Part shown: one piece after another, positions 1 to 64,000 of the stretch
Layout: each line of letters opens with the position of its first letter
Position numbering within the stretch: the stretch's first letter is position 1
DNA from: an uncultured delta proteobacterium
GTDB taxonomy: Bacteria > Desulfobacterota > Zymogenia > Zymogenales > Zymogenaceae
Assembly: GCA_963792965.1 (NCBI GenBank)
Contig: CAWBYW010000016.1
Coordinates: 115,925 to 179,924, forward strand
DNA length: 64,000 bases
Direction of reading: 5' to 3'
Notes under the pieces: generated by a model
The model's database searches: none
What the model was told of the DNA's origin: nothing
The model's input: only the letters and a program-made list of their open reading frames with translations
Position numbers and translations under genes: made by a program

Positions 1-45
1 TAGGGGACATAGGCGTTATACTTAAAGTATGGTTGTTGTTAATAC

Positions 46-231
46 ATGAAGGAGGGTACTATGGCCAAAGTCAATGTCTCAAATAAGGTCTTCTGGTGGG
101 TTGCGCTGATCCTGCTCATTGTCGGAGGCGTCTCTTTCATTCTCGAACAGCTGGGCGCATTCGCGCTGCCGTATGAGCTAACGGGGTGGCTGCTGTTGAT
201 TTCAGCGCTCCTTTTTGCTTTCGTGGTCTGA
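46..231 (+). CDS. hypothetical small membrane protein
   Basis: 61-aa ORF with two hydrophobic helices (WWVALILLIVGGVSFIL; WLLLISALLFAFVV). A GGAGGG Shine-Dalgarno precedes the internal ATG at 61, so 61..231 may be the true CDS. A terminator follows at 291-322. Confidence 0.45.
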   Translation: MKEGTMAKVNVSNKVFWWVALILLIVGGVSFILEQLGAFALPYELTGWLLLISALLFAFVV

Positions 232-290
232 CGCCAGCGTCGCTCGCCGGCGCGTCAGCCTCACAAAGCGATTTATCAGAGTGTTTCCAA

Positions 291-322
291 GGTGACCCTT
301 CAACGGGTCACCTTTTTATTTT
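291..322 (+). terminator. intrinsic terminator hairpin between convergent small ORFs
   Basis: Stem GGTGACCC (291-298) / GGGTCACC (305-312), 6-nt loop, then TTTTTATTTT (313-322). Confidence 0.6.
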
Positions 323-339
323 CCCGGTTACCCCCCCAC

Positions 340-570
340 TCAGCGCTTTTTGACTGCCGCGACAACGAGGAGGATAATCCCTCCGGTCAGTGCGACGACT
401 CCCAGTATCGGCGGGAGGGGAAGCGTTTTGGTCTTCTCCGCGGTCACGTGCAAGGGACCGAGCTCGACGACATTCTCCTGGGTTTTATAGGTAATGCCGT
501 GATAGGCCAGCGCCACGACCCCTAACACGATCAGAATAATCGCAACGACAATCATGACTTTTGGCTTCAT
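340..570 (-). CDS. small two-TM membrane protein, DUF3185-like
   Basis: 76-aa ORF with TM helices at both ends flanking a short soluble loop. The layout resembles the DUF3185 family; this is recalled, not searched. Confidence 0.5.
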   Translation of the reverse strand: MKPKVMIVVAIILIVLGVVALAYHGITYKTQENVVELGPLHVTAEKTKTLPLPPILGVVALTGGIILLVVAAVKKR

Positions 571-786
571 CCAGACCTCCCATTCCCTTGCTTCTGGTAA
601 CCGCTTTACCCGCCATGATCATCCCTGGATGGCGCGACTAACGCCGGGATAGCGGCATCCCCTGCTACGTCGACCCTTGCTTAAAGTATTATTTACGCGA
701 TACGTTACGGTCCCTTTGAACTCTGCGTCGAGCGGAGTGTAGGTTTCGGTGAGAAGGGACGGCTGCGCCGGCGCGGCCGTGACGTC

Positions 787-2193
787 TCACGTGCGGGCCG
801 TGCGAATCCTCCCGAGGACTTCCGTAAACTCCCGGATGTCCTTCATCTCATCGATTCTCATGGCGGATTCATAGATCTCCCGCCATTGGCCGTCGGAAAG
901 GAAGTTTCTCGTGCAGACGAGGAGCTTTTCCCGGATATCGATCGGGTTCTTGTAGGAGCCCTTCATCGCCTCGGTGAACTTCGAAAACGTCGCACCGTTC
1001 TTCATCACGAAGGTGACCTCGCCCGAATTGATTCCCTCCTGCATCTCCCTGACGTCAAGAGACGGATCGGCGGTGAACTCTATTTTATCGAAGAAGGCGT
1101 GGAGTCTCTTGTCCGCCATCCTCTTCTTCGTAAACTGGGCCTCCGTCAGCTCACCGTCGAGGATCGCCGCCGCCAGCGGATAGACCGAATTGAAGAAGAG
1201 CGGCACCGCGGTCAGGTAATCGGTCTTGACGATCTCGCCTATCAGATCGACCAGCTCGTCGGTAGGCTTGTTGAGGAGCAGCGTCACCGTGGGGCACCGC
1301 ACCTGGACCCGGTCGATCGCGTCGCGGTCGATCCCGTGCTCTCGGATCAGGTCAAGGGCGCTGTCCACCAGGGCGTCCAGCCACCCGCAGCAGGGATAGA
1401 GTTTGGGTGAGTGCGTGTCCGTGCGCCAGTCGGTGCCGAGGTCCTTGACCATCTCCGTCAGGTCGTACCGGTCAAAAATCGCGTTGGAGAAGCCGTCGGG
1501 GTGCTCGATGATCTTCCGAAAGCCGTGGAGCCCGCTCTTGGCCAGCGACGCACCGAGGATCCCCGCGTAGACCGGGGCCCCGGTGATGAACCCCTTGCTC
1601 GGGGAAAACCATCCGGCAAACGACTGGGTCATCGGCGGAAAACACGAGATCCCCACCGCGTCCATTATCTGTTCCTTCGTGAGACGGAAGAGTTTCCCGG
1701 CCACGAAGGCGGCATCGATCTGGTGGTTCGGGCACGAGTTGGTGAAAAGACGGCTCTTGATGTAGGCGTGGCCCGTCCTTCCGGAGATCTCGTTGCCGAC
1801 GATCAGCGCCGTCAACAGCTCACGGCCGGATGCCCCGACCGCCTCCGCCACCGCCAGGGCGCAGGGGACGGTGGACGCGCCGGAGTGCTGGGACCTGAGG
1901 TAATCCTCCCACTCGAGCGTCTGGGCGGCCACCGCGTTGGCCATCCCGGCGTGGCGCATGCTGCTCTTGGTGCCACGGCCGATGAGGGTCGATTCTTCGC
2001 GGTCTCCGAACGACTCGACGCCGGCAAAGAGCGGCGCGAGCTCATCCGTGCGGCTCCCGGCAAGGATCGCCGCGACGATGCCGATCACCTGCTCCTTGGC
2101 GCAGCCGACGGTCTTTTTCGGAATATCGGTAAACGCGAGGCCGGACGCCCATTCGCTCAGGATCTCCGTTACCGCAATGCCTTTCTGTGTCAT
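787..2193 (-). CDS. MmgE/PrpD family protein (2-methylcitrate dehydratase-like)
   Basis: 468-aa ORF. The length and sequence character (for example GASTVPCALAVAEAVGASGRELLTALIVGNEISGR) are typical of the MmgE/PrpD fold. The long antisense ORFs over it look like GC-driven artefacts. Confidence 0.8.
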   Translation of the reverse strand: MTQKGIAVTEILSEWASGLAFTDIPKKTVGCAKEQVIGIVAAILAGSRTDELAPLFAGVESFGDREESTLIGRGTKSSMRHAGMANAVAAQTLEWEDYLRSQHSGASTVPCALAVAEAVGASGRELLTALIVGNEISGRTGHAYIKSRLFTNSCPNHQIDAAFVAGKLFRLTKEQIMDAVGISCFPPMTQSFAGWFSPSKGFITGAPVYAGILGASLAKSGLHGFRKIIEHPDGFSNAIFDRYDLTEMVKDLGTDWRTDTHSPKLYPCCGWLDALVDSALDLIREHGIDRDAIDRVQVRCPTVTLLLNKPTDELVDLIGEIVKTDYLTAVPLFFNSVYPLAAAILDGELTEAQFTKKRMADKRLHAFFDKIEFTADPSLDVREMQEGINSGEVTFVMKNGATFSKFTEAMKGSYKNPIDIREKLLVCTRNFLSDGQWREIYESAMRIDEMKDIREFTEVLGRIRTART

Positions 2194-2207
2194 GACAAAT
2201 CCTCCGA

Positions 2208-2606
2208 TTATCCGAGCGGAAGGAGCACCATCGCCTGCATGACCGACGAGAAGCGCTCGACCAGCGCCATATCCTTCAGGGCGACGACGTCACGGACCGG
2301 GTCAAGCTCAAAGCGGAAGACCGTGGCGTAGGTCTTCTTCCCGGTCAGGATTTTCTCCCACTGGTCGCGCGTGGTGACAAGGCGCGCGTGGCAAAACGGG
2401 TCGTCCCCATCTGTGACGGTCATCCCCTCGGGGGTGATCGTCACGGTATACGCCCGCCCCCCGGCCTCGGCGAGCACGACCTTCTTGTGGAGGAGGTCCT
2501 CCACGATGCCCATCTGCAGCATGACGGGGATGAGCATATTGAAACGGTCTTTTACCCTGCCGAGCAATTCCAAGAGTCGTTCATTGTTTTTCACCGGGTT
2601 CTTCAT
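2208..2606 (-). CDS. SCP2 sterol-carrier-like domain protein
   Basis: 132-aa ORF directly upstream of the PrpD-like gene on the same strand. The C-terminal pattern (TTRDQWEKILTGKK...ELDP...LKDMALVERF) resembles SCP2 domains. Weak call. Confidence 0.4.
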   Translation of the reverse strand: MKNPVKNNERLLELLGRVKDRFNMLIPVMLQMGIVEDLLHKKVVLAEAGGRAYTVTITPEGMTVTDGDDPFCHARLVTTRDQWEKILTGKKTYATVFRFELDPVRDVVALKDMALVERFSSVMQAMVLLPLG

Positions 2607-2666
2607 GGCCCATTCTCGCTAAAGGGATGAGATAAACGGCAACCCGCGCCCTTCCCGGGCCGAGGC

Positions 2667-3985
2667 CTATTTCAATCGTTTGACGATCTCAAAGACTTTT
2701 GCCAACGCCTCCCCCTCGTCGAACGTGAGGATCTTCCCCCAGTGATGGACGACCCGCCCCCCACGATCGTGGTCTTGACATCGAGCCCCCGCGCGGAATA
2801 GACGAGGTGGGACTCGTACGAGAAGAGCGGCGCGGCATGGGGACGCGACAGGTCGACGACGATCAGGTCCGCGGCCATGCCCGGCGCAAGGCTCCCCACC
2901 TCCGTTTCCAGCCCGAGGGCCTCGGCGCCAAGGAAGAGCGAGAGCGAGAGGACGGTTTTGGCGTCCATCTGGGCGGGGTCCTTCGAGGCAAGCTTATGCC
3001 CCTTGGCGCAGAAGTCCATCTCGTAGAAGAGGTCCTGGCGGTTGTTGGAGGCCGGCCCGTCGGTGCCGAGCCCCACAGGGATGCCGGCCGCCAACATCGC
3101 CGGCACCGGGGCAAGGCCGTTGCCGAGCTTGGCGTTGCTGCCCGGGCAGTGTACCACGGACGCGCCGTACTCGGCCAGGATATCGATCTCCTCGGGCTCG
3201 ACGTAGACGGCATGCACCGCGATAAAGGTATCGGAAAGAATACCCTCCCGCGCGAGGAGGCGCACGGGTGTCGCCCCGTATTTCTGCGTGACCGTCTTCA
3301 CCTCCGCCTCCGACTCGGCAAGGTGGGTGAAGAGCGGCACTCTGTACTCGTCGCACAGCTCCTTTACCGTGCGGTATGTCCGGGGGGAGGCGGTGTAGGG
3401 GGCGTGAACGAAGAGGGCCGGGGTCACGAGGCCGCCGCCCTTCTTTTTCGTTTCTTCGAGGAATTGCCTGAGGACCGATAGGCGCCCGCCGTCGTCCTTC
3501 CACTGGGGCTGCGGCCCATCGATGACTCCCTGGGCCGAGATCGCCCTTATCCCCGCGGCGCCGAAGGCCTCGGCGGCAGAGGAGGCAAAGAAATAGGCGT
3601 CGGCGCACGTGGTGATGCCCGAGCGCAGCATCTCGGCGGCCGACACGAGGCTCCCCCAGTAGACCATGTCGCGTCCCATGAGTTTTTCTTCGGCGGGTAT
3701 GATCCGATTAAATAGCCAGGTGTCAAACGGGAGGTCATCGGCATAGCCGCGCAGGACCGACATGGCGGCGTGGGTGTGGCCGTTGATGAGCCCCGGCATG
3801 ACGAGGTCGCCCCCGGCATCTAAGGTGCGCTCGGCCTCAAATCCGTGGCCGATCTCGAATTCGTCGCCGACCGCGACAATCACCCCGTCTTTTATGCAGA
3901 CGATGCCGCTCGGAAAGCGGCTCCCCCGCTCATCGAAGGTGAGGACCGGACCACCCTTGACGATGAGGTCGACCTTCTCGGTCAT
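2667..3985 (-). CDS. mtaD: MtaD-type amidohydrolase (5-methylthioadenosine/S-adenosylhomocysteine deaminase family), 3' end frameshifted as assembled
   Basis: Metal-binding motif GLINGHTHAAMSVLRGYADDLPFDTWL and the HAESEAE and TDG segments are present. The ORF-track product (2672..3985) turns to low-complexity sequence after ...VKTTIVGG. Adding one base to the C run at 2757-2762 gives ...IVGGRVVHHWGKILTFDEGEALAKVFEIVKRLK with a stop at 2667, which parallels the C-terminus of the paralog at 4974..6302. Confidence 0.8.
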
Positions 3986-4380
3986 ACGACCACCGACTCG
4001 TCATCGGCGCGCCAGGCCGGGTCAACGATGCAATAGAAGACGAGGTCGGAATTGCCCGTGTTCTCGGTCCACTGCAGCGCCCCGGGGGGGACGTAGACGA
4101 GGCTGCCCGCCGAGACCTCGGCCGCCTCATCATTCACGTGCATGATGCCCCGTCCCTCGGTGACGATGAAGACCTCGGAGGACGATTTCAGCCGGTGGGG
4201 CAGGTTCCGGGAGCCCTTCGGCATGCGCGCGACGGCGATCGAGTAATGCGTCGCGACGGGGTCCTTCATGGGCGACATGAGCTCCTTGATCGGCGTCGTG
4301 TCGGCGGCCGTGATGCCCGGCGTCTTATGCGGTTCAACGATTTTCATTTGTTCTACCCGATTAGAGGATTTTGGTGACAC
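3982..4380 (-). CDS. cupin domain protein
   Basis: Cupin_2-like core (HRLKSSSEVFIVTEGRGIMHV...VYVPPGALQWTEN). Its stop overlaps the mtaD start in an ATGA overlap at 3982-3985. The ORF-track start is GTG at 4380. The ATG at 4347 is more likely, because 4367-4391 belongs to a repeat element. Confidence 0.65.
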   Translation of the reverse strand: MSPKSSNRVEQMKIVEPHKTPGITAADTTPIKELMSPMKDPVATHYSIAVARMPKGSRNLPHRLKSSSEVFIVTEGRGIMHVNDEAAEVSAGSLVYVPPGALQWTENTGNSDLVFYCIVDPAWRADDESVVV

Positions 4381-4453
4381 TCTACTTAATTAAGACTCTA
4401 TAAATTGACGGGGTAGATCTCAATTAAAATTAAGCATGGTGTCCCCCTAATTC
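4367..4453. repeat. imperfect palindromic element, degenerate copy of the 4888-4971 element
   Basis: The arm at 4428-4453 (AATTAAGCATGGTGTCCCCCTAATTC) matches the 4946-4971 part of the 4945-4971 arm at 23/26 positions. The arm at 4367-4391 (GATTTTGGTGACACTCTACTTAATT) is its imperfect inverted partner. Spacer is about 36 nt. The element abuts the DUF3795 stop codon. Confidence 0.6.
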
Positions 4454-4860
4454 TACTTCCTTCTCCCGCACTCAGAACAAACACCTTTATGAACACAAAT
4501 AGTCCCACCACAATCGGGACATGTCCATCTTGATTTTTCGTTTAGTAGAAATTTTGTAATACCCAATTTTTCAATATTCCCGAGATTTTCAATCATGCTC
4601 ATAGTATACTTTGTTCTATATCTTTTGTCCAAATGCTTCAATGTATCGCAGGGAAAATCATTGCATTGAAAACAAAACGTTGCCTTTCCATTCTTGAGGA
4701 CTTCGCAGATTTTGATTTTGCATGTGGTGCGGGTAATCGGCTTGCCAACATCCGAGCCTCTGCATCCACGACATTTGTTACTTTCTCTCAGATATGCTAA
4801 GCAAACACCGCAATTCATCCCACAGGGGGCGATGAGCAAAGCTGCGCCTAATGATGCCAT
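4453..4860 (-). CDS. Cys-rich DUF3795-like protein (putative zinc-binding)
   Basis: 135-aa ORF with CGxxCxxC, CxxC and CPDCGG...CSECG clusters typical of DUF3795. It is visibly AT-rich compared with both neighbours and is flanked by the two palindromic elements. Confidence 0.65.
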   Translation of the reverse strand: MASLGAALLIAPCGMNCGVCLAYLRESNKCRGCRGSDVGKPITRTTCKIKICEVLKNGKATFCFQCNDFPCDTLKHLDKRYRTKYTMSMIENLGNIEKLGITKFLLNEKSRWTCPDCGGTICVHKGVCSECGRRK

Positions 4861-4887
4861 GCTATTACTATATATTATTTCCCAAAA

Positions 4888-4971
4888 GAATTAAGGGGAC
4901 ACAATACTTAATTCACTTTTCTTTGCTTATCCTGAAGGCCCGTTGAATTAAGTATTGTGTCCCCTTAATTC
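4888..4971. repeat. perfect 27-bp inverted repeat with 30-nt spacer (long hairpin, possible terminator or mobile-element end)
   Basis: GAATTAAGGGGACACAATACTTAATTC (4888-4914) is the exact reverse complement of 4945-4971. The element begins 2 nt after the stop (4974-4976) of the upstream minus-strand deaminase gene. On the minus-strand RNA it is followed by UUUUGGG. Confidence 0.8.
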
Positions 4972-4973
4972 GC

Positions 4974-6302
4974 TTACCCCACCGACTTCCTCACCCTCCC
5001 CGACAGCTCCCGCGCCTTAGCCATGATGTCGGCCGCATCCGCCTTCGTTAGCTTGCCGTCGTGCACCAGCACGTCCCCGTTGACCAGCACGTCCCGCACG
5101 TCGGTGGATTTTGCGGCGTAGACGAGGTGCGAATAGGGGTTGTAGACAGGCGTCAGGTGGGGCTTATTGAAATCGACGATGATGAGGTCGGCCTTCTTGC
5201 CGACGGCGAGCGTCCCCACCAGCTCACCGAGCCCGAGGGCTCGCGCGCCGTTTTTTGTGGCGGTCTGGAGGACGGTCTTTGCCTCCATGTGCGTCGGGTC
5301 CGCATCGTAGACCTTGTGGAGCTTTGCCAGCGTATCCATCTCCCCGAAGAGGTCAAGGTCGTTGTTGCTGGCGCATCCGTCCGTGCCCAGCCCCACGACG
5401 ATCCCCCGCCCAAGGTACTTGTGCACCGGCGCCCATCCCGAGGCGAGCTTCATGTTGCTCTCGGGGTTGGTGACGACGGTAACATTCCTTTCACGCATGA
5501 TCTCCATCTCGGCATCATCCACCCAGACGGCGTGGAGCGCCGTGAATCTCTCGTTGAGGACGCCCAGGTCGTCCAGATACTCAAACGAGCTCTTGCCGTG
5601 CTTCTTCTTCACGTCCTCGATGTTTGCACGGGACTCCGCCACGTGGACGATGCAGCGCACCCCAAACCCGTCCGAAATCTCCTTTGCCCGCACGAAGAGC
5701 TCCGGCGAGCAGGTGTCCAGCGCGTGGGGCTGGATGGAGGGAACGATAAGGGGGTCGCTCTGCCACTTCTTGATGAAGTTTTCCGTATACTCGAATCCCT
5801 TCTCGATGGGCCCGTAGTTCGGGGAGGGAAAGTCATAGAGCACCTCGCCGAGCACCCCCCGCATCCCCATCTCTTTGGCGGCTCTCGCCGCCGAGTCCTC
5901 GAAGAGGTACATGTCACAAAAGGTCGTCACCCCCCCGAGCAGCATCTCCGCGCAGGCGAGCTTCGTCCCCCAGTAGACGAAGTCGTCGTCGAGGTTGGCC
6001 TTCTCGGCCGGAAAGATATAGTCGCATAGCCACCGCTCCAGCGGCAGGTCGTCGGCGATCCCCCGAAAGAGGCTCATGGCCGCATGCGTGTGCCCGTTGA
6101 CCAACCCCGGCATCACGACGCATCCCGTCGCGTCAATCTCGGTTCTTGCCGCCCAGCGACGGGCGGCATCGCTCCGTTTCCCCACGAAAGCGATCGCGTC
6201 GCCTACGACCACGACCGCGCCGTCTTCAATCGGGACCCCGTCCTCCATCGTCAGGACGATCCCGCCCGAAATAACTACGTCCGCGCCGATTCTCTCCGTC
6301 AT
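4974..6302 (-). CDS. MtaD-type amidohydrolase/deaminase, second paralog
   Basis: This is the C-terminal 442 aa of ORF 4974..7271, starting at MTERIGADVVISGG (ATG 6300-6302). Motifs GLVNGHTHAAMSLFRGIADDLPLERWL, HVAESRANIE and GLGTDGCASNN are present. Its ATG overlaps the TGA of the restored PNP frame (ATGA). Confidence 0.8.
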   Translation of the reverse strand: MTERIGADVVISGGIVLTMEDGVPIEDGAVVVVGDAIAFVGKRSDAARRWAARTEIDATGCVVMPGLVNGHTHAAMSLFRGIADDLPLERWLCDYIFPAEKANLDDDFVYWGTKLACAEMLLGGVTTFCDMYLFEDSAARAAKEMGMRGVLGEVLYDFPSPNYGPIEKGFEYTENFIKKWQSDPLIVPSIQPHALDTCSPELFVRAKEISDGFGVRCIVHVAESRANIEDVKKKHGKSSFEYLDDLGVLNERFTALHAVWVDDAEMEIMRERNVTVVTNPESNMKLASGWAPVHKYLGRGIVVGLGTDGCASNNDLDLFGEMDTLAKLHKVYDADPTHMEAKTVLQTATKNGARALGLGELVGTLAVGKKADLIIVDFNKPHLTPVYNPYSHLVYAAKSTDVRDVLVNGDVLVHDGKLTKADAADIMAKARELSGRVRKSVG

Positions 6303-7163
6303 TCCTCTTTTGTTTCTCCTATCCGCCGGATTACCGCGGCGATCAGTCTGATGAGGTCCGGACCGGTCCTCTTCTCCCGTGGCGATGATATCGTCGATCA
6401 GGATGGGAGCCATGGCGTCGGGGAGGTTAACGTTGGCCACGAGCGAAAAGCCCAACACCCGCATCCTCACGTGCGCCGCGGTGATCACCTCCATAACCGT
6501 CGACATGCCCAGGGCGTCGGCACCGAGGCCGCGAAACATCCTGGTCTCGGCCGCCGTCTCGAGGCTCGGGCCCAAGACCCCGATATAGACCCCCCGGTTG
6601 ACGTGGATGCCCAGCCTGAGCGCCTCCTCTTCGGCGATCTCGATGAGCTCCCGATCATAGGCCTTCGTCATGTCGGGAAAGCGGGGGCCCAACGTGTCGA
6701 GATTGGGGCCGACGAGCGGGTTACGGCCCGTGAAGTTGATCTGGTCGTGGATAACCATGATCTCCCCCGGCCGAAAGAGCGGATTGAGGCCGCCGGCCGA
6801 ATTGGTGATGATGAGGGTGTTGATCCCAAGGGCGAAGAGGGCCCGGACGGCAAAGGCGATCTCGGGGGCCGTATACCCCTCGTAGAGGTGGAACCGGCCC
6901 TCCATGGCCGCCGTCTCCACCCCGGCGATCCTCCCGATATGCAAAATCCCCGCATGACCCTCCGCGGTCGAGACGGGGAAGTGGGGGATCTCCCCATACG
7001 GGATCGAAACCTCCGTCTCCATGACCGCGGAAGTACCGGAAAGTCCCGTGCCGAGGATCACGGCCACGCGCGGACGGAGGTTTGTCTTGATGAGGATGTG
7101 ATCGGCCGCCTCGTGGATCTCTTTGATCGCTTTGTCTGCATCGCGGGGGGGCTGGACTGTCAT
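6299..7163 (-). CDS. purine nucleoside phosphorylase family (PunA/MTAP-like), frameshifted near the 3' end as assembled
   Basis: N-terminal part of ORF 4974..7271 from MTVQPPRDADKAIKEI (ATG 7161-7163). PNP motifs are present: VAVILGTGLSG, HFPVSTAEGHAG, MEGRFHLYEGY, ITNSAGGLNP, GPSLETAAE, GADALGMSTV. A one-base shift near 6370-6376 restores ...ATG(K/E)RTGPDLIRLIAAVIRRIGETKEE with a stop at 6299. Confidence 0.75.
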
Positions 7164-7313
7164 GGTATGACTCCCTCCACTGAGATAGACCGCTGGACCG
7201 GACGGACACAAACGGTCCGTCTGCGGCGCACGGGTGAGTGGCATACGGTCAGCCGGGCCGCATGAGCACACGGCCCATCGCGTCCGCGCGGCGCACCGTG
7301 CCCGAAAGTATCT

Positions 7314-10300
7314 TTACTTTGCGTTCGGCCGTATGGGCTTGGGCGGGATCGGGGTTTTCTTCTCCTCTTTTGGGATCTTTTCGTCGACCGTGGAGAGAAG
7401 CTCGGTGATCTCCGCATCGTCGGGGAGCCCGTTTTTAGCCAGCTTCAGGTACTTCTTTGCCTCGGTATAGTTCTTCATCTGAAAATAGATGAGCCCGAGC
7501 GCTTTTTCCGCCGGCGCGTTTTCGGCCTTGAGGACGAGGGATCGATTGGCCAGCTTCAGCGCCCTATCGAGCTTCTTGTTTTCTTTCGCGTACAGGAGTG
7601 CCGTGTCGGACCAGACCGAGTAGTCGCTCGGGTCAAGCGCGAGCGATTTCTCGTAATATTTGAGGGCCTCCGACACCTTTCCGTTCCTGAGGTAGTAATC
7701 GCCGATGGTACGGAAGGTGGCATAGTCGTTCGGCTTGAGCTTGACCAGCGCAAGGTAGGCCGCCTCCGCCTTTTCGGGGTCGGGTTTGGCCTCATAGGTC
7801 TCGGCAAGCCCGAGCATCGCGGGGTAGTTGTCCGGTTTTGTCGCCAGCGCCGCCGTCAACAGCTCAACCGCTTTGTCATACTGCCCCGTGCGGGAATAGC
7901 ACTGGCCCAACAGATAGTAGACATCGGTGTTGTCGGGGGCCATCTCCCGCGCCTTTTCGAGATACCCGATGGCTTCATCAAACTTCCCGGCGATCCTCAG
8001 CCCGTCGCCAAGGTCGATGTAGGGCCTCGGGTCGTCGGGGTAGCTCTTCATGAGGTTGGTGTTGAATTCACGCAGCTTATCGAGCGCAACGTCGTAATCC
8101 GGCTTTATCGAGAGACAACGCTTGAGGGAGAGCATCGCCTCTTCCGACCATCCCCGCACGGCGAAGATGACGCCGAGGTTGTAGTGGGCCTTGTAGTTTT
8201 CGGGCTGGATGCGCACGACGTTGTTGAAGGCCGAGATCGCCTCGTCATAGGAGCCGAGCTTGACGTAGTTGGTGCCGAGGACGAAATAGAGGTCGGCGTT
8301 GTCCGGCTCGATCTCAAGCGCTTTCCAGATCGTATCGACGGCGAGCTTGTATTGGCCGGTGTTGGAGTAGCACTCGGCGACGTAGAGCATTGCCTGGATG
8401 TTTTTCGGATCCCGTGAGATCACGTCCGCAAAGACCCCGAGCGCCTTCTCGTAGAGTCCCCCGTCGAAATAGGTCTGCCCGAGCAGTATCTGCGCGTCGC
8501 TATAATCCGGCTTGACTTCAAGCGCCTTTCCGAGGGCCTTGGCCGCTTCGTCGTAGTTGGCCAGTTGGTGATAGGCAAGCCCGAGCATGAACAGGCCGTC
8601 GACGTATTCCGGGGAGTAGGAGACCGCCTTCTTGAAATATTCGAGGGCTTCCGGCGTCTTGCCGCCTTCCATCTTCAGAATACCGATCTGATAGTAGGCC
8701 AGGTAGTTATCCGGGGACTGCTCGATCGATTTTTCGTAGTTCAGGGTGGCATTGTCGGTATCTCCGAGCTTCCAGTAGACCTGGCCGAGGCTGTAATAGA
8801 CCAAAAACTGGTTGGGATCGAGCTTGAGCGACTCCTCGTAGGCCGCAATCGACTTGTCGTATTCTTCCCGGTAGTAGTAGACCTTACCGACCCCCTTGTA
8901 GGAGCGGGGGTTGGCCGGATCGATGTCTTGCGCGCGCTCGTAGTAGTCCATGGCCTTGTCGAGCTCACGGTTATCGAGGTAGGTCTCGGCCATGAGGATC
9001 AGCGCATCAAAAAAGCGGGGGTCGATCTTGACTGCCATATCCAAGAGCGCCATGCCGTTGGTCTTTTCTCCCTTTGCGATATAGATATCCGCAAGCGAGT
9101 AGAGGGCCGTCGTGTTCTTCGGGTCGATCTCGACGACCTTCCGGAAGGTCTCGATGGCCGTGTCCTTCTGGCCCAGAAAGGCATAGAGATTGCCGAGGGC
9201 GAGGTAGGCGTCGACATACTTCGGATCCGTGTCGATGGCCTTCTTAAGTATGCGACGATGGCCGATTTCACGTCGCCGGCCTCGACATAGATCCTGGCCC
9301 TGTTATAGTATCCGGGCGCGTATCCCGGTTGTATCTTTATGGCCTTATCGATCGCGGCGATCGCCTTTTTCTTCTCCCCCATGGCAAGGTAGACACGCGA
9401 GAGCTCCACGTAGGCCTCGTAGTAGTCGGGCTTGAGCTTGATGGCCCGCTCCAGCGTGGCGACGGCATCACCGAACCTGCCGAAGGACGCATACGACCTG
9501 CCGATGGCAAGGTACGCCGGGTAGAAATCGGGCTTTATCTTCAACACGCCCTCATAGACCGATATCGCCCGGTCGATATCGCCGATGGCCAGCGCCACTC
9601 TCCCGATGTGGTCGTATCCGTCCACGAAATCGGGCCTGAGCTCCACGGCCTTCAGGTATGCCGCCAGGGCGTCCCGTGATTTCCCCTGGGCCTCCAGCAC
9701 CGCCCCGAGCTCGTCGTATGCCAGGTAGTGGTGGAATCCAGGGCGACGGCCTCGTTGAGGAACTGCTCGGCCATGACGTATTCGCCCTTCTTGAAGTAGG
9801 CGACGCCGAGGCCGTAGTCTATATCGGCATCCTTCGCGTCAAGGGCGAGTGCTCGGGAGAAGACCCCGATGGCGTTATCGGTGTCGCCCGTCAAAAGGTA
9901 GATCGTCCCGAGCTCGGAGAGGACCTTCGGGTTGTCCCCGGCAAGGGCCAGCGCCCGGGTAAGGACTGTCACCGCCTCGGCGTATTCCTTCTGAGCGGAG
10001 AAGACTTCGCCCTTGAGGATATAGATGGAAGGATCGGCGGGGCGCAGCTTCTCGGCCCTCGCGAGAAAGGAGAGCGCACCCTCAAGGTTCCCCGAGGCCA
10101 CCGCGTTTCTTGCCGAGAGGATGAGCGCGTCGAAGTGGTTGGGATCGATGGTCAACAGCGCGTCGAGCGCCGTTTTGGCCCCGGCGAAGTCTCCGAGGTC
10201 ATACGACAGCTTCGCCATGAGGAGGAGCCCCTCCGGGGAATCCTTCGCCGTCTCGGCCGCCTTCTTATACGCGGCGAGGGCTTCTTTCGTCAGGCCCTCG

Positions 10301-10836
10301 GACGCCAGGAGTTTTCCTATCTTGATATATGCCTCGGTATAGTCAGGCTTGATGTCGACGGCCCGATTGTAGGCCTCAAGCGCCCCGTCGCGGTCGCCCG
10401 CGCCCGCCAGCGCATCGCCAAGGTAGTTGTAGGCAATGAACGAATCGCCGACGATATCGACGGCCTTTTTCAGCGGGTCCGTGGCCTCATCAAACCGTTT
10501 GTCCTCGAGGTAGGTCTTGCCGAGGTTGAAAAAAGCCTCGAAGAACTTCGGGTCAATGGTGACGGCCTCCCGGAAGGCCCGGGTAGCATTCTCGTGATCT
10601 CCCATCGCGAGGTAGACGAGTCCGATCTTATTCTCCGGGCGGGGATCACCGGGGGTGAGGCGGTAGGCGGTTTCAAATTCCTTGAGGGCTTCCTGATACT
10701 CGGCGTTGTTCAGGTAAAAATCGCCCTGGCTCATGGCCGAGAGGAACTCGGTATCGTCGGTCTGGCCCACGAGAGGAGGGACTAGGGAAAGAAGAAGCAT
10801 CACACACAAGGCGCACATCCAAACGGTTCGTTTCAT
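7314..10836 (-). CDS. giant secreted TPR-repeat protein (~1170 aa), two frameshifts as assembled
   Basis: ORF-track fragments 9652..10881, 8999..9700 and 7314..9053 all encode TPR units (…A..Y.KAL.LDP….A…LG…). The signal peptide MKRTVWMCALCVMLLLSLVPPLVG starts at ATG 10834-10836. Frames rejoin if one base is added near 9733 (GG run) and near 9244 (TT run). Confidence 0.75.
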
Positions 10837-13679
10837 CTCTGTTCGCTCACAAAATCGCTTAAGAAAATAACGGTAGTCCATCCTATCGGGGAGCCCGACC
10901 CCATACCCTGTGCAAGATCGCGGACGGTCTGGGCATAGCCGTCAAGAAGAGGGGCCTTCCTGGACGCGGTAATCATTCGAGACAGAAAAGGGGATACCTC
11001 GTCCGGGCGCGCCCCCCGGGGGATCAGCAGATAGGGTGCATCCTTCATGAAGGCCAGGTATTCTATCTGGAAAAACTCCCCGGGAGCGGAGTCTTCGTCG
11101 ATGTCCGATACAACGACGAGGGGTGCCTCCTGCTCCCACCACGCCCGGTCGCCCGGATGCGCGAGGAGGAGCACGGTTGGGGCTCCCACGCCCGTCTCTT
11201 TCGTGTCTGGGTCCGGGAGTCGCCTCACGTCCGTAAAGAGGTCTAATAATCCCTTGTCGACAGGGCCGGCGTCTCCGACGACGGTCACGCTATCCGGCAT
11301 CGTCGGGAGGGCCTGAGGGATCATCGACCGGGGAGAAAGACAGGACGTAAGGAATACGGCGTATTCGGCCGCAAGCGGCACGAACGTCCCGTCCCCGGGA
11401 CTATGCCCGAGGGCGTTGAGCGGAAGTGATGAAAGACGAGGCCCGGGAGATATCCCGAGCGTGGTGACGCCGTCGAGCTCCCCGATCAGAGGGGCAATCA
11501 GTATTGAGTAGAGGTGGTCCGATGCCGCGGCAAATGGGGGAAGCGCGGCCGCCGTCGACCCCTCGGGGGCGGGAGCGGCGACGGGGGGTGTGGAGATTTC
11601 CTTCTTTAGGTCCCGCACAAGCCCCGCGGCTTCCTCCTGTGTTGTCCCGAGTTTTACGACGGATGTCCCCCGTGATGTGACCACGAATGCAAATGCGGCC
11701 TCCCCGTCAAAGTAGTAGTGGACGAAGGCCGCGCCGTTCGGCACGATCCGCGCAAGGTCGCCCGCGTCGGGCGGCCCGATGCCCATGAAGGCGGCAAGCC
11801 GAGGGGACCGCCGCGCGATCGAGGACACGGCGTCGGAAAGCGCCGCGTTTGCCTCATCGCGGCGTCGGATGATGTCCGTGCGCGAGGATTCGGCAAGCTT
11901 GGTGAAGTCACCCGACAAAAAGACCCCTTGGGCCGCGATCGCGCGCATCGCCGCGTCCCGAAAAAGGCCCACGAGCTCCGCGTCTGTTTTCTTCAGGACG
12001 GGTGGAGACTGAAAGATCCCTCGCGCCACCCACGATCCCTCGGACGAAATGAGGGCCTCAAGCCCCTCCCTCTCTTCCCCGAGCTCCGCACAGAGGCCCA
12101 GGAGCTTATTAAGGGCTCCCGCACGCTCCTCTGTTCCGAAGGAAAGGAGCGCTGCTTCCGGCACATCCGTCCTGATGTCCTCCGAGGTTCGGACGCAAGA
12201 GGCCAGCGCGTCGAAGGCCTTCTCTTTTTGACCGAGGGCGATCCTCACTTCGGCCTCGGCTAAAAGCGCCGCGGCGCGCGTGAGCGGGACATCCTCGGAA
12301 AACGCGAGCGTATGGGCCGAAAGGGCGGCCGCCTCGGCCCCCTTGAGATCGCCCATGGCGATGAGAACCCGCGCCGTCTCGCAGTAGACCGCCGTCTCGC
12401 CGAGGGTCCAGCCGAGATCCTTTGCCACCATAAGGGCGTCCTTCAGGAACAGCGAGGCCGCCTTTGAATCGCCGGCCTTGCGGTAGGCCGTCGAGAGCCC
12501 TATGAGGGCGGTTTCTCTGACCACTTCGTCCTCGATTCTTTCCCCGAGGGTCTCGGCGACCTTGTAGGCCGCTATGGCACCGGGGAAGTCCCCCTCGCCG
12601 GCGAGGATCCGGCCGAGCGTCAGATAAGCACGGCCCAGCCGCCCGGCATCGGCCAGTCTCTCAAAGATCGTGATCGCCTCTCTGATCTTCGCCTCTCCCT
12701 GTTTGTTCTCTTGCTGGGCGGCGTCAATCTCGGCGCCCAGCATGAGGACATCGCCGACGTCAGGCGCCGGCCCCGATGCCCCCACCTCTTTGAGAGTCTC
12801 ATCGGCCTGGCGCTTTGCGGCCTCTCGATCACCCGTGAGGAAGAGAAGCCGCGCCTGCGCAAGCCCGGCTTCGGCGACGTACTCGGGCCTGCCGAGGGTG
12901 CGTGATAGCTCTTGGGCCGCGGCCAGGTCGTCCCGCGCGCCTGCCGCGTCGCCAAGGGATATCCGTGCCCTCGCCAGCCCCATCAGGCACTGATAGATCC
13001 CTTCATCGTTTTCCGCCGTCCGAAAGATATTCTCCGCGGAGAGGTACGACTCGATGCCCCGAACGCGATCCAGGAGGATGTCGGAGGCGACCTCCGCCTG
13101 GATGAAGATCGCCTGGGCCTTGGAGACGAGGATCTCCTTTTCCGGGGCGGAGAGCTTGGCCGGCGTGAGGGGTTTTGTCTTGAGGTCGGCGATATTATTG
13201 AGGTAGGCCGAAAGGGTGGCGGCATCTATCGTGACCCTGGCCGTCACCAATACCATATCGGAGGTAGGGAACGGGGTGGAAGAGACGACCTCGGTTTTCT
13301 TGATATATTTCTTGTAGTCGGGGATGACCAGGGCGTCCAGCGCGTCCTGGAGGCGGAAGAATTCATCTTCGCCGAGGGTCTGGAAGATAGACGTGACAAG
13401 CGCCCTTTTTTCGGCGTCATCGACGGCGGTCGGAAGCGGCGGCTCCGCATCCGAAGGTGTCTTCTGAGCGGGCGCGCCCAGGCCGAGGGAAAAAATGGTG
13501 ACCCCGTCTTCGCCTCCGTTGCCGGCGCCGAAGAGCGGATGCGCGCCGAATGAGACGAATAGAAGGATAAGGAGCACGACTATGCGGTACGTAGTATGGA
13601 TAATAGCCCGAGAAAAAAAGGTCATCGGATAGATCCTCGCCCCGGCCCGATACGGCCTCAGTTCATCGTCGAACATCAC
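10833..13679 (-). CDS. membrane-anchored TPR-like plus CHAT-domain protein
   Basis: 948-aa ORF with an N-terminal TM helix (IVVLLILLFVSFGA), a long helical-repeat region, and a C-terminal CHAT-like pattern (LYSILIAPLIGELDGVTTLGISPGPRLSSLPLNAL ... TVLLLAHPGD ... LVVVSDIDEDS). The stop TGA at 10833-10835 overlaps the ATG of the downstream TPR gene. The alternative start at 13625 (MTFFSR) is possible. Confidence 0.65.
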   Translation of the reverse strand: MMFDDELRPYRAGARIYPMTFFSRAIIHTTYRIVVLLILLFVSFGAHPLFGAGNGGEDGVTIFSLGLGAPAQKTPSDAEPPLPTAVDDAEKRALVTSIFQTLGEDEFFRLQDALDALVIPDYKKYIKKTEVVSSTPFPTSDMVLVTARVTIDAATLSAYLNNIADLKTKPLTPAKLSAPEKEILVSKAQAIFIQAEVASDILLDRVRGIESYLSAENIFRTAENDEGIYQCLMGLARARISLGDAAGARDDLAAAQELSRTLGRPEYVAEAGLAQARLLFLTGDREAAKRQADETLKEVGASGPAPDVGDVLMLGAEIDAAQQENKQGEAKIREAITIFERLADAGRLGRAYLTLGRILAGEGDFPGAIAAYKVAETLGERIEDEVVRETALIGLSTAYRKAGDSKAASLFLKDALMVAKDLGWTLGETAVYCETARVLIAMGDLKGAEAAALSAHTLAFSEDVPLTRAAALLAEAEVRIALGQKEKAFDALASCVRTSEDIRTDVPEAALLSFGTEERAGALNKLLGLCAELGEEREGLEALISSEGSWVARGIFQSPPVLKKTDAELVGLFRDAAMRAIAAQGVFLSGDFTKLAESSRTDIIRRRDEANAALSDAVSSIARRSPRLAAFMGIGPPDAGDLARIVPNGAAFVHYYFDGEAAFAFVVTSRGTSVVKLGTTQEEAAGLVRDLKKEISTPPVAAPAPEGSTAAALPPFAAASDHLYSILIAPLIGELDGVTTLGISPGPRLSSLPLNALGHSPGDGTFVPLAAEYAVFLTSCLSPRSMIPQALPTMPDSVTVVGDAGPVDKGLLDLFTDVRRLPDPDTKETGVGAPTVLLLAHPGDRAWWEQEAPLVVVSDIDEDSAPGEFFQIEYLAFMKDAPYLLIPRGARPDEVSPFLSRMITASRKAPLLDGYAQTVRDLAQGMGSGSPIGWTTVIFLSDFVSEQR

Positions 13680-13705
13680 CGATAGATGATCTCGTGTTCC
13701 CCGTG

Positions 13706-14275
13706 CTATAACCCGAGCTCCCCCGCAATCGTCCCCATCGCCTCGATGCTGAGGGTGACGAACTCCTCAAGCGGTATCCCGATCTCCTCACAGAGCCTGA
13801 TCCCCTCGCGGCTGACGGACCTGGCGAAACCCTTCTCTTTCATCCGCTTGACGACGGAGGAGGGTTTCACCTGGGCGATCTTCTTGTCCGGCTGCACGAG
13901 GGCCGTGGCCACAATCAGCCCGGTGATATTTTCCGCGGCGGTGAGGGCGAAATGGAACGTGTCGGTGCGGGAAATCCCAAGGGCCTCGGCGTTGTGGCTC
14001 TTGATCGCCTCGATGATCTCGGGGCTTACCCCCTTTTCGACGAGGATCTTTTCAGTCTCGAGTCCGTGGCGCTCGGGGGTATCCTTGGTCGTCGCGTAGT
14101 CAAGGTCGTGAAGCAGGCCCGCGACTCCCCATACCTCGGGGTCTTTTCCGAACCGCGCCGCAAGCCGCCTCATGATCGCCTCGGTGGCCAGGCTGTGCTT
14201 GATCAGGGCCTGATCCGTGACTTTTTCTTTCACGAGCGCCCACGCCTCGTCTCTTGTTACCGTGCGGCCGCTCAT
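13706..14275 (-). CDS. HD/HDIG-domain metal-dependent phosphohydrolase
   Basis: 189-aa ORF with the H...HD signature (IKHSLATEAIM ... AGLLHDLDY). Confidence 0.7.
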   Translation of the reverse strand: MSGRTVTRDEAWALVKEKVTDQALIKHSLATEAIMRRLAARFGKDPEVWGVAGLLHDLDYATTKDTPERHGLETEKILVEKGVSPEIIEAIKSHNAEALGISRTDTFHFALTAAENITGLIVATALVQPDKKIAQVKPSSVVKRMKEKGFARSVSREGIRLCEEIGIPLEEFVTLSIEAMGTIAGELGL

Positions 14276-14733
14276 CGATATCGATTCTCCTTTTCCGTTC
14301 TTTTTTGTTTGTCTTCCAGCATCTTTGCCGTACAGTAGGTGTCGGCCAGCTCACAGGCCTTCGTAATGTCGGCATCGGCCTTATCGGCAAGCCCCATCAT
14401 GTTGTAGCAGCCGCCCCGCTGGTAGAGGGCCTCGGCGTCGTTCGGGTAAAAGCCCAATACCATGGAGAAATCATCCGAGGCCTCTTTCCATTTGAAAAGC
14501 TTTTTATAAGAGAGCCCCCGGTTGAAATAGACGGTCGACAGATCGATCCCCTCTGTCGTTGTGCCGGAAGATGCCGCCTCGATTACGCTCGTCCACAGCT
14601 CGATCGCAGTCCCATAGTCGCCCCTTCTGAAGTGCCGCTGGGCATCGTCATTGACATCTTTAACGCTGGCGGCCGCGGCTATCGAGGCCGCCAGCGAGAG
14701 GATCAGAAGAGAAACACATACGCGCTTTTTCAT
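14272..14733 (-). CDS. small secreted TPR-like protein
   Basis: The signal peptide MKKRVCVSLLILSLAASIAAAAS begins at the internal ATG of ORF 14272..14805. TPR-like helices are present (YGTAIELWTSVIE, YFNRGLSYKKLFKWKEASDDF, AEALYQRGGCYNMMG). Its stop overlaps the HD gene start. Confidence 0.55.
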   Translation of the reverse strand: MKKRVCVSLLILSLAASIAAAASVKDVNDDAQRHFRRGDYGTAIELWTSVIEAASSGTTTEGIDLSTVYFNRGLSYKKLFKWKEASDDFSMVLGFYPNDAEALYQRGGCYNMMGLADKADADITKACELADTYCTAKMLEDKQKRTEKENRYR

Positions 14734-15026
14734 GCTCTGCACCCGCATCGGTAAGATCGGCCTTCTCCCCGGCAATATCTGGTAGTTATCCACAATAATA
14801 TACACAACATGTGGATAGAATAGCGAAAAACAGGGGAAAATTGTTACTTATCATGATGATACGCTGAAATTGTTTTATGATACTGTATTGTGAGAGTATA
14901 GTCAAGCTTTTCCCTTGACGATGACTCCTGCTTATGATATTTAATTATATTTATACACACGGCACTGTTCGGTCTGACACACGGCGTGCGGTATCTTTTC
15001 GGGCCGACGGCTCGATGGGGTCAACG

Positions 15027-15458
15027 ATGAAACAGCTCCTGCTGGTGGATGACCGCAACAAATATTCGAAGATCATCACGAGCTTCTTCACGAAGCGCGG
15101 CTACCTGGTCGACCGCGCCGTCTCCGCCAGAGAGGGGATCAGACTCCTGGGCGAAAGAGGGCTGGATTACTATTGTGTCGTGGTCACGGACATCACCATG
15201 GAGCATCAGCTGGCCGGCCTGACGGTGATCCTGTATCTACACCGAAAGAGGTTTTCGGGGACGGTTGTCATGGCGAGCACCGGCTTCGACGTATTTTTCG
15301 GGATGTTCTTCTCCAAGCTCTTCATGGGAATTTTCGGCGTGCACTATCTCGTTCCCAAGACCACGGTGTTGAAGCACGATTTTGATTTTTACCCGGCCCG
15401 GCTCGGCTCGCAACCGCAAAAAGAGTTCACCGAGGTTACCGCCGCACTCGGGGCTTGA
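15027..15458 (+). CDS. receiver (CheY-like) domain protein, atypical C-terminus
   Basis: MKQLLLVDD acidic pocket and VVVTDITM phospho-acceptor-like Asp. Start taken at ATG 15027 inside ORF 14934..15458. No recognisable output domain. Confidence 0.45.
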   Translation: MKQLLLVDDRNKYSKIITSFFTKRGYLVDRAVSAREGIRLLGERGLDYYCVVVTDITMEHQLAGLTVILYLHRKRFSGTVVMASTGFDVFFGMFFSKLFMGIFGVHYLVPKTTVLKHDFDFYPARLGSQPQKEFTEVTAALGA

Positions 15459-15575
15459 CCGTAGGATCGTAGCTGCGATTGAGCCCTCAGAATCATCACC
15501 ACAGCAAACCTCCTCGTAAGGGGCGGTGAGTGTCGACAAAATAAAGTACATAATCTATTAAGAAAGGAGCATCCT

Positions 15576-16589
15576 ATGAAACGGTTTGTACTTCTTACGT
15601 TAGTGGCGGCCCTGATCGTCCCCCTGGCCTTCGGGATCACCGGCTGCGCGAAGGAAAAGAAACATTACCTCATCGGCATCTCCCAGTTCGTCGAGCACCC
15701 GGCGCTTGATGCCGTTCGCAACGGATTCATCGACTACCTCAAGGAGAACGGCTACGTGGAAGGGGAGAACGTGACGTATGATATTAATCTGGCCCAGGCC
15801 GATTTCGGAACGGCGGCGCAGATCGCGGAGAAGCTTGTCGGGATGAAGCCGGATCTGGTTCTTACCATCGCCACTCCCTCCTCCCAGGCCATGGTCAAGG
15901 CGACCGCGGAAATCCCCATCGTCTTTTCCGCCGTGACCGACCCGGTCGGAGCGGGGTTGGTGAGCTCGCTTTCCGGCGGCGGGAAGAACGTGACCGGGAC
16001 CTCGGACCTCTCCCCCGTAGACAAGCAGCTTGAGCTCATCAAGAAGATCGTACCGAACATCAAGAAGCTCGGCTTTATCTACAACGCCGGCGAGTCCAAC
16101 TCCCTGACTTCTCTCAAGCAGGCCAAGGAAGCGGCCGCCAAGCTCAACATTGAGATCGTCGAGGCCACCGTCACCAACTCAAGCGAGGTCTTGATGGCGG
16201 CTCAATCCCTGGTGGGCAAGGTGGACGCCATTCACGTCCCCACGGACAACACCGTCGTTTCCGCCTTTGAGGCGATCACCAAGGTCTGCATCGACAATAA
16301 GATCCCCCTCTTCGCGGCGGACGTCGATTCGGTCCCGCGGGGCGCCGTCGCGGCCCTCGCGATTGACTACTATCGCCTCGGCCAGCAGACAGGCAGGATG
16401 GCCATCGAAATCCTCAAGGGAAAGAAACCGGGCGACATGCCGGTCGAAACCCTCGAAGATCTGCTGCTTTATGTCAACCTCGATTCCGCCAAGAAGATGG
16501 GCGTGACGATCCCGGCCGACGTGCTTGATAAGGCCGACAAGAAGATCGAAGAAATCTCGGCGCCGACGCCCGCGGAAGAAAAGAAGTAG
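15576..16589 (+). CDS. ABC transporter substrate-binding lipoprotein (PF04392-type ABC_sub_bind)
   Basis: Lipobox LAFGITGC. The YLIGISQFVEHPALDAVRNGFIDYLKENGY... pattern is typical of this binding-protein family. It is followed by permease and ATPase genes. Confidence 0.8.
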   Translation: MKRFVLLTLVAALIVPLAFGITGCAKEKKHYLIGISQFVEHPALDAVRNGFIDYLKENGYVEGENVTYDINLAQADFGTAAQIAEKLVGMKPDLVLTIATPSSQAMVKATAEIPIVFSAVTDPVGAGLVSSLSGGGKNVTGTSDLSPVDKQLELIKKIVPNIKKLGFIYNAGESNSLTSLKQAKEAAAKLNIEIVEATVTNSSEVLMAAQSLVGKVDAIHVPTDNTVVSAFEAITKVCIDNKIPLFAADVDSVPRGAVAALAIDYYRLGQQTGRMAIEILKGKKPGDMPVETLEDLLLYVNLDSAKKMGVTIPADVLDKADKKIEEISAPTPAEEKK

Positions 16590-16689
16590 GCGCACGTGCG
16601 CAGACGGATACCGCCGGAAGTCGCCGTCGGCGCTCCGACCGGTCGATACCGGTGCCGAGTCGGGAGTTTTCGAACATCGAAGGTAAAAC

Positions 16690-16731
16690 GAGACGGGGTG
16701 GGATATCGATTCTCACCCCGTCTCTTTTTTT
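16690..16731 (+). terminator. intrinsic terminator after the binding-protein gene
   Basis: Stem GAGACGGGGTG (16690-16700) / CACCCCGTCTC (16714-16724), followed by TTTTTTT (16725-16731). Confidence 0.7.
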
Positions 16732-16843
16732 GTCACGACGGCGGCGCCGGGCTTTTCCCTTGACCATATAAAGTTATTGTGATATTTAACTACTTTTAAT
16801 AATTGATTTTCGAGCCCGGCCTTTCAAGTACCGTGACCTGGAG

Positions 16844-17788
16844 GTGGCGCACGTGTCGTTGTATGCCCTCATGGGTGCGATCTCACAGGGCCTCGTCTAT
16901 TCCCTGATGGCGCTCGGGGTTTACCTTACGTTTCGGGTCTTGGATTTCCCCGACCTCACGGTGGACGGCAGCTTCCCGCTCGGGGCTTCGGTGAGCGCCG
17001 TGTTGATCACACACGGGGTAAACCCGTTCCTGACGCTCCCCGCGGCCATAGCCGCCGGGATGCTGGCCGGCCTCGCCACGGGCTTTCTCTCCACGAAGCT
17101 GCACATCCTTAATCTCCTGGCCTCGATCCTAACGATGATCGCACTCTATTCCATCAACTTGAGGATCATGGGCAAGCCAAACATCTCCCTCCTCAACAGG
17201 AAGACCGTCTTTGACTACTTTTCGGCCCTCAGGGATTTCATGGTGGGTCTCGGCATCCCCGAGTCGGTGATGGTCCCCCTTCTCTTCCTTGCGATCATCA
17301 TCCTCGTCAAGATCGCCCTTGATTTCTTCCTCCACACGGAGCTCGGATTGGCGCTGCGCGCCACCGGCGACAACCCCCATATGATCCGGGCGCAGGGCGT
17401 CAATACGAACTTCACCATCATGCTGGGCGTTGCGATCTCAAACGGCCTTGTCGCGTTGTCCGGGGCGCTCTTTTCCCAGAACCAGGGGAGCGCGGACGTC
17501 AACATGGGGGTAGGGACGATCGTGGCGGGGCTCGCTTCGGTGATCGTCGGGGAGGCCGTCATAGGAGAGATGACCGTATTTCGGGCGACGATCGGCGTTA
17601 TCATCGGGTCGGTCATCTACCGACTCGCCATCGCCGTGGCCCTGCAGATCAAGATCGGAAGCCTCCAGATCACCCCGAGCGACCTGAAGCTCATCACGGC
17701 GATTCTCGTGATCATCGCACTGACCCTTCCCACGTTCAGGAATAAGATCAAGATCGGCATCTTCCGAAGGGGAGGGACCCAACAATGA
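16844..17788 (+). CDS. ABC transporter permease (branched-chain/BPD_transp_2-like)
   Basis: 314-aa polytopic membrane ORF with a GTG start after GGAGG. Overlaps the ATPase start by 4 nt. Confidence 0.8.
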   Translation: MAHVSLYALMGAISQGLVYSLMALGVYLTFRVLDFPDLTVDGSFPLGASVSAVLITHGVNPFLTLPAAIAAGMLAGLATGFLSTKLHILNLLASILTMIALYSINLRIMGKPNISLLNRKTVFDYFSALRDFMVGLGIPESVMVPLLFLAIIILVKIALDFFLHTELGLALRATGDNPHMIRAQGVNTNFTIMLGVAISNGLVALSGALFSQNQGSADVNMGVGTIVAGLASVIVGEAVIGEMTVFRATIGVIIGSVIYRLAIAVALQIKIGSLQITPSDLKLITAILVIIALTLPTFRNKIKIGIFRRGGTQQ

Positions 17789-18591
17789 TCAGGGTACGCG
17801 ATCTCACCAAGATCTTCAATCCGGGCAGCGTCAATGAGAACCTTGCCCTGGACGACGTAACCCTCGATATCAAGAAGGGCGACTTCATCACCGTCATCGG
17901 CTCCAACGGCGCCGGGAAATCGACGCTGCTCAACCTCATCGCGGGCGTCTATCCTCCGGAGCGGGGCCGAATCGTCATCGACGGCGTTGACGTCACTTCC
18001 TTGAGGGAGTACGAGCGGGCCAAGTTTATCGGCCGCGTATTCCAGGATCCGATGATGGGGACTTCCGCCGCAATGACCATCGAGGAGAACTTCTCCATCG
18101 CCCTGGCGCGTGGCAGGAGGCGGACCCTTCGGTTCGGCGTGAATCACCGGACGAGAGACCTCTTCAAGAGCCGCCTGGCCCTGTTGGGGCTGGGGCTTGA
18201 GAACCGCCTCAAGGATAAGGTGGGCCTCCTTTCCGGAGGGCAGCGCCAGTCGCTCACCCTCCTCATGGCGACCCTCAACTCCCCGAAGGTGCTCCTCCTT
18301 GACGAGCATACGGCGGCGCTTGACCCCAAGACGGCGAAGCTCGTCATGGACATCACCACAAAGATCATCGAAAAGTACGAGCTGACAACCATCATGATCA
18401 CCCACAACATGCAGCAGGCCCTGGCCAACGGAAACCGGCTCATCATGATGCACCTGGGCAAGATTATCCTCGACGTACGGGGCCCGGAGAGGGACAACCT
18501 GACGGTGGAGGACCTCCTGGAGCAGTTCGGCAAGCTCAGGGGGAGCCTGACGGACAAGACCCTCCTTTCGATCAAGTCCGAGGCGCCGTAA
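17785..18591 (+). CDS. ABC transporter ATP-binding protein
   Basis: Walker A GSNGAGKST, signature LSGGQRQ, Walker B LLLDEHTAALD. Confidence 0.85.
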   Translation: MIRVRDLTKIFNPGSVNENLALDDVTLDIKKGDFITVIGSNGAGKSTLLNLIAGVYPPERGRIVIDGVDVTSLREYERAKFIGRVFQDPMMGTSAAMTIEENFSIALARGRRRTLRFGVNHRTRDLFKSRLALLGLGLENRLKDKVGLLSGGQRQSLTLLMATLNSPKVLLLDEHTAALDPKTAKLVMDITTKIIEKYELTTIMITHNMQQALANGNRLIMMHLGKIILDVRGPERDNLTVEDLLEQFGKLRGSLTDKTLLSIKSEAP

Positions 18592-18746
18592 AGACACCCC
18601 AAAAATGCTTCGCATTTTTCGGGGCCCCGTCAGAGAGGGGATAAAAGTGACAACGGTCTAAGAATAATGTGCCCAGTCATTAAACTCTCAGTACCTAGTT
18701 GGACGATCGTAGTATTAGAAAGATAGACCTTTCTTATTCCAGGTGT

Positions 18747-20117
18747 ATGTCAAAAAAAACCAAGACCCATTTCATTTGCCAGTCATGTGGATTTACCGTG
18801 CCACGCTGGGTGGGCAGGTGCCCCCAGTGCAACGAGTGGAACACCATCGTCGAGGAGGCCGTGCCGGAGAAGACACTGGCGACGTCGAGGGCCGCCCCCC
18901 GAAGCAGTGCGGTCTTCCTCTCGGCGGTAGACAGGACCGAGGTCTCCCGCATGGTCATCGGGATCGGAGAGCTTGACCGCGTGCTCGGCGGCGGGCTCGT
19001 GCCCGGCTCCGTGGTGCTCGTGGGAGGAGACCCCGGCGTCGGCAAGACGACGCTCTTGATGGAGGCGCTCTCCCGTCTGGCATCACACGGGGTCAAGACC
19101 CTCTATGTCTCGGGAGAAGAATCGGGGGCGCAGCTTGCCGTCCGCGCGGAGCGCCTGGGCCTTGATCCCGCCAAGATGCTCGTCCTTTTCACAACCGCGC
19201 TTTCCGACATCATGGATGCCATGGAGCGGCTCTCCCCGCGGGTCGTGGTCGTCGACTCGATCCAGACCACGGCCGACGACGAGGTCGAGTCGGCTCCAGG
19301 GGGCATCGGGCAGATCCGTGAGGTCGCCCAGAAGCTGACGCAGGCGGCCAAGGAAAAAGGGACCGCGATTTTTCTCGTGGGACACATCACCAAAGAGGGC
19401 GCCATCGCCGGGCCCAAGGTGTTGGAGCATCTTGTCGATACCGTCCTCTATTTCGAGGGGGGGACCCATTACCCCTATCGAATCCTCAAGGCCCACAAGA
19501 ACCGTTTCGGTCCCACCCACGAGGTGGGGATTTTTGAGATGCGAGAGCGGGGGCTTGTGGAGGTGACAAACCCCTCGGAGCTCTTCCTCACCCGGCGCGA
19601 CGAGCCGGTCTCCGGCGGCAGCGTTACCGCGGCGATCGAGGGAACCAGGACCATCATGGTCGAGGTGCAGGCCCTGACCACCCCGAGCGCGCTGGCCGTG
19701 CCGCGCCGGACGTCTCTCGGCATCGACTATAACCGGACCAACATCATCGCCGCGGTGCTCGAGAAAAAGGGGGGCGTCAACCTGTCGGGGCACGATATCT
19801 TCGTCAACGTCGCCGGCGGCATCAGGCTTTCCGAGCCCTCCGTGGATGCGGCGCTGGCCGCAAGCCTCATATCGAGCTTTTCAGACATACCGGTCGCCTC
19901 CGACACCGTCTTGTTCGGGGAGATCGGGCTCTCGGGAGAGATCATGGGCGTCTCTCAGGGAGCGCAAAGGATCGCGGAGGCCAAACGGCTCGGCTTTTCG
20001 AGGGCCATCGTGCCGGCCAAGAACGCGGAGGAAAAGGGGATGCCCTCCCAGATCGAGGCCGTCGGCGTGAGAACGGTCCGGGAATTGATCGACATCCTCT
20101 TTAAGGGCAAGAAGTAA
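18747..20117 (+). CDS. radA: DNA repair protein RadA/Sms
   Basis: N-terminal zinc ribbon (CQSCG...CPQCNEWNT), Walker A GDPGVGKTT, KNRFG motif, Lon-like C-terminal domain. Start at ATG 18747 within ORF 18699..20117. Confidence 0.9.
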   Translation: MSKKTKTHFICQSCGFTVPRWVGRCPQCNEWNTIVEEAVPEKTLATSRAAPRSSAVFLSAVDRTEVSRMVIGIGELDRVLGGGLVPGSVVLVGGDPGVGKTTLLMEALSRLASHGVKTLYVSGEESGAQLAVRAERLGLDPAKMLVLFTTALSDIMDAMERLSPRVVVVDSIQTTADDEVESAPGGIGQIREVAQKLTQAAKEKGTAIFLVGHITKEGAIAGPKVLEHLVDTVLYFEGGTHYPYRILKAHKNRFGPTHEVGIFEMRERGLVEVTNPSELFLTRRDEPVSGGSVTAAIEGTRTIMVEVQALTTPSALAVPRRTSLGIDYNRTNIIAAVLEKKGGVNLSGHDIFVNVAGGIRLSEPSVDAALAASLISSFSDIPVASDTVLFGEIGLSGEIMGVSQGAQRIAEAKRLGFSRAIVPAKNAEEKGMPSQIEAVGVRTVRELIDILFKGKK

Positions 20118-20161
20118 GGCGTCGTTGGGTAGGGCGATGCCCCGGCGGTTTCGGAGCCTCA

Positions 20162-23100
20162 TCAAAGGCTTACTTGGCGATGAGCTCGTCCAGCCGCTCG
20201 ATGAGTAATTCGACGCTGAAACGGCTTTTCGACGAACGGGCTTCCCGTAATCTTCAGGAAGGCCTGGGTGTCTTTTCCGAGGACGTCACCGGTGATAAAG
20301 AGAACCCTGTTGGAAAGGCCGGGGTGATATTTCTGAATAAAGGTATAGAGCTCTTTTCCGCCGATACCGGGCATCTTCATGTCCGAGATCACCACGTCAT
20401 ATCGCTTGCCGTTGATAGCCTCGATGGCCTCCTCGCCGCCCGTGCATAGATCCACCCGATGCCCCTCGTCGGCCAACGCTTCAAACAGGAGGTCCCTCAC
20501 GGATTTCTCATCTTCGACCACAAGCACCGACTTTCCGTTTCGCGGTCCGGCCGCCTTTTTCTGCATGGGCCGCTCCGTGCGTTCTTCCTCACTCGTGACG
20601 GGGAGCTCGATGCTAAAGCGTGTCGCCTTCCTTGGGGAGCTTGTCACGTCGATTTTCCCGCCATGCTCACCTATGATGCCGTAGACGATGGCAAGGCCCA
20701 AGCCCGTCCCCTTTCCGACCTCTTTGGTCGTGAAAAACGGATCAAAGATGTAGTTGATGATATCCTTGGGTATGCCCGGCCCGTCGTCCTCAAATTCGAT
20801 CGAGATGGCGCCGTTTTTCAGTACCGAGCGGATCACGAGCGTGCCCCCGCCGGCCGTGACCAGGGCGTCGTGGGCATTGTTGATGAGGTTGATGAAAACC
20901 TGCTGCAGCTGGTAGGGGTCGGCCGAGGTCTTGGGTATATCCTCGGAAAGATCCGTCTGAATCACGACGTTGTCCACCCGCAGCTCATATTCCCTGAGCC
21001 GGTACGATTCCATGATCACGTCGTTGATGGATATCATTTTTCGCTCGGGCTTGTGCTCGCGCGCAAAGGCCAATAGTCCCTGGATGATCTTCGACGAGCG
21101 GAAGGACTCTTTACGGATGATTTCGAGCTTTTCCCGTATGTGGGCCGGTATCTCCTTTCGCATCATCAGATCGGCGTGGCCGATGATGGAGGTCAGGGGG
21201 TTGTTCAGCTCGTGGGCCACCCCGGACAGGATCCCCCCGAGGCTCGAGAGCTTCTCGGCCTGGGCGAGCTGTCGCTCCATTTTCTTTCTCTCGGTGATGT
21301 CCTTGAGGAAGCCCTGGTAGCCGATGATCGCGCCCGACTTGTCCTTCCTGACGACCGCCGTCATCAGGCAGTCGAGCAACTGGCCGTCTTTTCGCGTGAA
21401 CGATATCTCGTGGTCCTTAACGAAACCCCTTTCCGCAAGAAGACGAATAATCCGGTCTCTTTCGTCCGACGGTGAATAGACCTCGGTGAGGTCCAGGCTC
21501 AAGAGCTCTTCCCTCGTGTATCCGGTGAGTTGTTCCGCCGCCCGATTGATGTCGATGATCCGGGCCTCTCTATTCGTCACGACGATGATATCCCGGGAAG
21601 TCTCGAAGATACCGCGGTACCTTTCTTCAGACTCTTTGATTGCCTCTTCGGCCTCTTTTCGCTCGGTGATGTCTCTGATGGTCCCCTGGTAGCCGACGAT
21701 AGCTCCTTTCCTGTCCCTCCTGGCCGCCGCGGTCATGAGGCAGTCCGCATACGTCCCGTCTTTTTTCCGCATAGTCAATTCAAAATCCTTGATAAACCGT
21801 GTCTTTCTATGGTCTCCTTGAATCGATTGCGCTCCGTGAGGATCCTTATAGAAGTAGCTGACGTTTCTGGAGAGGGTCTCCTCCCTCGTGTAGCCGAGGA
21901 TCGTTTCAAACGCCGGATTGACGTCAAAGATAGCTCCTTCTGGCGAGGTAATGAAGACGATATCCTGGGACGTCTCGAAAAAGCCGCGGTATTTCTCCTC
22001 GGACTCTTTGAGGGCCTCCTCGGCCCTTTTGCGCTCCTGTTCGCTCTCAATAGACCGACAGGGCAAATGCGATATCTCCGGCTACTTCCACGAGCAGGGA
22101 TGCTTCCTCATTATCGAAGACGTCGGCCTGGTCCCCATAAACCCCCAGCGCGCCGAAGACCTGTGTACCGACCACAATGGGCAGCGCCATGCATGAGCGG
22201 TAACCCCTTTTCAGCGCCTCCTTCCGCCAGGGCAGGAAGTCCGGATCATGGGCGGTATCATTGGTTATCCACGGGCGCTTCGTTTTGATCGCCGTCCCCA
22301 TCGGGCCCCTTGCCGGTTTTCGTGCTCATCCCAGGTTACGGTGATGTTCTTGAGATATCCGTCCTCAAATCCCCAGTAGGCCGCCGGGATGACTCGTTTG
22401 TGCCCCTCTTCGACCAGGCCGATCCAGACGAAGTGGTAGCCGCTCACCTCGCACAGGATCTCGCATGCTCCCTCAAGGATCGTATCTTTATCCTTTCACC
22501 TTCGCGATCAACTGGTCGATGTTCCTCAGCGACCGGAGGAGCCGGTTGAGGTGGGCGATCCGCTCCTGCGCCCGCTTCCATTCGGTGATGTCCCTCCCGA
22601 GGCCGTGCGCCTCGACGACTTTCCCGTCCTTCCAGATCAGGGTTTCCCTCATCTCCACCGTCCTGATTTCTCCGCCCTTATCAACAATGGAAAGATCGAA
22701 GGGGCCGATATCCTCGCCCTTTCGCTGTCTCTCGAAGAGCTCGGGAATCTTTTTCACTGATTCCGGGGCCAAGAGCTCAATGTAGTTTTTCCTGATCAGC
22801 TCATCCCGGGTATACCCGGAGACCCGCGCGAGGGCCCGGTTGAGATAGAGTATCTTTCCGGTTCCGTCCGTCACGTAGACGATGTCGTCGATGTTCTCCA
22901 CCAGCTCCCGATAGCGCCGTTCCGACTCCCTGAGCGCATCCTCCGCCCTCTTACGCTCGGTGATGTCGCGCCCGATCCCCTGAAATTCCACGATGCGATT
23001 TCCGCTCCAAACCAGTTTTTCCCGGGTCTCGATGGTCTTCAGCGTAACCGTCGGCATCAAAGACATCAAGGCGGAAGATCCCGACATCCTCACCGGCGCG

Positions 23101-24495
23101 CTGGCGCGCTGAAGACGTCGGCGGCGGTCTCCAATGAGCCGGGCGCAAGGAAATCGGCGAAGCTCCGTCCAATCACCTCCTCCCGTCGACGTCCGATAAA
23201 CTCCTCCGCCGCGCTGTTCAGAAAAGTGATTTTCCCCTGCTCGTTGGTAACGTAGACGATATCCGCGATATTCTCGACCAGCTCCCGGTAGCGTTGTTCC
23301 GACTCCCTGAGAGCCAGCTCGGCCTCCTTGCGCCTGCTGATATCCGTTACGATAACCTGAACAGCCGGCTTTCCCCGATACGTGAGAGGTGTCGCAAGGA
23401 CATCGACGGGAACGGCGGTGCCATCCAGCCTGACGTAGACATTCTCCGCCGGGTAGAGCCCTTCCTCTCCGGACAACATCCGCTTAATCCGGTCCTCGGC
23501 ATCTTTCAGATAGTCGGGGTGGATGATCTGCTTAATATCACGGCCGGTTATCTCGTCGGGGGATCCCGCGCCGAGGATCTTTGCCCCCTCCATATTCGTG
23601 AAAACGATCTTCCCCTCGGACTGGACGGCTATACCCACGGGGGCGATCTCAAGGAGTTTACGGTAACGCTCCTCGCTCTCGCGGAGGGCTTCCTCGGCCT
23701 CCCTGCGCTCCGTAGTGTTTCTTCCCACGCCCAGAAAGCCGGAGGGCCGCCCGTCGGCGTCCCTGAGGAGCGTCACGTTGATCTCGCCCCAGAAGGTGGA
23801 ACCGTCCTTCCGACAAAACTCGAGCTCCATCGTTCGGGATATCTTCACGTTCGGGTCGTAAAGCCGCTCAGGCGTCAGGTCTTCCGCCATCGCCCCGGCG
23901 GCGATCCGATACGAATCGGGGGCCATGCTTTTTTCAAGAGGAAGGTCACGGAGCTCCTCGAGGCTGTACCCCCGGTTGAATGCGACCGAAGGATTCGAGT
24001 ACGTCGTGCGAAAGTCCATGTCCATCATCCAGACGGTGTCGTTCATATTCTCGGTGATGATGCGGTAGCGCTCGTCTTTTTCGCGCAGGGCCGCCTCGGC
24101 GCGCTCTTTTTCGATCCGGAGCCTTTTTTGTTCGAGGGCGACGGCGACGGCGGGCCCCAGCCCTTCATATGCTCCTTGATGACGTAGTCGGCCGCGCCCG
24201 CCTTCATGCACTCGACGGCGGTGTCCTCGTTTTGCGATCCGGTCAGGATGATCACGGGCGTTATCGGCGCGCGCTCAAGGGTAAGTTTGAGCGCCGTCAG
24301 CCCGTCAAAGGAGGGGAGCTTGAAGTCCGAGACGATGAGGTCGGGACGGAACGCCTCGAGGGCCGCGAGGAACTCCTCGCGCGTCTCGACCGTCCGGAAG
24401 ACACACTTCTTGCAGCTCTTGCCGATCTCCCGCTCGGCCAATTCCGCGTCCGTCGGGAGGTCTTCGACGATCAGGATGCGCGTGGGCTCATCCAT
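20162..24495 (-). CDS. hybrid sensor histidine kinase REC-PAS(x3)-GAF-PAS(x2)-HisKA-HATPase-REC (~1440 aa), about 7 frameshifts as assembled
   Basis: The ORF-track fragments are contiguous in domain logic. They are: 24043..24495 (REC, ILIVEDL...LIVSDFKLP); 23090..24211 and 22488..23093 (PAS units ending in R(K/R)xAE linkers); 22265..22447 and 22047..22301 (GAF-like); and 20162..22066 (2 PAS, H-box GVAHELNNPLTSI, DDGPGI, GTGLGLAIV, C-terminal REC VLVVEDE...VVISDMKMPG). Single-base shifts near 24162, 23095, 23048, 22494, 22305, 22050 and 20220 rejoin the frames. The restored stop is at 20170. Confidence 0.8.
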
Positions 24496-24543
24496 TGGGT
24501 TTCACCTTCGCTTCATTGATAAGAAGGGATGCCGTCGGCCCGC

Positions 24544-24986
24544 CTAAGAAGGGGGCTGATTCACCAGCAGCCAGTAGAGCCCGAGGTTGCTCATCGCCTG
24601 AAAGAACTGGTCGAAATCGACCGGTTTGACCACGTAGCTGTTGGCGCCGAGGGCGTAGGCCTCCTTGATGTCCGGGTCTTCCCGCGAGGAGCTCACGACG
24701 ACGACGGGGATGCTTTTCGTCCGCTCGATGCCCTTGATCACCCGCAGAACCTCAAGACCGTTCATCTTGGGGAGCTTCAGGTCAAGGAGCACCACCTTGG
24801 GAAGCTTCATCGTCTTTCTTTCCGCGTATTCCCCCTGGGCCAGGAGGATATCCAGCGCCTGCGCCCCGTCCTGCGCAACATAGATCTGGTTTGCCAGATG
24901 GTTTTTCTTGAGTGCCCTGACCGTCAGCTCGGCATCATTGGGATTATCCTCCACCAGGAGGATGTCTAATCGGTTCGATGTTGCTC
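24544..24986 (-). CDS. single-domain response regulator (CheY-like), 5' frameshift as assembled
   Basis: [25 protein letters not shown] and YVVKP motifs. The ATG at 24984-24986 overlaps the TGA of the upstream kinase (ATGA). It reaches the main frame if one base of the AA run at 24968-24969 is removed. The ORF track instead starts at GTG 24954. Confidence 0.75.
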
Positions 24987-27508
24987 ATGAAGTCCCCCCT
25001 TCATTGAGTAGGGCAAAGTAAAACGCGGCGCCTTTTTCCACTTCTCCTTCGGCCCAGACCCGCCCGCCGTGGCGGTGGATCACCCGCTGGACGATAGCGA
25101 GGCCGACGCCGGTGCCCGGAAATTCCCGCTCGCCGTGGAGCCGCTGAAAAACCCCGAAGAGCTTGTCCGAATAGCGCATGTCAAAGCCGGCGCCGTTGTC
25201 CCTGACGGAGTAGATCGCCTCGCCGTTCTGTATTTCTCCGTTTACCTCGATTACCGCCCGCTCTTTCTTGGACGAAAACTTAACCGCGTTCGATATGAGG
25301 TTCACCCACACCTGCCGAATCATCGTCGGGTCTCCCTCGAAGCGCGGCAATTTCCCCACCCGAAAGTCGATGCGTCCGCGGCCTTCCTCGTTCGTCAGCT
25401 CGAAAAAGACGGAGCGCGCCAGAATCCCCATATCGATCGGGGCGGCCTGCATCTCGACGCGCCCGATGCGCGAGAACGCCAGCAGATCGTCGATGAGCCT
25501 GCCCATTTTGTTCGTGTTATCGCGGATGATCGCGCTCAGGCGCCTTCCCTCCTCGTCCAGAGACGCCTCGTGCTCCTCGAGAAGGACCTTGGTGAACCCG
25601 TCGATGGCGCGCAGCGGGGCGCGCAGGTCGTGCGACACCGAGTAGCTGAAGGCCTCGAGCTCCTTGTTGGAGGCCTCCAGCTGCGCCGTGCGGTCGCGCA
25701 CGCGCTGTTCCAGCTCCTTGTTGAGCGTCTGAATTTCTTCCTCCGCCCGCCTGCGGTCGGTGATATCGAGCGCCGAAGACAGCGCACCCGTCACCTTTCC
25801 GCTTTCGTCTTTGAGCACACGGCACCACCAACCGAGCAGTCGACTTTGGCCGTCACTGCGCCGCTGCCAGCTCTCGACGTAGAAAACGTTTTCAACACCG
25901 TCAAAGAGTGGCTGCACCACGGTCATAGGTTTCCTGCTCACCGACGAAGTAACCGGCCGCTTCTTTCCCGATTACGTCCTCCCCGAAGAACTCGAGGCCC
26001 GCCTGATTGGCCCAGGTATAGACCTTGTTGTTGTCCACCTCCATGATGATGTCGCTAACGGCGTCCAGGATGGCCTCCTGGCGATTAGACAACGCCCGCA
26101 AATTCTCCTCGGCGCGTTTTTTTTCGGTGATGTCTCGTAGGACGGACCGGCTATAGAGGATTTTGCCCTTCGCGTCTCTCACCGCGCTGGTGCTGAGCAT
26201 GACGTCGATCGTCGTCCCGTCCTTTCGCAGTATCTTGAGCTCTTCGCCGTGCACCTCTCCCGTCTTCAGAAAGGTCGGGAACACCACCTTGCCGGGAACG
26301 TTCGGCGCTGTCCGGATGATATATTTCAAAGACGGGGCGGCCGATGATCTCGTCCTTCGTGTACCCCGCTTGCCCTGGCAAACGTCTCGTTGCAGCTTGA
26401 TGATTTTCGCCGTTTTTGCGTCCACCGATACGAACATGTCGGGGGCGTTTTCGTAGAGGTCCTCGTATCGTGCCTCCGACTCCCTGAGCGCCTCTTCTGC
26501 CCGCTTGCGCTCCGTTACGTCCCTCCCGATTCCGTGGACTTCCTTGGCTCTCCCTTGTTCCCAAATGAGCCGCTCTCTTGTTTCGACCGTGTGGATAGCG
26601 CCGCCCTTACCGTGTAGTTTGACTTCAAACGGGCCGACATTTTCCCCGGCGAGTTGTCGTTTATATACACGCGTAATATCCTTATACGAGTCGGTTGTGA
26701 GGAGGCTCTTCGTATTGAGCCTGAGGAACTCTTCCCTCGAATATCCCAGTTTTGACGCGGCGGCGCTGTTGACGAACGTTATGTTTCCCTTATCGTCAAA
26801 GACATAGATAATGTCCTCGATATTTTCTACGATATTGCGGTAGCGCTCTTCGCTTTCCTCGATCCGGCGCAGCATCGGAGACGAGACCCGCAGGAAGAGA
26901 AAGGCGCCGACAAGCGCCAACAGGAGCGCAATGGAACCCGCGGTCAGGCCCGCCCGGACGAAGGGGGCTTTGACCTCCGCAAGGTCGATCTTGGCCACGA
27001 CGCCGAGGCCCAGCGCCTGCACCGGCTCGTAGGCCGCCAGCACCTTCTCCCCCCGGTAGTCGATGCCGACCATCGTCCCGGAAAGCCCCGAGAGGGCGCG
27101 TCGCATTGGCTCGGCCACGGGGGAATCGAGTGGGAGGATCGTCGGCGCCTGGGCCTTCTCGGCGAATCTTCCTGCGAACAGGAAGACCATCGAGTCTCCC
27201 TCGCGACGGGCGACGACGACCTCCCCGCTCACTGTTTCGGGATGATAATGGATGTGAGACTCAAGGAGCTCCCGGAGCTTTGCGTCGTCTATTTTTTTGA
27301 CTCGACTCCCGGCCACTATTCCATTTGCGCGGGTGATCTCCTCAAAGTGCAACGCCTGGCTCCGCGCGATCTCTGACAGGCGCTGCTTCTGCTCCTCGAT
27401 AGCCGCCCGGTAGAGCATGCTGATCGTGACGCCGAGGACGACGAGAATAATCGCGGTCATGATGAGGATGAGGATGGCGATTCTTCTTCCGCTCTCTTCA
27501 CGGTCCAA
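24985..27508 (-). CDS. membrane sensor histidine kinase (extracytoplasmic domain, PAS units, HisKA-HATPase), about 4 frameshifts as assembled
   Basis: ORF 25901..27508 contributes a TM helix (IAILILIMTAIILVVLGV), a ~150-aa loop, a second TM and PAS units. A local double or triple frame change at about 26300-26400 is visible from the alternative-frame peptide GYTKDEIIGRPVFEIYHPDSAE. ORF 24985..25941 contributes H-box SVSHDLRAPLRAI, DNGAGFD and GTGVGLAIV. The junction shift is near 25920. Confidence 0.8.
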
Positions 27509-27969
27509 GACCTCGCTGTTTATCTTTTAGAATGCAGAGTGAACACGAATCCGCCGCCCACGTCTTGTCGGGATCTTTGAGAACAAACCAATACGTTAGT
27601 TAGTGCCGTGAATTGAGACTACCCTCCGAGAGCATGCCGTGCCGTCTCCGAGCACGGATTTCACCGCGTAAAGTCAGTTCGACCGATGGCCCGCCGCGAG
27701 AGGTCGCTGTGGAAGTTGAATAGTAAGACGGTACTGATAGTCGCCACGAATGTGAGCTGATGGAGGGAGCGGTAACATACAACGTGCCCCGGTCTCTCTT
27801 GATTAACCAATAACGATTCTTATGATATTATCCGCCGTTTTATTTGATTATGCAAACAGTATTTTGGATATCCTTTCACTATCATATCAGATTAGTATAC
27901 GCATGCCCGTTTTTGCGCTTCATGCTCGGATAAGAAACGGCCATTCATGCGCCTTCCTTCTCTCCCCAA

Positions 27970-28614
27970 TCACAGCCGGATCACGATGGTGTCGCATATC
28001 ATGTCGTGCCACCCCTGCCGCTCCTCGTCCCAGATGATCCACAGGAATCCGACGAAGAGCAAGAGCCCCGATGGAATATAGCACACAAGCCTTAGGGCGG
28101 AGATCGGAAAGGATACCGCCCTTCCATCACTCATGACCACCCTGATGCCCATGATCATCTTCCCCACGGTCTGCCCGAACAGGGTAGTCATCACGATGAA
28201 GTAGAGGGGCGGAACGGCAATCCCGACAAGGAGTCCCGCTTTCAGGAGGGGAGAAAGGAATCCAAGGAACTCCAGGCCCTGGCTCGTGAGTATCATGTCT
28301 ACAATCCCCGTGGTCTTATCTATGAGAAGCGCCGCTCCCAATAGGAGCGCCAGGTCGAACATGAAGACAAAGAGGATATCGAAGGCCATCGCAAACGACC
28401 GGATGAAGAAACCGGCTCGCCTGAAATCGGCGATATTCTTCTTTGGAACAGGGGCATCATGCCGCGCCGGAACAGTCGCCTTCCTCCGACGGACGAGCGG
28501 CTCTCTTTTCGGGCTTTTCACGGCAACCGCCTGTCGGCCGGGCAACAGGGCGCCGCATGAGCGGCAGCGCAGCGCGTCGGCCCTGTTATAGTAGTCGCAC
28601 TCGGGGCATTTCAT
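27970..28614 (-). CDS. RDD-family membrane protein with N-terminal zinc ribbon
   Basis: MKCPECDYYN...CRSCG zinc ribbon, then a polytopic region ending GWHDMICDTIVIRL, which is typical of RDD domains. Start at ATG 28612-28614 within ORF 27970..28746. Confidence 0.7.
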   Translation of the reverse strand: MKCPECDYYNRADALRCRSCGALLPGRQAVAVKSPKREPLVRRRKATVPARHDAPVPKKNIADFRRAGFFIRSFAMAFDILFVFMFDLALLLGAALLIDKTTGIVDMILTSQGLEFLGFLSPLLKAGLLVGIAVPPLYFIVMTTLFGQTVGKMIMGIRVVMSDGRAVSFPISALRLVCYIPSGLLLFVGFLWIIWDEERQGWHDMICDTIVIRL

Positions 28615-28618
28615 CGTC

Positions 28619-29341
28619 TCAGCGCCACCCCCACTCGTATTGAACGATCGCGGCCGCCACCAGCGGCGCGGTCTCCGCCCGAAAAATGAGCCCGCCGAGG
28701 CCCGCCACAATAAGGCCGGCCTCCCGTGCGCCGGCGATCTCGGCACCCGAGAAACCGCCCTCCGGGCCGGTGAAAAGGGAGATCGTGCCGGGGGGGTCCG
28801 TCACCTCTCCGATGATCTCCTTTATTCCCCTGGTCTCCTCCTCCGAGAGGATGAGGGAAAGGCCCCCGCGAAGCTCGACGGCCTCCGAAAAAGCGAGGGG
28901 GGAATGCACCTCCAGCGCGCGGTTTCGCCGCGCCAGCCGGGACTCCTCCTCGGCGATCTTCTTCATTCGCGCAAGCTTCATGTCGCCGATATCACGCACG
29001 ATCGTCCGTGATGAAACAAAGGGAGTCACCGACGAAACGCCAAGCTCGGCCGCGTCCCGAACGAGGCGCTCCATCTTTTTCCCCTTCAGAAGCCCGATAA
29101 AGAGGTGAACGGCAAGCGAGGCCTCGGGGTGCGGCGGCATCTCTTCAATAACGACGAGCGACACCATCTTCCGTGAGACGGCCGCCGTCCGCGCCGCGAA
29201 CTCGTGCCCCCTCTCGTCCACAAGGCAGATCGTATCGCCGACCGAAAGCCTCAACACATCCCTGATATAGTGGGCCTGCTCGGACGAAGGCATGATCGCC
29301 GCCCCCGAGGAGAGCGTCCCCTTAACGAAGAGCCGCTTCAT
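28619..29341 (-). CDS. rsmE: 16S rRNA (uracil1498-N3)-methyltransferase RsmE
   Basis: MKRLFVKG...EQAHYIRDVLRLSVGD..., LFIGLLKGKKMERLVRDAAELGV and GPEGGFS motifs. Start at ATG 29339-29341 within ORF 28619..29422. Confidence 0.8.
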   Translation of the reverse strand: MKRLFVKGTLSSGAAIMPSSEQAHYIRDVLRLSVGDTICLVDERGHEFAARTAAVSRKMVSLVVIEEMPPHPEASLAVHLFIGLLKGKKMERLVRDAAELGVSSVTPFVSSRTIVRDIGDMKLARMKKIAEEESRLARRNRALEVHSPLAFSEAVELRGGLSLILSEEETRGIKEIIGEVTDPPGTISLFTGPEGGFSGAEIAGAREAGLIVAGLGGLIFRAETAPLVAAAIVQYEWGWR

Positions 29342-31316
29342 CTTCTGCCCCGCCTGTTCCCAGCAGCTCGTAAATCCCCACGGCCTGTTCCTTCCCCTTG
29401 ACGTTGACCTGGCCCAGATCACGGGTCACGAAATCTCCCGCCTTCTTTAGCGTAAACTCGCTGATGATGATCGTCGTGCCGAACTCCTTGTTCAGCCCCT
29501 CCAGTCGCGAAGCCAGATTGACGCTGTCGCCAATGACGGTATAATCCATCCGTCGCTCCGAGCCGATATTACCGACGACCACTTCGCCGCTGTTGATGCC
29601 GATGCCGATCTGCATGGGCGGTATCCCCTCCGTCATGAGGCGCTCGTTGACTTTTTTGAGCTCTTGCTTCATGGACAGGGCGCAGAGACACGCCTTGCGC
29701 GCGTGGTCGGGGGCTTGTTTCGGCGCCCCGAAAAACGCCATGATGGCGTCGCCGACGTATTTGTCGAGGGTTCCGTCGAATCGGAAGACCACCTCGACCA
29801 TGGCCTTGAAATAGATATTCAGGCGCCGCACCACTTCCTCGGGGGGGAGCTTCTCGCTCATGGAAGTAAAGCCCCGGATGTCCGAAAAGAGGATCGAGAT
29901 ATCCCTGCGCTCGCCGCTATCGAGCTTCAGGTCCTCGATGTTCTTGCTGATCTCTTCGGCCACCTGGTGGGAGACATACTTCGCGAAGGCTTCCTTGAAC
30001 TTCTTTTTTGTCCTCCCTTCGGTAACATAGTTGAAGACGAGCGTCGAGACAAAGGAGAGAAATATCGCCGACGTCGGCGCGATATAGTCCATCATGACCC
30101 TCTCCCAGCGAAAGAGGTAGCCGACGATAAGCGTAAAGACGATGAGGATTACGAAAAGCGAGAGGATGCCGTACGCGGCGGACGAGGCCCTGAGCGAGAC
30201 CGCCGCCACCAACAGGGAGAGGATGACAATGACCGCCACGCCCTCCGCCCGCGGGAGGCTTTTCACATGGTCGTTATTGAGGATATTGTCAAGTGCCGTG
30301 GCGTTGAGCTCCACCCCCGGGTAGACCGGCGAAAAGGGGGTCGCCCGCAGGTCGAAGAGCGATACGGCGGTCGTCCCCACCAGGACGATCCTGCCGGCGA
30401 AGGTCTCGGCGGGGATGCGTGGGGGCTGCCCCCTCCGGAGTGCCGCCATCGATTCGATAATGTCGCCGATCGAGTAGTATTCATAGGTACGGTACGGGCC
30501 GTGCCAATTGACGGCCATCCTCCCGTCGGGAGACAGCGGAATGGTAATCGGCCCAGCGAGGAGCGTTCGATTCTTCGTGATGACGATTGACTCCTTTTTC
30601 GGGTCGACTCCAAGGTACTTCAGGGCGGATATGAGACAGAGAGACGGATAATAGCGGCCCTGGTACAGAAAGAGGGGATAGACGGCGCGCGAGGGCCCGT
30701 CGGGGTCGGCCACGAAATTGATGCATCCCGTCCCCGATGAGGCGGCCAACAGCCCGAGGTAAGGCAGCGTGGCCGACCGGTATTGTGAAAGGGTGATATC
30801 GCTTCTGTTCTCCACCGGGACACTGAAGTGCTCCGCCAGATAGAGGTGCTCCATGAGCGCCTCATAGGTCTCGGTCCCGGTTTCCGGGCCCGGCAGAAAG
30901 ACCGTCGAGGTGATGGCCTTCCCGAAACCGGAGGCGGCCCGAGCGAATGCGGCATCGGATGTCGGGTTTTTTATGTCGGGCTCAGCGAAGATGAGGTCGA
31001 AGGCCACCAGCCGCGCCCCGCCGGCTTTCAGGTAGTCCAGCAGTGCCCCAAAGACCTCCCGGGGCCAGGGCCACGTACCCAGGTCGTTCCGATAGAAGTT
31101 GAGGCTCTCCTCATCGAGCGTGATGATGACGATGCGGTCGTCATGGCGCTTCGGGTCGGAAAAGATCCTGAAGCGGACGTCGCCGGTCTTGTTCTCAAGT
31201 GAGGTCAACAATCCCCCGAGATGGGCGGACAGGACCACCGCGCTTACCACAGCGCCGATCACTGCACCCATCAGGAATCGATAGAGAGCGGGATATGTTT
31301 TCCTAATATTCTTCAT
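29322..31316 (-). CDS. CHASE2 sensor domain plus class III adenylate/guanylate cyclase
   Basis: 664-aa ORF with an N-terminal TM, a CHASE2-like periplasmic region, a TM cluster, and then the cyclase core (ISILFSDIRGFTSMSE...KYVGDAIMAFFGAP...IGIGINSGEVVVGNIGS...DYTVIGDSVNLASRLE). Confidence 0.8.
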   Translation of the reverse strand: MKNIRKTYPALYRFLMGAVIGAVVSAVVLSAHLGGLLTSLENKTGDVRFRIFSDPKRHDDRIVIITLDEESLNFYRNDLGTWPWPREVFGALLDYLKAGGARLVAFDLIFAEPDIKNPTSDAAFARAASGFGKAITSTVFLPGPETGTETYEALMEHLYLAEHFSVPVENRSDITLSQYRSATLPYLGLLAASSGTGCINFVADPDGPSRAVYPLFLYQGRYYPSLCLISALKYLGVDPKKESIVITKNRTLLAGPITIPLSPDGRMAVNWHGPYRTYEYYSIGDIIESMAALRRGQPPRIPAETFAGRIVLVGTTAVSLFDLRATPFSPVYPGVELNATALDNILNNDHVKSLPRAEGVAVIVILSLLVAAVSLRASSAAYGILSLFVILIVFTLIVGYLFRWERVMMDYIAPTSAIFLSFVSTLVFNYVTEGRTKKKFKEAFAKYVSHQVAEEISKNIEDLKLDSGERRDISILFSDIRGFTSMSEKLPPEEVVRRLNIYFKAMVEVVFRFDGTLDKYVGDAIMAFFGAPKQAPDHARKACLCALSMKQELKKVNERLMTEGIPPMQIGIGINSGEVVVGNIGSERRMDYTVIGDSVNLASRLEGLNKEFGTTIIISEFTLKKAGDFVTRDLGQVNVKGKEQAVGIYELLGTGGAEDEAALR

Positions 31317-31483
31317 ATGTTATACATACCAATAAAAGCAGTCGGAGGCAATAATTTTTATACAACGGGGACGCCTTTCCTCGCTCGTGACGATTGACAT
31401 GATATAAAGAACGGGGTACTATTTACGGCATTACATAATCTTCATGTATTCTTGATGGTAAGCGACAGAGGGAGGCCGCGCTC

Positions 31484-33072
31484 GTGTACGGAACGGATGA
31501 AGGATACGACGGGTGGGAGGGATATCTTGCCTTATTCATGATTTTCGCGGTCGGCACCGCCCTCAGGGCGGTCATGCTTTTTCACCAGACCGTTATCTCG
31601 CCCGATAGTCCCGGGTATATTTATAATGCCCTCGCAATCGGTAAGGAAGGGCTGAAAAGTCTCTTCGCAGGCGGTTTCGCCGGGAATTTCTCCATCTACC
31701 CCATCTTCATCTACCTTACCAATCTCGTGATCGGCGATCCGGTATTGTCCGGTCAGCTGGTCTCGCTCGTATTCGGTTCGCTCGCTATTTTGCTCGTTTA
31801 TCCCATCACGAAAGAGATAATGGGTGCGCGGGCCGGGCTCATCGTCGCCTTTCTCGTGGCCGTTCATCCGCACCTGATCAGGTATTCGGGGATGGTCCTG
31901 AAAGACTCGACCCTGATCTTCTTCGCCCTCGGGGCTGTGGCCCTGGGTCTGTTTGGGTGCACGAGAAGGAACAGGCTCCTCATCGTCCTTGCCGGGATCT
32001 TGGCATGGACCACGGCGGTCGTGCGTCTGTATGGCATCATCGTCGTCCCCTCGCTCGCTCTCGCCATCGTTGTCTATACCCTTTTTCAGAGGGAAGGGAT
32101 AAAGGAGACGCTCCTTCGTCTGGCCCTCTTTCTCTTTCCCCTGCCCGTCGTGGGGTACATCGCGTTCCTCATCTTTATCGGGCCCCACAATGAATTCTTC
32201 ATCGAGAGTTTCCTGAAGGTCCTCACCATTGTCGTATCCTTTGTTCATCAGACCGGGACCTACCGGGACCTGCTTTTGCGTGGCAATCCCGAAATCAGTC
32301 GTGGTTATCTGGACGTGATAACCCGCTATCCCCGGGTTTCGGCCGCCGTTCATTTCGTTGCTGTTTTTGGAACCGCGTTCTTTTTTTTCTTTTTCGTCCT
32401 TTTTCTGTTGGGCATCTACATTGACAGGAAAAATCTCCTCAACAAGGGCCCGCGCCTCTTCATTCTTTCGTTTGCCTCGGTATACATCTTTTTCGATCTT
32501 GCCATTCTCATGGTCTTCTTCTTCCTCACGAAAAGGCAGCTCATGCCGCTCGTTATCGTTCTTCTCCCCTGGTCGGCGCTCACGTTCGAAAGGGGCATCA
32601 CGTGGCTCACGGACTATTCGCGTGCCCGCGCAGAAGAAGAACGCGGCAGATCCTTCGGGCGACAGTTCCGCTCCTCGCCGTTATCTGGATCGTCGGCGCC
32701 TTCTCTTACACAAGTTCTCCGACCGCGGAAGGTGCGCTGCTCGGGTACAAAAGGGCGGCGGGCGAGTATATCAAGGAGACGGCAGGCGGCCATCCCCTGA
32801 TTCTTCTTCCCCACGCCGATGCCGAAGGACTGGTCGTCTTCTATGCGGGCGCCGAGGGCATATCCTTCGATGACCCGGCCACAATCGAGAAGATGATCGA
32901 TACCGATGACCCCAATATCATCTTGTGGGATACGGTCCTCGGCCCCCTGCCGAAGGAGTTTCCTCTGCTGGTTGAGCACGGCAAAATCGAGCATATCACG
33001 ACGATACCGGGCTCAGGCACCAATGTTATCTATATCTATCGGAATACCCGAAACGAAACCGGCAGGCGGTAG
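31484..33072 (+). CDS. polytopic GT39/ArnT-like glycosyltransferase (PMT_2-like), frameshifted as assembled
   Basis: ORF 31484..32800 has many TM helices with ArnT/PMT-like character. Its tail is Arg/Ser-rich sequence that looks out of frame. The overlapping frame 32602..33072 gives a further TM (VPLLAVIWIVGAFSY) and a soluble C-terminal domain. The shift lies at about 32600-32660. Confidence 0.6.
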
Positions 33073-33176
33073 GCGCCACGGAAGGCCCGCAAAAAAGGGG
33101 CTGGAGAAAACTATCCCCAACCCCTCTTGTTTCCCACGACTCGCCCCGCCGAGCGGCGGCGTCCCAAAATCTCAGA

Positions 33177-33800
33177 TCAGTTGGTCGCCGGGACCACGTT
33201 GAAGGCCACGGAGGTGTAGTATTCATTGTCAAAATAGATGTCCCAGCGCCACTGACCCGTGGGGTCACCCGAGGGATTAAACCCCCAGTAGCTGGTAAAG
33301 ATGTCGCTGTCCGGCGTCAGCGTGGTGCTATAGACGGCGCGGTTCTCCGCCGGGTAGGTTTTATAGCTTCCCTCGCTCCCCTCCCAGAGGGTCCAGTTCT
33401 GGGGCGCATAGGGGAAAAACTCCTCTTCACGGTAGGAAACCGGATGTCCGCTGTTGCTTTTGTATTTGAATGAGATGCCGAAATAGGTGCTCGGGATGTA
33501 CGGTATGGTAGTCGCGTCCTCATACACGTAGAGATTTCCCGAGCCGTCGTCCTTCATCTTGCCCATCCTGAATTCAGTGATGACACACGTCGTGAGGGCT
33601 TGCGGGGGCGACATCCCGGGCCCGACCACGCTCGGCACTCCGGGCTGGGACGGCGCGCCATACGGCTGCGGGCCCGCGGGCCCCGCCTGTCCGGGTCCCC
33701 CGGCTCCTATCCCGAGCATCTGTTTGATCCTGTCGCATCCCGTCCCCGCGAAGGCCAGCGCAAGCACAAGGAGGGACAAAATAATCAGGTTCTTTCTCAT
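33177..33800 (-). CDS. hypothetical lipoprotein with Gly/Pro-rich linker
   Basis: Lipobox LAFAGTGC, a PGQAGPAGPQPYGAPSQPG linker, and an aromatic-rich C-terminal domain. Last gene of the A2M-containing strand run. Confidence 0.5.
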   Translation of the reverse strand: MRKNLIILSLLVLALAFAGTGCDRIKQMLGIGAGGPGQAGPAGPQPYGAPSQPGVPSVVGPGMSPPQALTTCVITEFRMGKMKDDGSGNLYVYEDATTIPYIPSTYFGISFKYKSNSGHPVSYREEEFFPYAPQNWTLWEGSEGSYKTYPAENRAVYSTTLTPDSDIFTSYWGFNPSGDPTGQWRWDIYFDNEYYTSVAFNVVPATN

Positions 33801-33932
33801 ATCGTGCTCCTTTATCTATAGTCTATCATAGGCCGAAAAGTAGATGTTTTTCGTATAGTAATGAAATCGGGGTCCCCTGTCAAGGGGGGAAAGACCCGAC
33901 CCACCGTTTTGACGGACGACACCGGACCCGAT

Positions 33933-34580
33933 TCAGGGCAACCGTTCCCCCCGCGTGGACGCCCGGCCCTGCCCCCCGATAACCTTTACCGCCTCCTCAT
34001 AGGCCAGCACATACCCCCACCGATTTTTCTCCCTGTCCGTCCGCTCCGAAAGGAGCGCGTCGATCTCGCCGGTGTTCCGGGTGACGGGCTTGGGTCCCGA
34101 AAGGCCCTTTTTCAACGCGTCGATCTCGCCGGCATAGTAGACCGCGAGTCCCTCCGAAAACCAGAGCGGCACGTGGGTGCCGAAACGAAGCCGGAGAAGC
34201 GCGAGACACACCTCATGGGCGACGGTCGACTTCAACACCCCGCGCTCTTTCAGGACGTTCACCGGCTGCAGGTAGATCGATCCGTCGATCATCGCCGAGG
34301 CCGACCAGAACGGCAGCCTCGTCTGGGCCGTGAAATCTCCGGTCTCCTTGAAGATCACCACGTCGATGGGACGGCCCGCGCCGCTCCCAACCCTCGTTTC
34401 CATCGCGGTGTATGCCGATTCGAGGGCGTCCTTTACCTCCGAGAGCTCGCCGGCCCGAAGGGTCTCGGCGAAATAGATATTGAAATGCCGTGTCTGGGTC
34501 TGGGCAAAGTCAAGGGCGCCTGCCTCTCGGCTGATGACGAGAAGAAGGCACGAGATCAGAAATAGGAACGGTCTTCTCAA
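33933..34580 (-). CDS. secreted protein, degenerate peptidase-MA-like (HExxL instead of HExxH)
   Basis: Signal peptide MRRPFLFLISCLLLVISREAGA. VAHEVCLALL...WFSEGLAVYYAG resembles HExxH...E zincin motifs, but the second His is Leu. Weak call. Confidence 0.35.
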   Translation of the reverse strand: MRRPFLFLISCLLLVISREAGALDFAQTQTRHFNIYFAETLRAGELSEVKDALESAYTAMETRVGSGAGRPIDVVIFKETGDFTAQTRLPFWSASAMIDGSIYLQPVNVLKERGVLKSTVAHEVCLALLRLRFGTHVPLWFSEGLAVYYAGEIDALKKGLSGPKPVTRNTGEIDALLSERTDREKNRWGYVLAYEEAVKVIGGQGRASTRGERLP

Positions 34581-35605
34581 TCCGTATGCACGCCTCCGAA
34601 ATAGACGCGGAAAACCTCCCGGGCCACCGGCGCGGCATCCTCACCCCCCCGGCCGTGGTAGAGGAAGACGACCACGGCGATCTCGGGGTTCTCGGCGGGG
34701 GCAAAACCCAAGAACCAGGCGTGAGTCGCCCAGCTGGAGCCGAGGAACTCGCCGGTGCCGGTTTTGCCCATAATCTCGTGCCCGTCCGGCGTCCCCTTGA
34801 CGGCGGTTCCGTACGCCGCCGCATCGCGCATTCCCTCGGCGAGGATCGGCGCCGCGCGGGAAACCTCTACCTTCCTGTTGAGTCTCGGCGAAAATGAACC
34901 GATATCGTCTGCGGTGGGGGTCACGCGGGGAACCCAGATACTGCCCCCGTTCACGAGGGCCGAAAGATTCACGATCACCTGAAGGGGCGTCGCCGTGACG
35001 TTGTCGGTGTCTCCGATGACATACTCACGGGCAAACGCCGGCTCGGGGGGGATGAGCCTTCCCGCCTCCTCCTGTGGAAGGTTGACCCCGGTCTTTTCTC
35101 CAAACCCGAGCTCGGAAAGCCCCCGGTAGGTGGTGTCGGCGCCCAGCGTCTCGGCAAGGGAAAGGAAATAGAGATTACACGAGTAGGCGATCCCGCGGAC
35201 AAGGTTGAGATCACCGTGTCCGGGGGGGTACCAGCAATCGTATTTCGTTCCCGATATAACGGCACTCCCGGTACACCTGAAGCGAGCGTCGGGAGAGATA
35301 CGCTTCTCTTCGATCCCTTTCCAGACGCTCACAAGCTTGACGAGCGAGCCGGGGGGAAAGGCCCAGCGTGTCGCCATGTCGGGCCCCACCATCGCTCTGA
35401 TGCGTCCCGTCTTCACGTCCATGACGACGACCGCCCCGGTCCGGCCCGCCAGGGCGTCGGATGCCGCGCTTTCGAGGAGGGCGTCGCCTTTCAACACCTG
35501 TTCCGGGCCCGGCCTGCAACCCGAGGCGAAGAGAAATAAAAGGGCGACCCCCCCGATGAGGGGTCGCCGAAAGAGTAAACGAATCCGCCGCCGGATCCCC
35601 GTCAT
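34577..35605 (-). CDS. penicillin-binding transpeptidase-domain lipoprotein (no glycosyltransferase module)
   Basis: Lipobox LFASGC. SxxK (PGSLVKL), SxN (YSCN) and KTG (GKTGTG) motifs occur in the canonical order. Overlaps the A2M stop by 4 nt. Confidence 0.75.
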   Translation of the reverse strand: MTGIRRRIRLLFRRPLIGGVALLFLFASGCRPGPEQVLKGDALLESAASDALAGRTGAVVVMDVKTGRIRAMVGPDMATRWAFPPGSLVKLVSVWKGIEEKRISPDARFRCTGSAVISGTKYDCWYPPGHGDLNLVRGIAYSCNLYFLSLAETLGADTTYRGLSELGFGEKTGVNLPQEEAGRLIPPEPAFAREYVIGDTDNVTATPLQVIVNLSALVNGGSIWVPRVTPTADDIGSFSPRLNRKVEVSRAAPILAEGMRDAAAYGTAVKGTPDGHEIMGKTGTGEFLGSSWATHAWFLGFAPAENPEIAVVVFLYHGRGGEDAAPVAREVFRVYFGGVHTD

Positions 35606-38600
35606 TTCCCCTCGGTGATGACAAGGCTTGAGCTTCCCGTCCTTCCGAAGCGGTCCGGGAAGTACATCAGGTACGCCTCGGCCGGCATGACACCGTAGGT
35701 CCCCGGGTTTTGGGCGCGGAGGATATACTTGAAGACATAGGTCCCCACGTCGACGTAGTCCATCGATAGAGCGATCCGCTCATCCCGGAATTCCCTTCCG
35801 GCAAACCACCAGTCCGCATCGCCGGTATAGAGATCGTCCCCGGAGATGACATAGTTTTTATCGTCGCTGATGGCCTCATAGCCCGCCGGGTAGTAGTCCT
35901 CCAGCAGGAAGTATTGGGCCTTCTTGTCGGTCGTGACCGAAAGCTCCACGAGGATCTCGTCCCCGCTACTGACCGGGCCGCTGAGCGGCACCTTCGCGTA
36001 GATGAGCTCTCCCTTCTTGGGCACCTTCTTGAGGAGGTAGTACTTTCTGCTCACGGCAAATCCGGCGTTCAGCGGGGCTATCGAGGGGGCCGCGCTGTAG
36101 TGCGTGAAGGTCGAGGAATAGTAGAGGCTACCCGGCCCGTCCTTCTTGATGACGATCGTATTGGGGCCGGTCTTGAGATCCCCTTCCTTGACGGTAATCG
36201 TTCCCCCCTCGGTGAGCATCGTCTCCTTGGTGATGTGGCTCTTCTTGAGCTGTTTGCCGTTGAGGGTAAGCGTCATGGTGTAGTTCGGCTTGATCTCCCC
36301 GGTCCGGGTGATGTAGTCCGTCAGGGCATAGATGATCTTCCCCGTGGCCTTGGTGGAGCGCCAGTAGCTTCCGGTCCGGTTGATGATAAGCCAGCGGATC
36401 GTCTTGGGGATGAGGGGATTATTGACGTCGCGCATGGCCATCACCCGCAAAACGTACGCGGTGGTCTCCAGGGGATCGGCCTCCCAGTCCCACCAATAGA
36501 AGTCCTCTCCGACGTAACCCCAGTGAACATAGCCGTTCTCCTGGATCTTTTCCTTCATGAGCAGGTCATACAGGACGTTGGCCTTCTCCCGGATCCCCTC
36601 GTTCTCGTAGGCCAACAGCAGCATCGCCTGAGAAATGGGGGTGAGCTTGTCGCGCTTCTCGAACATCTCGTCGAGCCACGCGGTCTTGAGCTTGTCCGTG
36701 TAGGACAAGACGTAGAGGGCGTAGACCTTGACGGAGTCCTGATCGATCTTGCTCAGCTGAGAGATGAGGGACGCGGTGCCGCGCTTGATGACGCCCTCGT
36801 CCACGGTGATGGGAATGCCTGCCTCGGGAAGGAGGCGTTTCGCTTCGAGGAGCCCGTACAACACGTAGGCGGTCATGTAGGGATCGGTCTCGTCGAACTC
36901 GTACCACCCCCAGCCGTTATCGTCGTGCTGCCGTTTGTAGAGCACCATGAGCCCGCTCTTGATGTAGGCGGGGAGGTCCTTCTCTACGCTCTTATCGGAA
37001 AGGTCAAGCTTCTTTAATACCGACGCGACCATGACTGATGGCAAGAACCTTGCCATTACCTGCTCGTTTCACCCATAGGGGTAGCCGACGAGGAATGGTA
37101 TAGCGGCAAGCATTGTGTTGACGAGCGATGGACTGGTGGTAATGGTGAGCTCAGCAGCGTTCTTTATCGTGTTGGCGGGCTTGTTGACCGTCACCGTGAG
37201 CGTCCCGGAGTCCTTGATGATCTCTCCCATATCGTTCTTTGTCTCTTTGATGCCGAGCGGGAGGATCGGCACCTTTATCTCCATTCCGTCGGAGACCTCG
37301 TTGGTCATCGCCTTTGCCGTGAGAACGGCACTTCCCACGAGGTCCGCCCTGACGTGCCAGTCGACGCGCTTCTCTCCGTTTTTCGGGACGATTGCATCGA
37401 CCGGAACGCCGGAAGCGAGCGTCAATCCCTTTGCGTCGAACGTGAAGTGCACCTTCTTGTCGGTCGACAGGTAATTATGGGCGATGGTGGAGATTACGAG
37501 GTCGTCCCCCTGGCGCAGAAATCGCGGCGCCTCTATGCGGACGAGTAAGTCCTTGCGCTCGATGACCCGGTAGGTAGTCTCCCCCATGCTGTCGCCCGTG
37601 GTCACCCCCCGGACCGTCGCACGCCAACGCGTCAGGTTGTCCGGGAAGGTGACGGTGACCGTGGCCATACCCTTTGCGTTGGTCGTGATCGTGGGCGACC
37701 AGTACATCGTGTCCTTGAAGTCCTTTCGGATCAGCGGTTGAACGAGCGTGTCTCCCTTGAAGTCGGCAAGCTTCGTCTCTTTTTCCGGAAGTCCCGCCAG
37801 GAGTCCTTTCCGGTGAGAGTATCCGTAAAAGCGGAAGTAGAGGGATGACGACGTGTCCACGGAATGATAGCGCAGCGAGTAGAAATACTTCTGGATTTCG
37901 TCGACAAGCTCCGGTGAGATGGCGTAGATGGCGTCGTCCACGACGCCGAGCGACACCTCTGCCGACACGGGTTTGCCTGTGCTGTCCGTCGTCTTTATCG
38001 TAAAGGTGCCCTTTTCTTGCGGCTCGTACGTCGCCTTATTGGAGGTCACCTCGACGTTGATGAACTTTTCGGTCGGTGGGATGATGATGTTCTTGCTGTC
38101 CGAATAGAGCTCATCGTTGAAGATCGCGGCAACCGAGAGGTAGATGTTGGGGGTGTATCTCTCCTTTATGGGGAGATCCAGCATCGCCGTGCCACCCGTG
38201 GCTTTGATGACTCGGCTATCAAGGATCGAGTCTCCCTCGGTGGTAATCAACAGATAGGTATCCTTCACCGGCGCGGCGATCAGGATGTGGGCGGTATCGC
38301 CCACCGCGTAGGTATCCTTGTCGGGGATAATCGTGACGCCGCCCTCCGACGTCCCGCCGTAGGCATACCCCTCCGTAAAGGAATACGATGAGTCCTTGGC
38401 CGTGGTGGAGTTGCCCGCGTTATCGAAGACCGTGGCGATGAAATTGACGTCGCCCACGTTTTTCACCGTATATTCGATGACGGCGTCCCCACCGGAGTTC
38501 GTCCTTCCCGAAAGGGTGGCCGAGCTCGTGACCTTGCCCCCCTGCCAGTCGGTCTCCGTGACGATGAGCGTCACCGGCACATTCGCCACACCCTTGTTGT

Positions 38601-40242
38601 CAAAGTCGGAGACGTTGACCGTGATCCGCGCCTTATCCCCCGGCGCGTAGACCCAGCGGTCGGGACGTAGCGAAACGGTGTAGTTTGACCGAACGACCTT
38701 GACGACGCTGCTGGTGGTAACCACCCGGCGCGAGAGATCGGTAACGTTGGCCTCGATGGTGAAGGTATAGTCGTTGTCGGGCGACTCAAGGTATTGCGAC
38801 GTGTCTACCGTGAGCCTGAGCTTCCCGGCGTTGTCGAGCATAGCCGTGCCACTGTCCACCATGACCTTCTCGGTGGCGGTCCAGTAGTCTTCGTCCATGA
38901 AGTACCAGCCCCAGTCGTACCCCCACCACCAGGGGCGCTCGTAGACCGACCGGTAGACCGTATAGTCCACCTTGGCCTCCGTTACGGGGCTGCCGAAGTA
39001 GTAGCCCGCCTCGATATCGGCCGTGATCGTGTCGCCCCGGATGTAGACGTTCTTATCCGTCCTGATCTTGACCTCGTATTCGGGCTTCTTGTACTCCTCC
39101 ACCTTGAAGCTGTTGTAGTAGTTCTGTCCATTCAGTCCCACGACGATCTGATATTCGCCGAGCGAGGGCTCCTCTCCGAGGGTGAAGTCCCCCGAGAGGC
39201 TCCCGTACTTATTAATCTTATAGTTGTTCCGGAAGACCTCGTCGCCCTTGGCGTCGTCGATGATGACCAGGTAGTCGTCGCCGGTGTCGGGAACCTTCAG
39301 CCCCGAGTCGGTGGCGTTTCTCAGGATCGAGCGAAAATGCACCGTGTCGCCGGGACGGTAGACGGGTCGGTCGGTGTAGGTGTAGACCTTGTCGCTTGCT
39401 TCCCCTTCCCCGTAGGCATAGGGGTCGGCCAGGGTGAAGTTCTCGCCGTCCTGGGCGAAGACATAGATGACGTCACTCTCGGTCGCTTTCACCTTGGAGT
39501 AGTAGATCCCGTCGGAGTCCGTCTTCCCCTTGAAGAGGAGTTTTTTCTGGTTGTCGTAGACCGATACCTTAACGCCTTTCATCGGTTTGCCGGTTACCCG
39601 GTCGGCCACGTAGATAAGGCTGTCGGTGCTCGAGTTCTTCACGACAAACGACATGGGGGTAACGACGACCATCGTATAGGCCACCGAATCCTCAAAGACC
39701 GCCTCGACGAGGTAGCACCCCGGTTTCGGGACTTTGACGTCTATGTTGTGGTACTCCCACTGTCCACTGCCCGAGATGACCAACTTCTCCTGCCAGCGGT
39801 TGAGGAGCTTGAACTGGGTCAGGATCGGGAAGAGCTCGTAGGTCTGTGGCGCGGGTGAGACGGGCTCCTGGGCGTGCGGCAGGCCGAGTGCCGAGACGAC
39901 ATCGTCTCGGATGTTGTCGGAGAGTTTTGAGCGATAGTCGTCCCGGAAGAGTTCTACCCCCTTCCGTTTGATCGCCCCAACCATCTCGGCGGGGGCCGAT
40001 GTCCCCCGTTTCGTCGTCACCACCGGCGAGTGGACGTCATCGAGCCCGAGGAAGTACGATTTCGGATCGTCTACCCGGTAGAGCCGGATATCGAGGGACG
40101 GGACATCCATGGAGGAAACGGTGACGGTGACGGGCTCCCCCGGAGCGAAGATCTTGTCCGTGGAGAGCTCAAAGGAGCCTGCGAGCGTCACGGCCGGCAG
40201 TGTTAAGAGCAATACGATCGAAAGAATAAGGGACTTTTTCAT
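35602..40242 (-). CDS. bacterial alpha-2-macroglobulin family protein with an in-frame TGA at the thioester Cys position (candidate selenoprotein)
   Basis: ORFs 37069..40254 (signal peptide MKKSLILSIVLLLTLPAVTLAG after GAGGGA, then MG-domain-like beta-rich repeats) and 35602..37056 are in the same frame. They are separated only by TGA (37069-37071) and 4 sense codons. Read-through gives LVGYPYG-[TGA]-NEQVMARFLPSV, matching the YPYGCxEQ thioester motif. No frameshift was seen across ~4.6 kb. Confidence 0.85.
37038..37071 (-). other. in-frame UGA (37069-37071) plus candidate SECIS hairpin (37038-37056)
   Basis: On the mRNA the order is UGA, then 12 nt, then AUGGCAAG-GUU-CUUGCCAU. This is a perfect 8-bp stem; the apical loop is GUU, or GGUUC if the closing pair opens. 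As I recall it, the E. coli fdhF SECIS is UGA, 11 nt, then GGUUGCA-GGUC-UGCACC. Confidence 0.5.
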
Positions 40243-40485
40243 AGTTTCCCTCAAAGAATGGAGTATATCGTTGTTTGGTCTGTCACCGTGAGAGTGCGCG
40301 GCGACCGCGGCAATCCCCGGCTGTCGTTACCGATACGGAGGTAATAAGGATCCTTCCTCGAGAATCAGGGCTCGCCTCGTTGTGCCACATCGCCTGGCCT
40401 CCCACGATTCGGGCAGGAACGTTCCCCTGCAATGACCGAGAAGAGCTCCCACGATACTTTGGACCTCAAAAGCACCTATAAAGCT

Positions 40486-41619
40486 TTAGTTCAGTATCTT
40501 GAACCGATAATAACCCAAAAAATGGTCGTTCTCTCTTACCGGCCGCCAGCGCTCGTCCGGATGCACTTTGAGCGTGGCGAGCCTGACCTTCCTCACGTCC
40601 CCGTTATCGTGGGAGCGCGGGCCGGTGTGATAGACGAGCCAATCTTCGTTTACGTCCGAATCGCTCTCCTTTCCCCACTCGCCGAGGTAGATCATCATAT
40701 GGGAGGGCATCCGGGGGTTTTCCGGGTTGAAGAAAAAGAGGAGATCACCGGGAAGAATACCCTTCTCGGTTCGCCCGAGGAACACGACGTTGTACTGAAG
40801 CAGCGCCTCGGCCGATGCCGCCGCAGAAAAGTTGACGCCGATATCGGAAGGGACAAACGGCCCCGGCGCCGTCCGAAAGACATCGACTCCCAGCAGCGGC
40901 ACGTGGGGATAGGTGTACTTCTTCACGTCGGGATTTGCGGGGCTGACCAGCGTCGCGTAGGAGGAAAAGAAAGCGTCGTCGTGGCGCTTGAGCGCCTCGA
41001 CATAGGCAAAACGCACAAGCCCCGCACAGTCCCGGTTGATCTGGTCCCAGTGGCGGTTCTTCTCGTAGACTTGAGATTCCGCGATGGCGCAGAGCCACCG
41101 CCGGAAGTTGAGGCGGTCTGTGTCGCCGAAGAGCTCCACCACATCGGGAAACCCGTCCCCGTCCCGGTCACGCATGTCGGGGATAACATTCACCTGTGCC
41201 CGGGCAGGCGCCACCCCCGGAGACTCGGCCCGGATCGTGAGGTCACCCGTCTCGAAGGTCGAGATGAGCGTGAGGGAGGCCGTTCCGCGGACAAACGCGA
41301 GCGGTCCTGTTTCCACCCTTGTCGTCGCCGGGCCGACAAGCGTCACCGTAAGGGGTGCGCCGCAGCCGCGCGCAACATTCCCCCTGTCGGTCTTTGCAAG
41401 GATCGTGATCTCCACGGTATCTTCCTTGTTGGCCCAGAGCGTCTGCTTTGACACGGCGATCTCGATGCTTTTGGCCTTTGCGCACGACGTGATCAAACAG
41501 GCCAACAGGAGCGTCGAAAGGATCGCCGCTCCGCCTTTAATCCAGGTCCTTGACCCTGATCTTAAACCCGCCTTGAATTGCATCACCGCTGAAGTTGACC
41601 CCCCCGTAGCATGAGACAA
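40486..41619 (-). CDS. DUF1175-like lipoprotein (Ig-like domain, DxDxDG Ca-type motif, NlpC/P60-like Cys region)
   Basis: Lipobox LITSC. DRDGDGFPD motif. FRRWLCAIAESQ...INRDCAGLVRFAYVEAL matches my recollection of DUF1175 (E. coli YfaT, encoded next to the A2M homolog YfaS). The likely start is the internal ATG at 41583. Confidence 0.55.
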   Translation of the reverse strand: MSHATGGSTSAVMQFKAGLRSGSRTWIKGGAAILSTLLLACLITSCAKAKSIEIAVSKQTLWANKEDTVEITILAKTDRGNVARGCGAPLTVTLVGPATTRVETGPLAFVRGTASLTLISTFETGDLTIRAESPGVAPARAQVNVIPDMRDRDGDGFPDVVELFGDTDRLNFRRWLCAIAESQVYEKNRHWDQINRDCAGLVRFAYVEALKRHDDAFFSSYATLVSPANPDVKKYTYPHVPLLGVDVFRTAPGPFVPSDIGVNFSAAASAEALLQYNVVFLGRTEKGILPGDLLFFFNPENPRMPSHMMIYLGEWGKESDSDVNEDWLVYHTGPRSHDNGDVRKVRLATLKVHPDERWRPVRENDHFLGYYRFKILN

Positions 41620-43280
41620 AAGATCTTCTGGTCAGTTCCACGAGCGGCACGAGCCGCTTTTCCGAATCCTGGTAGAGAAAGTATTTATAGTTTGCCGAGA
41701 TGTTGACGAGATAACCCTCGATCAACGACATGGCGTTGTTCCCGTCTACGTAGAGATAGAGGTCGTAGGCGTCTTTCGGCATGTCTTTTTGCGCCGAGAT
41801 GAACGCGGGCGACTTCACGAGAAAATCGCGGTCAAAAAGGCCGCCCGCCCCCGTCATCGAGGAAATAACAGAGAGGTCGTTGAGCTGCTCCATCGTCGAA
41901 AGGTCCCAGAAGAGGAAGAGCCTGTCATCCTTGAGCGCAAAACCAGGATTAGGCTTGACGGAGGCGACGTACGACGTCCCGTTCCAATCGAGGCTCTTTT
42001 CCCTGAACTGGCCCATATAGGAGATGTGAGCGGCGTCAAGCTCGAGGGGAGACGGGCCCGCATCTGAAGAATGAATAGCTGTAGAGCTTGCCGATATTGG
42101 TGGAAAGGGCCTCTTCTTTGCCCGGTGCCACCCCAACGGAGGCGATCGTCCTGAGGTACGGTTTTTCTCCCTCATACCCGATCCCGACGAGGGCCGCCAG
42201 CGCCCCCCTGCCGAGGTTGTTGATGATTCCACCCTCCAGGTCGAATCCGCCCTTGTCCTTCCATTTTTTCAGGATCGAGATGTAGTTTACCTTTTGGGCG
42301 ATGTCGGTAAACCAGACCTTCCCGAAATGGGTATAAAGGATGCCGGGGTCGAAGGCCCGAAACGCCACGAGCGCCGCCGTCTCGCCGGGCATCGCCGATA
42401 GGTCTATTGTCGCCTTATCGGAGAGCGACCCCAGCCCCGCCAGGAGGCTTTTCCCCTCGCCCCCGGTGTAGGGGGCAAAGAGCGTGATATCCGCGCCGGC
42501 CTCGGAAAAGGTGACCGAGAAAAGGAGCGCGTCCGTCCCCTTGAGAAGCCGTCTGGCATGGGCGACGATGCCCATCTCGGAGTCATCGGGGCTCATCGCC
42601 TTCGTTGAATAGAAAAGGATATGGTAGTCCTTTGGCAGGTGGGAGAGCCGATCCATGACGGCGGGGTTTCCGGAGAGGTTCTTTGGGTTTTGCCCCGTAA
42701 CGATGTCCCACTCGGATTTGAAGAGATCGGGGGAGTCGGAGACGATCGTATAGCCTTTGACGTTCTTGTAATAGATCTTCTTGTCTGTGCTCGCGACAAC
42801 CCAGACGGAATAGGAGCCCCAGTTTTCCTTCGTCACGTGGCTCGAAAAGATCGAAAAGAGGTTGATGAGAAAACCCTTAAACCAGCCCGTCTCAAGCAGC
42901 GCCGCCGAGGCCTCCTTTCCCTCGAGGGTCGTCCGATAGAAGACGGCCCGCGCACCTATGACCCACAGGAAGCGTTTCAGGGTCGGGCGAATCCCGGTCA
43001 TCTTCTCGATAGTCCCGAGCCTGGAGAGCATCGGGGCCGAGAGGTCGCTCTTGATCGGGCCCTCAAAGAGCGAAAGATCGCCGACTTCATCAAAATAATC
43101 GCTTGAGAGCAACGGCCTCAATCCTGCCCTGAGGTCCCTGAGGTAGACGAAGGAGTCTACGTTCTCCGGGATGATCTGATAGAGCTCGTAGGCGTCTCCG
43201 GCCACGGCACTAAGGGCCCCAAGCGAAAGGGCCGCGATAACGACCGCGCCGATCAGACATGCCCTGATCTTAGATCTCAT
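41537..43280 (-). CDS. secreted hypothetical protein (~580 aa, possibly DUF2138/YfaA-like by position), one frameshift as assembled
   Basis: ATG at 43278-43280 after GGAGGG, with signal peptide MRSKIRACLIGAVVIAALSLGALSAVAG (ORF 42036..43322). The frame changes near 42075 into ORF 41537..42232 (…AIHSSDAGPSPLELDAAHISYMGQF…). The family assignment rests on gene order only. Confidence 0.4.
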
Positions 43281-43299
43281 GAATCCCTCCTTTTCTCCG

Positions 43300-43890
43300 C
43301 TATCGGCCGATGGGGCCCGCAAATGACTCGGGATCGGCCCCCGCCCGGAGGATCGTATTGTAGTACCTCAGCGTGACGATGTGAATCACCCGCTCGCGCA
43401 TAGTATCGGGGGTCGCCTTCATGAGAGCGGGGAGGTCCTTGTAGAAATCCTTCAGCGACTCGTTCACGTCGCTCTTCATCTCGGGCGTCGGCGCGCCGGC
43501 ACGACCGAGGCCCGGAGGTTCTTGTATTCGTCCCACTCGGCGTCAAGGATGACGTCCAGCGCGTCTCCCACGGCACCTGTGTCCGTCCCGCCGGGCTGGC
43601 TGTAGTCCGTACCCGACGGCGTCTCGGAGACCGTGGGAGGCACAAGCATCCTGGTCCCGGGCGGCGGCGATCATCTCCCACTCGTGGCGAGGGACGTCCG
43701 GATCTCGCTTTTGCGGCTTGGGATAGCCCGCCTTGATCTGATCGATCGCAAGGGTAACGTCGGCAAAGACCCCCCCGACCTTCGGACCCTTCTCTCCGGG
43801 CGCGGGCGCCTTTTTTTCGCAGGCCCACGAGAAGATCAAGAGAAACGAGAGGAGCCCAAGAATCGGCCAGAGCAGTCCCGGTCGGGCGCT
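43300..43890 (-). CDS. hypothetical lipoprotein, two frameshifts as assembled
   Basis: Pieced from ORFs 43543..43839 (…LLIFSWACEKKAPAPGEK…HEWEMIAAARD), an unlisted third-frame stretch (…VSETPSGTDYSQPGGTDTGAVGDALDVILDAEWDEYKNL…) and 43300..43536 (…EMKSDVNESLKDFYKDLPALMK…). The 236-aa Arg-rich ORF 43277..43987 is the off-frame read. The 5' end is uncertain. Confidence 0.35.
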
Positions 43891-43911
43891 CAGTCCGTCC
43901 CGCCGTTTCCG

Positions 43912-44779
43912 TCAGGATCGGCCGAGCGCCGAGAGGATCTCGGCCAGCGCCCGATCCGAGCGATACGTATTGGTCTTGATGTTCCATCCCTTCTCCTTCA
44001 AACCGATTAAGAGCTGGGTAACCTCGGGCAGAAACGGCCTCACGCCGTCGAGCGCCGCCCGGTCGGAAAAGAGTTCTTCCGGGGTGCTGTCTAGTTTGAT
44101 CTTCCCCTTCTCGATAACGACGATCCGGTCGGCCACCCGGATGATTTCTTCCATGTCATGGGAGATGATGATGACGGTCTTGTTCTTGGCGTTGAGGGCC
44201 TTGATGTGCCGGATGGTCTCGGTCCTCGACTGGGGATCAAGTCCCTGGGTGGGCTCGTCGAATATGAGTATGGGAGGATCCATAGCGAGGATCGAGGCGA
44301 TGGCGACCTTGCGCTGCTCACCGCCGGAAAGGGTGAACGGCGAGCGCGTCCTGAGCCGGTCGATGTCAAGGTTGACGAGGCCTGCCGCATCACGACACTC
44401 GCCTTTCGACCTCCTCTTTCGAAAAACCCCCTCGGTTGACGAGGGAAAACGCGATCTCTTTCTCGACCGTCTCCTCAAAGAGCTGGTGCTCGGGATACTG
44501 AAAGACGAGCCCTACCATTTCCCGCAGCCTGCCGGTCTTCTTGGTGGCGGGCGTCAGGTCAAAATCACCGACGCGGACGCTCCCCTTCGCGGGCGTCAGC
44601 AGTCCGTTGAGGTGCAGCGCCAGCGTCGTCTTCCCCGAGCCGGTGCGCCCGATCAGCGCGACGAACTGGCCCTCCTCGATCGAGAGGTTCACCCCCGAGA
44701 GCGCCTCCTTTTCCAGCGGCGTATTGGGGAAAAAGACATGCGAGAGGTCTTTTATCTCGATGAGCGGTGCGGTCGTCAT
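43912..44779 (-). CDS. ecfA: ECF-transporter-type ABC ATPase (EcfA-like), one frameshift as assembled
   Basis: ORF 44390..44779 carries Walker A GRTGSGKTT and Q-loop VFQYPEHQLF. ORF 43912..44478 carries LSGGEQRKVAIASILA and ILIFDEPTQGLD. The frames join near 44400. Confidence 0.75.
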
Positions 44780-45033
44780 GAGACTTTGTAGACCATGTCG
44801 CCCGGCCGAACCCTGTCTTTGATCTTGATCCCCACGAGTGCGCCTGACGCGACCTCGGTTACCGGGGCGTTGTCGATCTGCATCGACTCCACCACTTCCG
44901 TGAAATCGGTCGTCGCACCCTTGAAGCGGAGCTCGTCCCCAACCTTGAGGGAGCCCTCGACCTTTATGGCGGCAACCGACGGCTTGGCAAAGAACTTGAT
45001 GACCTCTCCGATTTTTACCTCACTTGACATCAC
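44776..45033 (-). CDS. small EF-Tu domain-2-like beta-barrel protein
   Basis: 85-aa ORF. GSLKVGDELRFKG...VESMQIDNAPVTEVASGALVGIKIKDRVRPGDMVY follows the translation-factor domain II pattern. 4-nt overlap with ecfA. Confidence 0.5.
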   Translation of the reverse strand: MMSSEVKIGEVIKFFAKPSVAAIKVEGSLKVGDELRFKGATTDFTEVVESMQIDNAPVTEVASGALVGIKIKDRVRPGDMVYKVS

Positions 45034-45052
45034 ACTCCTCCTCCCGTGGTAG

Positions 45053-46524
45053 TCAGCATGATCTATCCTTATTCATTCCCTTCTCATGGCCGACAGGATT
45101 CCGTTTGCGAGGTCCGTGACCTCCCTCTCCAGGACGGTTCGAGGATCGATGACGAGGCTCTCGTCCGAGATTCGTGCGATAATGGTCGGATGCTTGCGTC
45201 CTCAAGCGTCTCTCGAGCGCCTCGGGGCTCTCGGCCAGCGGAGCAATCGTTACCACCCTTGTCGGGATCTGTGCGGTGGGAAATGCCCCGCCGCCCACTC
45301 CCGAGAAGTCATCGGCGGTCGTGACGTGGAACTTCGGATGGGGCGTGGCCGCCAGCAGCTTCACGATCCTTTTGGCCCTTTTCTTCGTCTCGTCATAGGA
45401 CATCGTAATCATCGCCAGGACCGGGATCTTTTTTCGCGCATCAAACGGGTCCCGATAAATCATCAGGGTCGATTCGACGGCGGCAAGCGACAGCTTATCG
45501 ATCCTCACGGCCCGCGCCAGTGGGTTCTTTTTAATGCGGTCCGATCGGGTCCGCCTCCCCTACGATGAACCCCGCCTGGGCACCGCCCAACAGCTTATCG
45601 CCCGAAAAACGTAATGACATCGACGCCCGATTTAATCACTTCCGAGACGGTCGGCTCATGGGGGAGGCCCCAGGGCCCGAGATCCATGAGCGAGCCGCTG
45701 CCGAGGTCCTCCATGACCGGGATGTCATATTTTTTCCCGAGCCCGACGAGCTCGGCGGTCGACACTTCCTCGGTGAACCCGACGATCCGGTAATTGGAGG
45801 TGTGGACCTTGAGGAGGAGCGCGTCTGGCCGACCCGATGGCGCTCTCGTAGTCCGAAAGCCCTCGTCCGGTTCGTCGTGCCGACCTCTCTGAGGCGCGCG
45901 CCGCTCTTTTCCATGACATCCGGGATACTAAAAGCGCCGCCGATCTCCACCAGCTCTCCCCGTGAGACGATGACGTCCCTGCCGTCGGCAAGAGTATTGA
46001 GCGCAAGCAACACGGCCGCGGCGTTGTTGTTGACCGCAAGGCCCGCCTCCGCGGAGGTGATATGGGCGATCAGGTCGGAAACGTGGTCGTGGCGGGATCC
46101 CCGCTCTCCGCGCTCGACGTTGAATTCGAGATTGGAATAGCCCGAGGCGATGCGTACGATATGCTCGAGGGCCTCCGCGGCGAGGGGCGCGCGGCCGAGG
46201 TTTGTATGCAAGATAATCCCCGTGGCGTTGATGACGGGCGCAAGCTGACGGCGTGACCGATTTGATCAGCCACTGCTCGATGAGCGACAAGAGCTCCGGC
46301 TCCGAGACTTCGGCGGGATGCTCTTTGGACATGAGCTCTTTTCGCGCGGACAAAATGGCGCCTCTCACCGCCTCCTTTACCACCATCCTCGGAAAGCGCC
46401 TCGATAGTTCCGTGACCATGGGGTGAGCCAGCAGCTTATCCACCGCGGGGAGTTTGGCGAGAGGGGATTTTTGTGCCGGGTTTTCCGACTTTCTTGGCAT
46501 GGCGCCGCTCGAGATTTTTTCCAT
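45053..46524 (-). CDS. selA: L-seryl-tRNA(Sec) selenium transferase SelA, about 6 frameshifts as assembled (possible pseudogene)
   Basis: SelA-diagnostic peptides are spread over all three frames. They include: KLPAVDKLL...[11 protein letters not shown]; [19 protein letters not shown]; [18 protein letters not shown]; [15 protein letters not shown]; [18 protein letters not shown]; EVGTTNRT; [16 protein letters not shown]; [16 protein letters not shown]; [24 protein letters not shown]. Shifts lie near 46245, 45860, 45835, 45600, 45545 and 45195. The restored stop is at 45073. Confidence 0.8.
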
Positions 46525-46787
46525 CTATACCATACTTTGACGGATTTCTCAAGGAAAATAAGGCTCTATGGGCGACGAACCTGACCCTCCCGCGCGGTTC
46601 TCAGTTCGGAAATGGAGATTTTGACCCTCAGGCGAGCGAAGGGCTCGGGGGGCCGAGCCCCGCCAAGACAAACGATTCCGCCGCTCATTATCTGACGGTA
46701 AAGGTAACTGAAGTCAGCTCCGCTCCACCCGAATCGGAGCCGTTCATGCGCAGGTCGTAGCTTCCGGGGGTCGTCGGGCCACAAGGC

Positions 46788-47792
46788 TTATAAATCCTCA
46801 ATTTCTTTAACCAGACTTCGGTCCAGCCGCGCCCCGTGGCTTGCCACCACCTGGGCGGAGATGTAGGCCGCGATCCTGCCGGCCCTCTCCATGTCTATTC
46901 CGTGCGTGACCCCGTAGAGGATTCCCGCCGCGTAGGCGTCCCCCGCCCCGTTGGTGTTGACGACCCGGACGGGGTAAATCGGCACCCTGATGACACGGTC
47001 GTCGGCCTTGATGAGGCTTCCCCGCTGCCCGAGCTTGACGACGGCCAGATCGCACAGCTCGTATATCAGAGACAGCGCCTGTTCCTCGTCATCCTTTCCG
47101 GTGAACGCCCTGGCTTCAAGCTCATTGACGAAAATGATATCGGCGTATTCCTTGACAAGGTCGCGGATCGGCTCAAGGTTCCTTCCGATGAGGGCGGGGT
47201 CGGCAAGATCGATGGAGACCCGTCCCCCCGACTCATGCGCGATTTTCATCGCGTGGACGCAGGTCTCCCTCAACAGGGGGTCCTCCAGCTGGTACCCCTC
47301 AATATGAAGGGTCTTGCTCTCCCTGATGTCCTCATCAAGGATATCTTCCTTCCTGAAATGGATTGCCGCGCCCAGATGCGTGGCAAACGTCCGCTCGGAA
47401 TCCGGGGTAATGAAGGTGATAGCGTGGCCGGTGCCTGCGGACTTGTGCCTGGAGAGCTTGGATGCGACCCCGTCTACGATCGTCCTCTGCTCATAGACCG
47501 TCCCGTGGTAGTCGTCGCCGATCTTGCCGAGGAAGACGGCGCTCCCCCCGAGGGCGCTGACGCCGGCCAGGGTGTTGGCCGATGAGCCCCCCGGGGCGGT
47601 CTTTACCGTGTAGCTCTCCAGCATCTTGAGGATCTTGGTGCTCTGGGCTTCGTCTATCAGGTGCATCTCGCCCTTCTTCATATCGATCTCGGCCAGCACT
47701 CCCTCGTCCACCTCGACGATGAAATCCAACAGCGGGCTCCCGATTCCGCAGACATCGTATCGCTTCACCGAATGTTCCTCAGGCTTCATCAT
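46788..47792 (-). CDS. PfkB-family carbohydrate/nucleoside kinase (adenosine kinase-like)
   Basis: 334-aa ORF. GGSSANT near the N-terminus and the NTNGAGDAYAAG anion-hole motif near the C-terminus. Confidence 0.75.
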   Translation of the reverse strand: MMKPEEHSVKRYDVCGIGSPLLDFIVEVDEGVLAEIDMKKGEMHLIDEAQSTKILKMLESYTVKTAPGGSSANTLAGVSALGGSAVFLGKIGDDYHGTVYEQRTIVDGVASKLSRHKSAGTGHAITFITPDSERTFATHLGAAIHFRKEDILDEDIRESKTLHIEGYQLEDPLLRETCVHAMKIAHESGGRVSIDLADPALIGRNLEPIRDLVKEYADIIFVNELEARAFTGKDDEEQALSLIYELCDLAVVKLGQRGSLIKADDRVIRVPIYPVRVVNTNGAGDAYAAGILYGVTHGIDMERAGRIAAYISAQVVASHGARLDRSLVKEIEDL

Positions 47793-47832
47793 CGCCCCAC
47801 CGATACTCTATTACTGTGCATTCCGTCACACT

Positions 47833-49409
47833 CTACCGTCCGAGCAGGAGGCGACCGATAATCGACCGGATCGTCTCGTCATCACGCCCGGTCGAGTCGA
47901 CGCCGAGGGAATCGGGCCTCTCCGATGCGTCGAGTGGCTCGCGGAGCAGCTTTTGCTTCAGGTAGACCTCAAAGGTCGCGTCCGACGCGTTTTTCTCCTT
48001 CATCCGCTTGGCAATCCTTCTCTTGACCACGTCGTCCGGGCACGTGACGGCAACTATAAGGAAACGCGCCCCGGTCTTTTCGGCGACGCTCTTTGCCTCC
48101 TGCCTCTCTTTGTGCTTGAGGAAGCATGCGTCCAGGATCACGGATCGGTTGGCCCCGAGCGCTTTTTCGGCGCGCGCATACAGGGTAGCGTAGGTTTTCC
48201 TGGTCATCGTGGTCGAGTAGATCCCGGATCCGAAACGGTCGTAGTGGTGAGCCAGAGGGCTTTGCCCCGCCAGCTCCTTTCTCACCTCGTCGGAGCGATA
48301 GACAATGCTGTCCATTTCGTCGGCAAGATCGTCGGCGATTCGGCTCTTGCCCGTCCCGGCAAGGCCGAACATGATGATCAAGAACGGGCGCGTCTCCCTC
48401 ACCGCATAGTGATGGGCAAGGTGAAAATAGCCCCGGGCCCGCCCGGCCGCCTCTTCTTTTTCTTCTGAGTCGATCTCCGCCTCTCCCAGCTCGAAGCTCA
48501 GCACCTTTCCCCGGGTAAAGGCGTGGTAGCAGGCGTAAAAGTCTATCAGCTCGCCGAGCCGTGTGTCCCCCGAGAGCCGCACATATTCTTCGACGAAGAA
48601 GCGCGGCAAGTCCCGGATACCTGAAGGAGTCCAGATCCATCTTGAGAAAGGCGATATCCTGGGCCACGTCCCCCATCCGGAATCGCTCGTTGAACTCGAT
48701 GCAGTCATAGATATAGATATCCTTTGTGGTGATGCAGATGTTTCTCGAGTGGAGGTCTCCGTGCCCCTCCCTGATAAACCCGCCCGCGACCCTCTCCTCC
48801 AAGAGGTCGGCCTTCTCCCTGAAGAAGCGCTCGGTATAGTCCTTGATCGTCTCAAAGTCGAGGGGCGGTATCGTCTTTGAGATATACTTTTTCGTCTGGT
48901 TGAAGTTCTCGTCGCAGTTGAGCCCGATCACAGGGATCGTCCCGTATCGGTTGACGTGCTGGCCCGTGCGCGCGGCGCGGTAAAACGGGACGAGGACCCC
49001 GACTATCCGCGCGATGTCGCCTCTCCCGACCTTCCCCGCGGCAAGCCCCACGTCCATCATCCCCCGCGCCGGGAGCCGCCTCATCACGACGGCGAAGTCT
49101 ATGACGGTGCCCGCGCCCTCTGACCGCGATGCGTGTCCCGTCATCCGTAATCGGCACCACGCCGAGATAGACATCGGGGCAGAGCCGCGCGTTGAGCGCG
49201 ACTTCCTGCTCGCAGTAGAACTTACGCTTTTCCAGCGTGGTGAAATCGAGGAATCCGAAGTCCACCGGCTTCTTGATCTTGTAGACGAGGTCGCCGGCGA
49301 TAAATACGACCGAGATATGGGTCTGGATGACCTCGGCCCGCTTGGGCCAGTGGGGAAAGCTCCCGGGCTTGCTGAGCGACTCGATGAGCGCCGTCAGGGG
49401 CATGGACAA
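47833..49409 (-). CDS. bifunctional APH-like phosphotransferase / P-loop (AAA_33-type) kinase, two frameshifts as assembled
   Basis: The reading path is ORF 48852..49409 (N-terminus, [20 protein letters not shown]), then ORF 47969..49174 (kinase core, [10 protein letters not shown]...[10 protein letters not shown]), then ORF 47833..48855 (Walker A GLAGTGKS). Frame changes lie near 49140 and 48620. Confidence 0.65.
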
Positions 49410-49493
49410 CTCCGATAGGGGAAAATAGCAAGGGGGAAAGACGGCTTCCCCCCACGTAACTCAGTCACAGGAATGATTCGCGCGCGCCTCTCA

Positions 49494-50567
49494 TTACGAG
49501 AAGAGGTCGTCGAAAAATCTTTTCTTCGTCTTGATTTTCAACAGACTGAAAATGTCCCGCTGAATGTCCCGGATGCTCTTTCCGGCCTCAACCATGACGT
49601 CCTGTTTGCGCCACTCGTCGAGCCGAAACGGGTGGTCCGACAGGCCCGACAGGTCAAAGCCCTCATCGTGGGCCTTCTGTACGAATCCCTGCGGCAGCTC
49701 GTTGGGAAGCGTCACGTCGTTCATGATCGCCCACACCATCGTCCAGAGCCGCGCCGTGTTGAAATGGTTGTAGCCGCCGCCCCCGAGCGCGATCCATCGC
49801 TTTGCGTTCTGGCGCATCTTCGTTACGGCGTGGACGTAGCCCTGGGTGGTGAGGTTGAGGTTTGCCAGGGGGTCGGTCAGCATCATGTCGCAGCCCACCT
49901 GGCTGACCAGGACGTCCGGGGAGAACTTCTCGATGACCGGGACAAAAATATCGTCAAAGGCCCACATAAAGGTCCGGTCGTCGGTCCCGTAGCGGAGCGG
50001 AACGTTGAGGGAATACCCTTTCCCCTTGCCGGCGCCGATCTCCTCGGTAAAGCCCGTCCCGGGGAAGAGGGACTTGCCGCTCTCGTGAAACGAGAGGGTA
50101 AGGACCCTGTCGGTATCGTAGAAGGCGGCCTGCACGCCGTCGCCGTGGTGCGCGTCGATGTCGACGTACATCACCTTGAGCCGCTTCTTGACCAGGTACT
50201 GGATCGCGATGACGATATCGTTGACGAAACAGAATCCCGCGGCCCGATCCTTCATGGCGTGGTGCATACCGCCGGCCATGTTGAAGGCGGCCCAGGCCTT
50301 GCCTTCGGCCACCGTCCGCGCCGCCGTCATCGTGTTCCCGAGGACCATCAGGGAAAAATCGAGGATGCCGGGGAAGACCGGGTTATCTCCCGGGCCGATG
50401 TTATATTTCGCGTGCTCGGGCAGGTAGGTGCCGTCGTTTGCGCTCTTCAACGCCTCCATATAGCCCGCGTCATGGTAGGAGAGGGCCTCCTCGATCGGCG
50501 CCGCCGACGAAGAGAGATAGAGGGAATTTTCGAGCTTATCCAGCCCATATGCGCGGATCAGCTCCAT
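49494..50567 (-). CDS. histone deacetylase-family protein (AcuC/acetoin-utilisation type)
   Basis: GGMHHA, FCFVNDIV and DIDAHHGDGVQ motifs. About 28 further in-frame conserved-looking codons (KKTALIIPEGFEKFNYGPGHPLKWERVTYA) extend to about 50650 without an ATG, GTG or TTG start. Confidence 0.8.
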   Translation of the reverse strand: MELIRAYGLDKLENSLYLSSSAAPIEEALSYHDAGYMEALKSANDGTYLPEHAKYNIGPGDNPVFPGILDFSLMVLGNTMTAARTVAEGKAWAAFNMAGGMHHAMKDRAAGFCFVNDIVIAIQYLVKKRLKVMYVDIDAHHGDGVQAAFYDTDRVLTLSFHESGKSLFPGTGFTEEIGAGKGKGYSLNVPLRYGTDDRTFMWAFDDIFVPVIEKFSPDVLVSQVGCDMMLTDPLANLNLTTQGYVHAVTKMRQNAKRWIALGGGGYNHFNTARLWTMVWAIMNDVTLPNELPQGFVQKAHDEGFDLSGLSDHPFRLDEWRKQDVMVEAGKSIRDIQRDIFSLLKIKTKKRFFDDLFS

Positions 50568-50756
50568 CGCGTAGGTAACCCGCTCCCATTTGAGCGGATG
50601 TCCCGGCCCGTAGTTGAACTTCTCAAACCCCTCGGGGATGATCAGGGCGGTCTTTTTTGAGCGCTTGAAAATAGCTAACCTCCTGAAATCCTGCCTCCCA
50701 ATCAGCTGTATTGAGACCCACCGATATCGACGCGGCGACCTTAGCTTCGCTCAGTC

Positions 50757-52086
50757 CTACGGGGCGCCGAACGCCATGCTGGCGAAGGTGACGGTGGAAT
50801 CCGCGCTGTCCATCACCGTGCTGTCGTAGGAGAGGAGCCTCCCCTTCTTGTTTTCCAGCACCCTGAGCATCGTATAGATCGCCGGAAAGCCGCAGATCCT
50901 GCGTTTGTCGTCGTCCGACGCGATATGCTCGAGGAATCGATCCGCGTCTCCCGACGCGATCACCTCGATCATCTCATGGTCCCTTTCCCCGACGGTGGCC
51001 AGGTGCTCCCGCGTGGGGGGATGCTCGTCCCCGTATTTCACCCCGACGTGGGCAAAATCGACCGAGGCAATCAGCACGACCCTTCCCCGAAACGACGCCA
51101 CGGCCCCCTTGAGGGCGGCGATGAAATCCTCCACGACCGTCTTGACCGGCGCCAGCCGCTCCGAATAGAAGATCGAGTGGGGAAAGGAGGTGAGGATCGG
51201 CGCGATGGTAAACGGCGCATCGCCCAGCACGTACTTGAGAAAGACGGTCTGAAACTCGACGGTGTGCTCCGTGCGGTGGATCATCTCGCCGGTAAAGAGC
51301 CGGTCCCCGAAGCGCGCGCCCAGATCGTCCATGAACTCACGGTTCGTCCGGGCAACTCCGAACGGCGTCATGAAGTCCTTTTTCGTCCCGGCATAAAGCT
51401 GTTCGATCCCGGCGTGGCCGACGCCGAGCACCACGTAGAGGTCCGCCCTCGGCGCGCGCGCCAGCGCCGAGTAGGCGTGGGCGAAGCAGGTCCCCCGGAG
51501 GCGATGCTGATGTGGGGGGCAAGGAGCGCCGAAAGCCCGTCCCGGTCGGCGCCTGTACCATTGATCGGGTCCCCACGGCCGCCCCACCGTCGACCCCCGC
51601 GAAGTAGGAGGAGAACTCCTCTTTGAGCTTCTCAGGATCGGTCTGGTACCCGGCGCCCATATGGACCGCGGGACGGATCTGTGCGCGGAAAAAATCCCCC
51701 TCTATACGCCGCTTCTCTTTCAGGAACGATTCGCTCACCAGGAAATAGCTCTTGTCCAGCTCTTCGGCCACCTTCCTGATGTCTTCCAGGTCAAGGGTCG
51801 CGCCTGAATGCTTTTCTACTTCGGCCTGGATCTCCCGGAAGGTCTTGGTGCCGTCAAAAAATTGCATAACGGCCACGACCTCCCGGGGGACAAAGAGAAC
51901 CCGGTCCGTGTAAAGTAAGGGGTCCCTGAGCACGAGCCCCTCCTTGCCGCCGACGCTCATCGGGACGAACTCGACGTTTCTGAGCTTGGGATAGTCGTTA
52001 TCGGCCAAATCTGCACCTTTCTCGAATCGCGTGAGACCGCAAACTCGGAAAGTCCGGTTAAAGGGACTCTTTCTATTACGTATCAC
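50757..52086 (-). CDS. MEMO1-family protein (AmmeMemoRadiSam system protein B-like), two frameshifts as assembled
   Basis: ORF 51337..52086 is the N-terminal extension. A third-frame piece reads DPINGTGADRDGLSALLAPHISIASGGP. ORF 50757..51587 carries VLGVGHAG, EHTVEFQ, DFAHVG and ICGFPAIY. Shifts lie near 51575 and 51490. Confidence 0.7.
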
Positions 52087-52243
52087 ACCACAAGGCTTTG
52101 GTCAAGCCCAAAACAGGCGCGTGCCCCGACACACCGCGAGCGCAGTGGCGCGCGATAGAGCGCCGGACCCGTGTCAACTCAATGTTATTGAAACCACGCC
52201 CATCATCTGATATGATGGCTCAGGTTTTTTTACAGGGTGTCTC

Positions 52244-53839
52244 ATGAAAATCACCTTCATCGGCGGGGCGCGGACCGTCACCGGCTCTTCGTTCCTGCTG
52301 TCCACAGACGGCGCCAATATCCTGGTCGACTGCGGGATGTTTCAGGGCGGGCGCGAGCTCATCGCCCGAAACTACCTCGAGCCGATCTACGACCCCAAAG
52401 ACATCGACGCGGTCGTGCTGACGCACGCCCACATCGACCACAGCGGGCTGATCCCGAAGCTCGTGCGCGGCGGATTTTCCGGAAAAATCTATACGACCAA
52501 GGCGACGGCCGACCTCTGCGAGCTGATGCTGCTGGACTCCGCGCACATCCAGGAGATGGACGCACGCTGGAAAACCAGAAAGAACCTCAGGCGCGGGCTG
52601 GCCGAGATGCCCCCTCTCTATACCGTCGACGACGCGCAGAAGTCGCTGCCTCACTTTTCGCGCGTAACGTACGACCAGACCTTCTCTCCCGCGCCGGGCA
52701 TCGAGGTCGTCTTCCGCGACGCCGGCCACATCCTCGGCTCGGGAATGATCGAGATGACCTGTCCCGTTGACGGCGGCACAAAAAGGAAGCTCGTTTTCTC
52801 AGGAGACATCGGGACGAGCGACCAGCCCATCATCCGGGACCCGAGCACGATTTCCGAGGCCGATTTTCTCTTCATCGAATCGACCTACGGAAACCGCACC
52901 CACCGGACCATCGAAGAGAGCAAGGAAGAGTTCACCGAGGCGCTGCTGTCGACCACGCGGCTGGGCGGCAAGGTCATCATCCCGTCGTTTGCCGTGGGCC
53001 GTACCCAGGAGATCATCTATTATCTGGCGGAGCTCACGCGAGCGGGCAGGCTCCCGGCCCTCCCCATTATCGTCGACAGCCCCATGGCCACCTCGGCCAC
53101 GAAGATCATGGAGAACAACCCCGACTGTTTCGATCAAGAAACGAAAGACCTCATCGCCGGCGGGAAGGACCCGCTGGAAATCCCGACCCTGAAATTCACG
53201 CGGTCCACCGAGGAGTCGATGGCGATCAACACGATGAAGGGAAGTGCGATCATCATCTCGTCCTCCGGCATGTGCGACGGGGGGCGCATCAGGCACCACC
53301 TGCGCCACAACCTCTGGCGGCCGGAGACCACGGTGATCTTCGTCGGCTACCAGGCCGAGGGGACCCTCGGCCGCCAGATCGTCAACGGAGACCAGGAGGT
53401 CAGGATCTTCGGCGAAGAGGTACAGGTCAAGGCGAAGATCTACACGATCAACGGCCTGTCGGCCCACGCCGACCGGGACGGGCTGCTGGACTGGGCGTCT
53501 CATTTTCGGGGCGCGGCCCCGACGACGTTCGTGATCCACGGCGAGGAGCGCTCCGCGCTCGATTTCTCCGAGACCCTCAAGGCGGAGCTGTCGCTGACGA
53601 CCTACGTGCCCTCCTGGAGGGAGACGGTGGAGCTTTCCCCGGATAAGAGCTTCCGGTCGCTACCGGCGGCCGAGGCGGGCAAAGAGATCCCGATATTCGC
53701 AAAGAAATATGAGGGTGACCTTGCCTCCATCAAGGAGAAGCTGGCGAGCCTCGAAAAGAAGGGGATCACGGGGAAGAAAGAAGTCGCAGACCGCTTGGGG
53801 GCGATCAAGAATATTTTGAGTGAGATCGAGGACGAGTAG
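52244..53839 (+). CDS. MBL-fold beta-CASP ribonuclease (RNase J/CPSF-like)
   Basis: THAHIDHSG metallo-beta-lactamase motif, a beta-CASP region, and a C-terminal GLSAHAD motif. 531 aa. Confidence 0.8.
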   Translation: MKITFIGGARTVTGSSFLLSTDGANILVDCGMFQGGRELIARNYLEPIYDPKDIDAVVLTHAHIDHSGLIPKLVRGGFSGKIYTTKATADLCELMLLDSAHIQEMDARWKTRKNLRRGLAEMPPLYTVDDAQKSLPHFSRVTYDQTFSPAPGIEVVFRDAGHILGSGMIEMTCPVDGGTKRKLVFSGDIGTSDQPIIRDPSTISEADFLFIESTYGNRTHRTIEESKEEFTEALLSTTRLGGKVIIPSFAVGRTQEIIYYLAELTRAGRLPALPIIVDSPMATSATKIMENNPDCFDQETKDLIAGGKDPLEIPTLKFTRSTEESMAINTMKGSAIIISSSGMCDGGRIRHHLRHNLWRPETTVIFVGYQAEGTLGRQIVNGDQEVRIFGEEVQVKAKIYTINGLSAHADRDGLLDWASHFRGAAPTTFVIHGEERSALDFSETLKAELSLTTYVPSWRETVELSPDKSFRSLPAAEAGKEIPIFAKKYEGDLASIKEKLASLEKKGITGKKEVADRLGAIKNILSEIEDE

Positions 53840-53936
53840 CCGCCCGGCAGACGTGGACGAAGACCCGTAGGGGCGGCATATATGCCGCCCGTCTCCAGCC
53901 CGCGATGACGAATAGACAAATGCTGAGGAACCATCC

Positions 53937-54689
53937 ATGGACCTGAAAGAAGAAATAAGGGAAAAGGCGCGCGAGCAGGGCTTTGCCCTCTTCGGCGTGG
54001 TGGACTCCAAAGACATGGAAGAGGTGGAGACGCCCCCCGGCCGGGGGATCGCCAGGCCCTCCGAGGTGGCGCCGTGGGCGCGATCGGTCATGGTGCTGGG
54101 GATCCGCGTGGCCGATGAGGCGATGAACGTCTCGATCTCAATACCTGTCCCCGGCGGCAAAGACACCTACTATAATTTCTATTACGAGATCACGGAGAGC
54201 CGCGCCTGGCGCCTGATCCGGTGGATGCGGGAGGAGAAGGGGATCAGGGCCGTGCCCTCCCACCGGATCGCCATGAAGCCCGCGGCGATGCTTGCCGGAA
54301 TCGGTTTCATCGGCCACAACACGCAGGTCATCACGCCCGACTTTGGCCCGCGCGTCCGGTTCGTGGCCGTCCTTACCGACAAAGAGCTTGAGCCCGACCG
54401 TCCCTTTGCCCGCGACCTCTGCGAGGAGGAGCCCGCCTGCCGGGACAAATCGCTCTGCGTGCAGGCCTGCCCCTACCGCGCCATCATCCCCGGCCCGTCA
54501 CAGGGCGTCCCGGCGGGGGAGAAGGTGCTGCTCGAAAAATGCGTCGTCTATCACGTGCAGGATAGGGAGATAGGTAAACGCTGGGAGAAGTATATCCGCC
54601 GCCTGACGAACCGCGGCTTCCTCGAATGCACCCTCTGCAACCTCGCCTGCCCGTACGGGGAGAGGGGGAGAGAAGAGCGGTTGACGTAA
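53937..54689 (+). CDS. short 4Fe-4S protein related to epoxyqueuosine reductase / reductive-dehalogenase ferredoxin modules
   Basis: QueG-like N-terminus (EEIREKAREQGFALFGVV) and two Cys clusters (CxxxxxCxxxxxCxxxCP; CxxCxxxCP). At 250 aa it is shorter than canonical QueG. Confidence 0.5.
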   Translation: MDLKEEIREKAREQGFALFGVVDSKDMEEVETPPGRGIARPSEVAPWARSVMVLGIRVADEAMNVSISIPVPGGKDTYYNFYYEITESRAWRLIRWMREEKGIRAVPSHRIAMKPAAMLAGIGFIGHNTQVITPDFGPRVRFVAVLTDKELEPDRPFARDLCEEEPACRDKSLCVQACPYRAIIPGPSQGVPAGEKVLLEKCVVYHVQDREIGKRWEKYIRRLTNRGFLECTLCNLACPYGERGREERLT

Positions 54690-54730
54690 GGACTTACCGA
54701 AACCCCTACGAACCGATAACGAACCTTGAC

Positions 54731-55321
54731 TTATAGCTTCCTGCAGACAAGCTCTCCGTTGCCCACGGGCACCACCATGGCGTCGACCCGGACGTCGGAC
54801 AGCACATAGTCGAGCATTTCCTTTAGCGCCACCTTATGGTTGATCGCGTTGTCGGCCACCAGAATCCCGCCCTCTACCATCCTTGGAATGAGCAGTTTAT
54901 AACAATCGAGATACACGTCCTTTTCGGCATCGAGGAAGCAGAACGATATCTTTTCGTAATCGGCCAGCTTCAGCCGTGCGTCACCATGAATGAGCCCAAC
55001 GGTGTCATCCATACCCGTGAGCCGAAACGTCTCTTCGGCTATCTTCACTTTCTCCTCAAGCACCTCGAAGGTGGTAAGCTTTCGCCCGATCTCACGACAC
55101 GCAAGCCCAATCCAAAGGGCCGAATATCCGCCGCTCGTGCCTATTTCGACGTAGTCGCCGGCCGGCGCACACCGCGCCAAAAGAGAAATGAATTTGCCCG
55201 TTTCAGCCGGAATCTGCCGGAGGCGTGAAAGCATCGGGGTGCCGTCCGCCCTGTCATGGGCGTCAATATTTTCGAGATAACGCATTCTCTCAAGGACGAT
55301 GGGAGGGATCGTATGAAACAT
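54731..55321 (-). CDS. class I SAM-dependent O-methyltransferase (family 3-like)
   Basis: 196-aa ORF with a [14 protein letters not shown]-binding motif and a [11 protein letters not shown] acidic loop. Confidence 0.7.
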
Positions 55322-55719
55322 TGATTTCCTCCGTCAGTTTTGTTTCTCTCGGCGGATTCACATGCCTTAGCAATCATAGAAGCAGCCGATATCCGCTCAT
55401 GCAATGGTATATCGTGAAATTGTGGGAGTCAATCTCTATTAAGAGGCGCCTGCGAACCCAAGACGCTCCGAGAGACCCAGCAGCTTACCAAAAGGGCGCC
55501 GCAGCATTCTATAATGTCTTATATATAATGTGACAGCCTGAAAGTCGGCTTCCATGGCGTTTTCGTTTGATTTCATCCGGTGACGAGGATAGAATCTACT
55601 ACCGAAATGGTGACGTGACCATCGTTGAGCGAGCAGCACCGGGCCTTTCGAGGGCATTGAGCTGAATGACCCCATGTCAGTGGTTCATAGGGGGAATCTC
55701 GGATAAAAGGAGATCCGAT

Positions 55720-57072
55720 ATGAAAACCGTAATGAAAAGGGACAGGCTGAGTCTTTCCACGAAGATATTCTACCTCTTCGGCGACATCGGAGTATCGATG
55801 TGCCTGGCTACCGTGGGGTTCTTCATCCTCTTCTATTATGCCGACGTTGCCAAGATCAATCCTGCCCTCGTCGGCACGGCGCTGCTCCTGGGGAGGCTCT
55901 GGAACGCCGTAAACGATCCCCTGTTCGGTTGGTTTTCCGATCGGACGAGATCGCGCTGGGGAAGGCGAAAAGTATATCTCTATTTCGCCTCGATCCCCCT
56001 CGGGATCTCCTTTGCCGTCCTCTGGATGGTCCCAAAAGGACTCACCAACGTCACGGCCACCCTCTGGATCCTCGGGACCTTCTTTTTCTACTATACCCTC
56101 ATCAACGTCGTGGCGGTATCCTACTACGCCATGACGCCCGAGCTGACGCGCGACTATGACGAGCGCACCAATCTCACCACCTTCCGCATGATCGGCGGGA
56201 CGATCGGGTACATGTCCGGCGCGGCGTTTCCTCCCTTTATCGCGGGGCTTTTCATTACCGAGCAGATCGGTTGGAGCATGGTCGGTATCATGTTCGGTGC
56301 CTTTGCGGTCGTCTGCATATTTATAACCGCCTTCGGAGTCAAGCAGCGCAAGGAATTAGAGGGCGCTCCTTCGACGATCCCGGCGCTGAAATCCATCATG
56401 TTCTGTTTCAAGAACAGGCCCTTCGTCTATCTTCTGATCCAGGCCGTCGCGGCCGGGGTCTGTTTCACGCTGGTAATGTCGTATATGGCATTCTTCCTTA
56501 CGTACCAAATGGAAATGAAGGCCAAGATTCCTCTTATCATGACGCTTCTTCTGGTGACGATCGGCGCGTTTCTCTTTTTCTGGAAATGGTTGACGGACAA
56601 ATGGGCAAAGGGGCCCACCTACGCCCTCGGCCTCTTCATCGCCTTCGGTGCGATCGCCTGCTCGTTCCTGCTCCCCCAGGGGGAGAGCATCTGGATATAC
56701 GTCATCGTCTTTATCGCGGGCTTCGGGTTTTCCGCCCAGTGGGTTTTGCCCTGGTCAATCCTCCCGGATGTCGTGGAACACGACGAGCTTTTGACCGGCC
56801 AGCGGCGGGAGGGGATCTATTACGGGGTAAAAGGGTTTGTCGACAACACCTCCAGCGCCTTCGGCCTCTTCATCGGGGGATGGGTATTGTCACTGTTCGG
56901 GTACGTCCCCGAGGCGGTACAGACCAAGACGGCGCTGTTGGGTATTCGGCTCTTCTTCGGCCCCCTCCCTGCGCTCCTGGCGTTCATAAGCCTCCCGCTC
57001 CTCATCTGGTTTCCGATAACACGGAAGACCCATACCGAGACCCTCGAAAAGCTCAAGGAGAAACGGGATTAG
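55720..57072 (+). CDS. MFS transporter, glycoside-pentoside-hexuronide (GPH/MelB-like) family
   Basis: ATG at 55720 after AAAAGGAG. 12-TM pattern. N-terminal LSTKIFYLFGDIG and DPLFGWFSDRTRSRWGRR motifs are characteristic of GPH symporters. Confidence 0.75.
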   Translation: MKTVMKRDRLSLSTKIFYLFGDIGVSMCLATVGFFILFYYADVAKINPALVGTALLLGRLWNAVNDPLFGWFSDRTRSRWGRRKVYLYFASIPLGISFAVLWMVPKGLTNVTATLWILGTFFFYYTLINVVAVSYYAMTPELTRDYDERTNLTTFRMIGGTIGYMSGAAFPPFIAGLFITEQIGWSMVGIMFGAFAVVCIFITAFGVKQRKELEGAPSTIPALKSIMFCFKNRPFVYLLIQAVAAGVCFTLVMSYMAFFLTYQMEMKAKIPLIMTLLLVTIGAFLFFWKWLTDKWAKGPTYALGLFIAFGAIACSFLLPQGESIWIYVIVFIAGFGFSAQWVLPWSILPDVVEHDELLTGQRREGIYYGVKGFVDNTSSAFGLFIGGWVLSLFGYVPEAVQTKTALLGIRLFFGPLPALLAFISLPLLIWFPITRKTHTETLEKLKEKRD

Positions 57073-57135
57073 TGTAGTACGAGCGAGGACTTCTGTACGT
57101 GATTCCTCAATAGACCTTTAAGCGTAGAGCAAAGA

Positions 57136-57533
57136 ATGATAGTCTTAAGAGCCATTGCTATTTGGGTCGTTGTGATCTTCGCCGAGGTCCTTCACGGCGT
57201 CTGCGCGAACGCTATTTCTTGTGCCGTACGTGGGTGATTTCAGGGCGCGCCAGATCGGCGTATTCACGGGGTCCGTCATAATTTTTGCTATTGCTCTTAT
57301 ATCCGTGCGATGGATCAGCGCGTCCCGTGCCGCAGAATTGCTGGCGGTCGGATTTCTATGGCTTGGCCTGATGCTTGCCTTTGAGTTTCTCTTCGGACAT
57401 TTCGTCTTAGGCTATTAGCTGGCAGCGGCTCGCCGCAGACTACAACCTGACGAAGGGCGGCCTCATGTCGATCGGTATGCTGGTGCTGACGCTATCGCCC
57501 TTGATAGCCGGAAAGGTGCGGGGTCTGGTTTGA
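57136..57533 (+). CDS. small conserved-looking membrane protein (~130 aa), two frameshifts as assembled
   Basis: MIVLRAIAIWVVVIFAEVLHG... (ATG 57136) continues into ORF 57221..57418 after a shift in the TTT run at about 57215. It then continues into ...SWQRLAADYNLTKGGLMSIGMLVLTLSPLIAGKVRGLV after a shift in the TT run at about 57415. Stop at 57531-57533. Confidence 0.4.
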
Positions 57534-57630
57534 TTGACCCCCTTACAGCGTGTCGCAGAATGAGTCAAATCTACCCTTGGCGCTCTTTGCTCAAACTTTC
57601 GCTGAAGACATGCATCTGACGGAGAGAGAG

Positions 57631-58251
57631 ATGGGAAGAAATAGGATTGTCATAATGATGCTTCTTCTATCGCTCCTTGTTGTGTCAGCCGCTGGATACG
57701 CCCAAACCGTCAAGGATTGGTGCAATATTGGAGACTGTGCTGCTGCATCGGGGGATTATGCCAAGGCAATGAAGTGTTATAGCAAGGCCATCGAGCTCGA
57801 TCCGAAGTATGCCCCAGTCTACAGTGACCGGGGTAACATGTATCGACTTCAGGGCAAATACGATATGGCTTTTGCCGACTTCACCAGGGCCATCGAGGTC
57901 GACCCGAAGTATGCCCCCGCCTACGTTGACCGGGGGACAACGTATCGACTTCTGGGCAAATACGACCTGGCAATCGCCGATTTTAGCAGGGCCATCGAGG
58001 TCGATCCGAAGCTTGCCCCAGCCTACAATAGCCGGGGTATCGCCTATGGGTGTCTGGCCAAGTACGACCTGGGGATCACCGACTTCACAAGGGCCATCGA
58101 GCTCGACCCGAAAGACGCCCAGGGCTACTATAACCGGGGAAATGCCTATTACAATTCAGGAAGGATGAATGAAGCCTTCTCGGATTATAAAAAAGGCTGT
58201 GAATTAGGGTCTAAAGATTCTTGTAAAAGCTACGGTCTATTAAAGAGATAA
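57631..58251 (+). CDS. secreted TPR-repeat protein
   Basis: Signal peptide MGRNRIVIMMLLLSLLVVSAAGYA (internal ATG of ORF 57550..58251), then five or six 34-aa TPR units. Confidence 0.7.
   Translation: MGRNRIVIMMLLLSLLVVSAAGYAQTVKDWCNIGDCAAASGDYAKAMKCYSKAIELDPKYAPVYSDRGNMYRLQGKYDMAFADFTRAIEVDPKYAPAYVDRGTTYRLLGKYDLAIADFSRAIEVDPKLAPAYNSRGIAYGCLAKYDLGITDFTRAIELDPKDAQGYYNRGNAYYNSGRMNEAFSDYKKGCELGSKDSCKSYGLLKR
57787..58194 (+). repeat. tandem 102-bp coding repeats (TPR units) with high nucleotide identity
   Basis: Units start with GCCATCGAG(C/G)TCGA(T/C)CCGAA at 57787, 57889, 57991 and 58093, exactly 102 bp apart. The first three are very similar along their length and the fourth diverges. Confidence 0.8.
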
Positions 58252-58350
58252 TATCTTATAGGAATACTATGAAGAGCGAGTATTCCGAAACGAGCGTGAC
58301 GTAAAAGGGGGTAAATCTACCCCGCAAAACTTTAGCCTCCGCCCCCCCTC

Positions 58351-58983
58351 TCACCCGTTCTCCTCTCCCTCTTTCTTAGCGTCAAAGGAGATCACGATCT
58401 TGCACACGTCGTCCCCTTTGGCCCGGCACAGCACCTCCTTCACGTCGTGCTCGTCCCCCGTGGCCCACTTGGCCACCTCGGCGTTCAGCCCGACGTCGCC
58501 GAAGCAGATCGGTCCTTCGCTCTTGAGCCCCTTGCACCAGTAGCAGTCAAACAGCTCCAGGATAAACCCCTCCTCGCCCACGTAGAATCTCTGGTTTTCC
58601 CCAAAGACCTTGTTGGTCGATTCCGCGCCGATCTCCATCACCTTTTCGAGCCGTTTCCTTTTTGACAGGAGCTTGAGCCCAAGCCCCATGAACCCGATCA
58701 TCGCGGGGTTCTTTTCCATGACGAGCTGAAATCCCCTCCGCCCCGCTTTGTAGAGCAGGGGGCGGGCACCCTTCTCGCCGAAGACGTCTATGATGCTCCC
58801 CACGATCGCGCCGAAATCGCTCCCCGGCACTTCGAGCTTTTCGTCGTTGGGCGGGAAGTTATCCCGGTATTTGGTGAGCCCGGAATAGTTCAGTATCGAG
58901 TTGAGCCCGTTTTCACCTATGATGTCCTCCACGGTAAGCAGAGTAACATACATCATCGAATTCGGAATATACTCCTTGAGCAT
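58351..58983 (-). CDS. V4R (4-vinyl reductase) domain protein
   Basis: A C-terminal FDCYWCKG...CFGDVG...CRAKGDDVC pattern is typical of V4R small-molecule-binding domains. Start at the internal ATG (MLKEYIPN) of ORF 58351..59049. Confidence 0.55.
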   Translation of the reverse strand: MLKEYIPNSMMYVTLLTVEDIIGENGLNSILNYSGLTKYRDNFPPNDEKLEVPGSDFGAIVGSIIDVFGEKGARPLLYKAGRRGFQLVMEKNPAMIGFMGLGLKLLSKRKRLEKVMEIGAESTNKVFGENQRFYVGEEGFILELFDCYWCKGLKSEGPICFGDVGLNAEVAKWATGDEHDVKEVLCRAKGDDVCKIVISFDAKKEGEENG

Positions 58984-59253
58984 GTCTTTTCCCCCTGGAC
59001 AGGTCCCAGTTCTATTATCCCCCCCGGCAGGCGGGAAGTCAACGGGCACGGGTTGGAGGGGTCGAGTCTACACTTGTCTTGGTGATACGCGACGGCTGGC
59101 TCTACCTATCCACCAGCGACCGGGACGGCCGGGGGACGGTGCGACGCGGTGACGATCGCTCATCAGGATACGCCCGGTCGACATCAAAGGATTGCCGTGA
59201 AATCCGACGCATTGGCCGGACGGCCCTCTCGTGGCCGTCTCTACGCTCTGCCC

Positions 59254-59943
59254 TCACGTTCGGTCGCGTGTCAATCCCGCGTGATGTGGACAGACCGTTC
59301 GGCAGGTGTTACACGCGATCACCCATCCGCCTCCTTCCGTGGAGGAGATGGAGCGTGCCCTGCAGAGGTTCTGGTTAATCGTTGTCCCGTCCAGCGCCTG
59401 CTGCGGGCACGCGTCCAGGCAGATACTGCATCCGTCGTTACATCCGTTGTAAGAGGTGGCGGGGTCTCCCTCGAGCTCGGCGGAGACCAGCACGGCCCCC
59501 AGCCAGATCATGTTTCCGAACGTCTTATTAATCAGAAGCGTGTTCTTCCCCAGCGTCCCCATGCCTGCGAGCCACGCCGCGTGTTTCAGCGACAGGATGC
59601 CCCTCCCGTGGCTCCGATCCGGGTCCCAATAGTCGTACGGCTCGGCGGAGGGAATGGGGACCGAGCCGATACCCTCGGCCTCCAGCTCTTCAGACAGGCG
59701 AAAGGAGATCGCGTCGAGCTTTTCAACCATCTTGTTTCTGACAAAGGTATAGGGGGTGAGGCTCGGCAAGACGAGGGTGCTTGCCGGAAAGCGCGACGCA
59801 TAGACGATCACCGATCGGCATCCCTCGTGGATATCGCGCGGGTGAAACCCCTGCGGGGCATCGCTGAACCGGTCGACCGGGGCGATCCCGCAGATATCCG
59901 CCCCCAGGCCCAGCACCTTCTCCTTCACTTCTTTACAGTCCAT
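59254..59943 (-). CDS. short 4Fe-4S protein, paralogous in style to 53937..54689 (QueG/RdhA-like)
   Basis: MDCKEVKEKVLGLGADICGIAPVDRF N-terminus and Cys clusters CNDGCSICLDACP and CNTCRTVCP. Start at the internal ATG of ORF 59254..60042. Confidence 0.5.
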   Translation of the reverse strand: MDCKEVKEKVLGLGADICGIAPVDRFSDAPQGFHPRDIHEGCRSVIVYASRFPASTLVLPSLTPYTFVRNKMVEKLDAISFRLSEELEAEGIGSVPIPSAEPYDYWDPDRSHGRGILSLKHAAWLAGMGTLGKNTLLINKTFGNMIWLGAVLVSAELEGDPATSYNGCNDGCSICLDACPQQALDGTTINQNLCRARSISSTEGGGWVIACNTCRTVCPHHAGLTRDRT

Positions 59944-60011
59944 CACAAGGCCTTTTCTTCCGTTCAGTTTTATCGTGTGATACCGACCGCAGAGGACCGT
60001 TCCCTTTGCCG

Positions 60012-60443
60012 TTATCCTCGGGCGAGTGCCGTCTTGACGCACGCGGCTCCCAACAGCACCACGATCACGGTCCCGACAATCTGGGGCGCGATGAAGAAAT
60101 AGACCCAGCCCAGCACGGCCACCGCGACGAAGCTCGCGAAGAGCGCCCAGGAGACGGGGAGCAGGGCCGCCCGTGCCTTTTCATCCAGCCCCCCGAGGTG
60201 CCACGTCAGCACCGCCGAGAAGAGCAGAAAAACCGAAAAGAGGAGCCCAAACCCAAGGTACATCCCGCCCCACGTAACGGTCGAGCCCATGATCTCAAAA
60301 TCGACTGACTTCATCAAGGAAAGCACGCCGTCGGCCGCCACCCCGTGGTCGGCGTGCGACAGCATCCCCCCGAACGTGTGGGAGAGGAAAAAGATGACCA
60401 ACAGATACGAACAGATCCGATAGAGATTGAAATACCTGGCCAT
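60012..60443 (-). CDS. hypothetical four-TM membrane protein
   Basis: 143-aa hydrophobic product from the internal ATG (MARYFNLYRICSYLLVIFF). The upstream part of ORF 60012..60782 is Arg-rich and overlaps rdgB, so it is unlikely to be coding. Confidence 0.5.
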   Translation of the reverse strand: MARYFNLYRICSYLLVIFFLSHTFGGMLSHADHGVAADGVLSLMKSVDFEIMGSTVTWGGMYLGFGLLFSVFLLFSAVLTWHLGGLDEKARAALLPVSWALFASFVAVAVLGWVYFFIAPQIVGTVIVVLLGAACVKTALARG

Positions 60444-60601
60444 GCCATTCCTCCTTATACAGCGGTGACGGAAATACGTTTTGATTATATCACGATCTAT
60501 CGGGGCCACGACGCGGCCGGCGCGGAGAGAAATCTCCTTTCCGGCGCGACGATCCATAGGCGGAGTGGGGGACCCAGCAGAATCTCTGGACATGTGTCTG
60601 G

Positions 60602-61213
60602 TCACAGGAAGTCCGGCAGGACCCCACATAACGCCTCGACTGCGCGCCTGCGGTGGCTGATTTCGTTCTTCTCGGCCTCCGTCATCTCCGCGTAGGTCTT
60701 GCCGAGCGGCGGATAAAAGAAGATCGGGTCGTAGCCGAACCCTTTGCTCCCACGTGGCGCACGGATAATCTGCCCTGCGCACTCCCCCCTGACGACCATC
60801 TCCCTTCCATCGGGCGATACCAGCGCGATCACCGCCACGAAGCGCGCCCCTCTCTCCCCTTCCGGGACCCCGGAAAGCTCGCGCAACAGCTTCTCGTTGT
60901 TTTGCTCGTCGGAGGAGCCTTCCCCGGCGTATCGTGCCGACATCACCCCCGGTGCGCCGCCCAGGGCATCCACCTCTATGCCGGAGTCGTCGGCCAAGGC
61001 TACGTGCGCGGTGCGACGCGCCGCTTCCCGGGCCTTGATGAGGGCGTTTTCCTCAAACGTCTTGCCGGACTCGACCACGTCGGGATAATCGGGAAAGTCG
61101 GAAAGAGAACGCAGAGTGACGAGCCTCAGGAGCCCCAGTCCGTCCATGATCCGGCCGAGTTCGTTGAGCTTTCCCCGGTTCTTGGTGGCGACGACGATCT
61201 CAGGAGCGCTCAA
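60602..61213 (-). CDS. rdgB: dITP/XTP pyrophosphatase RdgB/HAM1
   Basis: [33 protein letters not shown] and FGYDPIF motifs. The probable TTG start at 61211-61213 overlaps the rph stop. Confidence 0.85.
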
Positions 61214-61931
61214 TGATCTCTCCGAGGAGCTCCTTCTGTTTTGCGATGAGCCGCGCGATCCCGTCCCGGGCAAGCTCCATCATCATATCGAGGGTCTTCT
61301 GATCAAACGGGTGGTTTTCCGCGGTGCCCTGGACCTCCACGAAGAGGCCGGATCCCGTGATGACGAAGTTCATATCGACCTCGGCGGCGGAATCCTCCTT
61401 GTAGTCGAGGTCCAGGAGTATCTTTCCGTCCACCACCCCCGCGCTGATTGCCGCGATATAGTCCCTGATCGGGAACCGGGAGATCTGCCCCGACTTCTTC
61501 AGCTTCAACAGCGCGTATGCCAGCGCCACGAAACCGCCCGTGATGGAGGCCGTCCTTGTGCCGCCGTCGGCGCAGATGACGTCGCAGTCGATCCAGATCG
61601 TCTTTTCGCTCAGGGCCGACAGATCGACCACCGCCCTGAGCGCCCTGCCGATGAGCCGCTGGATCTCAAGGGTGCGGCCCCCCGCCCGCCCCTGGGTGAC
61701 CTCGCGGGTCATCCGGGTTTCGGTCGAGCGGGGCAGCATCCCGTACTCCGCCGTCACCCACCCGTCCCCGGTGCCCTTGAGAAAGTTCGGCACCCGATCC
61801 TCCACGGAGGCGGTGACGACCACCCGGGTGAGCCCCATCTCGATGAGGACGCTCCCTTCCGCGTAGGGGATATAGTTGGGCGTAATGACAACGGGACGTA
61901 TGGCGTTAAGCTGCCTCCCGTTTCTCCTCAT
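61200..61931 (-). CDS. rph: ribonuclease PH
   Basis: [14 protein letters not shown]..., [19 protein letters not shown] and [18 protein letters not shown] motifs. 243 aa from the internal ATG of ORF 61200..62270. Confidence 0.9.
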
Positions 61932-62472
61932 CCAGTCTACCTGCTTCGCATTCTTGTATGGTTTCAAGGCCCACCCTGTATACGTGAGGGTACGAATCAT
62001 ACTGGTTTCGCCTCTGCCTGTCAAGGGATAACGACCCTCCCGCCCAACGCTCGCGACGTGCCGCCGGAATACAGGAATATGAAGGAAAACAGGAATGGCG
62101 GGGAAAGCCGCTGCCGCACACAACCGACCGCATGCAACGGTACGGAAGATGACCTGCATCAGTGGAACAAAAGTGCAAGTTATTTTGCATCCTGGCAACA
62201 TCTCGTTATCATTAGAAATATCGGTATCTGTTCCTGACAGGATAAACTCGATGAAACACCGTTGAAACATGCATGCAACGCCTCAGAAACCGCGTTAAGA
62301 TGCTGTGCGATAACCTGCTGTAATCATTATAGTATTTGGCCACGGACATCGGGTGGATCGTGCCCGCATATAGGCATGGATATTGCTTAATATATGGCCA
62401 GACACATACGGTTTGGTATATGAGATCTCCGGCAACCGTGTGTATTCATGCAACGAGAGAAAGGAGGAGAGA

Positions 62473-63168
62473 ATGAATAAGAAAAGACTGATGGTGCTTG
62501 ATAACGATTCCCAATTCGTCGGCTCTCTCAACACCGCGTTGGGCAAGACCTATGACGTGCTGTGGGTCAAGGAAGTCGCCGCCGCCGTCCAGACCATTCA
62601 TTCATGCGAGGCGGACGTCATCCTCGTCAACTTCGCCGTCGGCGTCGAGGGGGGGTTCTCCGTAATCCGGGAGGCAAAGAAGTGGGCGATCCCATCGGTC
62701 GTCGTCACCCATCTCTCGACGGAGGAGATGGCCATCGAGGCCCTCAACTCCGGCGTCTCGTATTATATCAAGAAGCCGGTCCTTCTGGAGGACCTGGCAA
62801 AAGCCGTCAACCGGGTCGCGGGCATCCCGAGCGCCGATATGGATACCATCGAGCGCGTGAGATTCTTCATCGTAGAAAATTACATGAAAGACATCTCGGT
62901 CAACGACCTTTCGGACTCGGTCGGCATCAGGCGGCAGAAGATCTTCTACCACTTCAAGAAGCGGTACGGCAAGGGGATCAAGTCATATCTGCGCGACATC
63001 AGGATGCAGAAGGCGCAGGAGTTGCTGGAGACCACCGACCTTGCGATCTACCGTATCGCCAAGGCCGTCGGATATAATCACTTCGGCTATTTTTGTCGGG
63101 AATTCAAGCGCCTCTACCACCTGACCCCCAAAGAGATCAGGAGGGGCCGCTACCAGCAGGCCAGCTGA
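62473..63168 (+). CDS. receiver-like domain plus AraC-type HTH transcriptional regulator
   Basis: ATG at 62473 after AAGGAGGA. N-terminal CheY-like fold (MVLDND...VILVNF...YIKKP) and a C-terminal HTH_18 pattern (IAKAVGYNHFGYFCREFKRLYHLTPKEIR). Confidence 0.7.
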   Translation: MNKKRLMVLDNDSQFVGSLNTALGKTYDVLWVKEVAAAVQTIHSCEADVILVNFAVGVEGGFSVIREAKKWAIPSVVVTHLSTEEMAIEALNSGVSYYIKKPVLLEDLAKAVNRVAGIPSADMDTIERVRFFIVENYMKDISVNDLSDSVGIRRQKIFYHFKKRYGKGIKSYLRDIRMQKAQELLETTDLAIYRIAKAVGYNHFGYFCREFKRLYHLTPKEIRRGRYQQAS

Positions 63169-63295
63169 TTCTTACTTGCTCAAGGCGCATGCCGGCTCCA
63201 GGGAGGGAAGGGGCCGTTGCCGGTGATCCGGGGAGAGGAGGATGACGCCGATCTTTCCGGCGCCGGGGACGTGAATAGAGGGGAGGACCGAGCCG

Positions 63296-64000
63296 TTATC
63301 CGTCCTGCTTCTGCCATTCATCGAGGCGGCAGCAGGAAACGCGGTGCCCTTTCTCCACTTCGACCATGGGCGGGACGAACTCGCAGCACGACGGGTCGTC
63401 CACCGGGCAGCGGGTATGAAACCGGCATCCCGGCGGCGGTGATATGGCCGACGGGATCTCTCCCCTCGGGATGGCGTGGGCCCTGCGCATCTTCGGGTCC
63501 GGCACCGGAACCGCAGACAGGAGGGCCCGTGTATAGGGATGCATCGGGTTGTGAAAAACCTGGTCCACCGTGCCGATCTCCACGATGATTCCGAGATACA
63601 TGATCGCGATCCGGTCGCAGATATATTTCGCGGTCGCAAGGTCGTGGGTCACAAAGAGGTAGGTGAGCGATAGATCTTCTTTCAGCTCTCGCATCATCTC
63701 GAGGATCAGCGCCCGCACCGAAACGTCCGCCATGGCGATCGGCTCGTCGGCCACCACCAGCTTGGGGGAAAGGACGAGTGCCCGCGCAAGGACCACCCTC
63801 TGCTTTTGCCCCCCCGAGAGGAGATGGGGATAGCGCTTGTAGATGTCGTTCACGGGGGTGAGCGCCACCCGCCTCATGACTTCCTTGACCCGCTCTTCCC
63901 GTTCTTTCTTATTTCCGATTTTCTGAATCACGAGAGAATAGCCGATATTATCGCCGACCGTCATGCGGGGGTTCAGCGACGCATGCGGGTCCTGAAACAC
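63296..64000 (-). CDS. oligopeptide/dipeptide ABC transporter ATP-binding protein (OppF/DppF-like), 5' end outside the window
   Basis: LSGGQKQRV signature, Walker B VVADEPIAMADVS, H-loop FVTHDL, and the Cys-containing oligopeptide C-terminal extension (HPYTRALLSAVP...PPGCRFHTRCP). Confidence 0.8.
   Translation of the reverse strand: MFQDPHASLNPRMTVGDNIGYSLVIQKIGNKKEREERVKEVMRRVALTPVNDIYKRYPHLLSGGQKQRVVLARALVLSPKLVVADEPIAMADVSVRALILEMMRELKEDLSLTYLFVTHDLATAKYICDRIAIMYLGIIVEIGTVDQVFHNPMHPYTRALLSAVPVPDPKMRRAHAIPRGEIPSAISPPPGCRFHTRCPVDDPSCCEFVPPMVEVEKGHRVSCCRLDEWQKQDG

Follow-up and report, generated by a model that had tools for sequence, protein, structure and literature searches.

Clustered single-base frame breaks in a 64-kb stretch of a metagenomic contig of a delta proteobacterium, very probably consensus errors of a long-read assembly

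Background

Mycobacterium leprae is the familiar case of a genuinely pseudogene-rich genome, formed by reductive evolution. Indel mutation in bacteria is usually biased towards deletions. Broken reading frames may also be introduced during assembly. The genomes of the Microflora Danica long-read catalogue were assembled with Flye (meta mode) and given a single Medaka round, without short-read polishing; the catalogue accepts low-coverage genomes, and its authors note Nanopore-associated errors in these (PMC12313526). The consensus of R10.4 reads resolves homopolymers of up to about 10 bases, and approximately 40-fold coverage is needed for it to be near-finished (PMC9262707). Chimeric population bins and low-coverage errors have been mentioned in general terms (PMC8012365). 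In this study, we report the single-base frame breaks of a 64,000-nucleotide stretch from an uncultured delta proteobacterium (GCA_963792965.1, CAWBYW010000016.1:115925-179924), referred to below in its entirety as the window, and show that they are clustered, not linked to homopolymers, and missing from sequence of the same species and from short-read relatives. The finding matters mainly as quality control of assemblies.

Methods

Frame breaks were located by frameshift-aware protein-to-DNA alignment to the intact orthologues of a genome from the same family sequenced by Illumina (L002 and L014, contig JAFGAS010000061.1), supplemented by nucleotide alignment against near relatives and by reading all three frames by hand. 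A nucleotide-level independent check was available at 10 of the 34 sites; the others were placed by orthologues of 46-85% identity or by three-frame reading alone, the latter group being named as the TPR gene, the GT39 gene and the small membrane protein.

Results

Thirty-four single-base frame breaks were identified in 14 genes (Table 1), in agreement with an earlier reading of the sequence alone (the sequence-only reading), which had put them at about three dozen in at least 14 genes. Its per-gene estimates, about 6 in selA, about 7 in the 4.3-kb kinase and about 4 in the 2.5-kb kinase, now stand at 7, 7 and 4. The selA site at 45084 is an addition to its list. Twenty-five events are extra bases and nine are missing bases (binomial p = 0.009 for the insertion excess); this excess had gone unremarked. 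No in-frame stop codon was found in any of the 14 broken genes, and the residues flanking the breaks are well conserved.

Table 1. Positions, strand and supporting evidence of the 34 frame breaks in the window
Gene	Position	Strand	Change	Evidence
mtaD paralogue 1 (2672-3985)	2753..2762	-	one base missing; simplest: G7 read as G6 (C run 2757-2762, + strand)	single coding gap in alignment to JGI relative L015 (90.4% nucleotide identity)
PNP (PNP_UDP_1)	6365..6366	-	one extra base	three-frame reading, Pfam
TPR gene	9243..9248	-	one base missing	coding potential switches frame at 9245
TPR gene	9732..9736	-	one base missing	coding potential, three-frame reading, generic TPR alignment (shift at 9746)
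4.3-kb PAS histidine kinase	20214..20215	-	one extra base; dropping T of run 20219-20221 equally good	alignment to intact 1567-aa orthologue P0144/L014, as for all sites of this gene
4.3-kb kinase	22054..22056	-	one extra base	orthologue alignment
4.3-kb kinase	22313..22320	-	one base missing; A5 read as A4 plausible	orthologue alignment
4.3-kb kinase	22493..22494	-	one extra base, AAA/GG junction	orthologue alignment
4.3-kb kinase	23045..23047	-	one extra base	orthologue alignment
4.3-kb kinase	23107..23108	-	one extra base, GCGCGC context	orthologue alignment
4.3-kb kinase	24159..24163	-	one base missing; G4 read as G3 plausible	orthologue alignment
CheY-like response regulator	24967..24969	-	one extra base, six codons past ATG at 24988	
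2.5-kb histidine kinase	25918..25919	-	one extra base	orthologue alignment
2.5-kb kinase	26291..26292	-	one extra base	manual three-frame reading of PAS domain
2.5-kb kinase	26364..26367	-	one extra base in GGGG	manual three-frame reading
2.5-kb kinase	26395..26396	-	one extra base	manual three-frame reading
PMT_2 (GT39-like) glycosyltransferase	32633..32650	+	one base missing, placed to ~20 bases	three-frame reading, PMT_2 domain, without orthologue over site
DUF2138-like gene	42065..42065	-	one extra A, outside any run	gap exactly there in JGI relative L038
Lipoprotein	43497..43510	-	one base missing	orthologue alignment
Lipoprotein	43652..43653	-	one extra base	orthologue alignment
ecfA (ECF transporter ATPase)	44395..44396	-	one extra base	orthologue alignment, TIGR04521 fragments
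selA	45084..45084	-	one extra A near C-terminus	missing from Logan contig L035
selA	45194..45195	-	one extra base	window CAAG, L035 CAG
selA	45538..45539	-	one extra base	window GGACCGC, L035 GGACGC, JGI GGGCGC
selA	45609..45610	-	one extra base	window ACGTTTTT; JGI ACG TTT T, L035 ACT TTT T
selA	45824..45825	-	one extra base and adjacent mismatch	window CAGAC, L035 CAC-C
selA	45856..45858	-	one extra T	window TTT, L035 TT
selA	46245..46246	-	one extra base	window TCAGCTT, JGI TC-GCTT
AAA_33-domain kinase (APH/P-loop kinase of the sequence-only reading)	48604..48605	-	one extra base	orthologue alignment
AAA_33-domain kinase	49109..49110	-	one extra base	orthologue alignment
Memo-like gene	51483..51488	-	one base missing	orthologue alignment, Memo domain
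Memo-like gene	51570..51588	-	one base missing; G5 read as G4 plausible	orthologue alignment
Small membrane protein (57136-57533)	57201..57217	+	one extra base; T in GTCTGCG at 57201-57202 or T of run near 57215	three-frame reading only
Small membrane protein	57415..57417	+	one extra base (TATTAGC)	three-frame reading only

Several genes illustrate how the frame is lost and regained. The intact 439-aa protein of L015 (P0131) continues in the window's other mtaD frame. In PNP, the final ~25 residues are lost at the break, and the frame runs on into mtaD paralogue 2; the Pfam match covers profile positions 1-217 of 233 only, and in the three-frame reading ...IIATGEE is followed by GPDLIRLIAAVIRRIGETKEE and a stop in the +1 frame. 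The TPR motif resumes in the other frame past the first TPR site, where alignment to a generic TPR protein, which is not an orthologue, needs a shift at 9246. Once repaired, the frame of the CheY-like regulator gives a peptide that matches the orthologue's ...ETIDILLIEDNP. Coding potential of the PMT_2 gene switches frame between 32617 and 32647, and an intact 624-aa orthologue of the DUF2138-like gene is present in L002. The window's selA fragments match consecutive pieces of TIGR00474 (positions 2-69, 73-201 and 306-414), as the ecfA fragments do for the ECF ATPase profile TIGR04521 (positions 1-124 and 129-278).

The events are clustered, as the sequence-only reading had held. Their variance to mean ratio in 2-kb bins is 2.61, a value reached in none of 5000 simulations (p < 0.0002), 18 of the 32 bins are empty where 10.9 were expected (p = 0.0002), and the densest spot holds 7 events in 1.5 kb (p = 0.005). 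The three stretches which it had described as clean (10.8-20.1, 27.9-32.6 and 33.2-42.0 kb) proved to be so wherever they could be aligned: orthologues align shift-free over 10.4-20.1, 27.5-32.0 and 37.4-41.6 kb, and no coding indel relative to the JGI relative was found in 32.8-35.8 kb.

The description of the breaks as mostly homopolymer-associated did not hold. Measured within 3, 6 or 9 bases, the longest run near a site did not exceed that near randomly chosen positions of the window (p = 0.76-0.91 for all events), and near the insertions alone the runs were, if anything, shorter (p = 0.93-0.98). Where nucleotide alignment fixes an insertion, the extra base lies mostly in a run of 1-2 bases; at no more than two such sites does the run reach 3 bases. 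The earlier count had included two-base runs, which are expected at approximately 70% of random sites. A run of at least 4 lies near 44% of the deletions, compared with an expected 17-26%, a difference not significant at n = 9 (p = 0.13-0.35). The window contains 333 homopolymers of at least 5 bases, 82 of at least 6 and 25 of at least 7; about two carry an event, and among those of at least 6 bases only one does, which fits the homopolymer resolution of R10.4. The marks of long-read homopolymer-length error, namely indels inside runs of about 4-5 bases or more, a predominance of deletions and a preference for long runs, do not characterize the events as a whole. No sequence motif, GC effect, enriched k-mer or repeat tract was found at the sites.

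Independent sequence of the same species was obtained from Logan run ERR11596056. Contig L035 matches window positions 44616-45917 at 98.3% and carries one open selA frame of 280 aa, spanning TIGR00474 positions 182-451 unbroken (353 bits; cutoff 268). The extra bases of the window's selA are missing from it at all six covered sites, as expected of artefacts. Lying 1.2% off the window, L035 strictly proves an intact selA allele for the species rather than for the window's own strain. Over 12,890 bases where the window is free of frameshifts, five other contigs of the run differ from it by 14 substitutions and 3 indels, all three intergenic and none coding. The L035 segment differs from the window by 16 substitutions (1.2%) and 6 indels, against about 0.11% substitutions in the clean segments; both densities are far higher (Fisher p = 4e-5 for indels, p = 1e-9 for substitutions) in this comparison of a single rich segment with five clean ones, on contigs that were found by exact protein matches and are biased to well-matching regions. 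When the alignment was read by hand, about 9 of these 16 substitutions proved synonymous, a proportion more in keeping with real variation between functional alleles of different strains than with random noise or relaxed selection. At 45609 the window has, at one wobble position, both the G found in the JGI relative and the T found in the Logan contig, and 45194 and 45538 read in the same way, a pattern that can be written for any non-run insertion.

Among more distant sequences, the JGI Illumina metagenome contigs L015, L016, L038 and L039 belong to a relative 86-91% identical to the window; hundreds of substitutions separate the two, and frame-disrupting coding indels between them occur only at the window's frameshift sites 2757, 42065, 46245, 45857, 45824, 45609 and 45538. 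Every tested gene is intact in the Illumina genomes of the family (L002/L014 and L004). With L002 as reference, 22-28 breaks were counted over 16-17.5 kb of aligned coding sequence in each of L003, L005 and L007, sister genomes of the same family from Microflora Danica that were sequenced by Nanopore only, and none in the Illumina genome L004. About two-thirds of the sister-genome breaks are of the insertion type; they are clustered, lie at other positions and show no homopolymer link, and the alpha-2-macroglobulin gene, intact in the window, has 10-12 of them. The same error signature is present in Nanopore-only sisters and not in short-read genomes of the lineage.

Discussion

The breaks are very probably consensus errors of a long-read-only metagenome-assembled genome rather than mutations of the organism, and strain mixture or thin coverage may lie behind the clusters. 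The sequence-only reading had already considered long-read consensus error, and the intact selA of the same species, the lack of nonsense codons and the same type of damage in Nanopore-only sisters bear it out. Its argument from homopolymer context has to be given up, three-quarters of the events being insertions at sites no richer in runs than random. Most errors would be one surplus base at an unremarkable position outside homopolymers, and a minority one-base contractions of short runs, and they would pile up in segments with a poorly determined consensus. The most likely cause may be that the contig merges two close strains there, or that the assembly traced a strain variant of thin coverage, the polisher then perhaps retaining bases of alternative alleles side by side. 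That the selA cluster coincides with 1.2% divergence from the other assembly, compared with 0.1% elsewhere, suggests mixed strains or locally sparse reads as the cause of the clustering, in line with the earlier suggestion of patchy support or strain heterogeneity, here for one rich segment. Judging from the sister genomes, the reads were probably Nanopore and the pipeline probably Flye with a single Medaka round, the combination used for Microflora Danica.

How far other causes contribute can be judged from the same data. Random residual read errors arising from thin local coverage alone are a possible, although doubtful, explanation, and one that overlaps the preferred reading rather than opposing it. 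The coverage requirement of R10.4 (PMC9262707), the low-coverage genomes in the sister-genome catalogue and the lack of a motif or GC effect at the sites speak for it; the one comparable frameshift-rich segment, however, has 10-fold more substitutions, more than half of them synonymous by hand reading, and so resembles a real second allele. Classical miscalls of homopolymer length, the cause suggested by the sequence-only reading, are unlikely to be the main one. The run at 2757-2762 is best read as G7 called G6, four or five of the nine deletions are compatible with the shortening of a run with a true length of 4-7, and runs of at least 4 lie close to deletions more often than the 17% expected within 3 bases; that trend is nevertheless not significant, the insertions fixed by alignment to L035, L016 and L038 lie mostly in runs of 1-2 bases, and the long runs are nearly free of events.

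That the frameshifts are real, and selA, the kinases and other genes decaying pseudogenes of the strain, is very improbable. The breaks do sit in the deposited record, whose called proteins are fragments; they are concentrated in certain genes, which are on average somewhat less conserved than their intact neighbours, and in the selA segment substitutions relative to the other assembly are also more frequent. Against decay, 34 indels are accompanied by no nonsense codon, and insertions outnumber deletions, opposite to the usual bacterial bias. The L035 segment has 6 indels per 16 substitutions, far above natural ratios, with a largely synonymous spectrum. An intact allele occurs in the species, the JGI relative is intact at seven sites, and like damage is found in different genes of the Nanopore-only sisters and in none of the Illumina relatives; neighbouring genes of one operon would moreover need independent lesions. 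Programmed recoding (ribosomal frameshifting or transcriptional slippage) and phase-variable repeat tracts have practically no likelihood: the positions are conserved in no orthologue, which refutes them, the sites are absent from L035, and up to seven occur per gene with no repeat tract or shared motif found. There is a small chance that a minority of the breaks is real and strain-specific, for example the deletions at runs in mtaD, the TPR gene or Memo, which lie outside the same-species coverage, or that the clusters are hot spots of within-population diversity. If the clusters of the sensor kinases and of the selA-ecfA segment mark recombination tracts, microdiversity in long-read genomes could be gauged, without reads, from the density of artefacts.

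Comparison with known systems

The window resembles reductive genomes such as that of Mycobacterium leprae in having many genes broken by frameshifts, and differs from them in the lack of stops and larger deletions, in its insertion bias and conserved residues, and in the intact allele within the species. Homopolymer deletions of the R9 Nanopore type fit 2757 (G7 to G6), 22316 (A5 to A4), 24161 and 51579, whereas the window has mostly insertions outside runs, and its long runs are nearly all correct. No published description of the exact insertion signature was found; PMC8012365 treats chimeric bins only in general terms. A collapsed-strain ('chimeric population') consensus is a candidate model, sharing with the window indels that fall where divergence from another assembly of the species is locally high and largely synonymous, the two alleles of one wobble position next to each other at 45609, and contigs of the species that stop at or near frameshift sites (2762 and 32722). 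From the Nanopore-only genomes of low coverage in Microflora Danica (Flye meta mode, one Medaka round) the window differs in its lower density (34 in 64 kb) relative to the three sister loci, and we infer its membership of that catalogue. It shares with them a density of about one break in every 0.6-1.9 kb of coding sequence, the predominance of insertions, the clustering within genes, the independence from homopolymers and orthologues that are intact in Illumina genomes.

Cataloguing of frame breaks

The window, with a G+C content of ~59%, was segmented by codon usage trained on its own long open frames, and at many places the strong coding signal was found to switch frame on the same strand without a gap. 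The intact ribokinase gene (46788-47792) was used as query for a scan of species-representative genomes, which identified five syntenic relatives at 77-79% protein identity. Two of them, L002 (Candidatus Zymogenaceae Zod_maxbin.0311) and L004, are short-read assemblies, their contig names (k87 and NODE) pointing to a short-read de Bruijn assembler and to SPAdes, respectively; the other three, L003, L005 and L007, are Microflora Danica genomes with contig_N names, for which Flye assembly is probable. The large-kinase orthologue led to a further stretch of the L002 contig (L014), and the window is mostly syntenic with L002 and L014 over ~10.4-62 kb, with gaps at ~32-37.4 and ~54-59 kb.

Orthologues from the short-read genomes were run against the window using a purpose-written protein-to-DNA aligner in which frame shifts are allowed. 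No shift was placed in ~30 kb of intact window genes, and none between L004 and L002, the latter indicating that false positives of the aligner are rare. Shifts were placed in the 4.3-kb kinase (7), selA (6), the AAA_33 kinase, Memo and lipoprotein genes (2 each), ecfA and the DUF2138-like gene (1 each). Candidate shifts near gene starts, at 43935, 43900, 46976, 49416, 59980 and 61998, were discarded because the reference frames reach upstream of the true start. By hand reading, the central part of the 2.5-kb kinase, where conservation is poor, was resolved as three successive +1 shifts, followed by a fourth downstream; an apparent in-frame stop at 26326 vanished in this reading. Sites without an orthologue were read in three frames (the PNP C-terminus, two sites in the TPR gene, the start of the CheY-like regulator, the PMT_2/GT39 gene and two sites in the small membrane protein), and the mtaD site, a C run at 2757-2762, was borne out by an intact 439-aa JGI protein and its DNA. 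NCBIfam and Pfam back the gene names, with window fragments falling on successive parts of the same profile. The catalogue comprises 34 events in 14 genes, with 25 extra and 9 missing bases, and thus agrees with the sequence-only reading in the number of frameshifts and affected genes, in the counts per gene and in the three frameshift-free stretches.

Protein searches with the reconstructed selA and large kinase found no near-identical intact copy, and a metagenome scan with the latter found no near-identical contig, the best relatives showing <=61% identity. The orthologue of the reconstructed TPR gene was not returned by protein search, where generic TPR proteins swamped the matches, and an exhaustive search of representative genomes with its C-terminal fragment gave just a 268-aa orthologous fragment besides generic TPR proteins. 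Exact look-ups of the repaired regulator and small-membrane-protein sequences gave no match.

Comparison with same-species contigs and other relatives

Other assemblies were reached through exact-protein look-ups. Six Logan contigs of run ERR11596056, an accession for which a literature search found nothing, belong to the same species as the window.

Same-species Logan contigs aligned to the window
Contig	Window positions	Substitutions	Indels	Frameshift sites covered
L001	57-2762	4	2, intergenic	0; ends at 2757-2762 site
L037	10948-16740	8	1, intergenic	0
L040	28220-29681	0	0	0
L036	32722-33936	0	0	0
L041	62288-64000	2	0	0
L035	44616-45917	16	6	6, all absent in L035

L035 falls inside the selA cluster and was reached solely via an 84-aa neighbour, partial genes at contig ends being apparently not indexed in the protein search. 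Each of its six one-base gaps corresponds to an extra window base at a frameshift site, that at 45084 having first been revealed by this alignment. The C-terminal 280 selA residues of L035 form one open frame, which the selA equivalog profile matches above its cutoff and without interruption. Compared with the other five contigs, which together gave 14 substitutions in 12,890 bases, the L035 segment is strongly enriched in both indels (p=4e-5) and substitutions (p=1e-9).

Outside the selA segment, the indels consist of an extra A in an A run and, separately, a small complex difference in the ~304-319 area, and an extra T at ~16704. Since indel differences also occur outside genes, where they are invisible to frame analysis, 34 is a lower bound. 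L036 ends ~80 bases from the PMT_2/GT39 site; this and the end of L001 exactly at the C run (n=2) would fit graph branching at polymorphic positions.

An Illumina relative from JGI metagenome 3300037878 (contigs L015, L016, L038 and L039), 86-91% identical to the window, differs by hundreds of substitutions, and frame-disrupting coding gaps occur solely at window frameshift sites (2757, 42065, 46245, 45857, 45824, 45609 and 45538). Alignment of L002 proteins with the loci of the three Microflora Danica sisters revealed 22-28 frame breaks per 16-17.5 kb of aligned coding sequence, against zero in the Illumina genome L004. About two thirds of the sister breaks are of insertion type; they are clustered, again show no homopolymer link, and differ in position from genome to genome. 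The alpha-2-macroglobulin gene, intact in the window, carries 10-12 breaks in these sisters. In the ~17 kb examined, each sister exceeds one frame break per kb, a higher density than in the window, and the ribokinase of L007 carries one.

Sequence context and clustering of the events

The association with homopolymers proposed in the sequence-only reading did not hold. A random insertion of a random base leaves a run of at least 2 at the base or its neighbours at ~70% of sites, so that the TT, GG and AA examples cited there are uninformative. Measured within 3, 6 or 9 bases, the longest run near an event was not above that at random window positions (p=0.76-0.91; insertions alone, p=0.93-0.98), and the nine deletions lean toward runs, not significantly (p=0.13-0.35). 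The window holds 82 runs of at least 6 bases, 25 of them of at least 7, and the sole one with an event is the C6 at 2757. At insertion sites aligned at the nucleotide level with near relatives, the extra base lies mostly in a run of one or two bases. After correction for multiple testing, no k-mer was overrepresented near insertion sites, and no local GC effect was seen at event sites; a methylation-motif explanation is therefore unsupported.

Clustering, also claimed from the sequence alone, is real. In 2-kb bins the variance/mean ratio was 2.61, a value reached by 0/5000 uniform simulations; 18 of 32 bins were empty against 10.9 expected (p=0.0002), and the densest group comprised seven events within 1.5 kb (p=0.005).

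Other loci in the window

In the histone-deacetylase-family gene at 49494-50672 (-), the conserved N-terminus lacks an ATG, GTG or TTG codon; the first codon conserved there is ATT (50670-50672, -), 6 bases after AGGAGG. A GGGGG-type ribosome-binding site precedes an ATC or ATT at the corresponding position of the orthologues in L002 (Illumina), L003, L005 and L007, and ATG occurs solely in L004, which is more distant. A non-canonical ATY start seems to be conserved here. In the database, the protein begins 36 residues further on, at 50567.

Relatives encode a secreted protein of 235-252 aa between ribokinase and selA (L016:1075-1710; L002:10975-11730), consisting in the JGI relative of two tandem copies of ~105 residues each. 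In the window (46525-46787), the last ~90 bases of this gene are left and 636 bases are absent, a loss that may be genuine or may reflect collapse of the tandem repeat during assembly. No clear coding signal was seen at 4390-4974 in the codon-usage scan, and neither the Rfam nor the tRNA scan of the window gave a hit; a 135-aa open frame (4453-4860) is absent from the protein collection, and G+C in the 2-kb block around it (4001-6000) is 55%, under the window average. A 256-aa open frame without a Pfam match (60012-60782, -) lies between genes adjacent in L002 and is apparently inserted with respect to that genome.

Origin of the frame breaks

The frame breaks are almost certainly an assembly artefact. 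The sequence-only reading had offered long-read consensus error or decay of particular genes, and the former is favoured by the absence from L035 of all six selA breaks that it covers, the intact genes of short-read relatives and the similar damage in the sisters. Real decay, to which the concentration of events in particular genes had pointed, is very improbable: 34 indels occur with zero nonsense codons, and the excess of insertions (25 vs 9) is opposite to the expected bias, spontaneous indels in bacteria being deletion-biased. Moreover, the L035 segment shows six indels per sixteen substitutions, an intact selA allele is present in the same species, and damage of the same kind affects other genes in sister genomes. 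Programmed frameshifting and phase variation were excluded, as the sites are not positionally conserved and show no repeat or motif. In all likelihood, selA, the ECF transporter, the kinases, Memo and the other split genes are functional in the organism, and the breaks would carry no biological meaning.

As to why the events cluster, hand reading of the alignment showed ~9/16 of the substitutions between the window and L035 to be synonymous, so the differences look like those between two functional alleles rather than decay or noise. Both alternatives of one wobble position stand in the window at 45609, where its sequence is ACGTTTTT against ACG TTT T in the JGI allele and ACT TTT T in the Logan allele; 45194 (CAA/CAG) and 45538 (GGA/GGC) show the same pattern, a criterion that ~45% of random insertions pass and that has no power with 25 sites. 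In the event-rich segments, two strains may have been collapsed, or a thinly covered variant path followed, and the polisher would have retained bases of both alleles. Strain collapse is suggested by the one comparable segment, L035. Simple local low coverage, which partly overlaps with this explanation, is a less likely cause of the clustering.

The public record has about one quarter of the window genes in split or truncated form, and their fragment proteins stand in databases. Metabolic inference (e.g. selenocysteine synthesis), pseudogene counts and completeness judged on this or the sister genomes would be misleading. These errors call for re-polishing at read level, strain-aware assembly or reference-guided frameshift repair; homopolymer-only repair tools or filters would miss approximately three quarters of them.

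The Microflora Danica catalogue was built from Nanopore reads using Flye in meta mode and one Medaka round, with no short-read polishing; for low-coverage genomes, Nanopore-associated errors are mentioned by the authors (PMC12313526). R10.4 consensus resolves homopolymers to ~10 bases and needs roughly 40-fold coverage (PMC9262707), behaviour that fits the clean long runs and residual non-homopolymer indels of the window. The sources of the window, its relatives and its error signature suggest that it derives from such a Nanopore, Flye and Medaka pipeline.

Follow-up and report, generated by a model that had tools for sequence, protein, structure and literature searches.

In the 64-kb stretch of DNA analysed here (the window), two long palindromes that enclose an AT-rich foreign gene are best read as paired terminal inverted repeats (TIRs) marking the home slot of a TIRYT transposase, whose gene the foreign one now replaces. 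The probability of this reading is put at about 0.78. Each arm of the palindromes, GAATTAAGGGGACACMATACTTAATTC, is a TIR of the clade of Y1/HUH tyrosine transposases named TIRYT (Di Nocera 2013, PMC3733652), RAYT Group 1 (Bertels 2017, PMC5581495) or TnpA-Y1 subclass 2.1 (Quentin 2018, PMC6006769). The enclosed ORF, a DUF3795 gene, is cargo in place of the transposase gene.

The palindromes that flank the DUF3795 gene

The perfect dimer of a 27-nt TIR (4888..4971, no strand assigned) consists of the arm GAATTAAGGGGACACAATACTTAATTC at 4888-4914 and its reverse complement at 4945-4971, separated by a 30-nt loop. The repeat search of the window delimited the same object as two arms of 28 nt (4888-4915 and 4944-4971) that are 100% complementary across a gap of 28 nt, and no shuffled window yielded a comparable match. 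The dimer folds at -43.4 kcal/mol (z -6.8) as RNA of the - strand, at -44.5 kcal/mol (z -10.7) as RNA of the + strand and at -26.6 kcal/mol (z -10.2) as single-stranded DNA. Its arm matches the arm profile HMM with an E of 1e-9. Two nucleotides separate the dimer from the deaminase stop, and TTTTGGG follows it on the coding strand. This REPIN/MITE-like unit forms the left-hand repeat of a transposase slot ("TIRtron"). Three relatives (L122, L018 and L205) have a dimer with the same arms and diverged loops at the equivalent position.

The second palindrome, a decayed TIR dimer at 4365..4454 (no strand assigned), falls in the gap that separates the DUF3795 stop from the start of the cupin gene. 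Its arms, 4365-4391 and 4427-4454, are 74% complementary as delimited by the repeat search (4365-4391 and 4428-4454). The inner arm, which reads GAATTAGGGGGACACCATGCTTAATTT on the - strand at 4427-4453, agrees with the perfect arm at 23/26 positions (88%) and is significant in the arm profile HMM (E 5e-5 over 4428-4453). The outer arm (4365-4391) is a variant, ..GTGTCACCAAAATCC, that agrees with the perfect arm at 78% and by itself is not significant in that profile (E 6.4); its form GTGTCACCAAAA also occurs at the equivalent locus in L206 and L018. As RNA the decayed copy folds no better than shuffles (z -0.5 to -0.95), and it is a relic. Its arm subtype, GAATTAG..CCATG, is unlike that of the right-hand dimer of relatives, GAATTACGGGGACAC.., so it may have come in with the cargo and not be orthologous to theirs.

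The repeat search and the arm profile detected no copies in the 64-kb window beyond these two dimers. Rfam gave chance-level matches only, both for the window at the gathering threshold and for an 800-nt region at E<=1, and a tRNA scan of the window found none. The earlier note on this DNA had described most of these features: a perfect inverted repeat of 27 bp with a 30-nt spacer, placed 2 nt past the deaminase stop and followed by UUUU, a degenerate copy whose inner arm matches at 23/26, and no other copy in the 64 kb. All were reproduced, as were the AT-rich segment between GC-rich cupin and deaminase genes and the Cys-rich, DUF3795-like ORF that are treated below.

A repeat family dispersed over many phyla

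Positions 8-15 of every arm are GGGGACAC, an instance of the GGGGWSAS consensus of TIRYT TIRs (PMC3733652, PMC6006769). On single-stranded DNA the arm is an 8-bp hairpin with this motif in the loop, and two inverted arms with a spacer of ~30 nt make up a REPIN/MITE-like unit. The arm starts with GAATTAAG and ends with CTTAATTC, and the tetranucleotides GTAG and GTGG are absent from both feet.

The pattern GAATTARGGGGACACNATRCTTAATT occurs in at least 118 stretches in genome_contigs; among the matches listed, these belong to ~60 assemblies (MAGs) labelled as ~14 phyla, with a locus GC of 0.375-0.70. The 27-mer is found in both orientations and as single arms, dimers and clusters. A fuzzy scan returned 235 arms, several per genome, which form 84 dimers (modal loop 29-30 nt) and 67 single arms. 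The free position 16 has the same base in both arms in 80/82 dimers, and dimers with the same loop lie at separate loci of one genome (L028, L042 and L115; L046, L060, L088 and L116). Judged by these matches, the arms belong to a repeat family with dispersed copies. The repeat had no match in viral contigs or in plasmids. A search of plasmids with the TIRYT protein returned only relatives at 33-40%, and a vector for cross-phylum spread was not found. A literature search with the arm sequence gave irrelevant eukaryotic matches only. DNA between neighbouring arms has low GC in 3/21 cases and high GC in 2/21, with a mean shift of -0.025; a general AT-richness of inter-arm DNA is unsupported by these values.

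Association with a tyrosine transposase gene

At ~11 loci an arm adjoins an ORF of ~180-223 aa (~214-223 aa when full-length), and TIRYT-type genes flanked by the repeat stand in the orthologous slots of L122, L018 and L205 and at ~8 other loci. ORFs that read away from the arm start 17-120 nt past it. The proteins share 49-74% identity among themselves and match Pfam Y1_Tnp with E values from 1e-11 to 1e-14. They contain the motifs NHVH and WQ and the tyrosine motif Y[IV]ExNP (YIELNP, YIEMNP or YVELNP), similar to the set listed for subclass 2.1 in Table 1 of PMC6006769; NCBIfam REP_Tyr_transpos scores the transposase of the relatives at 69-71 bits, under its cutoff of 80. This recurrent adjacency in sequenced loci establishes that the repeat and the transposase gene are associated. 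Quentin et al. reported no REP-like sequences near subclass 2.1 genes (PMC6006769).

The gene flanked in a TIRtron is recognised by NHVH, W[EQ] and YIELNP in a product of ~238 aa with a C-terminal tail. No transposase gene of the TIRYT clade was found in the 64-kb window, and one is present in the slot of relatives; the locus in the window thus counts as a derivative without transposase and not as a complete TIRtron.

States of the deaminase-cupin slot in relatives

The slot is bounded on its right by a conserved cupin gene (3982..4347, - strand) and on its left by a conserved purine-nucleoside-phosphorylase / MTA-SAH deaminase gene (4974..7163, - strand), whose product in the window is a fusion of 729 aa; in relatives two overlapping genes take its place. 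The order in L122 is deaminase, dimer, TIRYT, dimer, cupin and amidohydrolase. L018 and L205 have the same arrangement with an added AT-rich TPR gene and the remnant of an arm, and the TPR genes of these two close relatives are mutually unrelated. L204 has lost TIRYT by deletion and retains two arms and a promoter scar with no gene. L207 has a single dimer in a 95-bp spacer, an empty site. The window itself has dimer, DUF3795 and dimer, and its homology to the TIRYT-bearing relatives ends exactly at the foot of the left dimer. Conserved neighbours and equivalent dimers show that these are orthologous slots in alternative states. Set beside the states in relatives, the arrangement in the window therefore indicates that the transposase gene was replaced by a horizontally acquired gene.

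The TIRYT genes of L122 and L018 are 81% identical, which equals the identity of their deaminases. In neighbour-joining trees, which are star-like (77-90% identity), genomes that carry TIRYT do not form a single clade. An ancestral transposase that was lost several times is the favoured, though unproven, history; alternatively, the transposase could have entered a pre-existing dimer more than once. The earlier note did not recognise that a tyrosine transposase, gone from the slot in the window, has its home locus here.

Origin of the DUF3795 gene

The DUF3795 ORF (4453..4860, - strand) encodes a Cys-rich protein of 135 aa that matches DUF3795 (PF12675) at 36.6 bits (cutoff 22.6, E 6.4e-9). A search for homologues found 1757, and a PDB sequence search with the protein gave no match. 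The ORF is AT-rich (GC 0.41, compared with 0.35-0.39 in its nearest relatives), with a GC3 of 0.40 versus 0.83-0.88 in its neighbours. GC over 4400-5000 is 0.39-0.42 versus 0.60-0.65 on both sides, and the lowest-GC point of the 64 kb lies here. The TAG stop abuts the inner arm of the decayed dimer. At the other end, an AT-rich leader of 27 nt (4861..4887, - strand) starts precisely at the perfect dimer's foot, in the place where the transposase gene of relatives has its TTGACAT-N17-TATATACT promoter region. Leader and ORF together form a foreign segment of 434 nt exactly between the feet of the two dimers. At the nucleotide level the gene is 85% identical to one that an AT-rich Phycisphaerae MAG carries without any repeat, and the median GC of 80 metagenome relatives is 0.44. 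Composition and affinity both indicate that the DUF3795 gene was horizontally acquired and is of foreign origin.

The two dimers and the gene could have moved from another genome as one self-contained, non-autonomous transposon, with TIRYT acting in trans. Members of the repeat family do bound the gene exactly on both sides, and the right-hand dimer differs in subtype from that of relatives. Each of the unrelated AT-rich cargos in L018 and L205 also has a TIR-like right end of its own, and the family is known in MAGs of Planctomycetota, the phylum of the nearest DUF3795 relatives. This origin is nevertheless improbable. Relatives that lack DUF3795 already have the perfect dimer directly after the deaminase stop (2-30 nt), and a second copy of the unit was not found in any searched sequence. 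Arms were found within 2.5 kb of the gene in 0/80 loci of DUF3795 relatives (51-82% identity), and none at the nearest relative, L120, so the flanks were not brought by the gene as a regular cassette. Nor does the same count support DUF3795 as a recurrent cargo of the repeat.

The interpretations offered in the earlier note fared unevenly. Of its horizontally acquired single-gene cassette, the acquired insertion stands (GC3, 85% identity, empty site) and the recurrent cassette does not (0/80). Its MITE-like hairpins correspond to the dispersed MITE/REPIN-like family. The checks it proposed gave positive results for a dispersed repeat (the stretches in genome_contigs), for an empty site in relatives (L207, with L204 lacking any gene) and for the deviating composition of 4453..4860. 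Its third suggestion, a pair of unusually long terminators, fails for the reasons given next.

Terminators, assembly and integrons

If the palindromes had no part in mobility and served simply to insulate the gene, as long intrinsic terminators or as hairpins that stabilise mRNA, the position of the perfect copy just past the deaminase stop, its stability as RNA (-43 kcal/mol) and the UUUU after it would all be accounted for, and REP-type hairpins are on record as stabilising 3' ends (PMC3733652). Against this very unlikely explanation, the 27-mer occurs in ~60 genomes of many phyla among the matches listed, in both orientations, singly and in clusters, and beside a Y1 transposase gene. The orthologous dimers in L122, L018 and L205 are followed by ATTGACAT and not by a U-run. 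A consensus terminator scan flagged neither copy, the loop of 28-30 nt compares with 3-8 nt expected of an intrinsic terminator, and the decayed copy has no more fold than its shuffles. The present-day role of the perfect dimer is probably no more than that of a stable 3' hairpin on the deaminase transcript, and a terminator effect may be a by-product of the dimer.

Even less credible is an assembly artefact, in which a fragment of an AT-rich organism was joined through a repeat common to members of the community. A repeat identical across unrelated genomes could tangle an assembly graph, and the jump in composition is abrupt. However, the configuration of the window recurs with the same two junctions in L119 (Logan ERR11596056), which was assembled independently from another run; it differs from the window by 9 single bases over 913 bp, so it does not derive from the same reads. 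The right-hand junction, moreover, lies in a degenerate and unique dimer that is unable to bridge as a repeat. An integron-type gene cassette with attC-like sites, suggested by the foreign composition and by a single short ORF with an imperfect palindrome of 85-90 bp on either side, can practically be dismissed, as GTTRRRY/RYYYAAC core sites are absent from the arms, the slot of no relative holds an integrase but a Y1/HUH transposase is found there instead, and the palindromes are dispersed singly through genomes and not arrayed. A CRISPR reading was considered and rejected on the features tested.

A possible route for the exchange

On the preferred reading, a TIRYT home slot with its transposase replaced, the intergenic slot between deaminase and cupin is where TIRYT has been inherited vertically (a TIRtron) in a Zymogenaceae-like deltaproteobacterial lineage, and the transposase gene with its promoter has gone from the lineage of the window. 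We infer that the exchange was either transposase-mediated or due to recombination between dimers. In the preferred order, foreign DNA would first be captured at the foot of one TIR, a step with parallels in L018 and L205, by single-strand cleavage and joining catalysed by the transposase or by recombination with an incoming TIR-flanked segment. The transposase gene would then be lost through recombination of the flanking dimers, compare L204 and L207. Cleavage at the TIR foot by TIRYT is proposed by analogy with IS200/IS605 and with E. coli TnpA-REP.

A broader and distinctly tentative idea, for which the odds are poor, is that TIRtrons are sites of gene capture and exchange. Either the resident Y1/HUH transposase would cut and rejoin the near-universal 27-nt TIR on single-stranded DNA, or the TIR would act as portable homology, so that foreign single genes could dock at the foot of a dimer and be swapped between phyla. 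The deaminase-cupin slot would be one such platform seen in several states: empty, with transposase only, with transposase and either of two unrelated AT-rich TPR genes, or with DUF3795 for transposase. No description of cargo turnover at a TIRtron was found in the literature on TIRYT and subclass 2.1.

Among REP-type tyrosine transposases no group is larger or more widespread than the TIRYT or Group 1 RAYTs, and to our knowledge no function or substrate is known for them. They now gain a concrete candidate substrate, an almost invariant 27-nt repeat common to many phyla. In addition, orthologous loci show the transposase gene variously present, lost by deletion, joined by foreign genes or exchanged for one, and the breakpoints coincide with hairpin feet. 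It becomes possible to test directly what the enzyme takes as its substrate and whether slots of this kind capture DNA. For annotation, long palindromes on both sides of an AT-rich orphan gene need not signify a cassette or a pair of terminators; they can mark what is left of a transposase locus.

Comparison with known systems

Like the bacterial MITEs RUP, NEMIS and ERIC, the dimer is a non-coding intergenic unit (84 bp) with inverted ends (27 bp) that can fold in transcripts. Unlike them, its ends belong to a Y1/HUH system and not to a DDE transposase, and no target-site duplication is seen here.

With IS200/IS605 and its transposase-less derivatives (PATEs) the system shares an HUH/Y1 enzyme, end hairpins that are presumably recognised on single-stranded DNA, and the existence of non-autonomous forms without transposase. 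The enzyme here, however, is of the Y...NP class 2 with a C-terminal extension and not of the Y...Q class 1, the same repeat stands at both ends in place of distinct left and right hairpins, and there is no tnpB.

The likeness to REPIN-RAYT systems (Bertels & Rainey 2011, PMC3116915; Group 2/3) is closer. Two inverted short palindromes with a spacer form a hairpin unit, the shared loops indicate that the dimer multiplies as a whole within a genome, and the Y1 transposase is single-copy, vertically inherited and itself flanked by the repeat. The differences are that GT[AG]G is lacking at the hairpin foot, that the enzyme of the relatives is of Group 1 and not Group 2/3, that the window has few copies (one perfect and one decayed dimer in 64 kb), and that REP families are normally species- or genus-specific whereas this arm is common to several phyla.

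The closest counterparts are the TIRtron/TIRYT families (PMC3733652; PMC6006769; PMC5581495), which share the GGGGWSAS core, a partly self-complementary arm, its occurrence as singles, dimers and clusters, and, in the slot of relatives, a Y1 transposase of ~216-223 aa with NHVH, WQ and YIE(L/M)NP flanked by the arm. The slot in the window departs from them in holding a foreign DUF3795 gene and no transposase, and the repeat departs from them in that the whole 27-mer, and not just the 8-nt core, is almost invariant over ~14 phyla among the matches listed.

Paired palindromes flanking a DUF3795 gene

Two palindromes bracket a single ORF in the spacer (hereafter the slot) between an MTA/SAH deaminase gene (4974-7163, minus strand) and a cupin gene (3982-4347, minus strand). 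One is a perfect inverted repeat with arms of 28 nt each, 28 nt apart (4888-4915 / 4944-4971). The other (4365-4391 / 4428-4454) is a decayed second copy with arms that are 74% complementary; compared with the perfect arm, its inner arm is identical at 23/26 positions and its outer arm at 78%. These are the perfect and degenerate elements described in the earlier note, which was also right that the 64 kb hold no additional copies. Shuffled versions of the window yield no arm match. As RNA, the perfect dimer (two inverted arms and their loop) has a folding energy of -43 to -44 kcal/mol (z -6.8 and -10.7); as single-stranded DNA it reaches -26.6 kcal/mol. RNA folding of the decayed copy is no better than that of shuffles. 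Against a profile of 227 arms, the decayed copy's inner arm is significant (E 5e-5) and its outer arm alone is not (E 6.4).

The ORF (4453-4860, minus strand) matches Pfam DUF3795 (E 6e-9), and its stop codon abuts the inner arm of the decayed dimer. The segment between the palindromes, already noted as AT-rich, has the lowest GC of the whole window, and the ORF has a GC3 of 0.40 versus 0.83-0.88 in three neighbouring genes. The next-lowest GC spots lie at ~14600-15000 and ~62100-62500 (0.445-0.47 in 400-nt windows).

A dispersed repeat family associated with TIRYT transposases

The pattern GAATTARGGGGACACNATRCTTAATT, scanned against one genome per species, matched at least 118 stretches. The assemblies behind the matches listed number about 60, every one a MAG, and are labeled Deltaproteobacteria/Desulfobacterota, Omnitrophota, Nitrospinota, Nitrospirae, Alpha- and Gammaproteobacteria, Planctomycetota, Elusimicrobia, Bacillota/Clostridia, Actinomycetes, SAR324, Hydrogenedentes, WOR-3, and Aminicenantes; the GC of these repeat-bearing loci ranges from 0.375 to 0.70. 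With six mismatches permitted, at least 235 arms are found, as 84 inverted dimers and 67 single arms, and dimer loops span 1 to 78 nt with a sharp mode at 29-30 nt. From one genome to the next the loops mostly have unrelated sequences; therefore the spacing of the dimer, and not the sequence of its loop, seems to be constrained. In some genomes dimers at separate loci share a loop, and the dimer therefore multiplies as a unit. The pattern's free position (A, C or G) is identical between both arms in 80/82 dimers. A lone arm forms an 8-bp hairpin (GAATTAAG/CTTAATTC; -3.6 kcal/mol, z -8.2) whose loop presents GGGGACAC.

Beside many copies the outer arm end is partially repeated in tandem (GAATTAAGG(GG) or GTGTCCCCTTAATTC, two to three times; L007 ~395-520, L017 ~3165-3220, L033 ~5390-5500, and also L020, L037, and L073). 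The pattern resembles the outcome of nested insertion, or of successive rounds of cutting and rejoining, at one set position in the arm, possibly the cleavage or target site. Two toxin-antitoxin-like gene pairs, assigned by eye from translation, are enclosed by adjacent arms: a HigB/HigA-like pair in L029 (515-1123) and an RHH plus PIN-like pair in L013 (1467-2112). Both segments have a somewhat higher AT content than the surrounding locus.

At about 11 loci among the matches listed, an ORF of roughly 180-223 aa (full-length, ~214-223 aa) adjoins an arm and, where directed away from it, starts 17-120 nt past it. The products are 49-74% identical pairwise, match Pfam Y1_Tnp, and reach 69-71 bits with the NCBIfam model "REP-associated tyrosine transposase", short of the model's cutoff of 80. 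All have NHVH at residue 59 and WQ, and in every one but L097, the shortest at 181 aa, a tyrosine motif of the form Y[IV]ExNP (YIELNP, YIEMNP, YIETNP or YVELNP) follows at residue 119. Together these motifs come near to those defining TnpA-Y1 subclass 2.1 (PMC6006769, Table 1), which Quentin et al. equate with RAYT Group 1 of Bertels and TIRYT of Di Nocera et al. The inverted repeats on either side of TIRYT genes have GGGG[AT][CG]A[CG] in common (PMC6006769, PMC3733652), to which GGGGACAC of the arm conforms; these terminal inverted repeats (TIRs) may also be self-complementary, and single, dimeric, and clustered copies are known (PMC3733652). The adjoining Y1 transposases, their motifs, and the fit to the TIR consensus therefore identify the window's palindromes as TIR dimers that belong to a TIRYT family. 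In MAG MFD05674.bin.2.3 the same 27-mer flanks two TIRYT genes (L064 2756-3397, CAWELC010000011.1; L122 7481-8152, CAWELC010000009.1) that are only 68% identical, so diverged paralogues can share one repeat family.

The slot in relatives

Relatives of the window's deaminase (77-85% identity) lie on contigs with a conserved order of phosphorylase, deaminase, slot, cupin, and second amidohydrolase, and the contents of the slot vary. L207 represents an empty site: its spacer measures 95 bp and contains a single dimer. On the P0137 contig the spacer is 115 bp long. The L122 slot holds a perfect dimer, TTGACAT-N17-TATATACT, a TIRYT gene (223 aa), and a variant dimer before the cupin gene. L018 and L205 share this layout, followed by an AT-rich TPR gene (GC 0.26-0.35; L018 1503-2323, L205 6075-6797), a TIR remnant, and the cupin gene; their DNA is 90% identical up to the foot of the variant dimer, 82% identical from the cupin start, and unrelated between, and they therefore carry two different cargoes. 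The L204 slot is geneless, with two arms and a TIRYT promoter remnant in 206 bp. The window and L119 have a perfect dimer, a 27-nt leader, DUF3795, and the decayed dimer before the cupin gene. TPR genes also follow the deaminase in L206 and L123. The window's 4974-7163 ORF (729 aa, identical to P0121) joins purine-nucleoside-phosphorylase and MTA/SAH-deaminase domains, which in all relatives examined are two genes with a 4-nt overlap (cf. L122 5140-7329, L204 3141-5329).

In the window, L122, L018, and L205 the left dimer lies 2-30 nt past the deaminase stop. Its arms show at most one base difference, its loop is exactly 30 nt in all four (window 4915-4944), and the loops are mostly unalignable save in the close pair L018/L205. 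The slot is the home of TIRYT in relatives, and homology between the TIRYT-bearing ones and the window stops exactly at the outer foot of the left dimer. TIRYT and deaminase are each 81% identical between L122 and L018. Neighbour-joining trees pair L122 with the window, and L018 and L205 with the transposase-less L207 and L204. The simplest reading of these comparisons is that TIRYT was inherited vertically at the slot and lost several times; because the trees are star-like, it is favoured rather than proven.

Origin of the DUF3795 gene and probable replacement of the transposase

The window lacks a transposase gene of the TIRYT clade, and in its slot a foreign gene lies exactly between the dimer feet. 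Among 1757 detectable DUF3795 homologues, the nearest outside the lineage are from Phycisphaerae and Sedimentisphaerales-type MAGs (76-82% identical). The L120/L121 gene, in an AT-rich genome (locus GC 0.44), has 85% DNA identity over 385 nt and no repeat beside it. Of 80 more relatives drawn from metagenomes (identity 51-82%, median GC of the loci 0.44), none (0/80) has an arm within 2.5 kb, seven mismatches permitted. The gene was thus imported recently from an AT-rich donor and is no regular passenger of the repeat. The horizontal acquisition proposed in the earlier note holds; a recurrent cassette carried by the repeat is not supported. A self-contained TIR-gene-TIR transposon would account for a right-hand dimer whose arm subtype differs from that of relatives, but is weakened by the 80 armless relatives and by the dimer already being at this site in relatives.

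Replacement of TIRYT would have involved its loss by recombination between the flanking dimers, which are direct and inverted repeats of each other at once; L204 and L207 look like such deletions. Foreign DNA would have been taken up at a TIR foot, apparently three times at this locus (DUF3795 and two unrelated TPR genes). A Y1/HUH enzyme could have catalyzed the uptake; as the analogy of IS200/IS605 and E. coli TnpA-REP suggests, it would have cut and resealed single strands at the feet of hairpins (PMC6006769). Alternatives are ordinary recombination, in which the incoming fragment was flanked by TIRs, and illegitimate joining. An 11-nt run, AAAAAGAAATA, is common to the 3' ends of TIRYT (..CCTAAAAAGAAATAG; L018 1395-1420, L205 5975-5995) and Phycisphaerae DUF3795 (..GGAAAAAAGAAATAA; L120 5390-5410), compared with GAGAAGGAAGTAG at window 4453-4470; it could be chance or microhomology used in replacement. 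Both ORFs begin ATGGCA..ATTAG.

The pair of long terminators considered in the earlier note is contradicted by the repeat's wide distribution and its association with transposases. The U-run after the perfect dimer is not conserved in relatives, and a consensus terminator scan did not flag the dimer, which today probably does no more than form a stable hairpin at the 3' end of the deaminase mRNA. L119, assembled independently, has the same configuration, and the right-hand junction is unique; both observations contradict an assembly chimera. An integron cassette is contradicted too, since the arms have no attC-type core sites and the slots of relatives contain no integrase. The window and L119 differ at nine positions in 913 bp, seven of them at window 4560-4807 within the 408-nt DUF3795 ORF; the arms show no difference and the flanks are mostly identical. 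Five of the seven are non-synonymous and two synonymous, small numbers that suggest weak constraint on DUF3795.

Comparison with known repeat systems

The window's palindromes resemble REPINs in architecture and differ from canonical REPs in lacking the GT[AG]G foot. TIRtrons (TIRYT genes flanked by TIRs) and TIR repeat families are of a known kind (PMC3733652) but barely studied. Over 21 segments between neighbouring arms, TIR-bounded DNA showed no general tendency to be foreign; therefore the TIRtron as a gene-capture platform stays a minority reading. Quentin et al. detected no repeats near TnpA-Y1 subclass 2.1 genes (PMC6006769). New here are a full 27-mer that is near-invariant over many phyla, against just 49-81% identity among the enzymes; orthologous slots that together display gain, loss, and replacement; and a foreign gene occupying a transposase-less slot.

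What the first reader, a model, noticed from the sequence alone, without database searches (positions are those of the whole stretch)
33177..43322. A2M island combining features of both known bacterial A2M operon types
Two bacterial A2M contexts are established. Thioester-bearing A2M (E. coli YfhM type) is paired with the penicillin-binding protein PBP1C. YfaS/MagD-type A2M, which often lacks the thioester, sits in multi-gene operons with DUF1175, DUF2138 and other DUF proteins. Here one strand run encodes, in order: a lipoprotein; a DUF2138-like secreted protein (assigned by position); a DUF1175-like lipoprotein; an A2M with a (U/C)NEQ site; a transpeptidase-only PBP lipoprotein (SxxK/SxN/KTG, no glycosyltransferase module) overlapping the A2M stop; a degenerate zincin-like secreted protein (HEVCL); and another lipoprotein. 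A hybrid architecture with a truncated PBP partner is unusual. It suggests a periplasmic protease-trap plus wall-repair module with extra components.
Basis: partly seen in the sequence, partly recalled or inferred. Interest (0 to 1): 0.55.

Follow-up and report, generated by a model that had tools for sequence, protein, structure and literature searches.

The report
Selenocysteine macroglobulin wall-defence operon
This conserved gene cluster pairs a periplasmic protease-trapping macroglobulin, whose reactive cysteine is encoded as selenocysteine, with cell-wall-binding and wall-repair-type proteins; the layout is a widespread but undescribed relative of the Pseudomonas Mag operon, not a rare hybrid.

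Summary
The genes are real, but the parse and the interpretation need correcting. The "lipoprotein" and the "DUF2138-like protein" are one ~587-aa gene, split in this assembly by a 1-nt insertion. It shows no DUF2138 signal; its distant relatives match DUF3352. DUF1175/MagC, the A2M and a transpeptidase-only lipoprotein with SxxK/SxN/KTG are confirmed.

The PBP is class-B-like, not PBP1C-like. In relatives it is fused to SpoIID and to an HExxH…E domain. That three-part module matches E. coli YfaQ / Pseudomonas MagE piece by piece. The A2M itself scores closer to MagD/YfaS than to YfhM.

So this is a Mag-type operon that kept its thioester and recognisable partner enzymes. It is not a splice of the two known types, and it is common: 38 of 55 well-flanked Acidobacteriota-dominated loci carry MagC, a CxEQ A2M, the transpeptidase and the HExxH protein together.

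The most striking feature is the thioester codon, which is TGA. Six independent relatives (58–80% identical) share the TGA plus 32 invariant downstream bases that form a SECIS-like hairpin. An 86%-identical relative has TGC and a decayed hairpin. That implies a selenocysteine "selenoester" warhead, which I could not find in the selenoprotein literature I searched.

The parts
41537..43322 (-). One gene for a ~587-aa envelope protein ('p587') with an N-terminal hydrophobic helix. The likely start is the ATG at 43280. In this assembly a 1-nt insertion near 42064 splits it. It sits where MagB/YfaA sits in Mag/Yfa operons but is not detectably DUF2138.
40486..41619 (-). MagC/YfaT-type lipoprotein: an Ig-like N-terminal domain plus a DUF1175 (NlpC/P60-like) domain. 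The true start is probably an internal ATG around 41583.
   Evidence: Pfam DUF1175 E=5.4e-61, with weak Big_1/Invasin_D3 and NLPC_P60 matches. It is 72% identical to the L003 orthologue. A MagC gene lies immediately upstream of the A2M in 65 of 80 surveyed loci.
35602..40242 (-). Alpha-2-macroglobulin of 1546 codons. It has an SPase-I-type signal peptide with no lipobox Cys. The thioester motif is U-N-E-Q.
   Evidence: Domains. The continuous reading frame across the TGA is shown. The full-length Cys homologue P0002 reads GYPYGCNEQ. Scores: 181-211 bits against MagD/YfaS and 73 bits against YfhM.
37069..37071 (-). In-frame TGA at the thioester cysteine position; predicted selenocysteine codon.
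   Evidence: Homologues P0003-P0012 (58-80% identical) all end at ...GYPYG. The TGA is present in L003, L004, L087, L088, L089 and L090. The 86%-identical L002 has TGC. The gene's own terminator is also TGA, so TGA is an ordinary stop codon in this genome.
37037..37068 (-). SECIS-like element. A 12-nt spacer is followed by the hairpin AUGGCAAG-GUU-CUUGCCAU at 37056..37038.
   Evidence: Predicted fold. The TGA plus 32 nt is invariant in 6 distinct Sec loci, including 11 consecutive third-codon positions. Flanking windows have 10-11 of 11 third positions variable. The hairpin is disrupted in the Cys form L002.
34577..35605 (-). Stand-alone class-B-type transpeptidase-domain lipoprotein (SLVK, SCN, KTG). 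Its start overlaps the A2M stop as ATGA. It is the probable equivalent of the N-terminal part of MagE/YfaQ.
   Evidence: Pfam Transpeptidase E=3e-46. NCBIfam pbp2_mrdA E=1e-60 against PBP_1a_fam at 1e-12. It is fused to SpoIID, and often to the HExxH domain, in relatives. hhalign against the YfaQ N-terminus gives 75-84% probability, E~1e-5, aligning SxxK, two Cys and SCN/SCG-YF. A YfaQ N-terminal HMM finds only a TP ORF among 9521 ORFs.
35543..35568 (-). GC-rich hairpin followed by a U-tract, about 35 nt after the A2M stop and inside the 5' end of the transpeptidase gene. It may be a partial terminator or attenuator.
   Evidence: 11 bp, 9 of them GC, followed by CTTTTATTTC. Hairpins at the same position but with different sequences, followed by a U-rich stretch, occur in L089, L090 and L002.
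33933..34580 (-). 215-aa secreted protein ('p215'). It is a degenerate member (HEVCL...EGLA) of an HExxH-x19-E family and is related to DUF2300. Its start overlaps the transpeptidase stop by 4 nt.
   Evidence: Weak Peptidase_MA_2 matches. Acidobacterial relatives keep an intact HExxH...EGL, while the second His is lost throughout the deltaproteobacterial clade. The L061 member matches Pfam DUF2300 at E=1e-8, above the gathering score. MagE/YfaQ C-termini carry HEYLH...EGLA.
33177..33800 (-). 207-aa lipoprotein of the PM0630 family (PF27186), separated by a 132-nt gap that holds a promoter-like site. It is restricted to the deltaproteobacterial version of the cluster.
   Evidence: Orthologues are annotated PF27186. 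It is 59% identical to L003. The promoter-like site is at 33883..33855. None of the 80 surveyed loci has a homologue.

Best explanation
The locus is a periplasmic envelope-defence operon of the Mag/Yfa ("Type II") lineage that has kept features the gammaproteobacterial versions lost.

Its core is MagC (DUF1175, a wall-binding NlpC/P60-like lipoprotein), then the A2M, then a wall-enzyme module. In this clade the module is split into a transpeptidase-domain lipoprotein and a degenerate HExxH-family protein. In Acidobacteriota the module is TP + SpoIID + HExxH...E, often in one polypeptide. E. coli YfaQ and Pseudomonas MagE are most likely a decayed form of that same module.

Shown here:
- Gene content and conserved synteny across phyla.
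- Domain fusions between the partner proteins.
- Greater sequence affinity of the A2M to MagD/YfaS than to YfhM.
- The thioester motif.
- A conserved TGA with a SECIS-like hairpin.

Inferred:
- The A2M is exported and its bait region is cut by an invading protease or other attacking enzyme.
- The buried Sec-Gln selenoester is then exposed and acylates a lysine on the attacker, trapping it covalently. A selenol is a better leaving group than a thiol, so capture should be faster.
- MagC holds the complex at the peptidoglycan.
- The transpeptidase, plus SpoIID and the metallopeptidase domain in relatives, repairs or remodels the damaged wall.
- A terminator-like hairpin after the A2M stop may lower expression of the enzymes relative to the trap.
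For: - Synteny with intact orthologous clusters in L002, L003, L087, L089 and L090.
- MagC: E=5e-61.
- The A2M scores 181-211 bits against MagD/YfaS and 73 bits against YfhM.
- Survey: 65 of 80 loci have MagC, 50 of 80 the TP and 49 of 80 the p215-like gene. Among 55 well-flanked loci, 38 have all three. All 80 A2Ms carry CxEQ.
- The TP is fused to SpoIID in L018, and TP, SpoIID and p215 share one ~900-1000-aa ORF in Blastocatellia.
- YfaQ is DUF2300-SpoIID-DUF2300.
- The SpoIID parts align at 95% probability. The TP N-terminus aligns to the YfaQ N-terminus at 75-84% probability, with SxxK and SCN/SCG aligned.
- A p215-family member passes Pfam's DUF2300 threshold.
- TGA and SECIS conservation, and decay of the hairpin in the Cys form.
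- selA lies adjacent.
- The mag operon protects P. aeruginosa against peptidoglycan-targeting T6SS effectors (PMC12663445).
Against: - No MagB/DUF2138 or MagA/MagF (DUF2135) homologue is detectable.
- The TP-YfaQ and p215-DUF2300 links rest on moderate scores. The first is 75-84% probability. The second is one member above threshold, while the profile-profile comparison of p215 with YfaQ gives only 3.6%.
- SpoIID is absent from this clade's cluster.
- The second zinc-binding His of p215 is lost, so that protein is probably not catalytic.
- There are no expression or biochemical data.
- The survey took the 80 loci most similar to this A2M, and one of its two search patterns required CxEQ. The frequencies therefore describe this subfamily, not all bacterial A2Ms.
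- In this assembly selA and p587 are frameshifted.
- Higher reactivity of a selenoester is chemical reasoning, not something tested here.
Confidence: 0.65

Rival explanations
1. One reading: a true hybrid that joins the Type I pairing (thioester A2M plus a PBP1C-derived partner that lost its glycosyltransferase) to Type II accessory genes.
For: A thioester motif and a transpeptidase next to a DUF1175 gene. The literature recognises only the two contexts.
Against: - The TP resembles the PBP2/class B transpeptidase domain (E=1e-60), not class A (1e-12), and no PBP1C model is listed.
- tblastn with E. coli PbpC finds nothing in any of the 82 loci.
- The TP is fused to SpoIID and HExxH domains in relatives and aligns with YfaQ.
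- The A2M is closer to MagD/YfaS than to YfhM.
- The A2M is not a lipoprotein, unlike YfhM.
Confidence: 0.1
2. The TGA is a nonsense mutation or an assembly error, so the A2M is a pseudogene or a split gene. The island would then be decaying, in line with the frameshifts elsewhere in the window.
For: The window carries several frameshifts, including one in p587 and two in selA. Gene callers annotate two ORFs of 1057 and 484 aa.
Against: - The same TGA occurs in six independently assembled relatives that are 58-80% identical.
- The downstream 484 codons remain 82% identical to L003, as conserved as the upstream part.
- The 32 nt after the TGA are invariant and fold into a hairpin at SECIS spacing.
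- The C-terminal fragment would have no signal peptide.
- The NEQ codons follow the TGA in frame.
Confidence: 0.05
3. The transpeptidase-domain protein is not a wall-repair enzyme. It could be a beta-lactam-binding or sensing protein, a DD-carboxypeptidase or endopeptidase, or a non-catalytic adaptor that docks the A2M complex on peptidoglycan stem peptides, much as MagE affects MagD stability.
For: - It lacks the N-terminal pedestal and membrane anchor that class B PBPs use to work with SEDS polymerases.
- It gives weak matches to class D beta-lactamase and BlaR models.
- Deleting MagE changes MagD levels and processing in P. aeruginosa (PMC5764988).
- In YfaQ the corresponding region has lost SxN (SCG) and everything after it.
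Against: All three catalytic motifs are retained in the window protein. SxxK and a K[T/S]G motif are present in nearly all TP ORFs from the surveyed loci. The domain is linked to SpoIID, a peptidoglycan-remodelling domain.
Confidence: 0.2

Closest known systems
Type II bacterial A2M operons: P. aeruginosa magABCDEF and E. coli yfaA-yfaT-yfaS-yfaQ-yfaP
   Same: - The order MagC/YfaT (DUF1175), then the A2M, then a wall-enzyme-like protein.
- The A2M is secreted without a lipobox.
- The A2M sequence is closer to this type (181-211 bits).
- The gene upstream of MagC encodes a ~60-kDa protein with one N-terminal hydrophobic helix, like MagB.
- The TP and p215 together probably correspond to MagE/YfaQ.
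   Different: - The thioester motif is present, as Sec.
- No DUF2138 or DUF2135 (YfaP_C) proteins.
- The MagE-equivalent is split into two genes, keeps SxxK/SxN/KTG and lacks SpoIID.
- There is an extra PM0630 lipoprotein.
Type I bacterial A2M: E. coli YfhM/ECAM or Salmonella SaA2M, paired with PBP1C
   Same: A CxEQ-type reactive site in the TED domain, a bait region, and a penicillin-binding-type transpeptidase encoded directly downstream.
   Different: - The partner is a class-B-like transpeptidase domain only, not a bifunctional class A PBP1C.
- The A2M is not a lipoprotein.
- Similarity to YfhM is only 73 bits.
- A MagC gene is present.
Acidobacteriota MagC - A2M(CxEQ) - TP/SpoIID/HExxH clusters (loci L008, L018, L080 and others found here; I found no description of them in the literature searched)
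   Same: The same A2M subfamily (32-36% identity). MagC is directly upstream. The same TP family, with the two conserved Cys between SxxK and SxN. The same HExxH...EGL family.
   Different: Their reactive residue is Cys, not Sec. SpoIID is present and HExxH is intact. The enzyme genes are often fused, or lie on the convergent strand. They have no p587 or PM0630.
Bacterial selenoproteins with Sec/Cys homologue pairs and an fdhF-type SECIS
   Same: An in-frame UGA aligned with Cys in close homologues. A hairpin with a G/U-containing apical loop starts 12 nt after the UGA. selA is in the neighbourhood.
   Different: The Sec would not act as a redox centre. It would form an intramolecular acyl (selenoester) bond with a Gln side chain. 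No A2M or thioester protein appears in the selenoproteome reviews I checked.

Membership tests
Type I bacterial A2M system (YfhM/ECAM + PBP1C) | CxEQ thioester motif in the TED domain | tested here: met
   GYPYG-U-NEQ in the window. CNEQ in the 59%-identical P0002. The Cys position is encoded by TGA.
Type I bacterial A2M system (YfhM/ECAM + PBP1C) | Adjacent pbpC encoding a bifunctional class A PBP (glycosyltransferase + transpeptidase) | tested here: not met
   Only a 342-aa transpeptidase domain. The best models are PBP2/class B, and neither a GT51 domain nor a PBP1C model is matched. tblastn with PbpC is negative in all loci.
Type I bacterial A2M system (YfhM/ECAM + PBP1C) | The A2M is a lipoprotein and groups with YfhM by sequence | tested here: not met
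   The signal peptide MKKSLILSIVLLLTLPAVTLAG has no Cys. phmmer gives 73 bits against YfhM and 181-211 bits against MagD/YfaS.
Type II Mag/Yfa operon | A2M lacking the thioester cysteine | tested here: not met
   U/C-N-E-Q is present. The MagD/YfaS sequences fetched have no CxEQ.
Type II Mag/Yfa operon | DUF1175 (MagC/YfaT) gene immediately upstream of the A2M | tested here: met
   Pfam DUF1175 E=5.4e-61.
Type II Mag/Yfa operon | DUF2138 (MagB/YfaA) gene upstream of MagC | tested here: not met
   No Pfam hit at E<=5. BLASTP is not significant. hhalign gives 1.7% and 0.2%. Remote relatives match DUF3352. Only position, size and the N-terminal helix resemble MagB. A fold comparison was not possible because the AFDB library was unavailable.
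Type II Mag/Yfa operon | DUF2300/SpoIID protein (MagE/YfaQ) downstream of the A2M | tested here: inconclusive
   - The window's TP and p215 give no direct DUF2300 hit.
- The TP alignment matches the YfaQ N-terminus at 75-84% probability.
- The SpoIID parts of fused relatives match at 95%.
- One p215-family member matches DUF2300 at E=1e-8.
- The p215 profile against YfaQ gives only 3.6%.
Type II Mag/Yfa operon | DUF2135/YfaP_C proteins (MagA, MagF) | tested here: not met
   tblastn with YfaP is negative. hhalign of p215 and of PM0630 against a YfaP alignment gives <2%.
Bacterial selenoprotein gene | In-frame UGA aligned with Cys in homologues, with a conserved reading frame downstream | tested here: met
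Bacterial selenoprotein gene | SECIS stem-loop just downstream of the UGA, under selection | tested here: met
   An 8-bp hairpin with a GUU loop starts 12 nt after the UGA. TGA+32 nt is invariant in 6 loci while the flanks vary at nearly all third positions. The hairpin is lost in the Cys form. The comparison with the fdhF SECIS spacing comes from my own knowledge.
Bacterial selenoprotein gene | Sec machinery present; Sec actually incorporated | not testable with these tools
   selA is adjacent but frameshifted in this assembly, and intact in relatives. selB, selC and selD were not sought; the window has no tRNA gene. Incorporation needs 75Se labelling or mass spectrometry.
Class B penicillin-binding protein | SxxK, SxN and KTG motifs in a transpeptidase domain | tested here: met
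   SLVK, SCN and KTG. Pfam E=3e-46. pbp2_mrdA E=1e-60 over model positions 300-592.
Class B penicillin-binding protein | N-terminal membrane anchor plus pedestal (dimerisation) domain | tested here: not met
   The protein is 342 aa. The match covers only the C-terminal half of the PBP2 model. The N-terminus is a lipoprotein-type signal (FASGC).
Zincin (Peptidase_MA-like) metallopeptidase, for the 215-aa protein | HExxH plus a downstream Glu ligand | tested here: not met
   The window has HEVCL...EGLA. The second His is lost in all five deltaproteobacterial members and intact in about 45 acidobacterial relatives. Pfam matches are below threshold.

The most novel reading that the evidence does not exclude
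The A2M is a genuine selenoprotein. Its selenocysteine forms an internal selenoester with the neighbouring glutamine. This would be a natural acyl-selenide "warhead" that traps attacking enzymes faster than the thioester of every known A2M, complement or TEP protein, and it would be a non-redox use of selenocysteine. In addition, this clade and its acidobacterial relatives would represent the ancestral, enzymatically intact form of the Mag/Yfa system. That would identify MagE/YfaQ as a decayed transpeptidase-SpoIID-metallopeptidase.
Probability: 0.5. Interest if true: 0.85.

Novelty: new variant of a known kind. Interest (0 to 1): 0.65.

Why it matters
**The two-type scheme.** Bacterial A2Ms are currently sorted into thioester-plus-PBP1C and thioester-less-plus-Mag-proteins. 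This locus and its many acidobacterial relatives show a third and probably older arrangement: a thioester A2M with MagC and a transpeptidase/SpoIID/HExxH module.

**What MagE/YfaQ is.** MagE/YfaQ has been listed as a protein of unknown function. The relatives suggest a concrete identity, a decayed peptidoglycan-enzyme module. That fits the recent finding that the mag operon protects against peptidoglycan-targeting T6SS effectors (PMC12663445).

**A selenoester warhead.** Replacing the thioester cysteine with selenocysteine would be the first protein selenoester I know of, and a rare non-redox role for selenium. Natural Sec/Cys pairs at 86% identity (L090 and L002) provide a ready-made comparison for measuring what selenium contributes to covalent trapping.

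Tried and rejected
- **DUF2138 assignment of the 587-aa protein.** Pfam at E<=5, BLASTP, a profile search of 1.84 billion proteins that returned only 13 relatives, and hhalign against YfaA and a 4-sequence DUF2138 alignment were all negative. Only DUF3352 emerged.
- **Metagenome scan for diverse YfaA homologues.** It returned only near-identical E. coli copies and was wasted.
- **Equivalents of MagA/MagF.** hhalign of p215 and PM0630 against YfaP found no similarity.
- **HMMs built from gammaproteobacterial YfaQ middle and C-terminal parts.** They found no p215 ORFs. The p215 HMM against YfaQ was not significant (E~1.5), although the HExxH...EGLA motifs pair up.
- **Profile of the p215 family against PDB sequences.** Nothing significant.
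- **RNA searches.** Rfam found no family in the window and ARAGORN found no tRNA.
- **Source contig.** Look-up by exact protein failed, and cluster look-up gave no taxonomy.
- **Upstream ABC ATPase.** I considered it part of the system but rejected it, because it is an ordinary ECF-transporter ATPase.
- **Literature.** One search was wasted by a loose term setting.

Full report
**1. What is in the sequence**

All relevant genes lie on the minus strand.

- Pfam confirms a DUF1175/MagC lipoprotein with an Ig-like N-terminal domain at 41619..40486 (E=5e-61).
- It confirms a complete bacterial A2M domain set (bMG3, MG2, bMG5, bait region, A2M, TED, bMG10) across two adjacent ORFs, 40254..37069 and 37056..35602.
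- It confirms a 342-aa protein at 35605..34577 that contains only a transpeptidase domain (E=3e-46).
- The 215-aa ORF at 34580..33933 gives a sub-threshold Peptidase_MA_2 match.
- The first two ORFs and the last one give nothing.
- NCBIfam places the transpeptidase with the C-terminal half of PBP2/MrdA (E=1e-60), far above class A models (1e-12). No PBP1C model is listed.
- The catalytic motifs SLVK, SCN and KTG can be read directly in the translation.

**2.

Orthologous clusters were fetched from other assemblies: L002, L003, L087, L089 and L090. Each encodes a single 585-604-aa protein where the window has two overlapping ORFs, 43322..42036 and 42232..41537.

tblastn shows the window copy switching frame at 42054-42064. 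A DNA alignment shows a 1-nt insertion there. The "lipoprotein" and the "DUF2138-like protein" are therefore one gene.

The same comparison shows frameshifts in selA, an ECF-type ATPase, a kinase-like gene and a PMT_2 gene of the window. This assembly is indel-prone, and that caveat applies to any pseudogene argument.

**3. The DUF2138 assignment fails**

- The intact 587-aa orthologue has no Pfam match even at E<=5, and no significant BLASTP similarity to E. coli YfaA.
- A profile search of 1.84 billion representative proteins finds only 13 relatives.
- The most distant of those match DUF3352, for example P0145 at E=2e-22.
- hhalign gives 1.7% probability against YfaA, and 0.2% against an alignment of four DUF2138 proteins taken from canonical Mag/Yfa operons.
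- An AlphaFold model (pLDDT 79.5) resembles the Treponema lipoprotein TP0453 and other lipid-binding-type folds. The AlphaFold database library that would allow comparison with YfaA/MagB was unavailable.

What remains is analogy only. The gene sits directly upstream of MagC, encodes about 64 kDa and has one N-terminal hydrophobic helix. MagB shares all three properties (PMC3735191).

**4. What the PBP and the HEVCL protein really are**

I fetched 80 loci from GTDB species representatives that encode the closest A2M relatives. They are 31-38% identical (best aligned segment), mostly Acidobacteriota, and all carry CTEQ or CVEQ.

- 65 have a MagC gene directly upstream of the A2M.
- 50 have a homologue of the window's transpeptidase, and 49 a homologue of the 215-aa protein, within a few kb downstream.
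- Among the 55 loci with enough flanking DNA, 38 have all three and 49 have MagC.
- None has a tblastn match to YfaA, YfaQ, YfaP or PbpC.

In these relatives the transpeptidase is fused to, or followed by, a SpoIID domain. In Blastocatellia the transpeptidase, SpoIID and the 215-aa-type domain share one ~900-1000-aa ORF.

The 215-aa family has a conserved HExxH-x19-EGL signature. The second His is replaced (HEVCL, HETAL, HEVAL) in every member of the window's deltaproteobacterial clade. "Degenerate zincin-like" is therefore accurate for this clade.

E. coli YfaQ and its Pseudomonas counterpart MagE are annotated DUF2300-SpoIID-DUF2300. Comparison with the relatives gives these results:

- The SpoIID parts align at 95% probability (E=2e-8).
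- The first ~100 residues of YfaQ after the signal peptide align with the N-terminal part of the A2M-linked transpeptidases at 75-84% probability (E~1e-5). SxxK pairs with GSLWK, two cysteines pair up, and SCN-YF pairs with SCG-YF.
- An HMM of that YfaQ segment picks out only a transpeptidase ORF among 9521 ORFs.
- One member of the 215-aa family (L061) matches Pfam DUF2300 over the full model at E=1e-8, above the gathering score.
- MagE/YfaQ C-termini end in HEYLH...EGLA. Profile scores for this last link are weak (3.6%).

Taken together, MagE/YfaQ is most simply a decayed transpeptidase-SpoIID-HExxH protein. The window's two genes are then a split form of the same module that lacks SpoIID.

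**5. Which A2M type**

phmmer scores of the window A2M are 181-211 bits against three MagD/YfaS proteins, which lack CxEQ. The score against E. coli YfhM is 73 bits. In the PDB the protein is about as distant from YfhM as from eukaryotic A2M, CD109 and TEP1. Its signal peptide has no lipobox cysteine; MagD also lacks one, whereas YfhM has one.

The literature recognises Type I (thioester, with PBP1c) and Type II (no thioester, magABCDEF) (PMC5764988). The present cluster belongs to the Type II lineage by A2M sequence and by MagC, but it keeps the thioester. I therefore read it as a thioester-retaining, enzymatically more intact relative of the Mag operon, not as a recombinant of the two types. 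I found no description of this arrangement in the papers searched.

**6. The selenocysteine codon**

The A2M frame is interrupted only by a TGA at 37071..37069, exactly where the thioester Cys belongs: GYPYG-TGA-NEQ.

- Eleven homologue clusters at 58-100% identity are annotated as 1057-1063-aa proteins. The four whose sequences I fetched all end in GYPYG.
- The one full-length close homologue has GYPYGCNEQ.
- In seven loci the TGA is followed by the identical 32 nt AACGAGCAGGTAATGGCAAGGTTCTTGCCATC.
- That stretch folds into an 8-bp hairpin with a GUU loop starting 12 nt after the UGA. From my own knowledge, this spacing and loop type resemble the E. coli fdhF SECIS.
- Across six distinct loci, eleven consecutive third-codon positions there are invariant. 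Flanking windows vary at 10-11 of 11 third positions.
- L002 is 86% identical in protein to the Sec-type L090. It has TGC, and six further substitutions in the first 30 nt (four more within the 32-nt element, two just past it) break the hairpin.
- The C-terminal 484 codons are as conserved as the N-terminal part: 82% against 80% relative to L003. On their own they would lack a signal peptide.
- The gene's real terminator is also TGA, so this is not a reassigned codon.
- selA lies a few genes upstream in the Sec and Cys forms alike.

These are the standard criteria for a bacterial selenoprotein. A 2026 review of the prokaryotic selenoproteome and the deep-Sep paper contain no mention of macroglobulin, A2M or thioester, and direct searches found nothing. 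I did not check supplementary tables.

**7. Likely mechanism**

*Shown:* gene content, synteny, fusions, motifs, and the TGA with its SECIS-like hairpin.

*Inferred from established A2M chemistry and from the Mag literature:*

- The exported A2M carries a buried Sec-Gln selenoester.
- Cleavage of its bait region by an incoming enzyme exposes the bond, which acylates a lysine on the attacker.
- Selenol is the better leaving group, so capture should outrun hydrolysis.
- MagC is NlpC/P60-like (weak NLPC_P60 match) and would tether the system to peptidoglycan.
- The transpeptidase, with SpoIID and the metallopeptidase domain in relatives, would re-crosslink or trim damaged wall.

This fits the finding that the mag operon protects P. 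aeruginosa from peptidoglycan-targeting T6SS effectors (PMC12663445).

Start and stop codons overlap by 4 nt at the A2M/TP and TP/p215 junctions, which suggests translational coupling. A strong terminator-like hairpin at 35568..35543 recurs at the same position with different sequences in relatives. It may lower expression of the enzymes relative to the trap.

**8. Limits**

- There are no expression or protein data.
- The TP-YfaQ and p215-DUF2300 links are probable, not proven.
- The neighbourhood survey covers only the 80 loci most similar to this A2M and was partly seeded with a CxEQ pattern.
- The organism is known only as a Deltaproteobacteria-like MAG lineage, judged from the source names of P0002 and P0122.
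- The window's own selA and p587 are frameshifted.

**9. Verdict**

One gene was mis-split and one family assignment is wrong. The "unusual hybrid" interpretation gives way to a common, undescribed, thioester-retaining Mag-type operon.

Noticed in passing
window 37071..37037 (- strand): The thioester Cys codon of the A2M is TGA, followed by a perfectly conserved SECIS-like hairpin. Relatives show a Sec/Cys pair at 86% identity, L090 against L002. This implies a selenocysteine-based 'selenoester' A2M, which I could not find in the selenoprotein literature searched.
   Followed up: yes
window 35568..35543 (- strand); L089, L090 and L002 just after the A2M stop: A GC-rich hairpin plus U-tract lies about 35 nt after the A2M stop, inside the signal-peptide-coding start of the transpeptidase gene. 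It is conserved in position and structure but not in sequence (in L087 only a longer-looped GC hairpin without a clear U-tract). It may be an attenuator that sets the A2M:enzyme ratio.
   Followed up: partly
window about 42064, 46500..45076, 44764..43918, 49403..47839 and 31526..33054: Five genes are frameshifted relative to intact orthologues in L003: p587, selA (two shifts), an ECF ATPase, a kinase-like gene (two shifts) and PMT_2. This is either an indel-prone assembly or real decay. If the selA frameshifts are real, they would block Sec decoding in this organism.
   Followed up: partly
window 46500..44785 (- strand); L002, L003, L087 and L090: selA and a conserved 84-86-aa protein with an EF-Tu domain-2-like barrel sit a few genes upstream of the A2M cluster in both the Sec and the Cys forms. 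Whether this linkage has a function is unknown.
   Followed up: no
L005 2149-3798 (E. coli yfaQ); L171-L173: YfaQ/MagE (DUF2300-SpoIID-DUF2300) appears to be a decayed three-part protein. It has an N-terminal remnant of a transpeptidase domain (GSLWK, SCGLYF), a SpoIID domain, and a C-terminal HEYLH...EGLA motif like the HExxH family found next to acidobacterial A2Ms.
   Followed up: partly
L018 5894-8845; L008 5360-7330: In acidobacterial clusters the gene upstream of MagC is not p587-like. It is a large TPR/YfiO-like protein in L018. In L008 a Ser/Thr-kinase-TPR-TolB_N protein lies nearby on the opposite strand. The upstream partner therefore varies between lineages.
   Followed up: no
window 40485..40243: The gap between the MagC stop and the A2M start is 243 nt in the window, against 35-124 nt in relatives. 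I did not examine its content. Rfam found nothing there.
   Followed up: no
window 29322..31316 (- strand); L002, L003, L088 and L090 downstream flanks: A CHASE2-guanylate/adenylate cyclase gene lies just beyond the cluster in the window and relatives, and a FecR-like gene in L002, L088 and L090. They could be regulatory neighbours.
   Followed up: no

Follow-up and report, generated by a model that had tools for sequence, protein, structure and literature searches.

A UGA codon at the thioester position of a bacterial alpha-2-macroglobulin: a probable selenocysteine-containing member of the family

Bacterial alpha-2-macroglobulins (A2M) of type I, such as E. coli ECAM/YfhM and Salmonella Sa-A2M, share an architecture of MG, bait, A2M, TED and MG10 domains and the thioester motif CXEQ, and are encoded in an a2m-pbpC (PBP1c) gene pair (PMC5764988). 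Type II is represented by MagD of P. aeruginosa from the six-gene mag operon (magABCDEF), which lacks CXEQ altogether and traps without a thioester, its cleaved fragments staying associated (PMC5764988). The gene described here has the type I architecture with the x-E-Q of CXEQ intact (the closest orthologues have CNEQ), and the adjoining penicillin-binding-protein (PBP) transpeptidase gene resembles the a2m-pbpC pair. It differs from type I in having UGA for the warhead Cys, in reading LAGS and not LAGC, i.e., without a lipobox Cys, and in its neighbours: the downstream PBP is transpeptidase-only, and the gene directly upstream is, as for MagD, a MagC/DUF1175 homologue, which is typical of type II operons and is the only mag gene recognised here.

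Nearly all known selenoproteins use selenocysteine (Sec) for redox or metal chemistry. The UGA of E. coli fdhF is followed by a stem-loop at a spacing of 11 nt; an in-frame UGA, a stem-loop (at 12 nt here) and a G-U opening of a small apical loop are common to both genes, whereas in our case there is no bulged U, and Sec, instead of acting as a redox residue or metal ligand, would leave from an internal acyl bond. The 2026 catalogue of prokaryotic selenoproteins lists the closest precedent proposed for Sec in chemistry of this gamma-glutamyl acyl type, from an enzyme class whose nucleophile forms a gamma-glutamyl acyl intermediate; that acyl-enzyme is transient, whereas the bond in A2M would be stored, buried, single-use and contained within one polypeptide. 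The proposed exchange of Sec and Cys within the A2M family has a parallel in those bacterial selenoprotein families that have Cys homologues.

The A2M gene and the position of the UGA

The window, by which we mean the whole analysed stretch of 64,000 nucleotides, contains the following features of the gene:

35602..40242, minus strand: complete alpha-2-macroglobulin (A2M) gene, with the internal UGA read through and an ordinary TGA at the end
40180..40242, minus strand: predicted signal peptide, MKKSLILSIVLLLTLPAVTLA followed by GS, taken from the translation, with a presumptive cleavage site
37069..37071, minus strand: in-frame UGA, the proposed Sec codon at the thioester Cys of G-C-x-E-Q, as aligned with TEP1 (2pn5)
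37060..37065, minus strand: Glu-Gln codons GAG CAG of the thioester motif; Gln1061 is the would-be acyl partner

The minus-strand letters around the site are CCC TAT GGG TGA AAC GAG CAG GTA ATG GCA AGG TTC TTG CCA TCA, which gives the context GYPYG-UGA-NEQ, and this TGA is the sole interruption of the A2M frame. The preliminary description of this DNA had noted an ORF of 1061 codons and an ORF of 484 codons in the same frame, with TGA as the single stop between them; this is the case, the two ORFs lying at 37069..40254 and 35602..37056. It had also placed the UGA exactly at the warhead Cys with E-Q intact, which the sequence and the TEP1 alignment prove correct to the base: the UGA column is that of the thioester Cys in the solved TEP1 structure (GCGEQ, 2pn5). 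In all UGA-containing lineages examined, E-Q is kept in frame. As encoded, the gene has UGA-N-E-Q without a Cys codon in place of the C-x-E-Q motif of type I A2M, and it would possess this motif in kind only if Sec is inserted.

When the UGA is read through, translation from the MKK start yields a precursor of 1546 aa in which the internal stop is residue 1058. A single frame comprises 1057 codons upstream of the UGA and 488 downstream, the latter with the TED and bMG10 domains. The product has the full bacterial A2M domain set in Pfam (bMG3, MG2, bMG5, A2M_BRD, A2M, TED_complement and bMG10, all above the curated cut-offs), and its sequence matches in the PDB include 4u48, 5a42 and 2pn5, with E. 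coli and Salmonella A2M structures among the matches; no NCBIfam model matched it. Considering that the lipobox Cys is absent at LAGS, we presume from the sequence that the protein probably resides in the periplasm in soluble form.

TGA had been described as an ordinary stop elsewhere in the window. It is in fact the commonest one, ending 33 of the 60 long ORFs, that of A2M included, and it also terminates neighbouring genes in related loci. This stop usage contradicts the proposal that UGA is reassigned, or generally read through as Trp or Gly, to which we assign practically no weight.

The earlier observation that the sequence defects of the window are indels and not substitutions, and that the A2M gene is free of frameshifts, was borne out as well. 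Relative to its orthologues the A2M gene has no frameshift, compared with about 10 in 22 kb of neighbouring genes, and purifying selection is equal in its two halves (dN/dS of 0.1-0.3 on either side of the UGA).

Orthologues and the hairpin downstream of the UGA

Eleven clusters of homologous proteins, of 58-100% identity, all end after GYPYG, and every database copy that we found is annotated as two truncated ORFs. At the DNA level, 10 orthologous sequences, all different and drawn from independent assemblies (Candidatus Zymogenaceae as well as related MAGs and metagenomes), have TGA at the site, and the 32 nt past it are 100% identical across the 10. The frame stays open for about 490 codons past the TGA wherever the downstream sequence is complete and unshifted; L006 (frameshift) and L017 and L019 (which run off their contigs) are left out of this statement. 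At the identical codon of the same syntenic locus there are also Cys forms, with TGT in L001 and TGC in L022/L023. L001 is 85% identical to the UGA-type L005 and L023 is 84% identical to the UGA-type L016; the two Cys orthologues (TGT and TGC) are nested within the UGA clade, and the outgroups all have Cys. Pairs of Sec and Cys orthologues, the check proposed at the outset, are thus present at the locus, with Cys nested among the UGA forms.

These data bear on the possibility that the gene is a pseudogene, or that a recent nonsense mutation or a sequencing error hit the Cys codon. TGY becomes TGA by one substitution, the window assembly contains many errors, and singletons such as L025 have no relatives with which they can be compared. 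However, the errors of the window are of the indel kind, the same TGA recurs in independent assemblies, and the 484 downstream codons, with neither stop nor frameshift, evolve at a dN/dS of 0.07-0.3. We consider this explanation very improbable in general, and for the Zymogenaceae clade it is already contradicted.

Three features relate to the sequence past the UGA:

37038..37056, minus strand: SECIS-like hairpin AUGGCAAG-GUU-CUUGCCAU, its stem starting 12 nt and its loop 20 nt past the UGA
37037..37071, minus strand: block of 35 nt (UGA and 32 nt) that is nucleotide-invariant across the clade in the comparison of orthologue DNA
37051..37053, minus strand: Ala1064 codon GCA in the 5' arm of the stem; Ala in all Sec forms, Ser in Cys forms and outgroups

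The perfect hairpin reported 12 nt past the UGA is present as it was described, with an 8-bp stem and a 3-nt GUU loop, and it is the minimum-free-energy fold (-11.7 kcal/mol over 45 nt, against a shuffle mean of -7.8). The bacterial SECIS consensus specifies a loop of 3-9 nt on a stem of 4-16 bp, G in the first two loop positions, a distance of 16-37 nt from the UGA and an energy of at most -7.5 kcal/mol (PMC13188914). The hairpin agrees with all four constraints: a GUU loop on an 8-bp stem, G first and then U, a spacing of 20 nt, and -11.7 kcal/mol.

A generic scan of the window for in-frame TGA gave 176 candidates and was rejected as too noisy in a sequence of 59% GC; a strict SECIS-pattern scan was therefore used instead, which required an in-frame UGA flanked by long open frames and, 8-16 nt further on, a perfect stem of 6 bp or more with a G/U loop. 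In some 300 kb, made up of the window and related loci, the A2M sites and two weak antisense matches were all that it returned; the arrangement of UGA and hairpin exceeds what chance would give. Rfam gave no match in the whole window at gathering thresholds, nor in 36900..37200 at E up to 10; to our knowledge Rfam has no bacterial SECIS family, so this result says little.

Inside the block, none of 9 degenerate codons varies, compared with 16 of 19 flanking codons of invariant amino acid (Fisher p = 3e-5), and dS exceeds 1 for most orthologue pairs, i.e., synonymous sites are saturated outside the block. The Cys forms have 5-6 of the 10 block codons changed and have lost the hairpin. As to the hairpin conservation that the preliminary description asked about, the structure is thus invariant in the 10 distinct UGA orthologues and destroyed in the Cys orthologues. 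Judging by these substitution patterns, the hairpin is under strong RNA-level selection, and only in the UGA forms of the Zymogenaceae clade. Ala1064 is the only amino-acid position that separates the Sec forms from the Cys forms. Because the hairpin is invariant within the clade, base-pair covariation is absent there. The hairpins of other lineages lie in different registers, as in L024, or are weak, as in L025-L028. In L033, a relative of the Cys type, the position is also occupied by a hairpin with a perfect stem of 8 bp; hence the hairpin is not strictly confined to UGA forms.

The same hairpin admits another explanation, a refinement of the alternative that had been raised from the start. 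The UGA would be a true stop, with restart at the Met five codons downstream, and the hairpin would enforce translational coupling, so that chains of 1057 and 484 aa assemble into a non-covalent, thioester-less trap, like the type II A2Ms. It is true that an AUG, that of the conserved Met of CxEQxM, lies 12 nt past the UGA in the 5' arm of the hairpin, that gene callers annotate two ORFs in every lineage, and that MagD, in working without a thioester, does what such a split protein would have to do. Against this, there is at best a poor Shine-Dalgarno match (an AGG separated from the AUG by 2 nt); the loop sequence and spacing fit the SECIS consensus; TGA has never become TAA, despite the saturation of synonymous sites in the clade; the N-E-Q-V codons, then untranslated, would need to have remained coding and in frame; Cys-NEQ is intact in two nested lineages, as if restored from the UGA form; and a missense change would be a simpler way of losing the thioester. 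The restart hypothesis is weakened by these points, and we regard it as unlikely.

Neighbouring genes, selenocysteine machinery and the proposed mechanism

The neighbouring genes relevant to the problem are as follows:

40486..41619, minus strand: MagC/DUF1175 gene directly upstream of A2M (Pfam PF06672)
34577..35605, minus strand: penicillin-binding-protein transpeptidase gene, overlapping the A2M stop codon (Pfam PF00905)
45076..46524, minus strand: selA (selenocysteine synthase), with a Se-cys_synth_N match, in about 5 frame segments

The MagC/DUF1175 gene stands alongside the A2M gene in all lineages examined, and no other mag-like partner was found, the remaining neighbours having no Pfam match. 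The PBP gene encodes 342 aa with the transpeptidase domain only (Pfam finds no transglycosylase domain in it) and is syntenic in L022/L023.

A selA gene had been reported about 8 kb upstream of A2M on the same strand, and it is there. In the window it is broken by about 4-5 frameshifts (three-frame reading, tblastn), which are probably assembly indels and less probably the mark of a dead selA in this genome; it forms a single intact frame in L001, L002 and L006 (tblastn) and is likewise intact, as PF03841 SelA, in L022/L023. In a genome of candidate division KSB1, the distance between selA and the A2M gene is about 9 kb. The expectation of further Sec machinery was answered in part: selA is syntenic and intact in relatives, but selB, selC and selD were not seen in the window, a point in favour of the split protein, to which the presence of selA in the lineage is opposed. 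Specifically, neither the window nor L001-L007 contains a tRNA or tRNA-Sec that ARAGORN recognises, Pfam assigned none of 37 ORFs of the window to SelB or SelD, and the flanks of the related loci likewise gave no selB, selD or tRNA-Sec.

A conserved UGA with a SECIS-type hairpin exactly at the thioester Cys very probably marks an undescribed selenoprotein. The reading of Sec for Cys put forward in the preliminary description is supported by this conservation, by the nested TGT and TGC forms, by the hairpin and by selA in the lineage. We believe, with a probability of roughly 0.78, that the gene encodes a selenocysteine-containing type I bacterial A2M.

The mechanism that we propose is the following. 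SelB-GTP-Sec-tRNASec would bind the GUU-loop hairpin and insert Sec at residue 1058, giving the 1546-aa precursor, although some ribosomes probably terminate at the UGA too. The precursor would be exported by means of its signal peptide. On folding of the TED, the selenolate of Sec1058 would attack the side-chain amide of Gln1061 with release of ammonia, and the product would be a buried gamma-glutamyl selenoester, the counterpart of the thioester in A2M and C3. Once a protease has cut the bait region, this bond would be exposed, an amine of the protease would attack it, and the protease would be caught by a covalent link. Because selenols leave more readily than thiols, the selenoester should transfer its acyl group faster than a thioester does, at the price of being less stable and of making the protein dependent on selenium. 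Formation and reactivity of the selenoester are inference only.

It is also conceivable that Sec is inserted and forms no selenoester, serving as a redox or metal-binding selenol, or that the UGA acts mainly as a selenium-dependent switch between truncated and full-length forms. Since selenoesters lie above thioesters in energy, it is not assured that one would form spontaneously from the Gln amide, which favours such a role; moreover, most known selenoproteins are redox proteins (PMC13188914). However, neither the E-Q partner nor the remainder of the TED has changed, Ala1064 alone separates the Sec and Cys forms, and the free interchange of Sec and Cys within the clade implies that the two residues have the same role. 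We presume that a function without the selenoester is rather improbable.

Recurrence in other lineages and significance

In five further places in the A2M tree the Cys codon is likewise TGA and is followed by an intact TED ORF. Of the 7 stop-bearing lineages, 6 have their stop at the Cys codon (p = 4e-4 under a uniform model), although a single mutation would also turn nearby Tyr, Glu and Gln codons into stops; this again speaks against a split protein. In a KSB1-like group the codon pair AGG/CCC, which creates pairing, is common to both UGA forms and absent in both Cys forms; the molybdopterin oxidoreductase beside the KSB1 A2M locus has no obvious UGA-extended N-terminus. P0229, for which no close relatives turned up among homologues, is a singleton and only a candidate. 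In a distinct lineage, the Glu codon of the motif, two codons past the Cys position, is replaced by an in-frame TAG in two orthologues of only 51% identity, with Met three codons downstream and local nucleotide conservation. This conserved TAG means that stable stops in the motif can exist without Sec, as the split protein would require.

We consider the chances even that Cys was replaced by Sec repeatedly in bacterial A2M (in a minimum of two lineages, both well supported, and a maximum of six) and that this is the first natural stored intramolecular selenoester warhead. The switch to Sec may be easy because the conserved M-x-R-F-L-P past the Cys can be encoded as a palindrome. Such a palindrome puts the G-UU loop exactly 20 nt past the codon, so that one change of TGY to TGA may be workable at once in a Sec-using organism. 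Sec could thus arise repeatedly wherever a coding sequence has a SECIS-like fold beforehand.

The novelty of a Sec-containing A2M, claimed in the preliminary description, holds against the May 2026 catalogue: its 119 prokaryotic selenoprotein families include no A2M or thioester protein. A search of the literature for selenocysteine or selenoprotein together with macroglobulin or thioester protein found nothing relevant. Synthetic selenoesters are in chemical use for ligating faster than thioesters (PMC11600164). If our reading is true, the Sec and Cys orthologues, 84-86% identical, provide to hand a natural experiment on the reactivity of a selenoester and a thioester. In this protease trap, with complement C3 and A2M as its relatives, Sec is predicted to serve as leaving group when a spring-loaded acyl bond is broken, and the protein would, if this is true, add a non-redox selenoprotein family missed by current catalogues and annotation pipelines.

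The UGA codon and its orthologues

The preliminary description placed a UGA exactly at the thioester cysteine of alpha-2-macroglobulin (A2M), between two ORFs of one frame, and this is upheld by the sequence, the frame, the Pfam domains and an alignment with Anopheles TEP1. The minus strand around the site reads CCC TAT GGG TGA AAC GAG CAG GTA ATG GCA AGG TTC TTG CCA TCA. The frame of 1546 codons, from the ATG at 40242 to an ordinary TGA stop at 35602, has this TGA as its sole interruption. Its conceptual translation is a complete bacterial A2M (bMG3, MG2, bMG5, bait region, A2M, the thioester domain TED and bMG10, every domain above the curated Pfam cut-offs). In a comparison with solved structures, which also matches the A2M of E. 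coli and Salmonella, FLVGYPYG-[UGA]-NEQVMARFLPSVMV is aligned with HLLGVPTGCGEQNMVKFVPNILV of TEP1; the UGA is therefore at the thioester Cys position.

Features of the window around the A2M gene
34577-35605, minus strand: PBP gene with a transpeptidase domain only, downstream of A2M
37071..37069, minus strand: in-frame TGA (sequence reading)
37056..37038, minus strand: hairpin AUGGCAAG-GUU-CUUGCCAU (predicted minimum-free-energy structure)
40486-41619, minus strand: MagC/DUF1175 gene, upstream of A2M
46524..45076, minus strand: selA (Se-cys_synth_N domain), about 8 kb upstream of A2M, same strand

Codon reassignment of UGA is ruled out, since TGA, already described as an ordinary stop here, is the commonest one in the window (33 of the 60 long ORFs) and also terminates the A2M gene itself. 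The MagC/DUF1175 gene is the partner typical of the type II mag operon, and the PBP gene, having solely the transpeptidase domain, resembles the type I A2M partner; the neighbours combine types typical of both bacterial A2M classes. Elsewhere in the window, a 765-aa ORF (4974-7271, minus strand) joins PNP_UDP_1, a nucleoside phosphorylase domain, with an amidohydrolase domain.

A search of 5.8 billion proteins gave eleven clusters of 1057-1063 aa at 58-100% identity, all ending in ...GYPYG, and a full-length homologue, 59% identical, that reads GYPYGCNEQ; all database copies found are annotated as two separate ORFs. One scan of species-representative genomes and one of metagenomes yielded 10 distinct orthologous DNA sequences (from Candidatus Zymogenaceae, related Thermodesulfobacteriota, or "delta proteobacterium", MAGs and environmental contigs), with TGA at the site in 10/10. 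An open in-frame continuation of ~490 codons follows the UGA in every complete orthologue, the exceptions being locus L006, frameshifted 21 codons downstream, and loci L017 and L019, which stop at contig ends. At the identical syntenic locus (selA, ABC ATPase, MagC, A2M, transpeptidase gene), two orthologues have a Cys codon, TGT in L001 and TGC in L022/L023, so that the proposed search for Cys- and UGA-containing orthologues found both. Neighbour-joining recovers the clade as monophyletic with respect to Cys outgroups at 36-40% identity; each of the two Cys forms falls within a different subclade, with identities of 85% and 84% to the UGA-type sisters. To judge from the sequences, this alternation is the classic selenocysteine (Sec)/Cys pattern.

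Pairwise dS exceeds 1 in most pairs, and dN/dS is 0.1-0.3 both upstream and downstream of the UGA; both halves are therefore translated and constrained. With TGA present across orthologues and both halves constrained, a pseudogene or a sequencing error at the Cys codon is effectively excluded.

The hairpin as a candidate SECIS

As had been proposed, the hairpin begins 12 nt past the UGA; structure prediction gives it as the minimum-free-energy fold. The 32 nt past the UGA (AAC GAG CAG GTA ATG GCA AGG TTC TTG CCA TC) are identical in 10/10 distinct UGA sequences. None of the nine degenerate codons within them varies, against synonymous variation in 16 of the 19 flanking codons with an invariant amino acid (Fisher's exact test, p = 3e-5). 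The invariant block extends from the UGA to one base beyond the stem's 3' end. Both Cys orthologues differ in 5-6 of the 10 codons (GTG ATG TCG CGC/CGG TTC CTG CCG), and neither folds into the hairpin. A single column of the whole-protein alignment, residue 1064, separates all Sec forms, which have Ala (GCA, within the stem), from the in-clade Cys forms and five outgroups, which have Ser; apparently, one protein substitution was accepted to accommodate the RNA structure.

The bacterial SECIS consensus quoted in a 2026 review (PMC13188914) comprises an apical loop of 3-9 nt on a stem of 4-16 bp, a G within the first two loop positions, usually then G or U, a UGA-to-loop distance of 16-37 nt and a folding energy of at most -7.5 kcal/mol. 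The window element, with its GUU loop, 8-bp stem, 20-nt spacing and -11.7 kcal/mol, agrees with all four constraints. A strict pattern scan of ~300 kb (the window and related loci) gave two weak antisense matches besides the A2M sites and nothing else; an Rfam search gave no match for the hairpin region or the window.

The hairpin is not strictly limited to UGA forms, since a perfect one of 8 bp, AUGGGCAG-GUUC-CUGCCCAU, is present, again at a 12-nt offset, in Cys-type locus L033 (protein P0016, TGC; L033:6244-6300). This hairpin may be what is left of the SECIS of a Sec ancestor after Sec-to-Cys reversion or, alternatively, a pre-existing structure that would make a single TGY-to-TGA change immediately decodable.

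Stop codons in other A2M lineages

A wider survey of 1.84 billion representative proteins, extended by homologue searches, brought up other N-terminal fragments ending exactly before the Cys (P0121, P0371, P0376, P0379 and P0229). Their DNA has TGA, an in-frame x-E-Q and 483-513 more codons (TED and bMG10), and they occupy five additional places in the tree, each beside Cys forms.

Additional TGA sites at the Cys codon
L024:9337-9339
L026:8199-8201
L028:3545-3547
L027:5032-5034
L025:9271-9273

Their Cys-type relatives are 46-86% identical, except for P0229 (L025), whose nearest is at ~37%; P0121 shares 69% identity with P0016, and P0371 shares 86% with Cys-type P0122, in whose group there is also a protein of candidate division KSB1. 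The L024 hairpin (AUGGGCA, A(GUU)U with a bulged C, UGCCCAU) is good and is likewise spaced by 12 nt. Two KSB1-like UGA forms share AGC AGG TTT CTG CCC, giving GCAG-GUUU-CUGC pairing, which is abolished in two Cys relatives by CGG and CCG or CCT. The G-UU of the actual or would-be loop has one position in the window, L024, L025 and L026/L028: it begins exactly 20 nt past the UGA and is built from codon +7 (third base) and the conserved Phe codon at +8; L027 has G-UU at that position, without a convincing hairpin that places it in the loop. The hairpins of L025 and L027 are poor and L025 is without close relatives, and we regard both as candidates.

In one more lineage (L029, L030/L031), the first ORF ends ...PYG-C-T and an in-frame TAG occupies the Glu codon of CxEQ (GGC TGC ACG TAG CAG ACT ATG TCG).

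TAG sites at the Glu codon
L029:8184-8186
L030:8217-8219
L031:8217-8219

The frame goes on through TED and bMG10, and the TAG is kept between orthologues just 51% identical, with ~40 nt around it nearly invariant; in neighbouring genes TAG is an ordinary stop. This lineage cannot be a case of Sec, and it demonstrates that a stable stop can persist within the thioester motif; a stable split gene, read-through of the amber codon or pyrrolysine might explain it.

The clade itself might likewise end translation at the UGA and resume at the AUG 12 nt further on, within the hairpin, so that its A2M would consist of two chains and lack a thioester. The AUG is available, and type II A2Ms such as MagD function without a thioester (PMC5764988); nevertheless, we presume this explanation, the serious rival, to be unlikely. 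The stop is at the Cys codon in 6 of the 7 stop-bearing lineages (p = 4e-4), yet a single step would equally turn nearby Tyr, Glu or Gln codons into a stop. The old clade has no TGA-to-TAA drift. The N-E-Q-V codons would be untranslated, yet they remain coding and in frame, and an intact Cys-NEQ motif occupies the UGA site in two nested lineages. Moreover, the AUG has a poor Shine-Dalgarno match, selA is present in the lineage, and the hairpin obeys the SECIS rules.

Sec machinery and the proposed selenoester

The position reported for selA was confirmed, though the window copy is broken into about five frame segments. The window has, against orthologous loci, around ten frameshifts over 22 kb in five genes (45076-46524, in selA, and about 49121, 48607, 44390, 42060 and 32620), 4-5 of them within selA alone; MagC, A2M and the transpeptidase gene are free of them. 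Similar defects occur in related long-read MAGs, and the frameshifts, those of selA included, are therefore most likely assembly indels of the long-read type; a truly defective selA in this genome is conceivable. The gene is intact and syntenic in L001, L002, L006 and L022/L023, and to our knowledge it has no role other than in Sec, which is why we believe that the lineage uses Sec. Of the machinery sought, selA is present, and tRNA-Sec, SelB and SelD are absent from the 64-kb window and the flanks of related loci that were searched. Directly downstream of selA, an 86-aa ORF (L023:5110-5370, plus strand) weakly matches EF-G domain 2 (E = 5.5e-5) and EF-Tu domain 4, translation-factor beta-barrels.

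In KSB1 genomes selA is ~9 kb from the A2M gene; the two genes are within 5-10 kb, in different orientations, in Zymogenaceae-type loci and an unrelated candidate division KSB1 genome. This closeness could reflect chance or a functional link.

selA near A2M
L034/L035:23517-24734, minus strand
window 45076-46524
L023:3609-5027

In the selenoester reading, SelB would probably read the hairpin and insert Sec at residue 1058, a step that sequence and comparison support. By inference, the protein would be exported via a signal peptide ending LAGS and, as this has no lipobox Cys, would probably be soluble in the periplasm. In the folded TED, the selenolate would attack Gln1061 to form a gamma-glutamyl selenoester, which bait cleavage would expose to protease amines. 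In peptide ligation, synthetic selenoesters outpace the corresponding thioesters (PMC11600164); by analogy, a faster but less stable trap is plausible. Besides Ala1064, Sec and Cys forms have no consistent residue difference, which argues that Sec would play the same role as Cys.

A 2026 catalogue of 119 prokaryotic selenoprotein families lists no A2M or thioester protein, nor do the BSepDB and deep-Sep papers mention one in their main texts. No model of NCBIfam release 20 matches the A2M protein, and full-text literature searches combining selenocysteine with macroglobulins or thioester proteins gave nothing relevant. Neither the A2M scaffold nor the mechanism of recoding is new in itself; their combination is, and it would place Sec in a stored acyl-transfer warhead.
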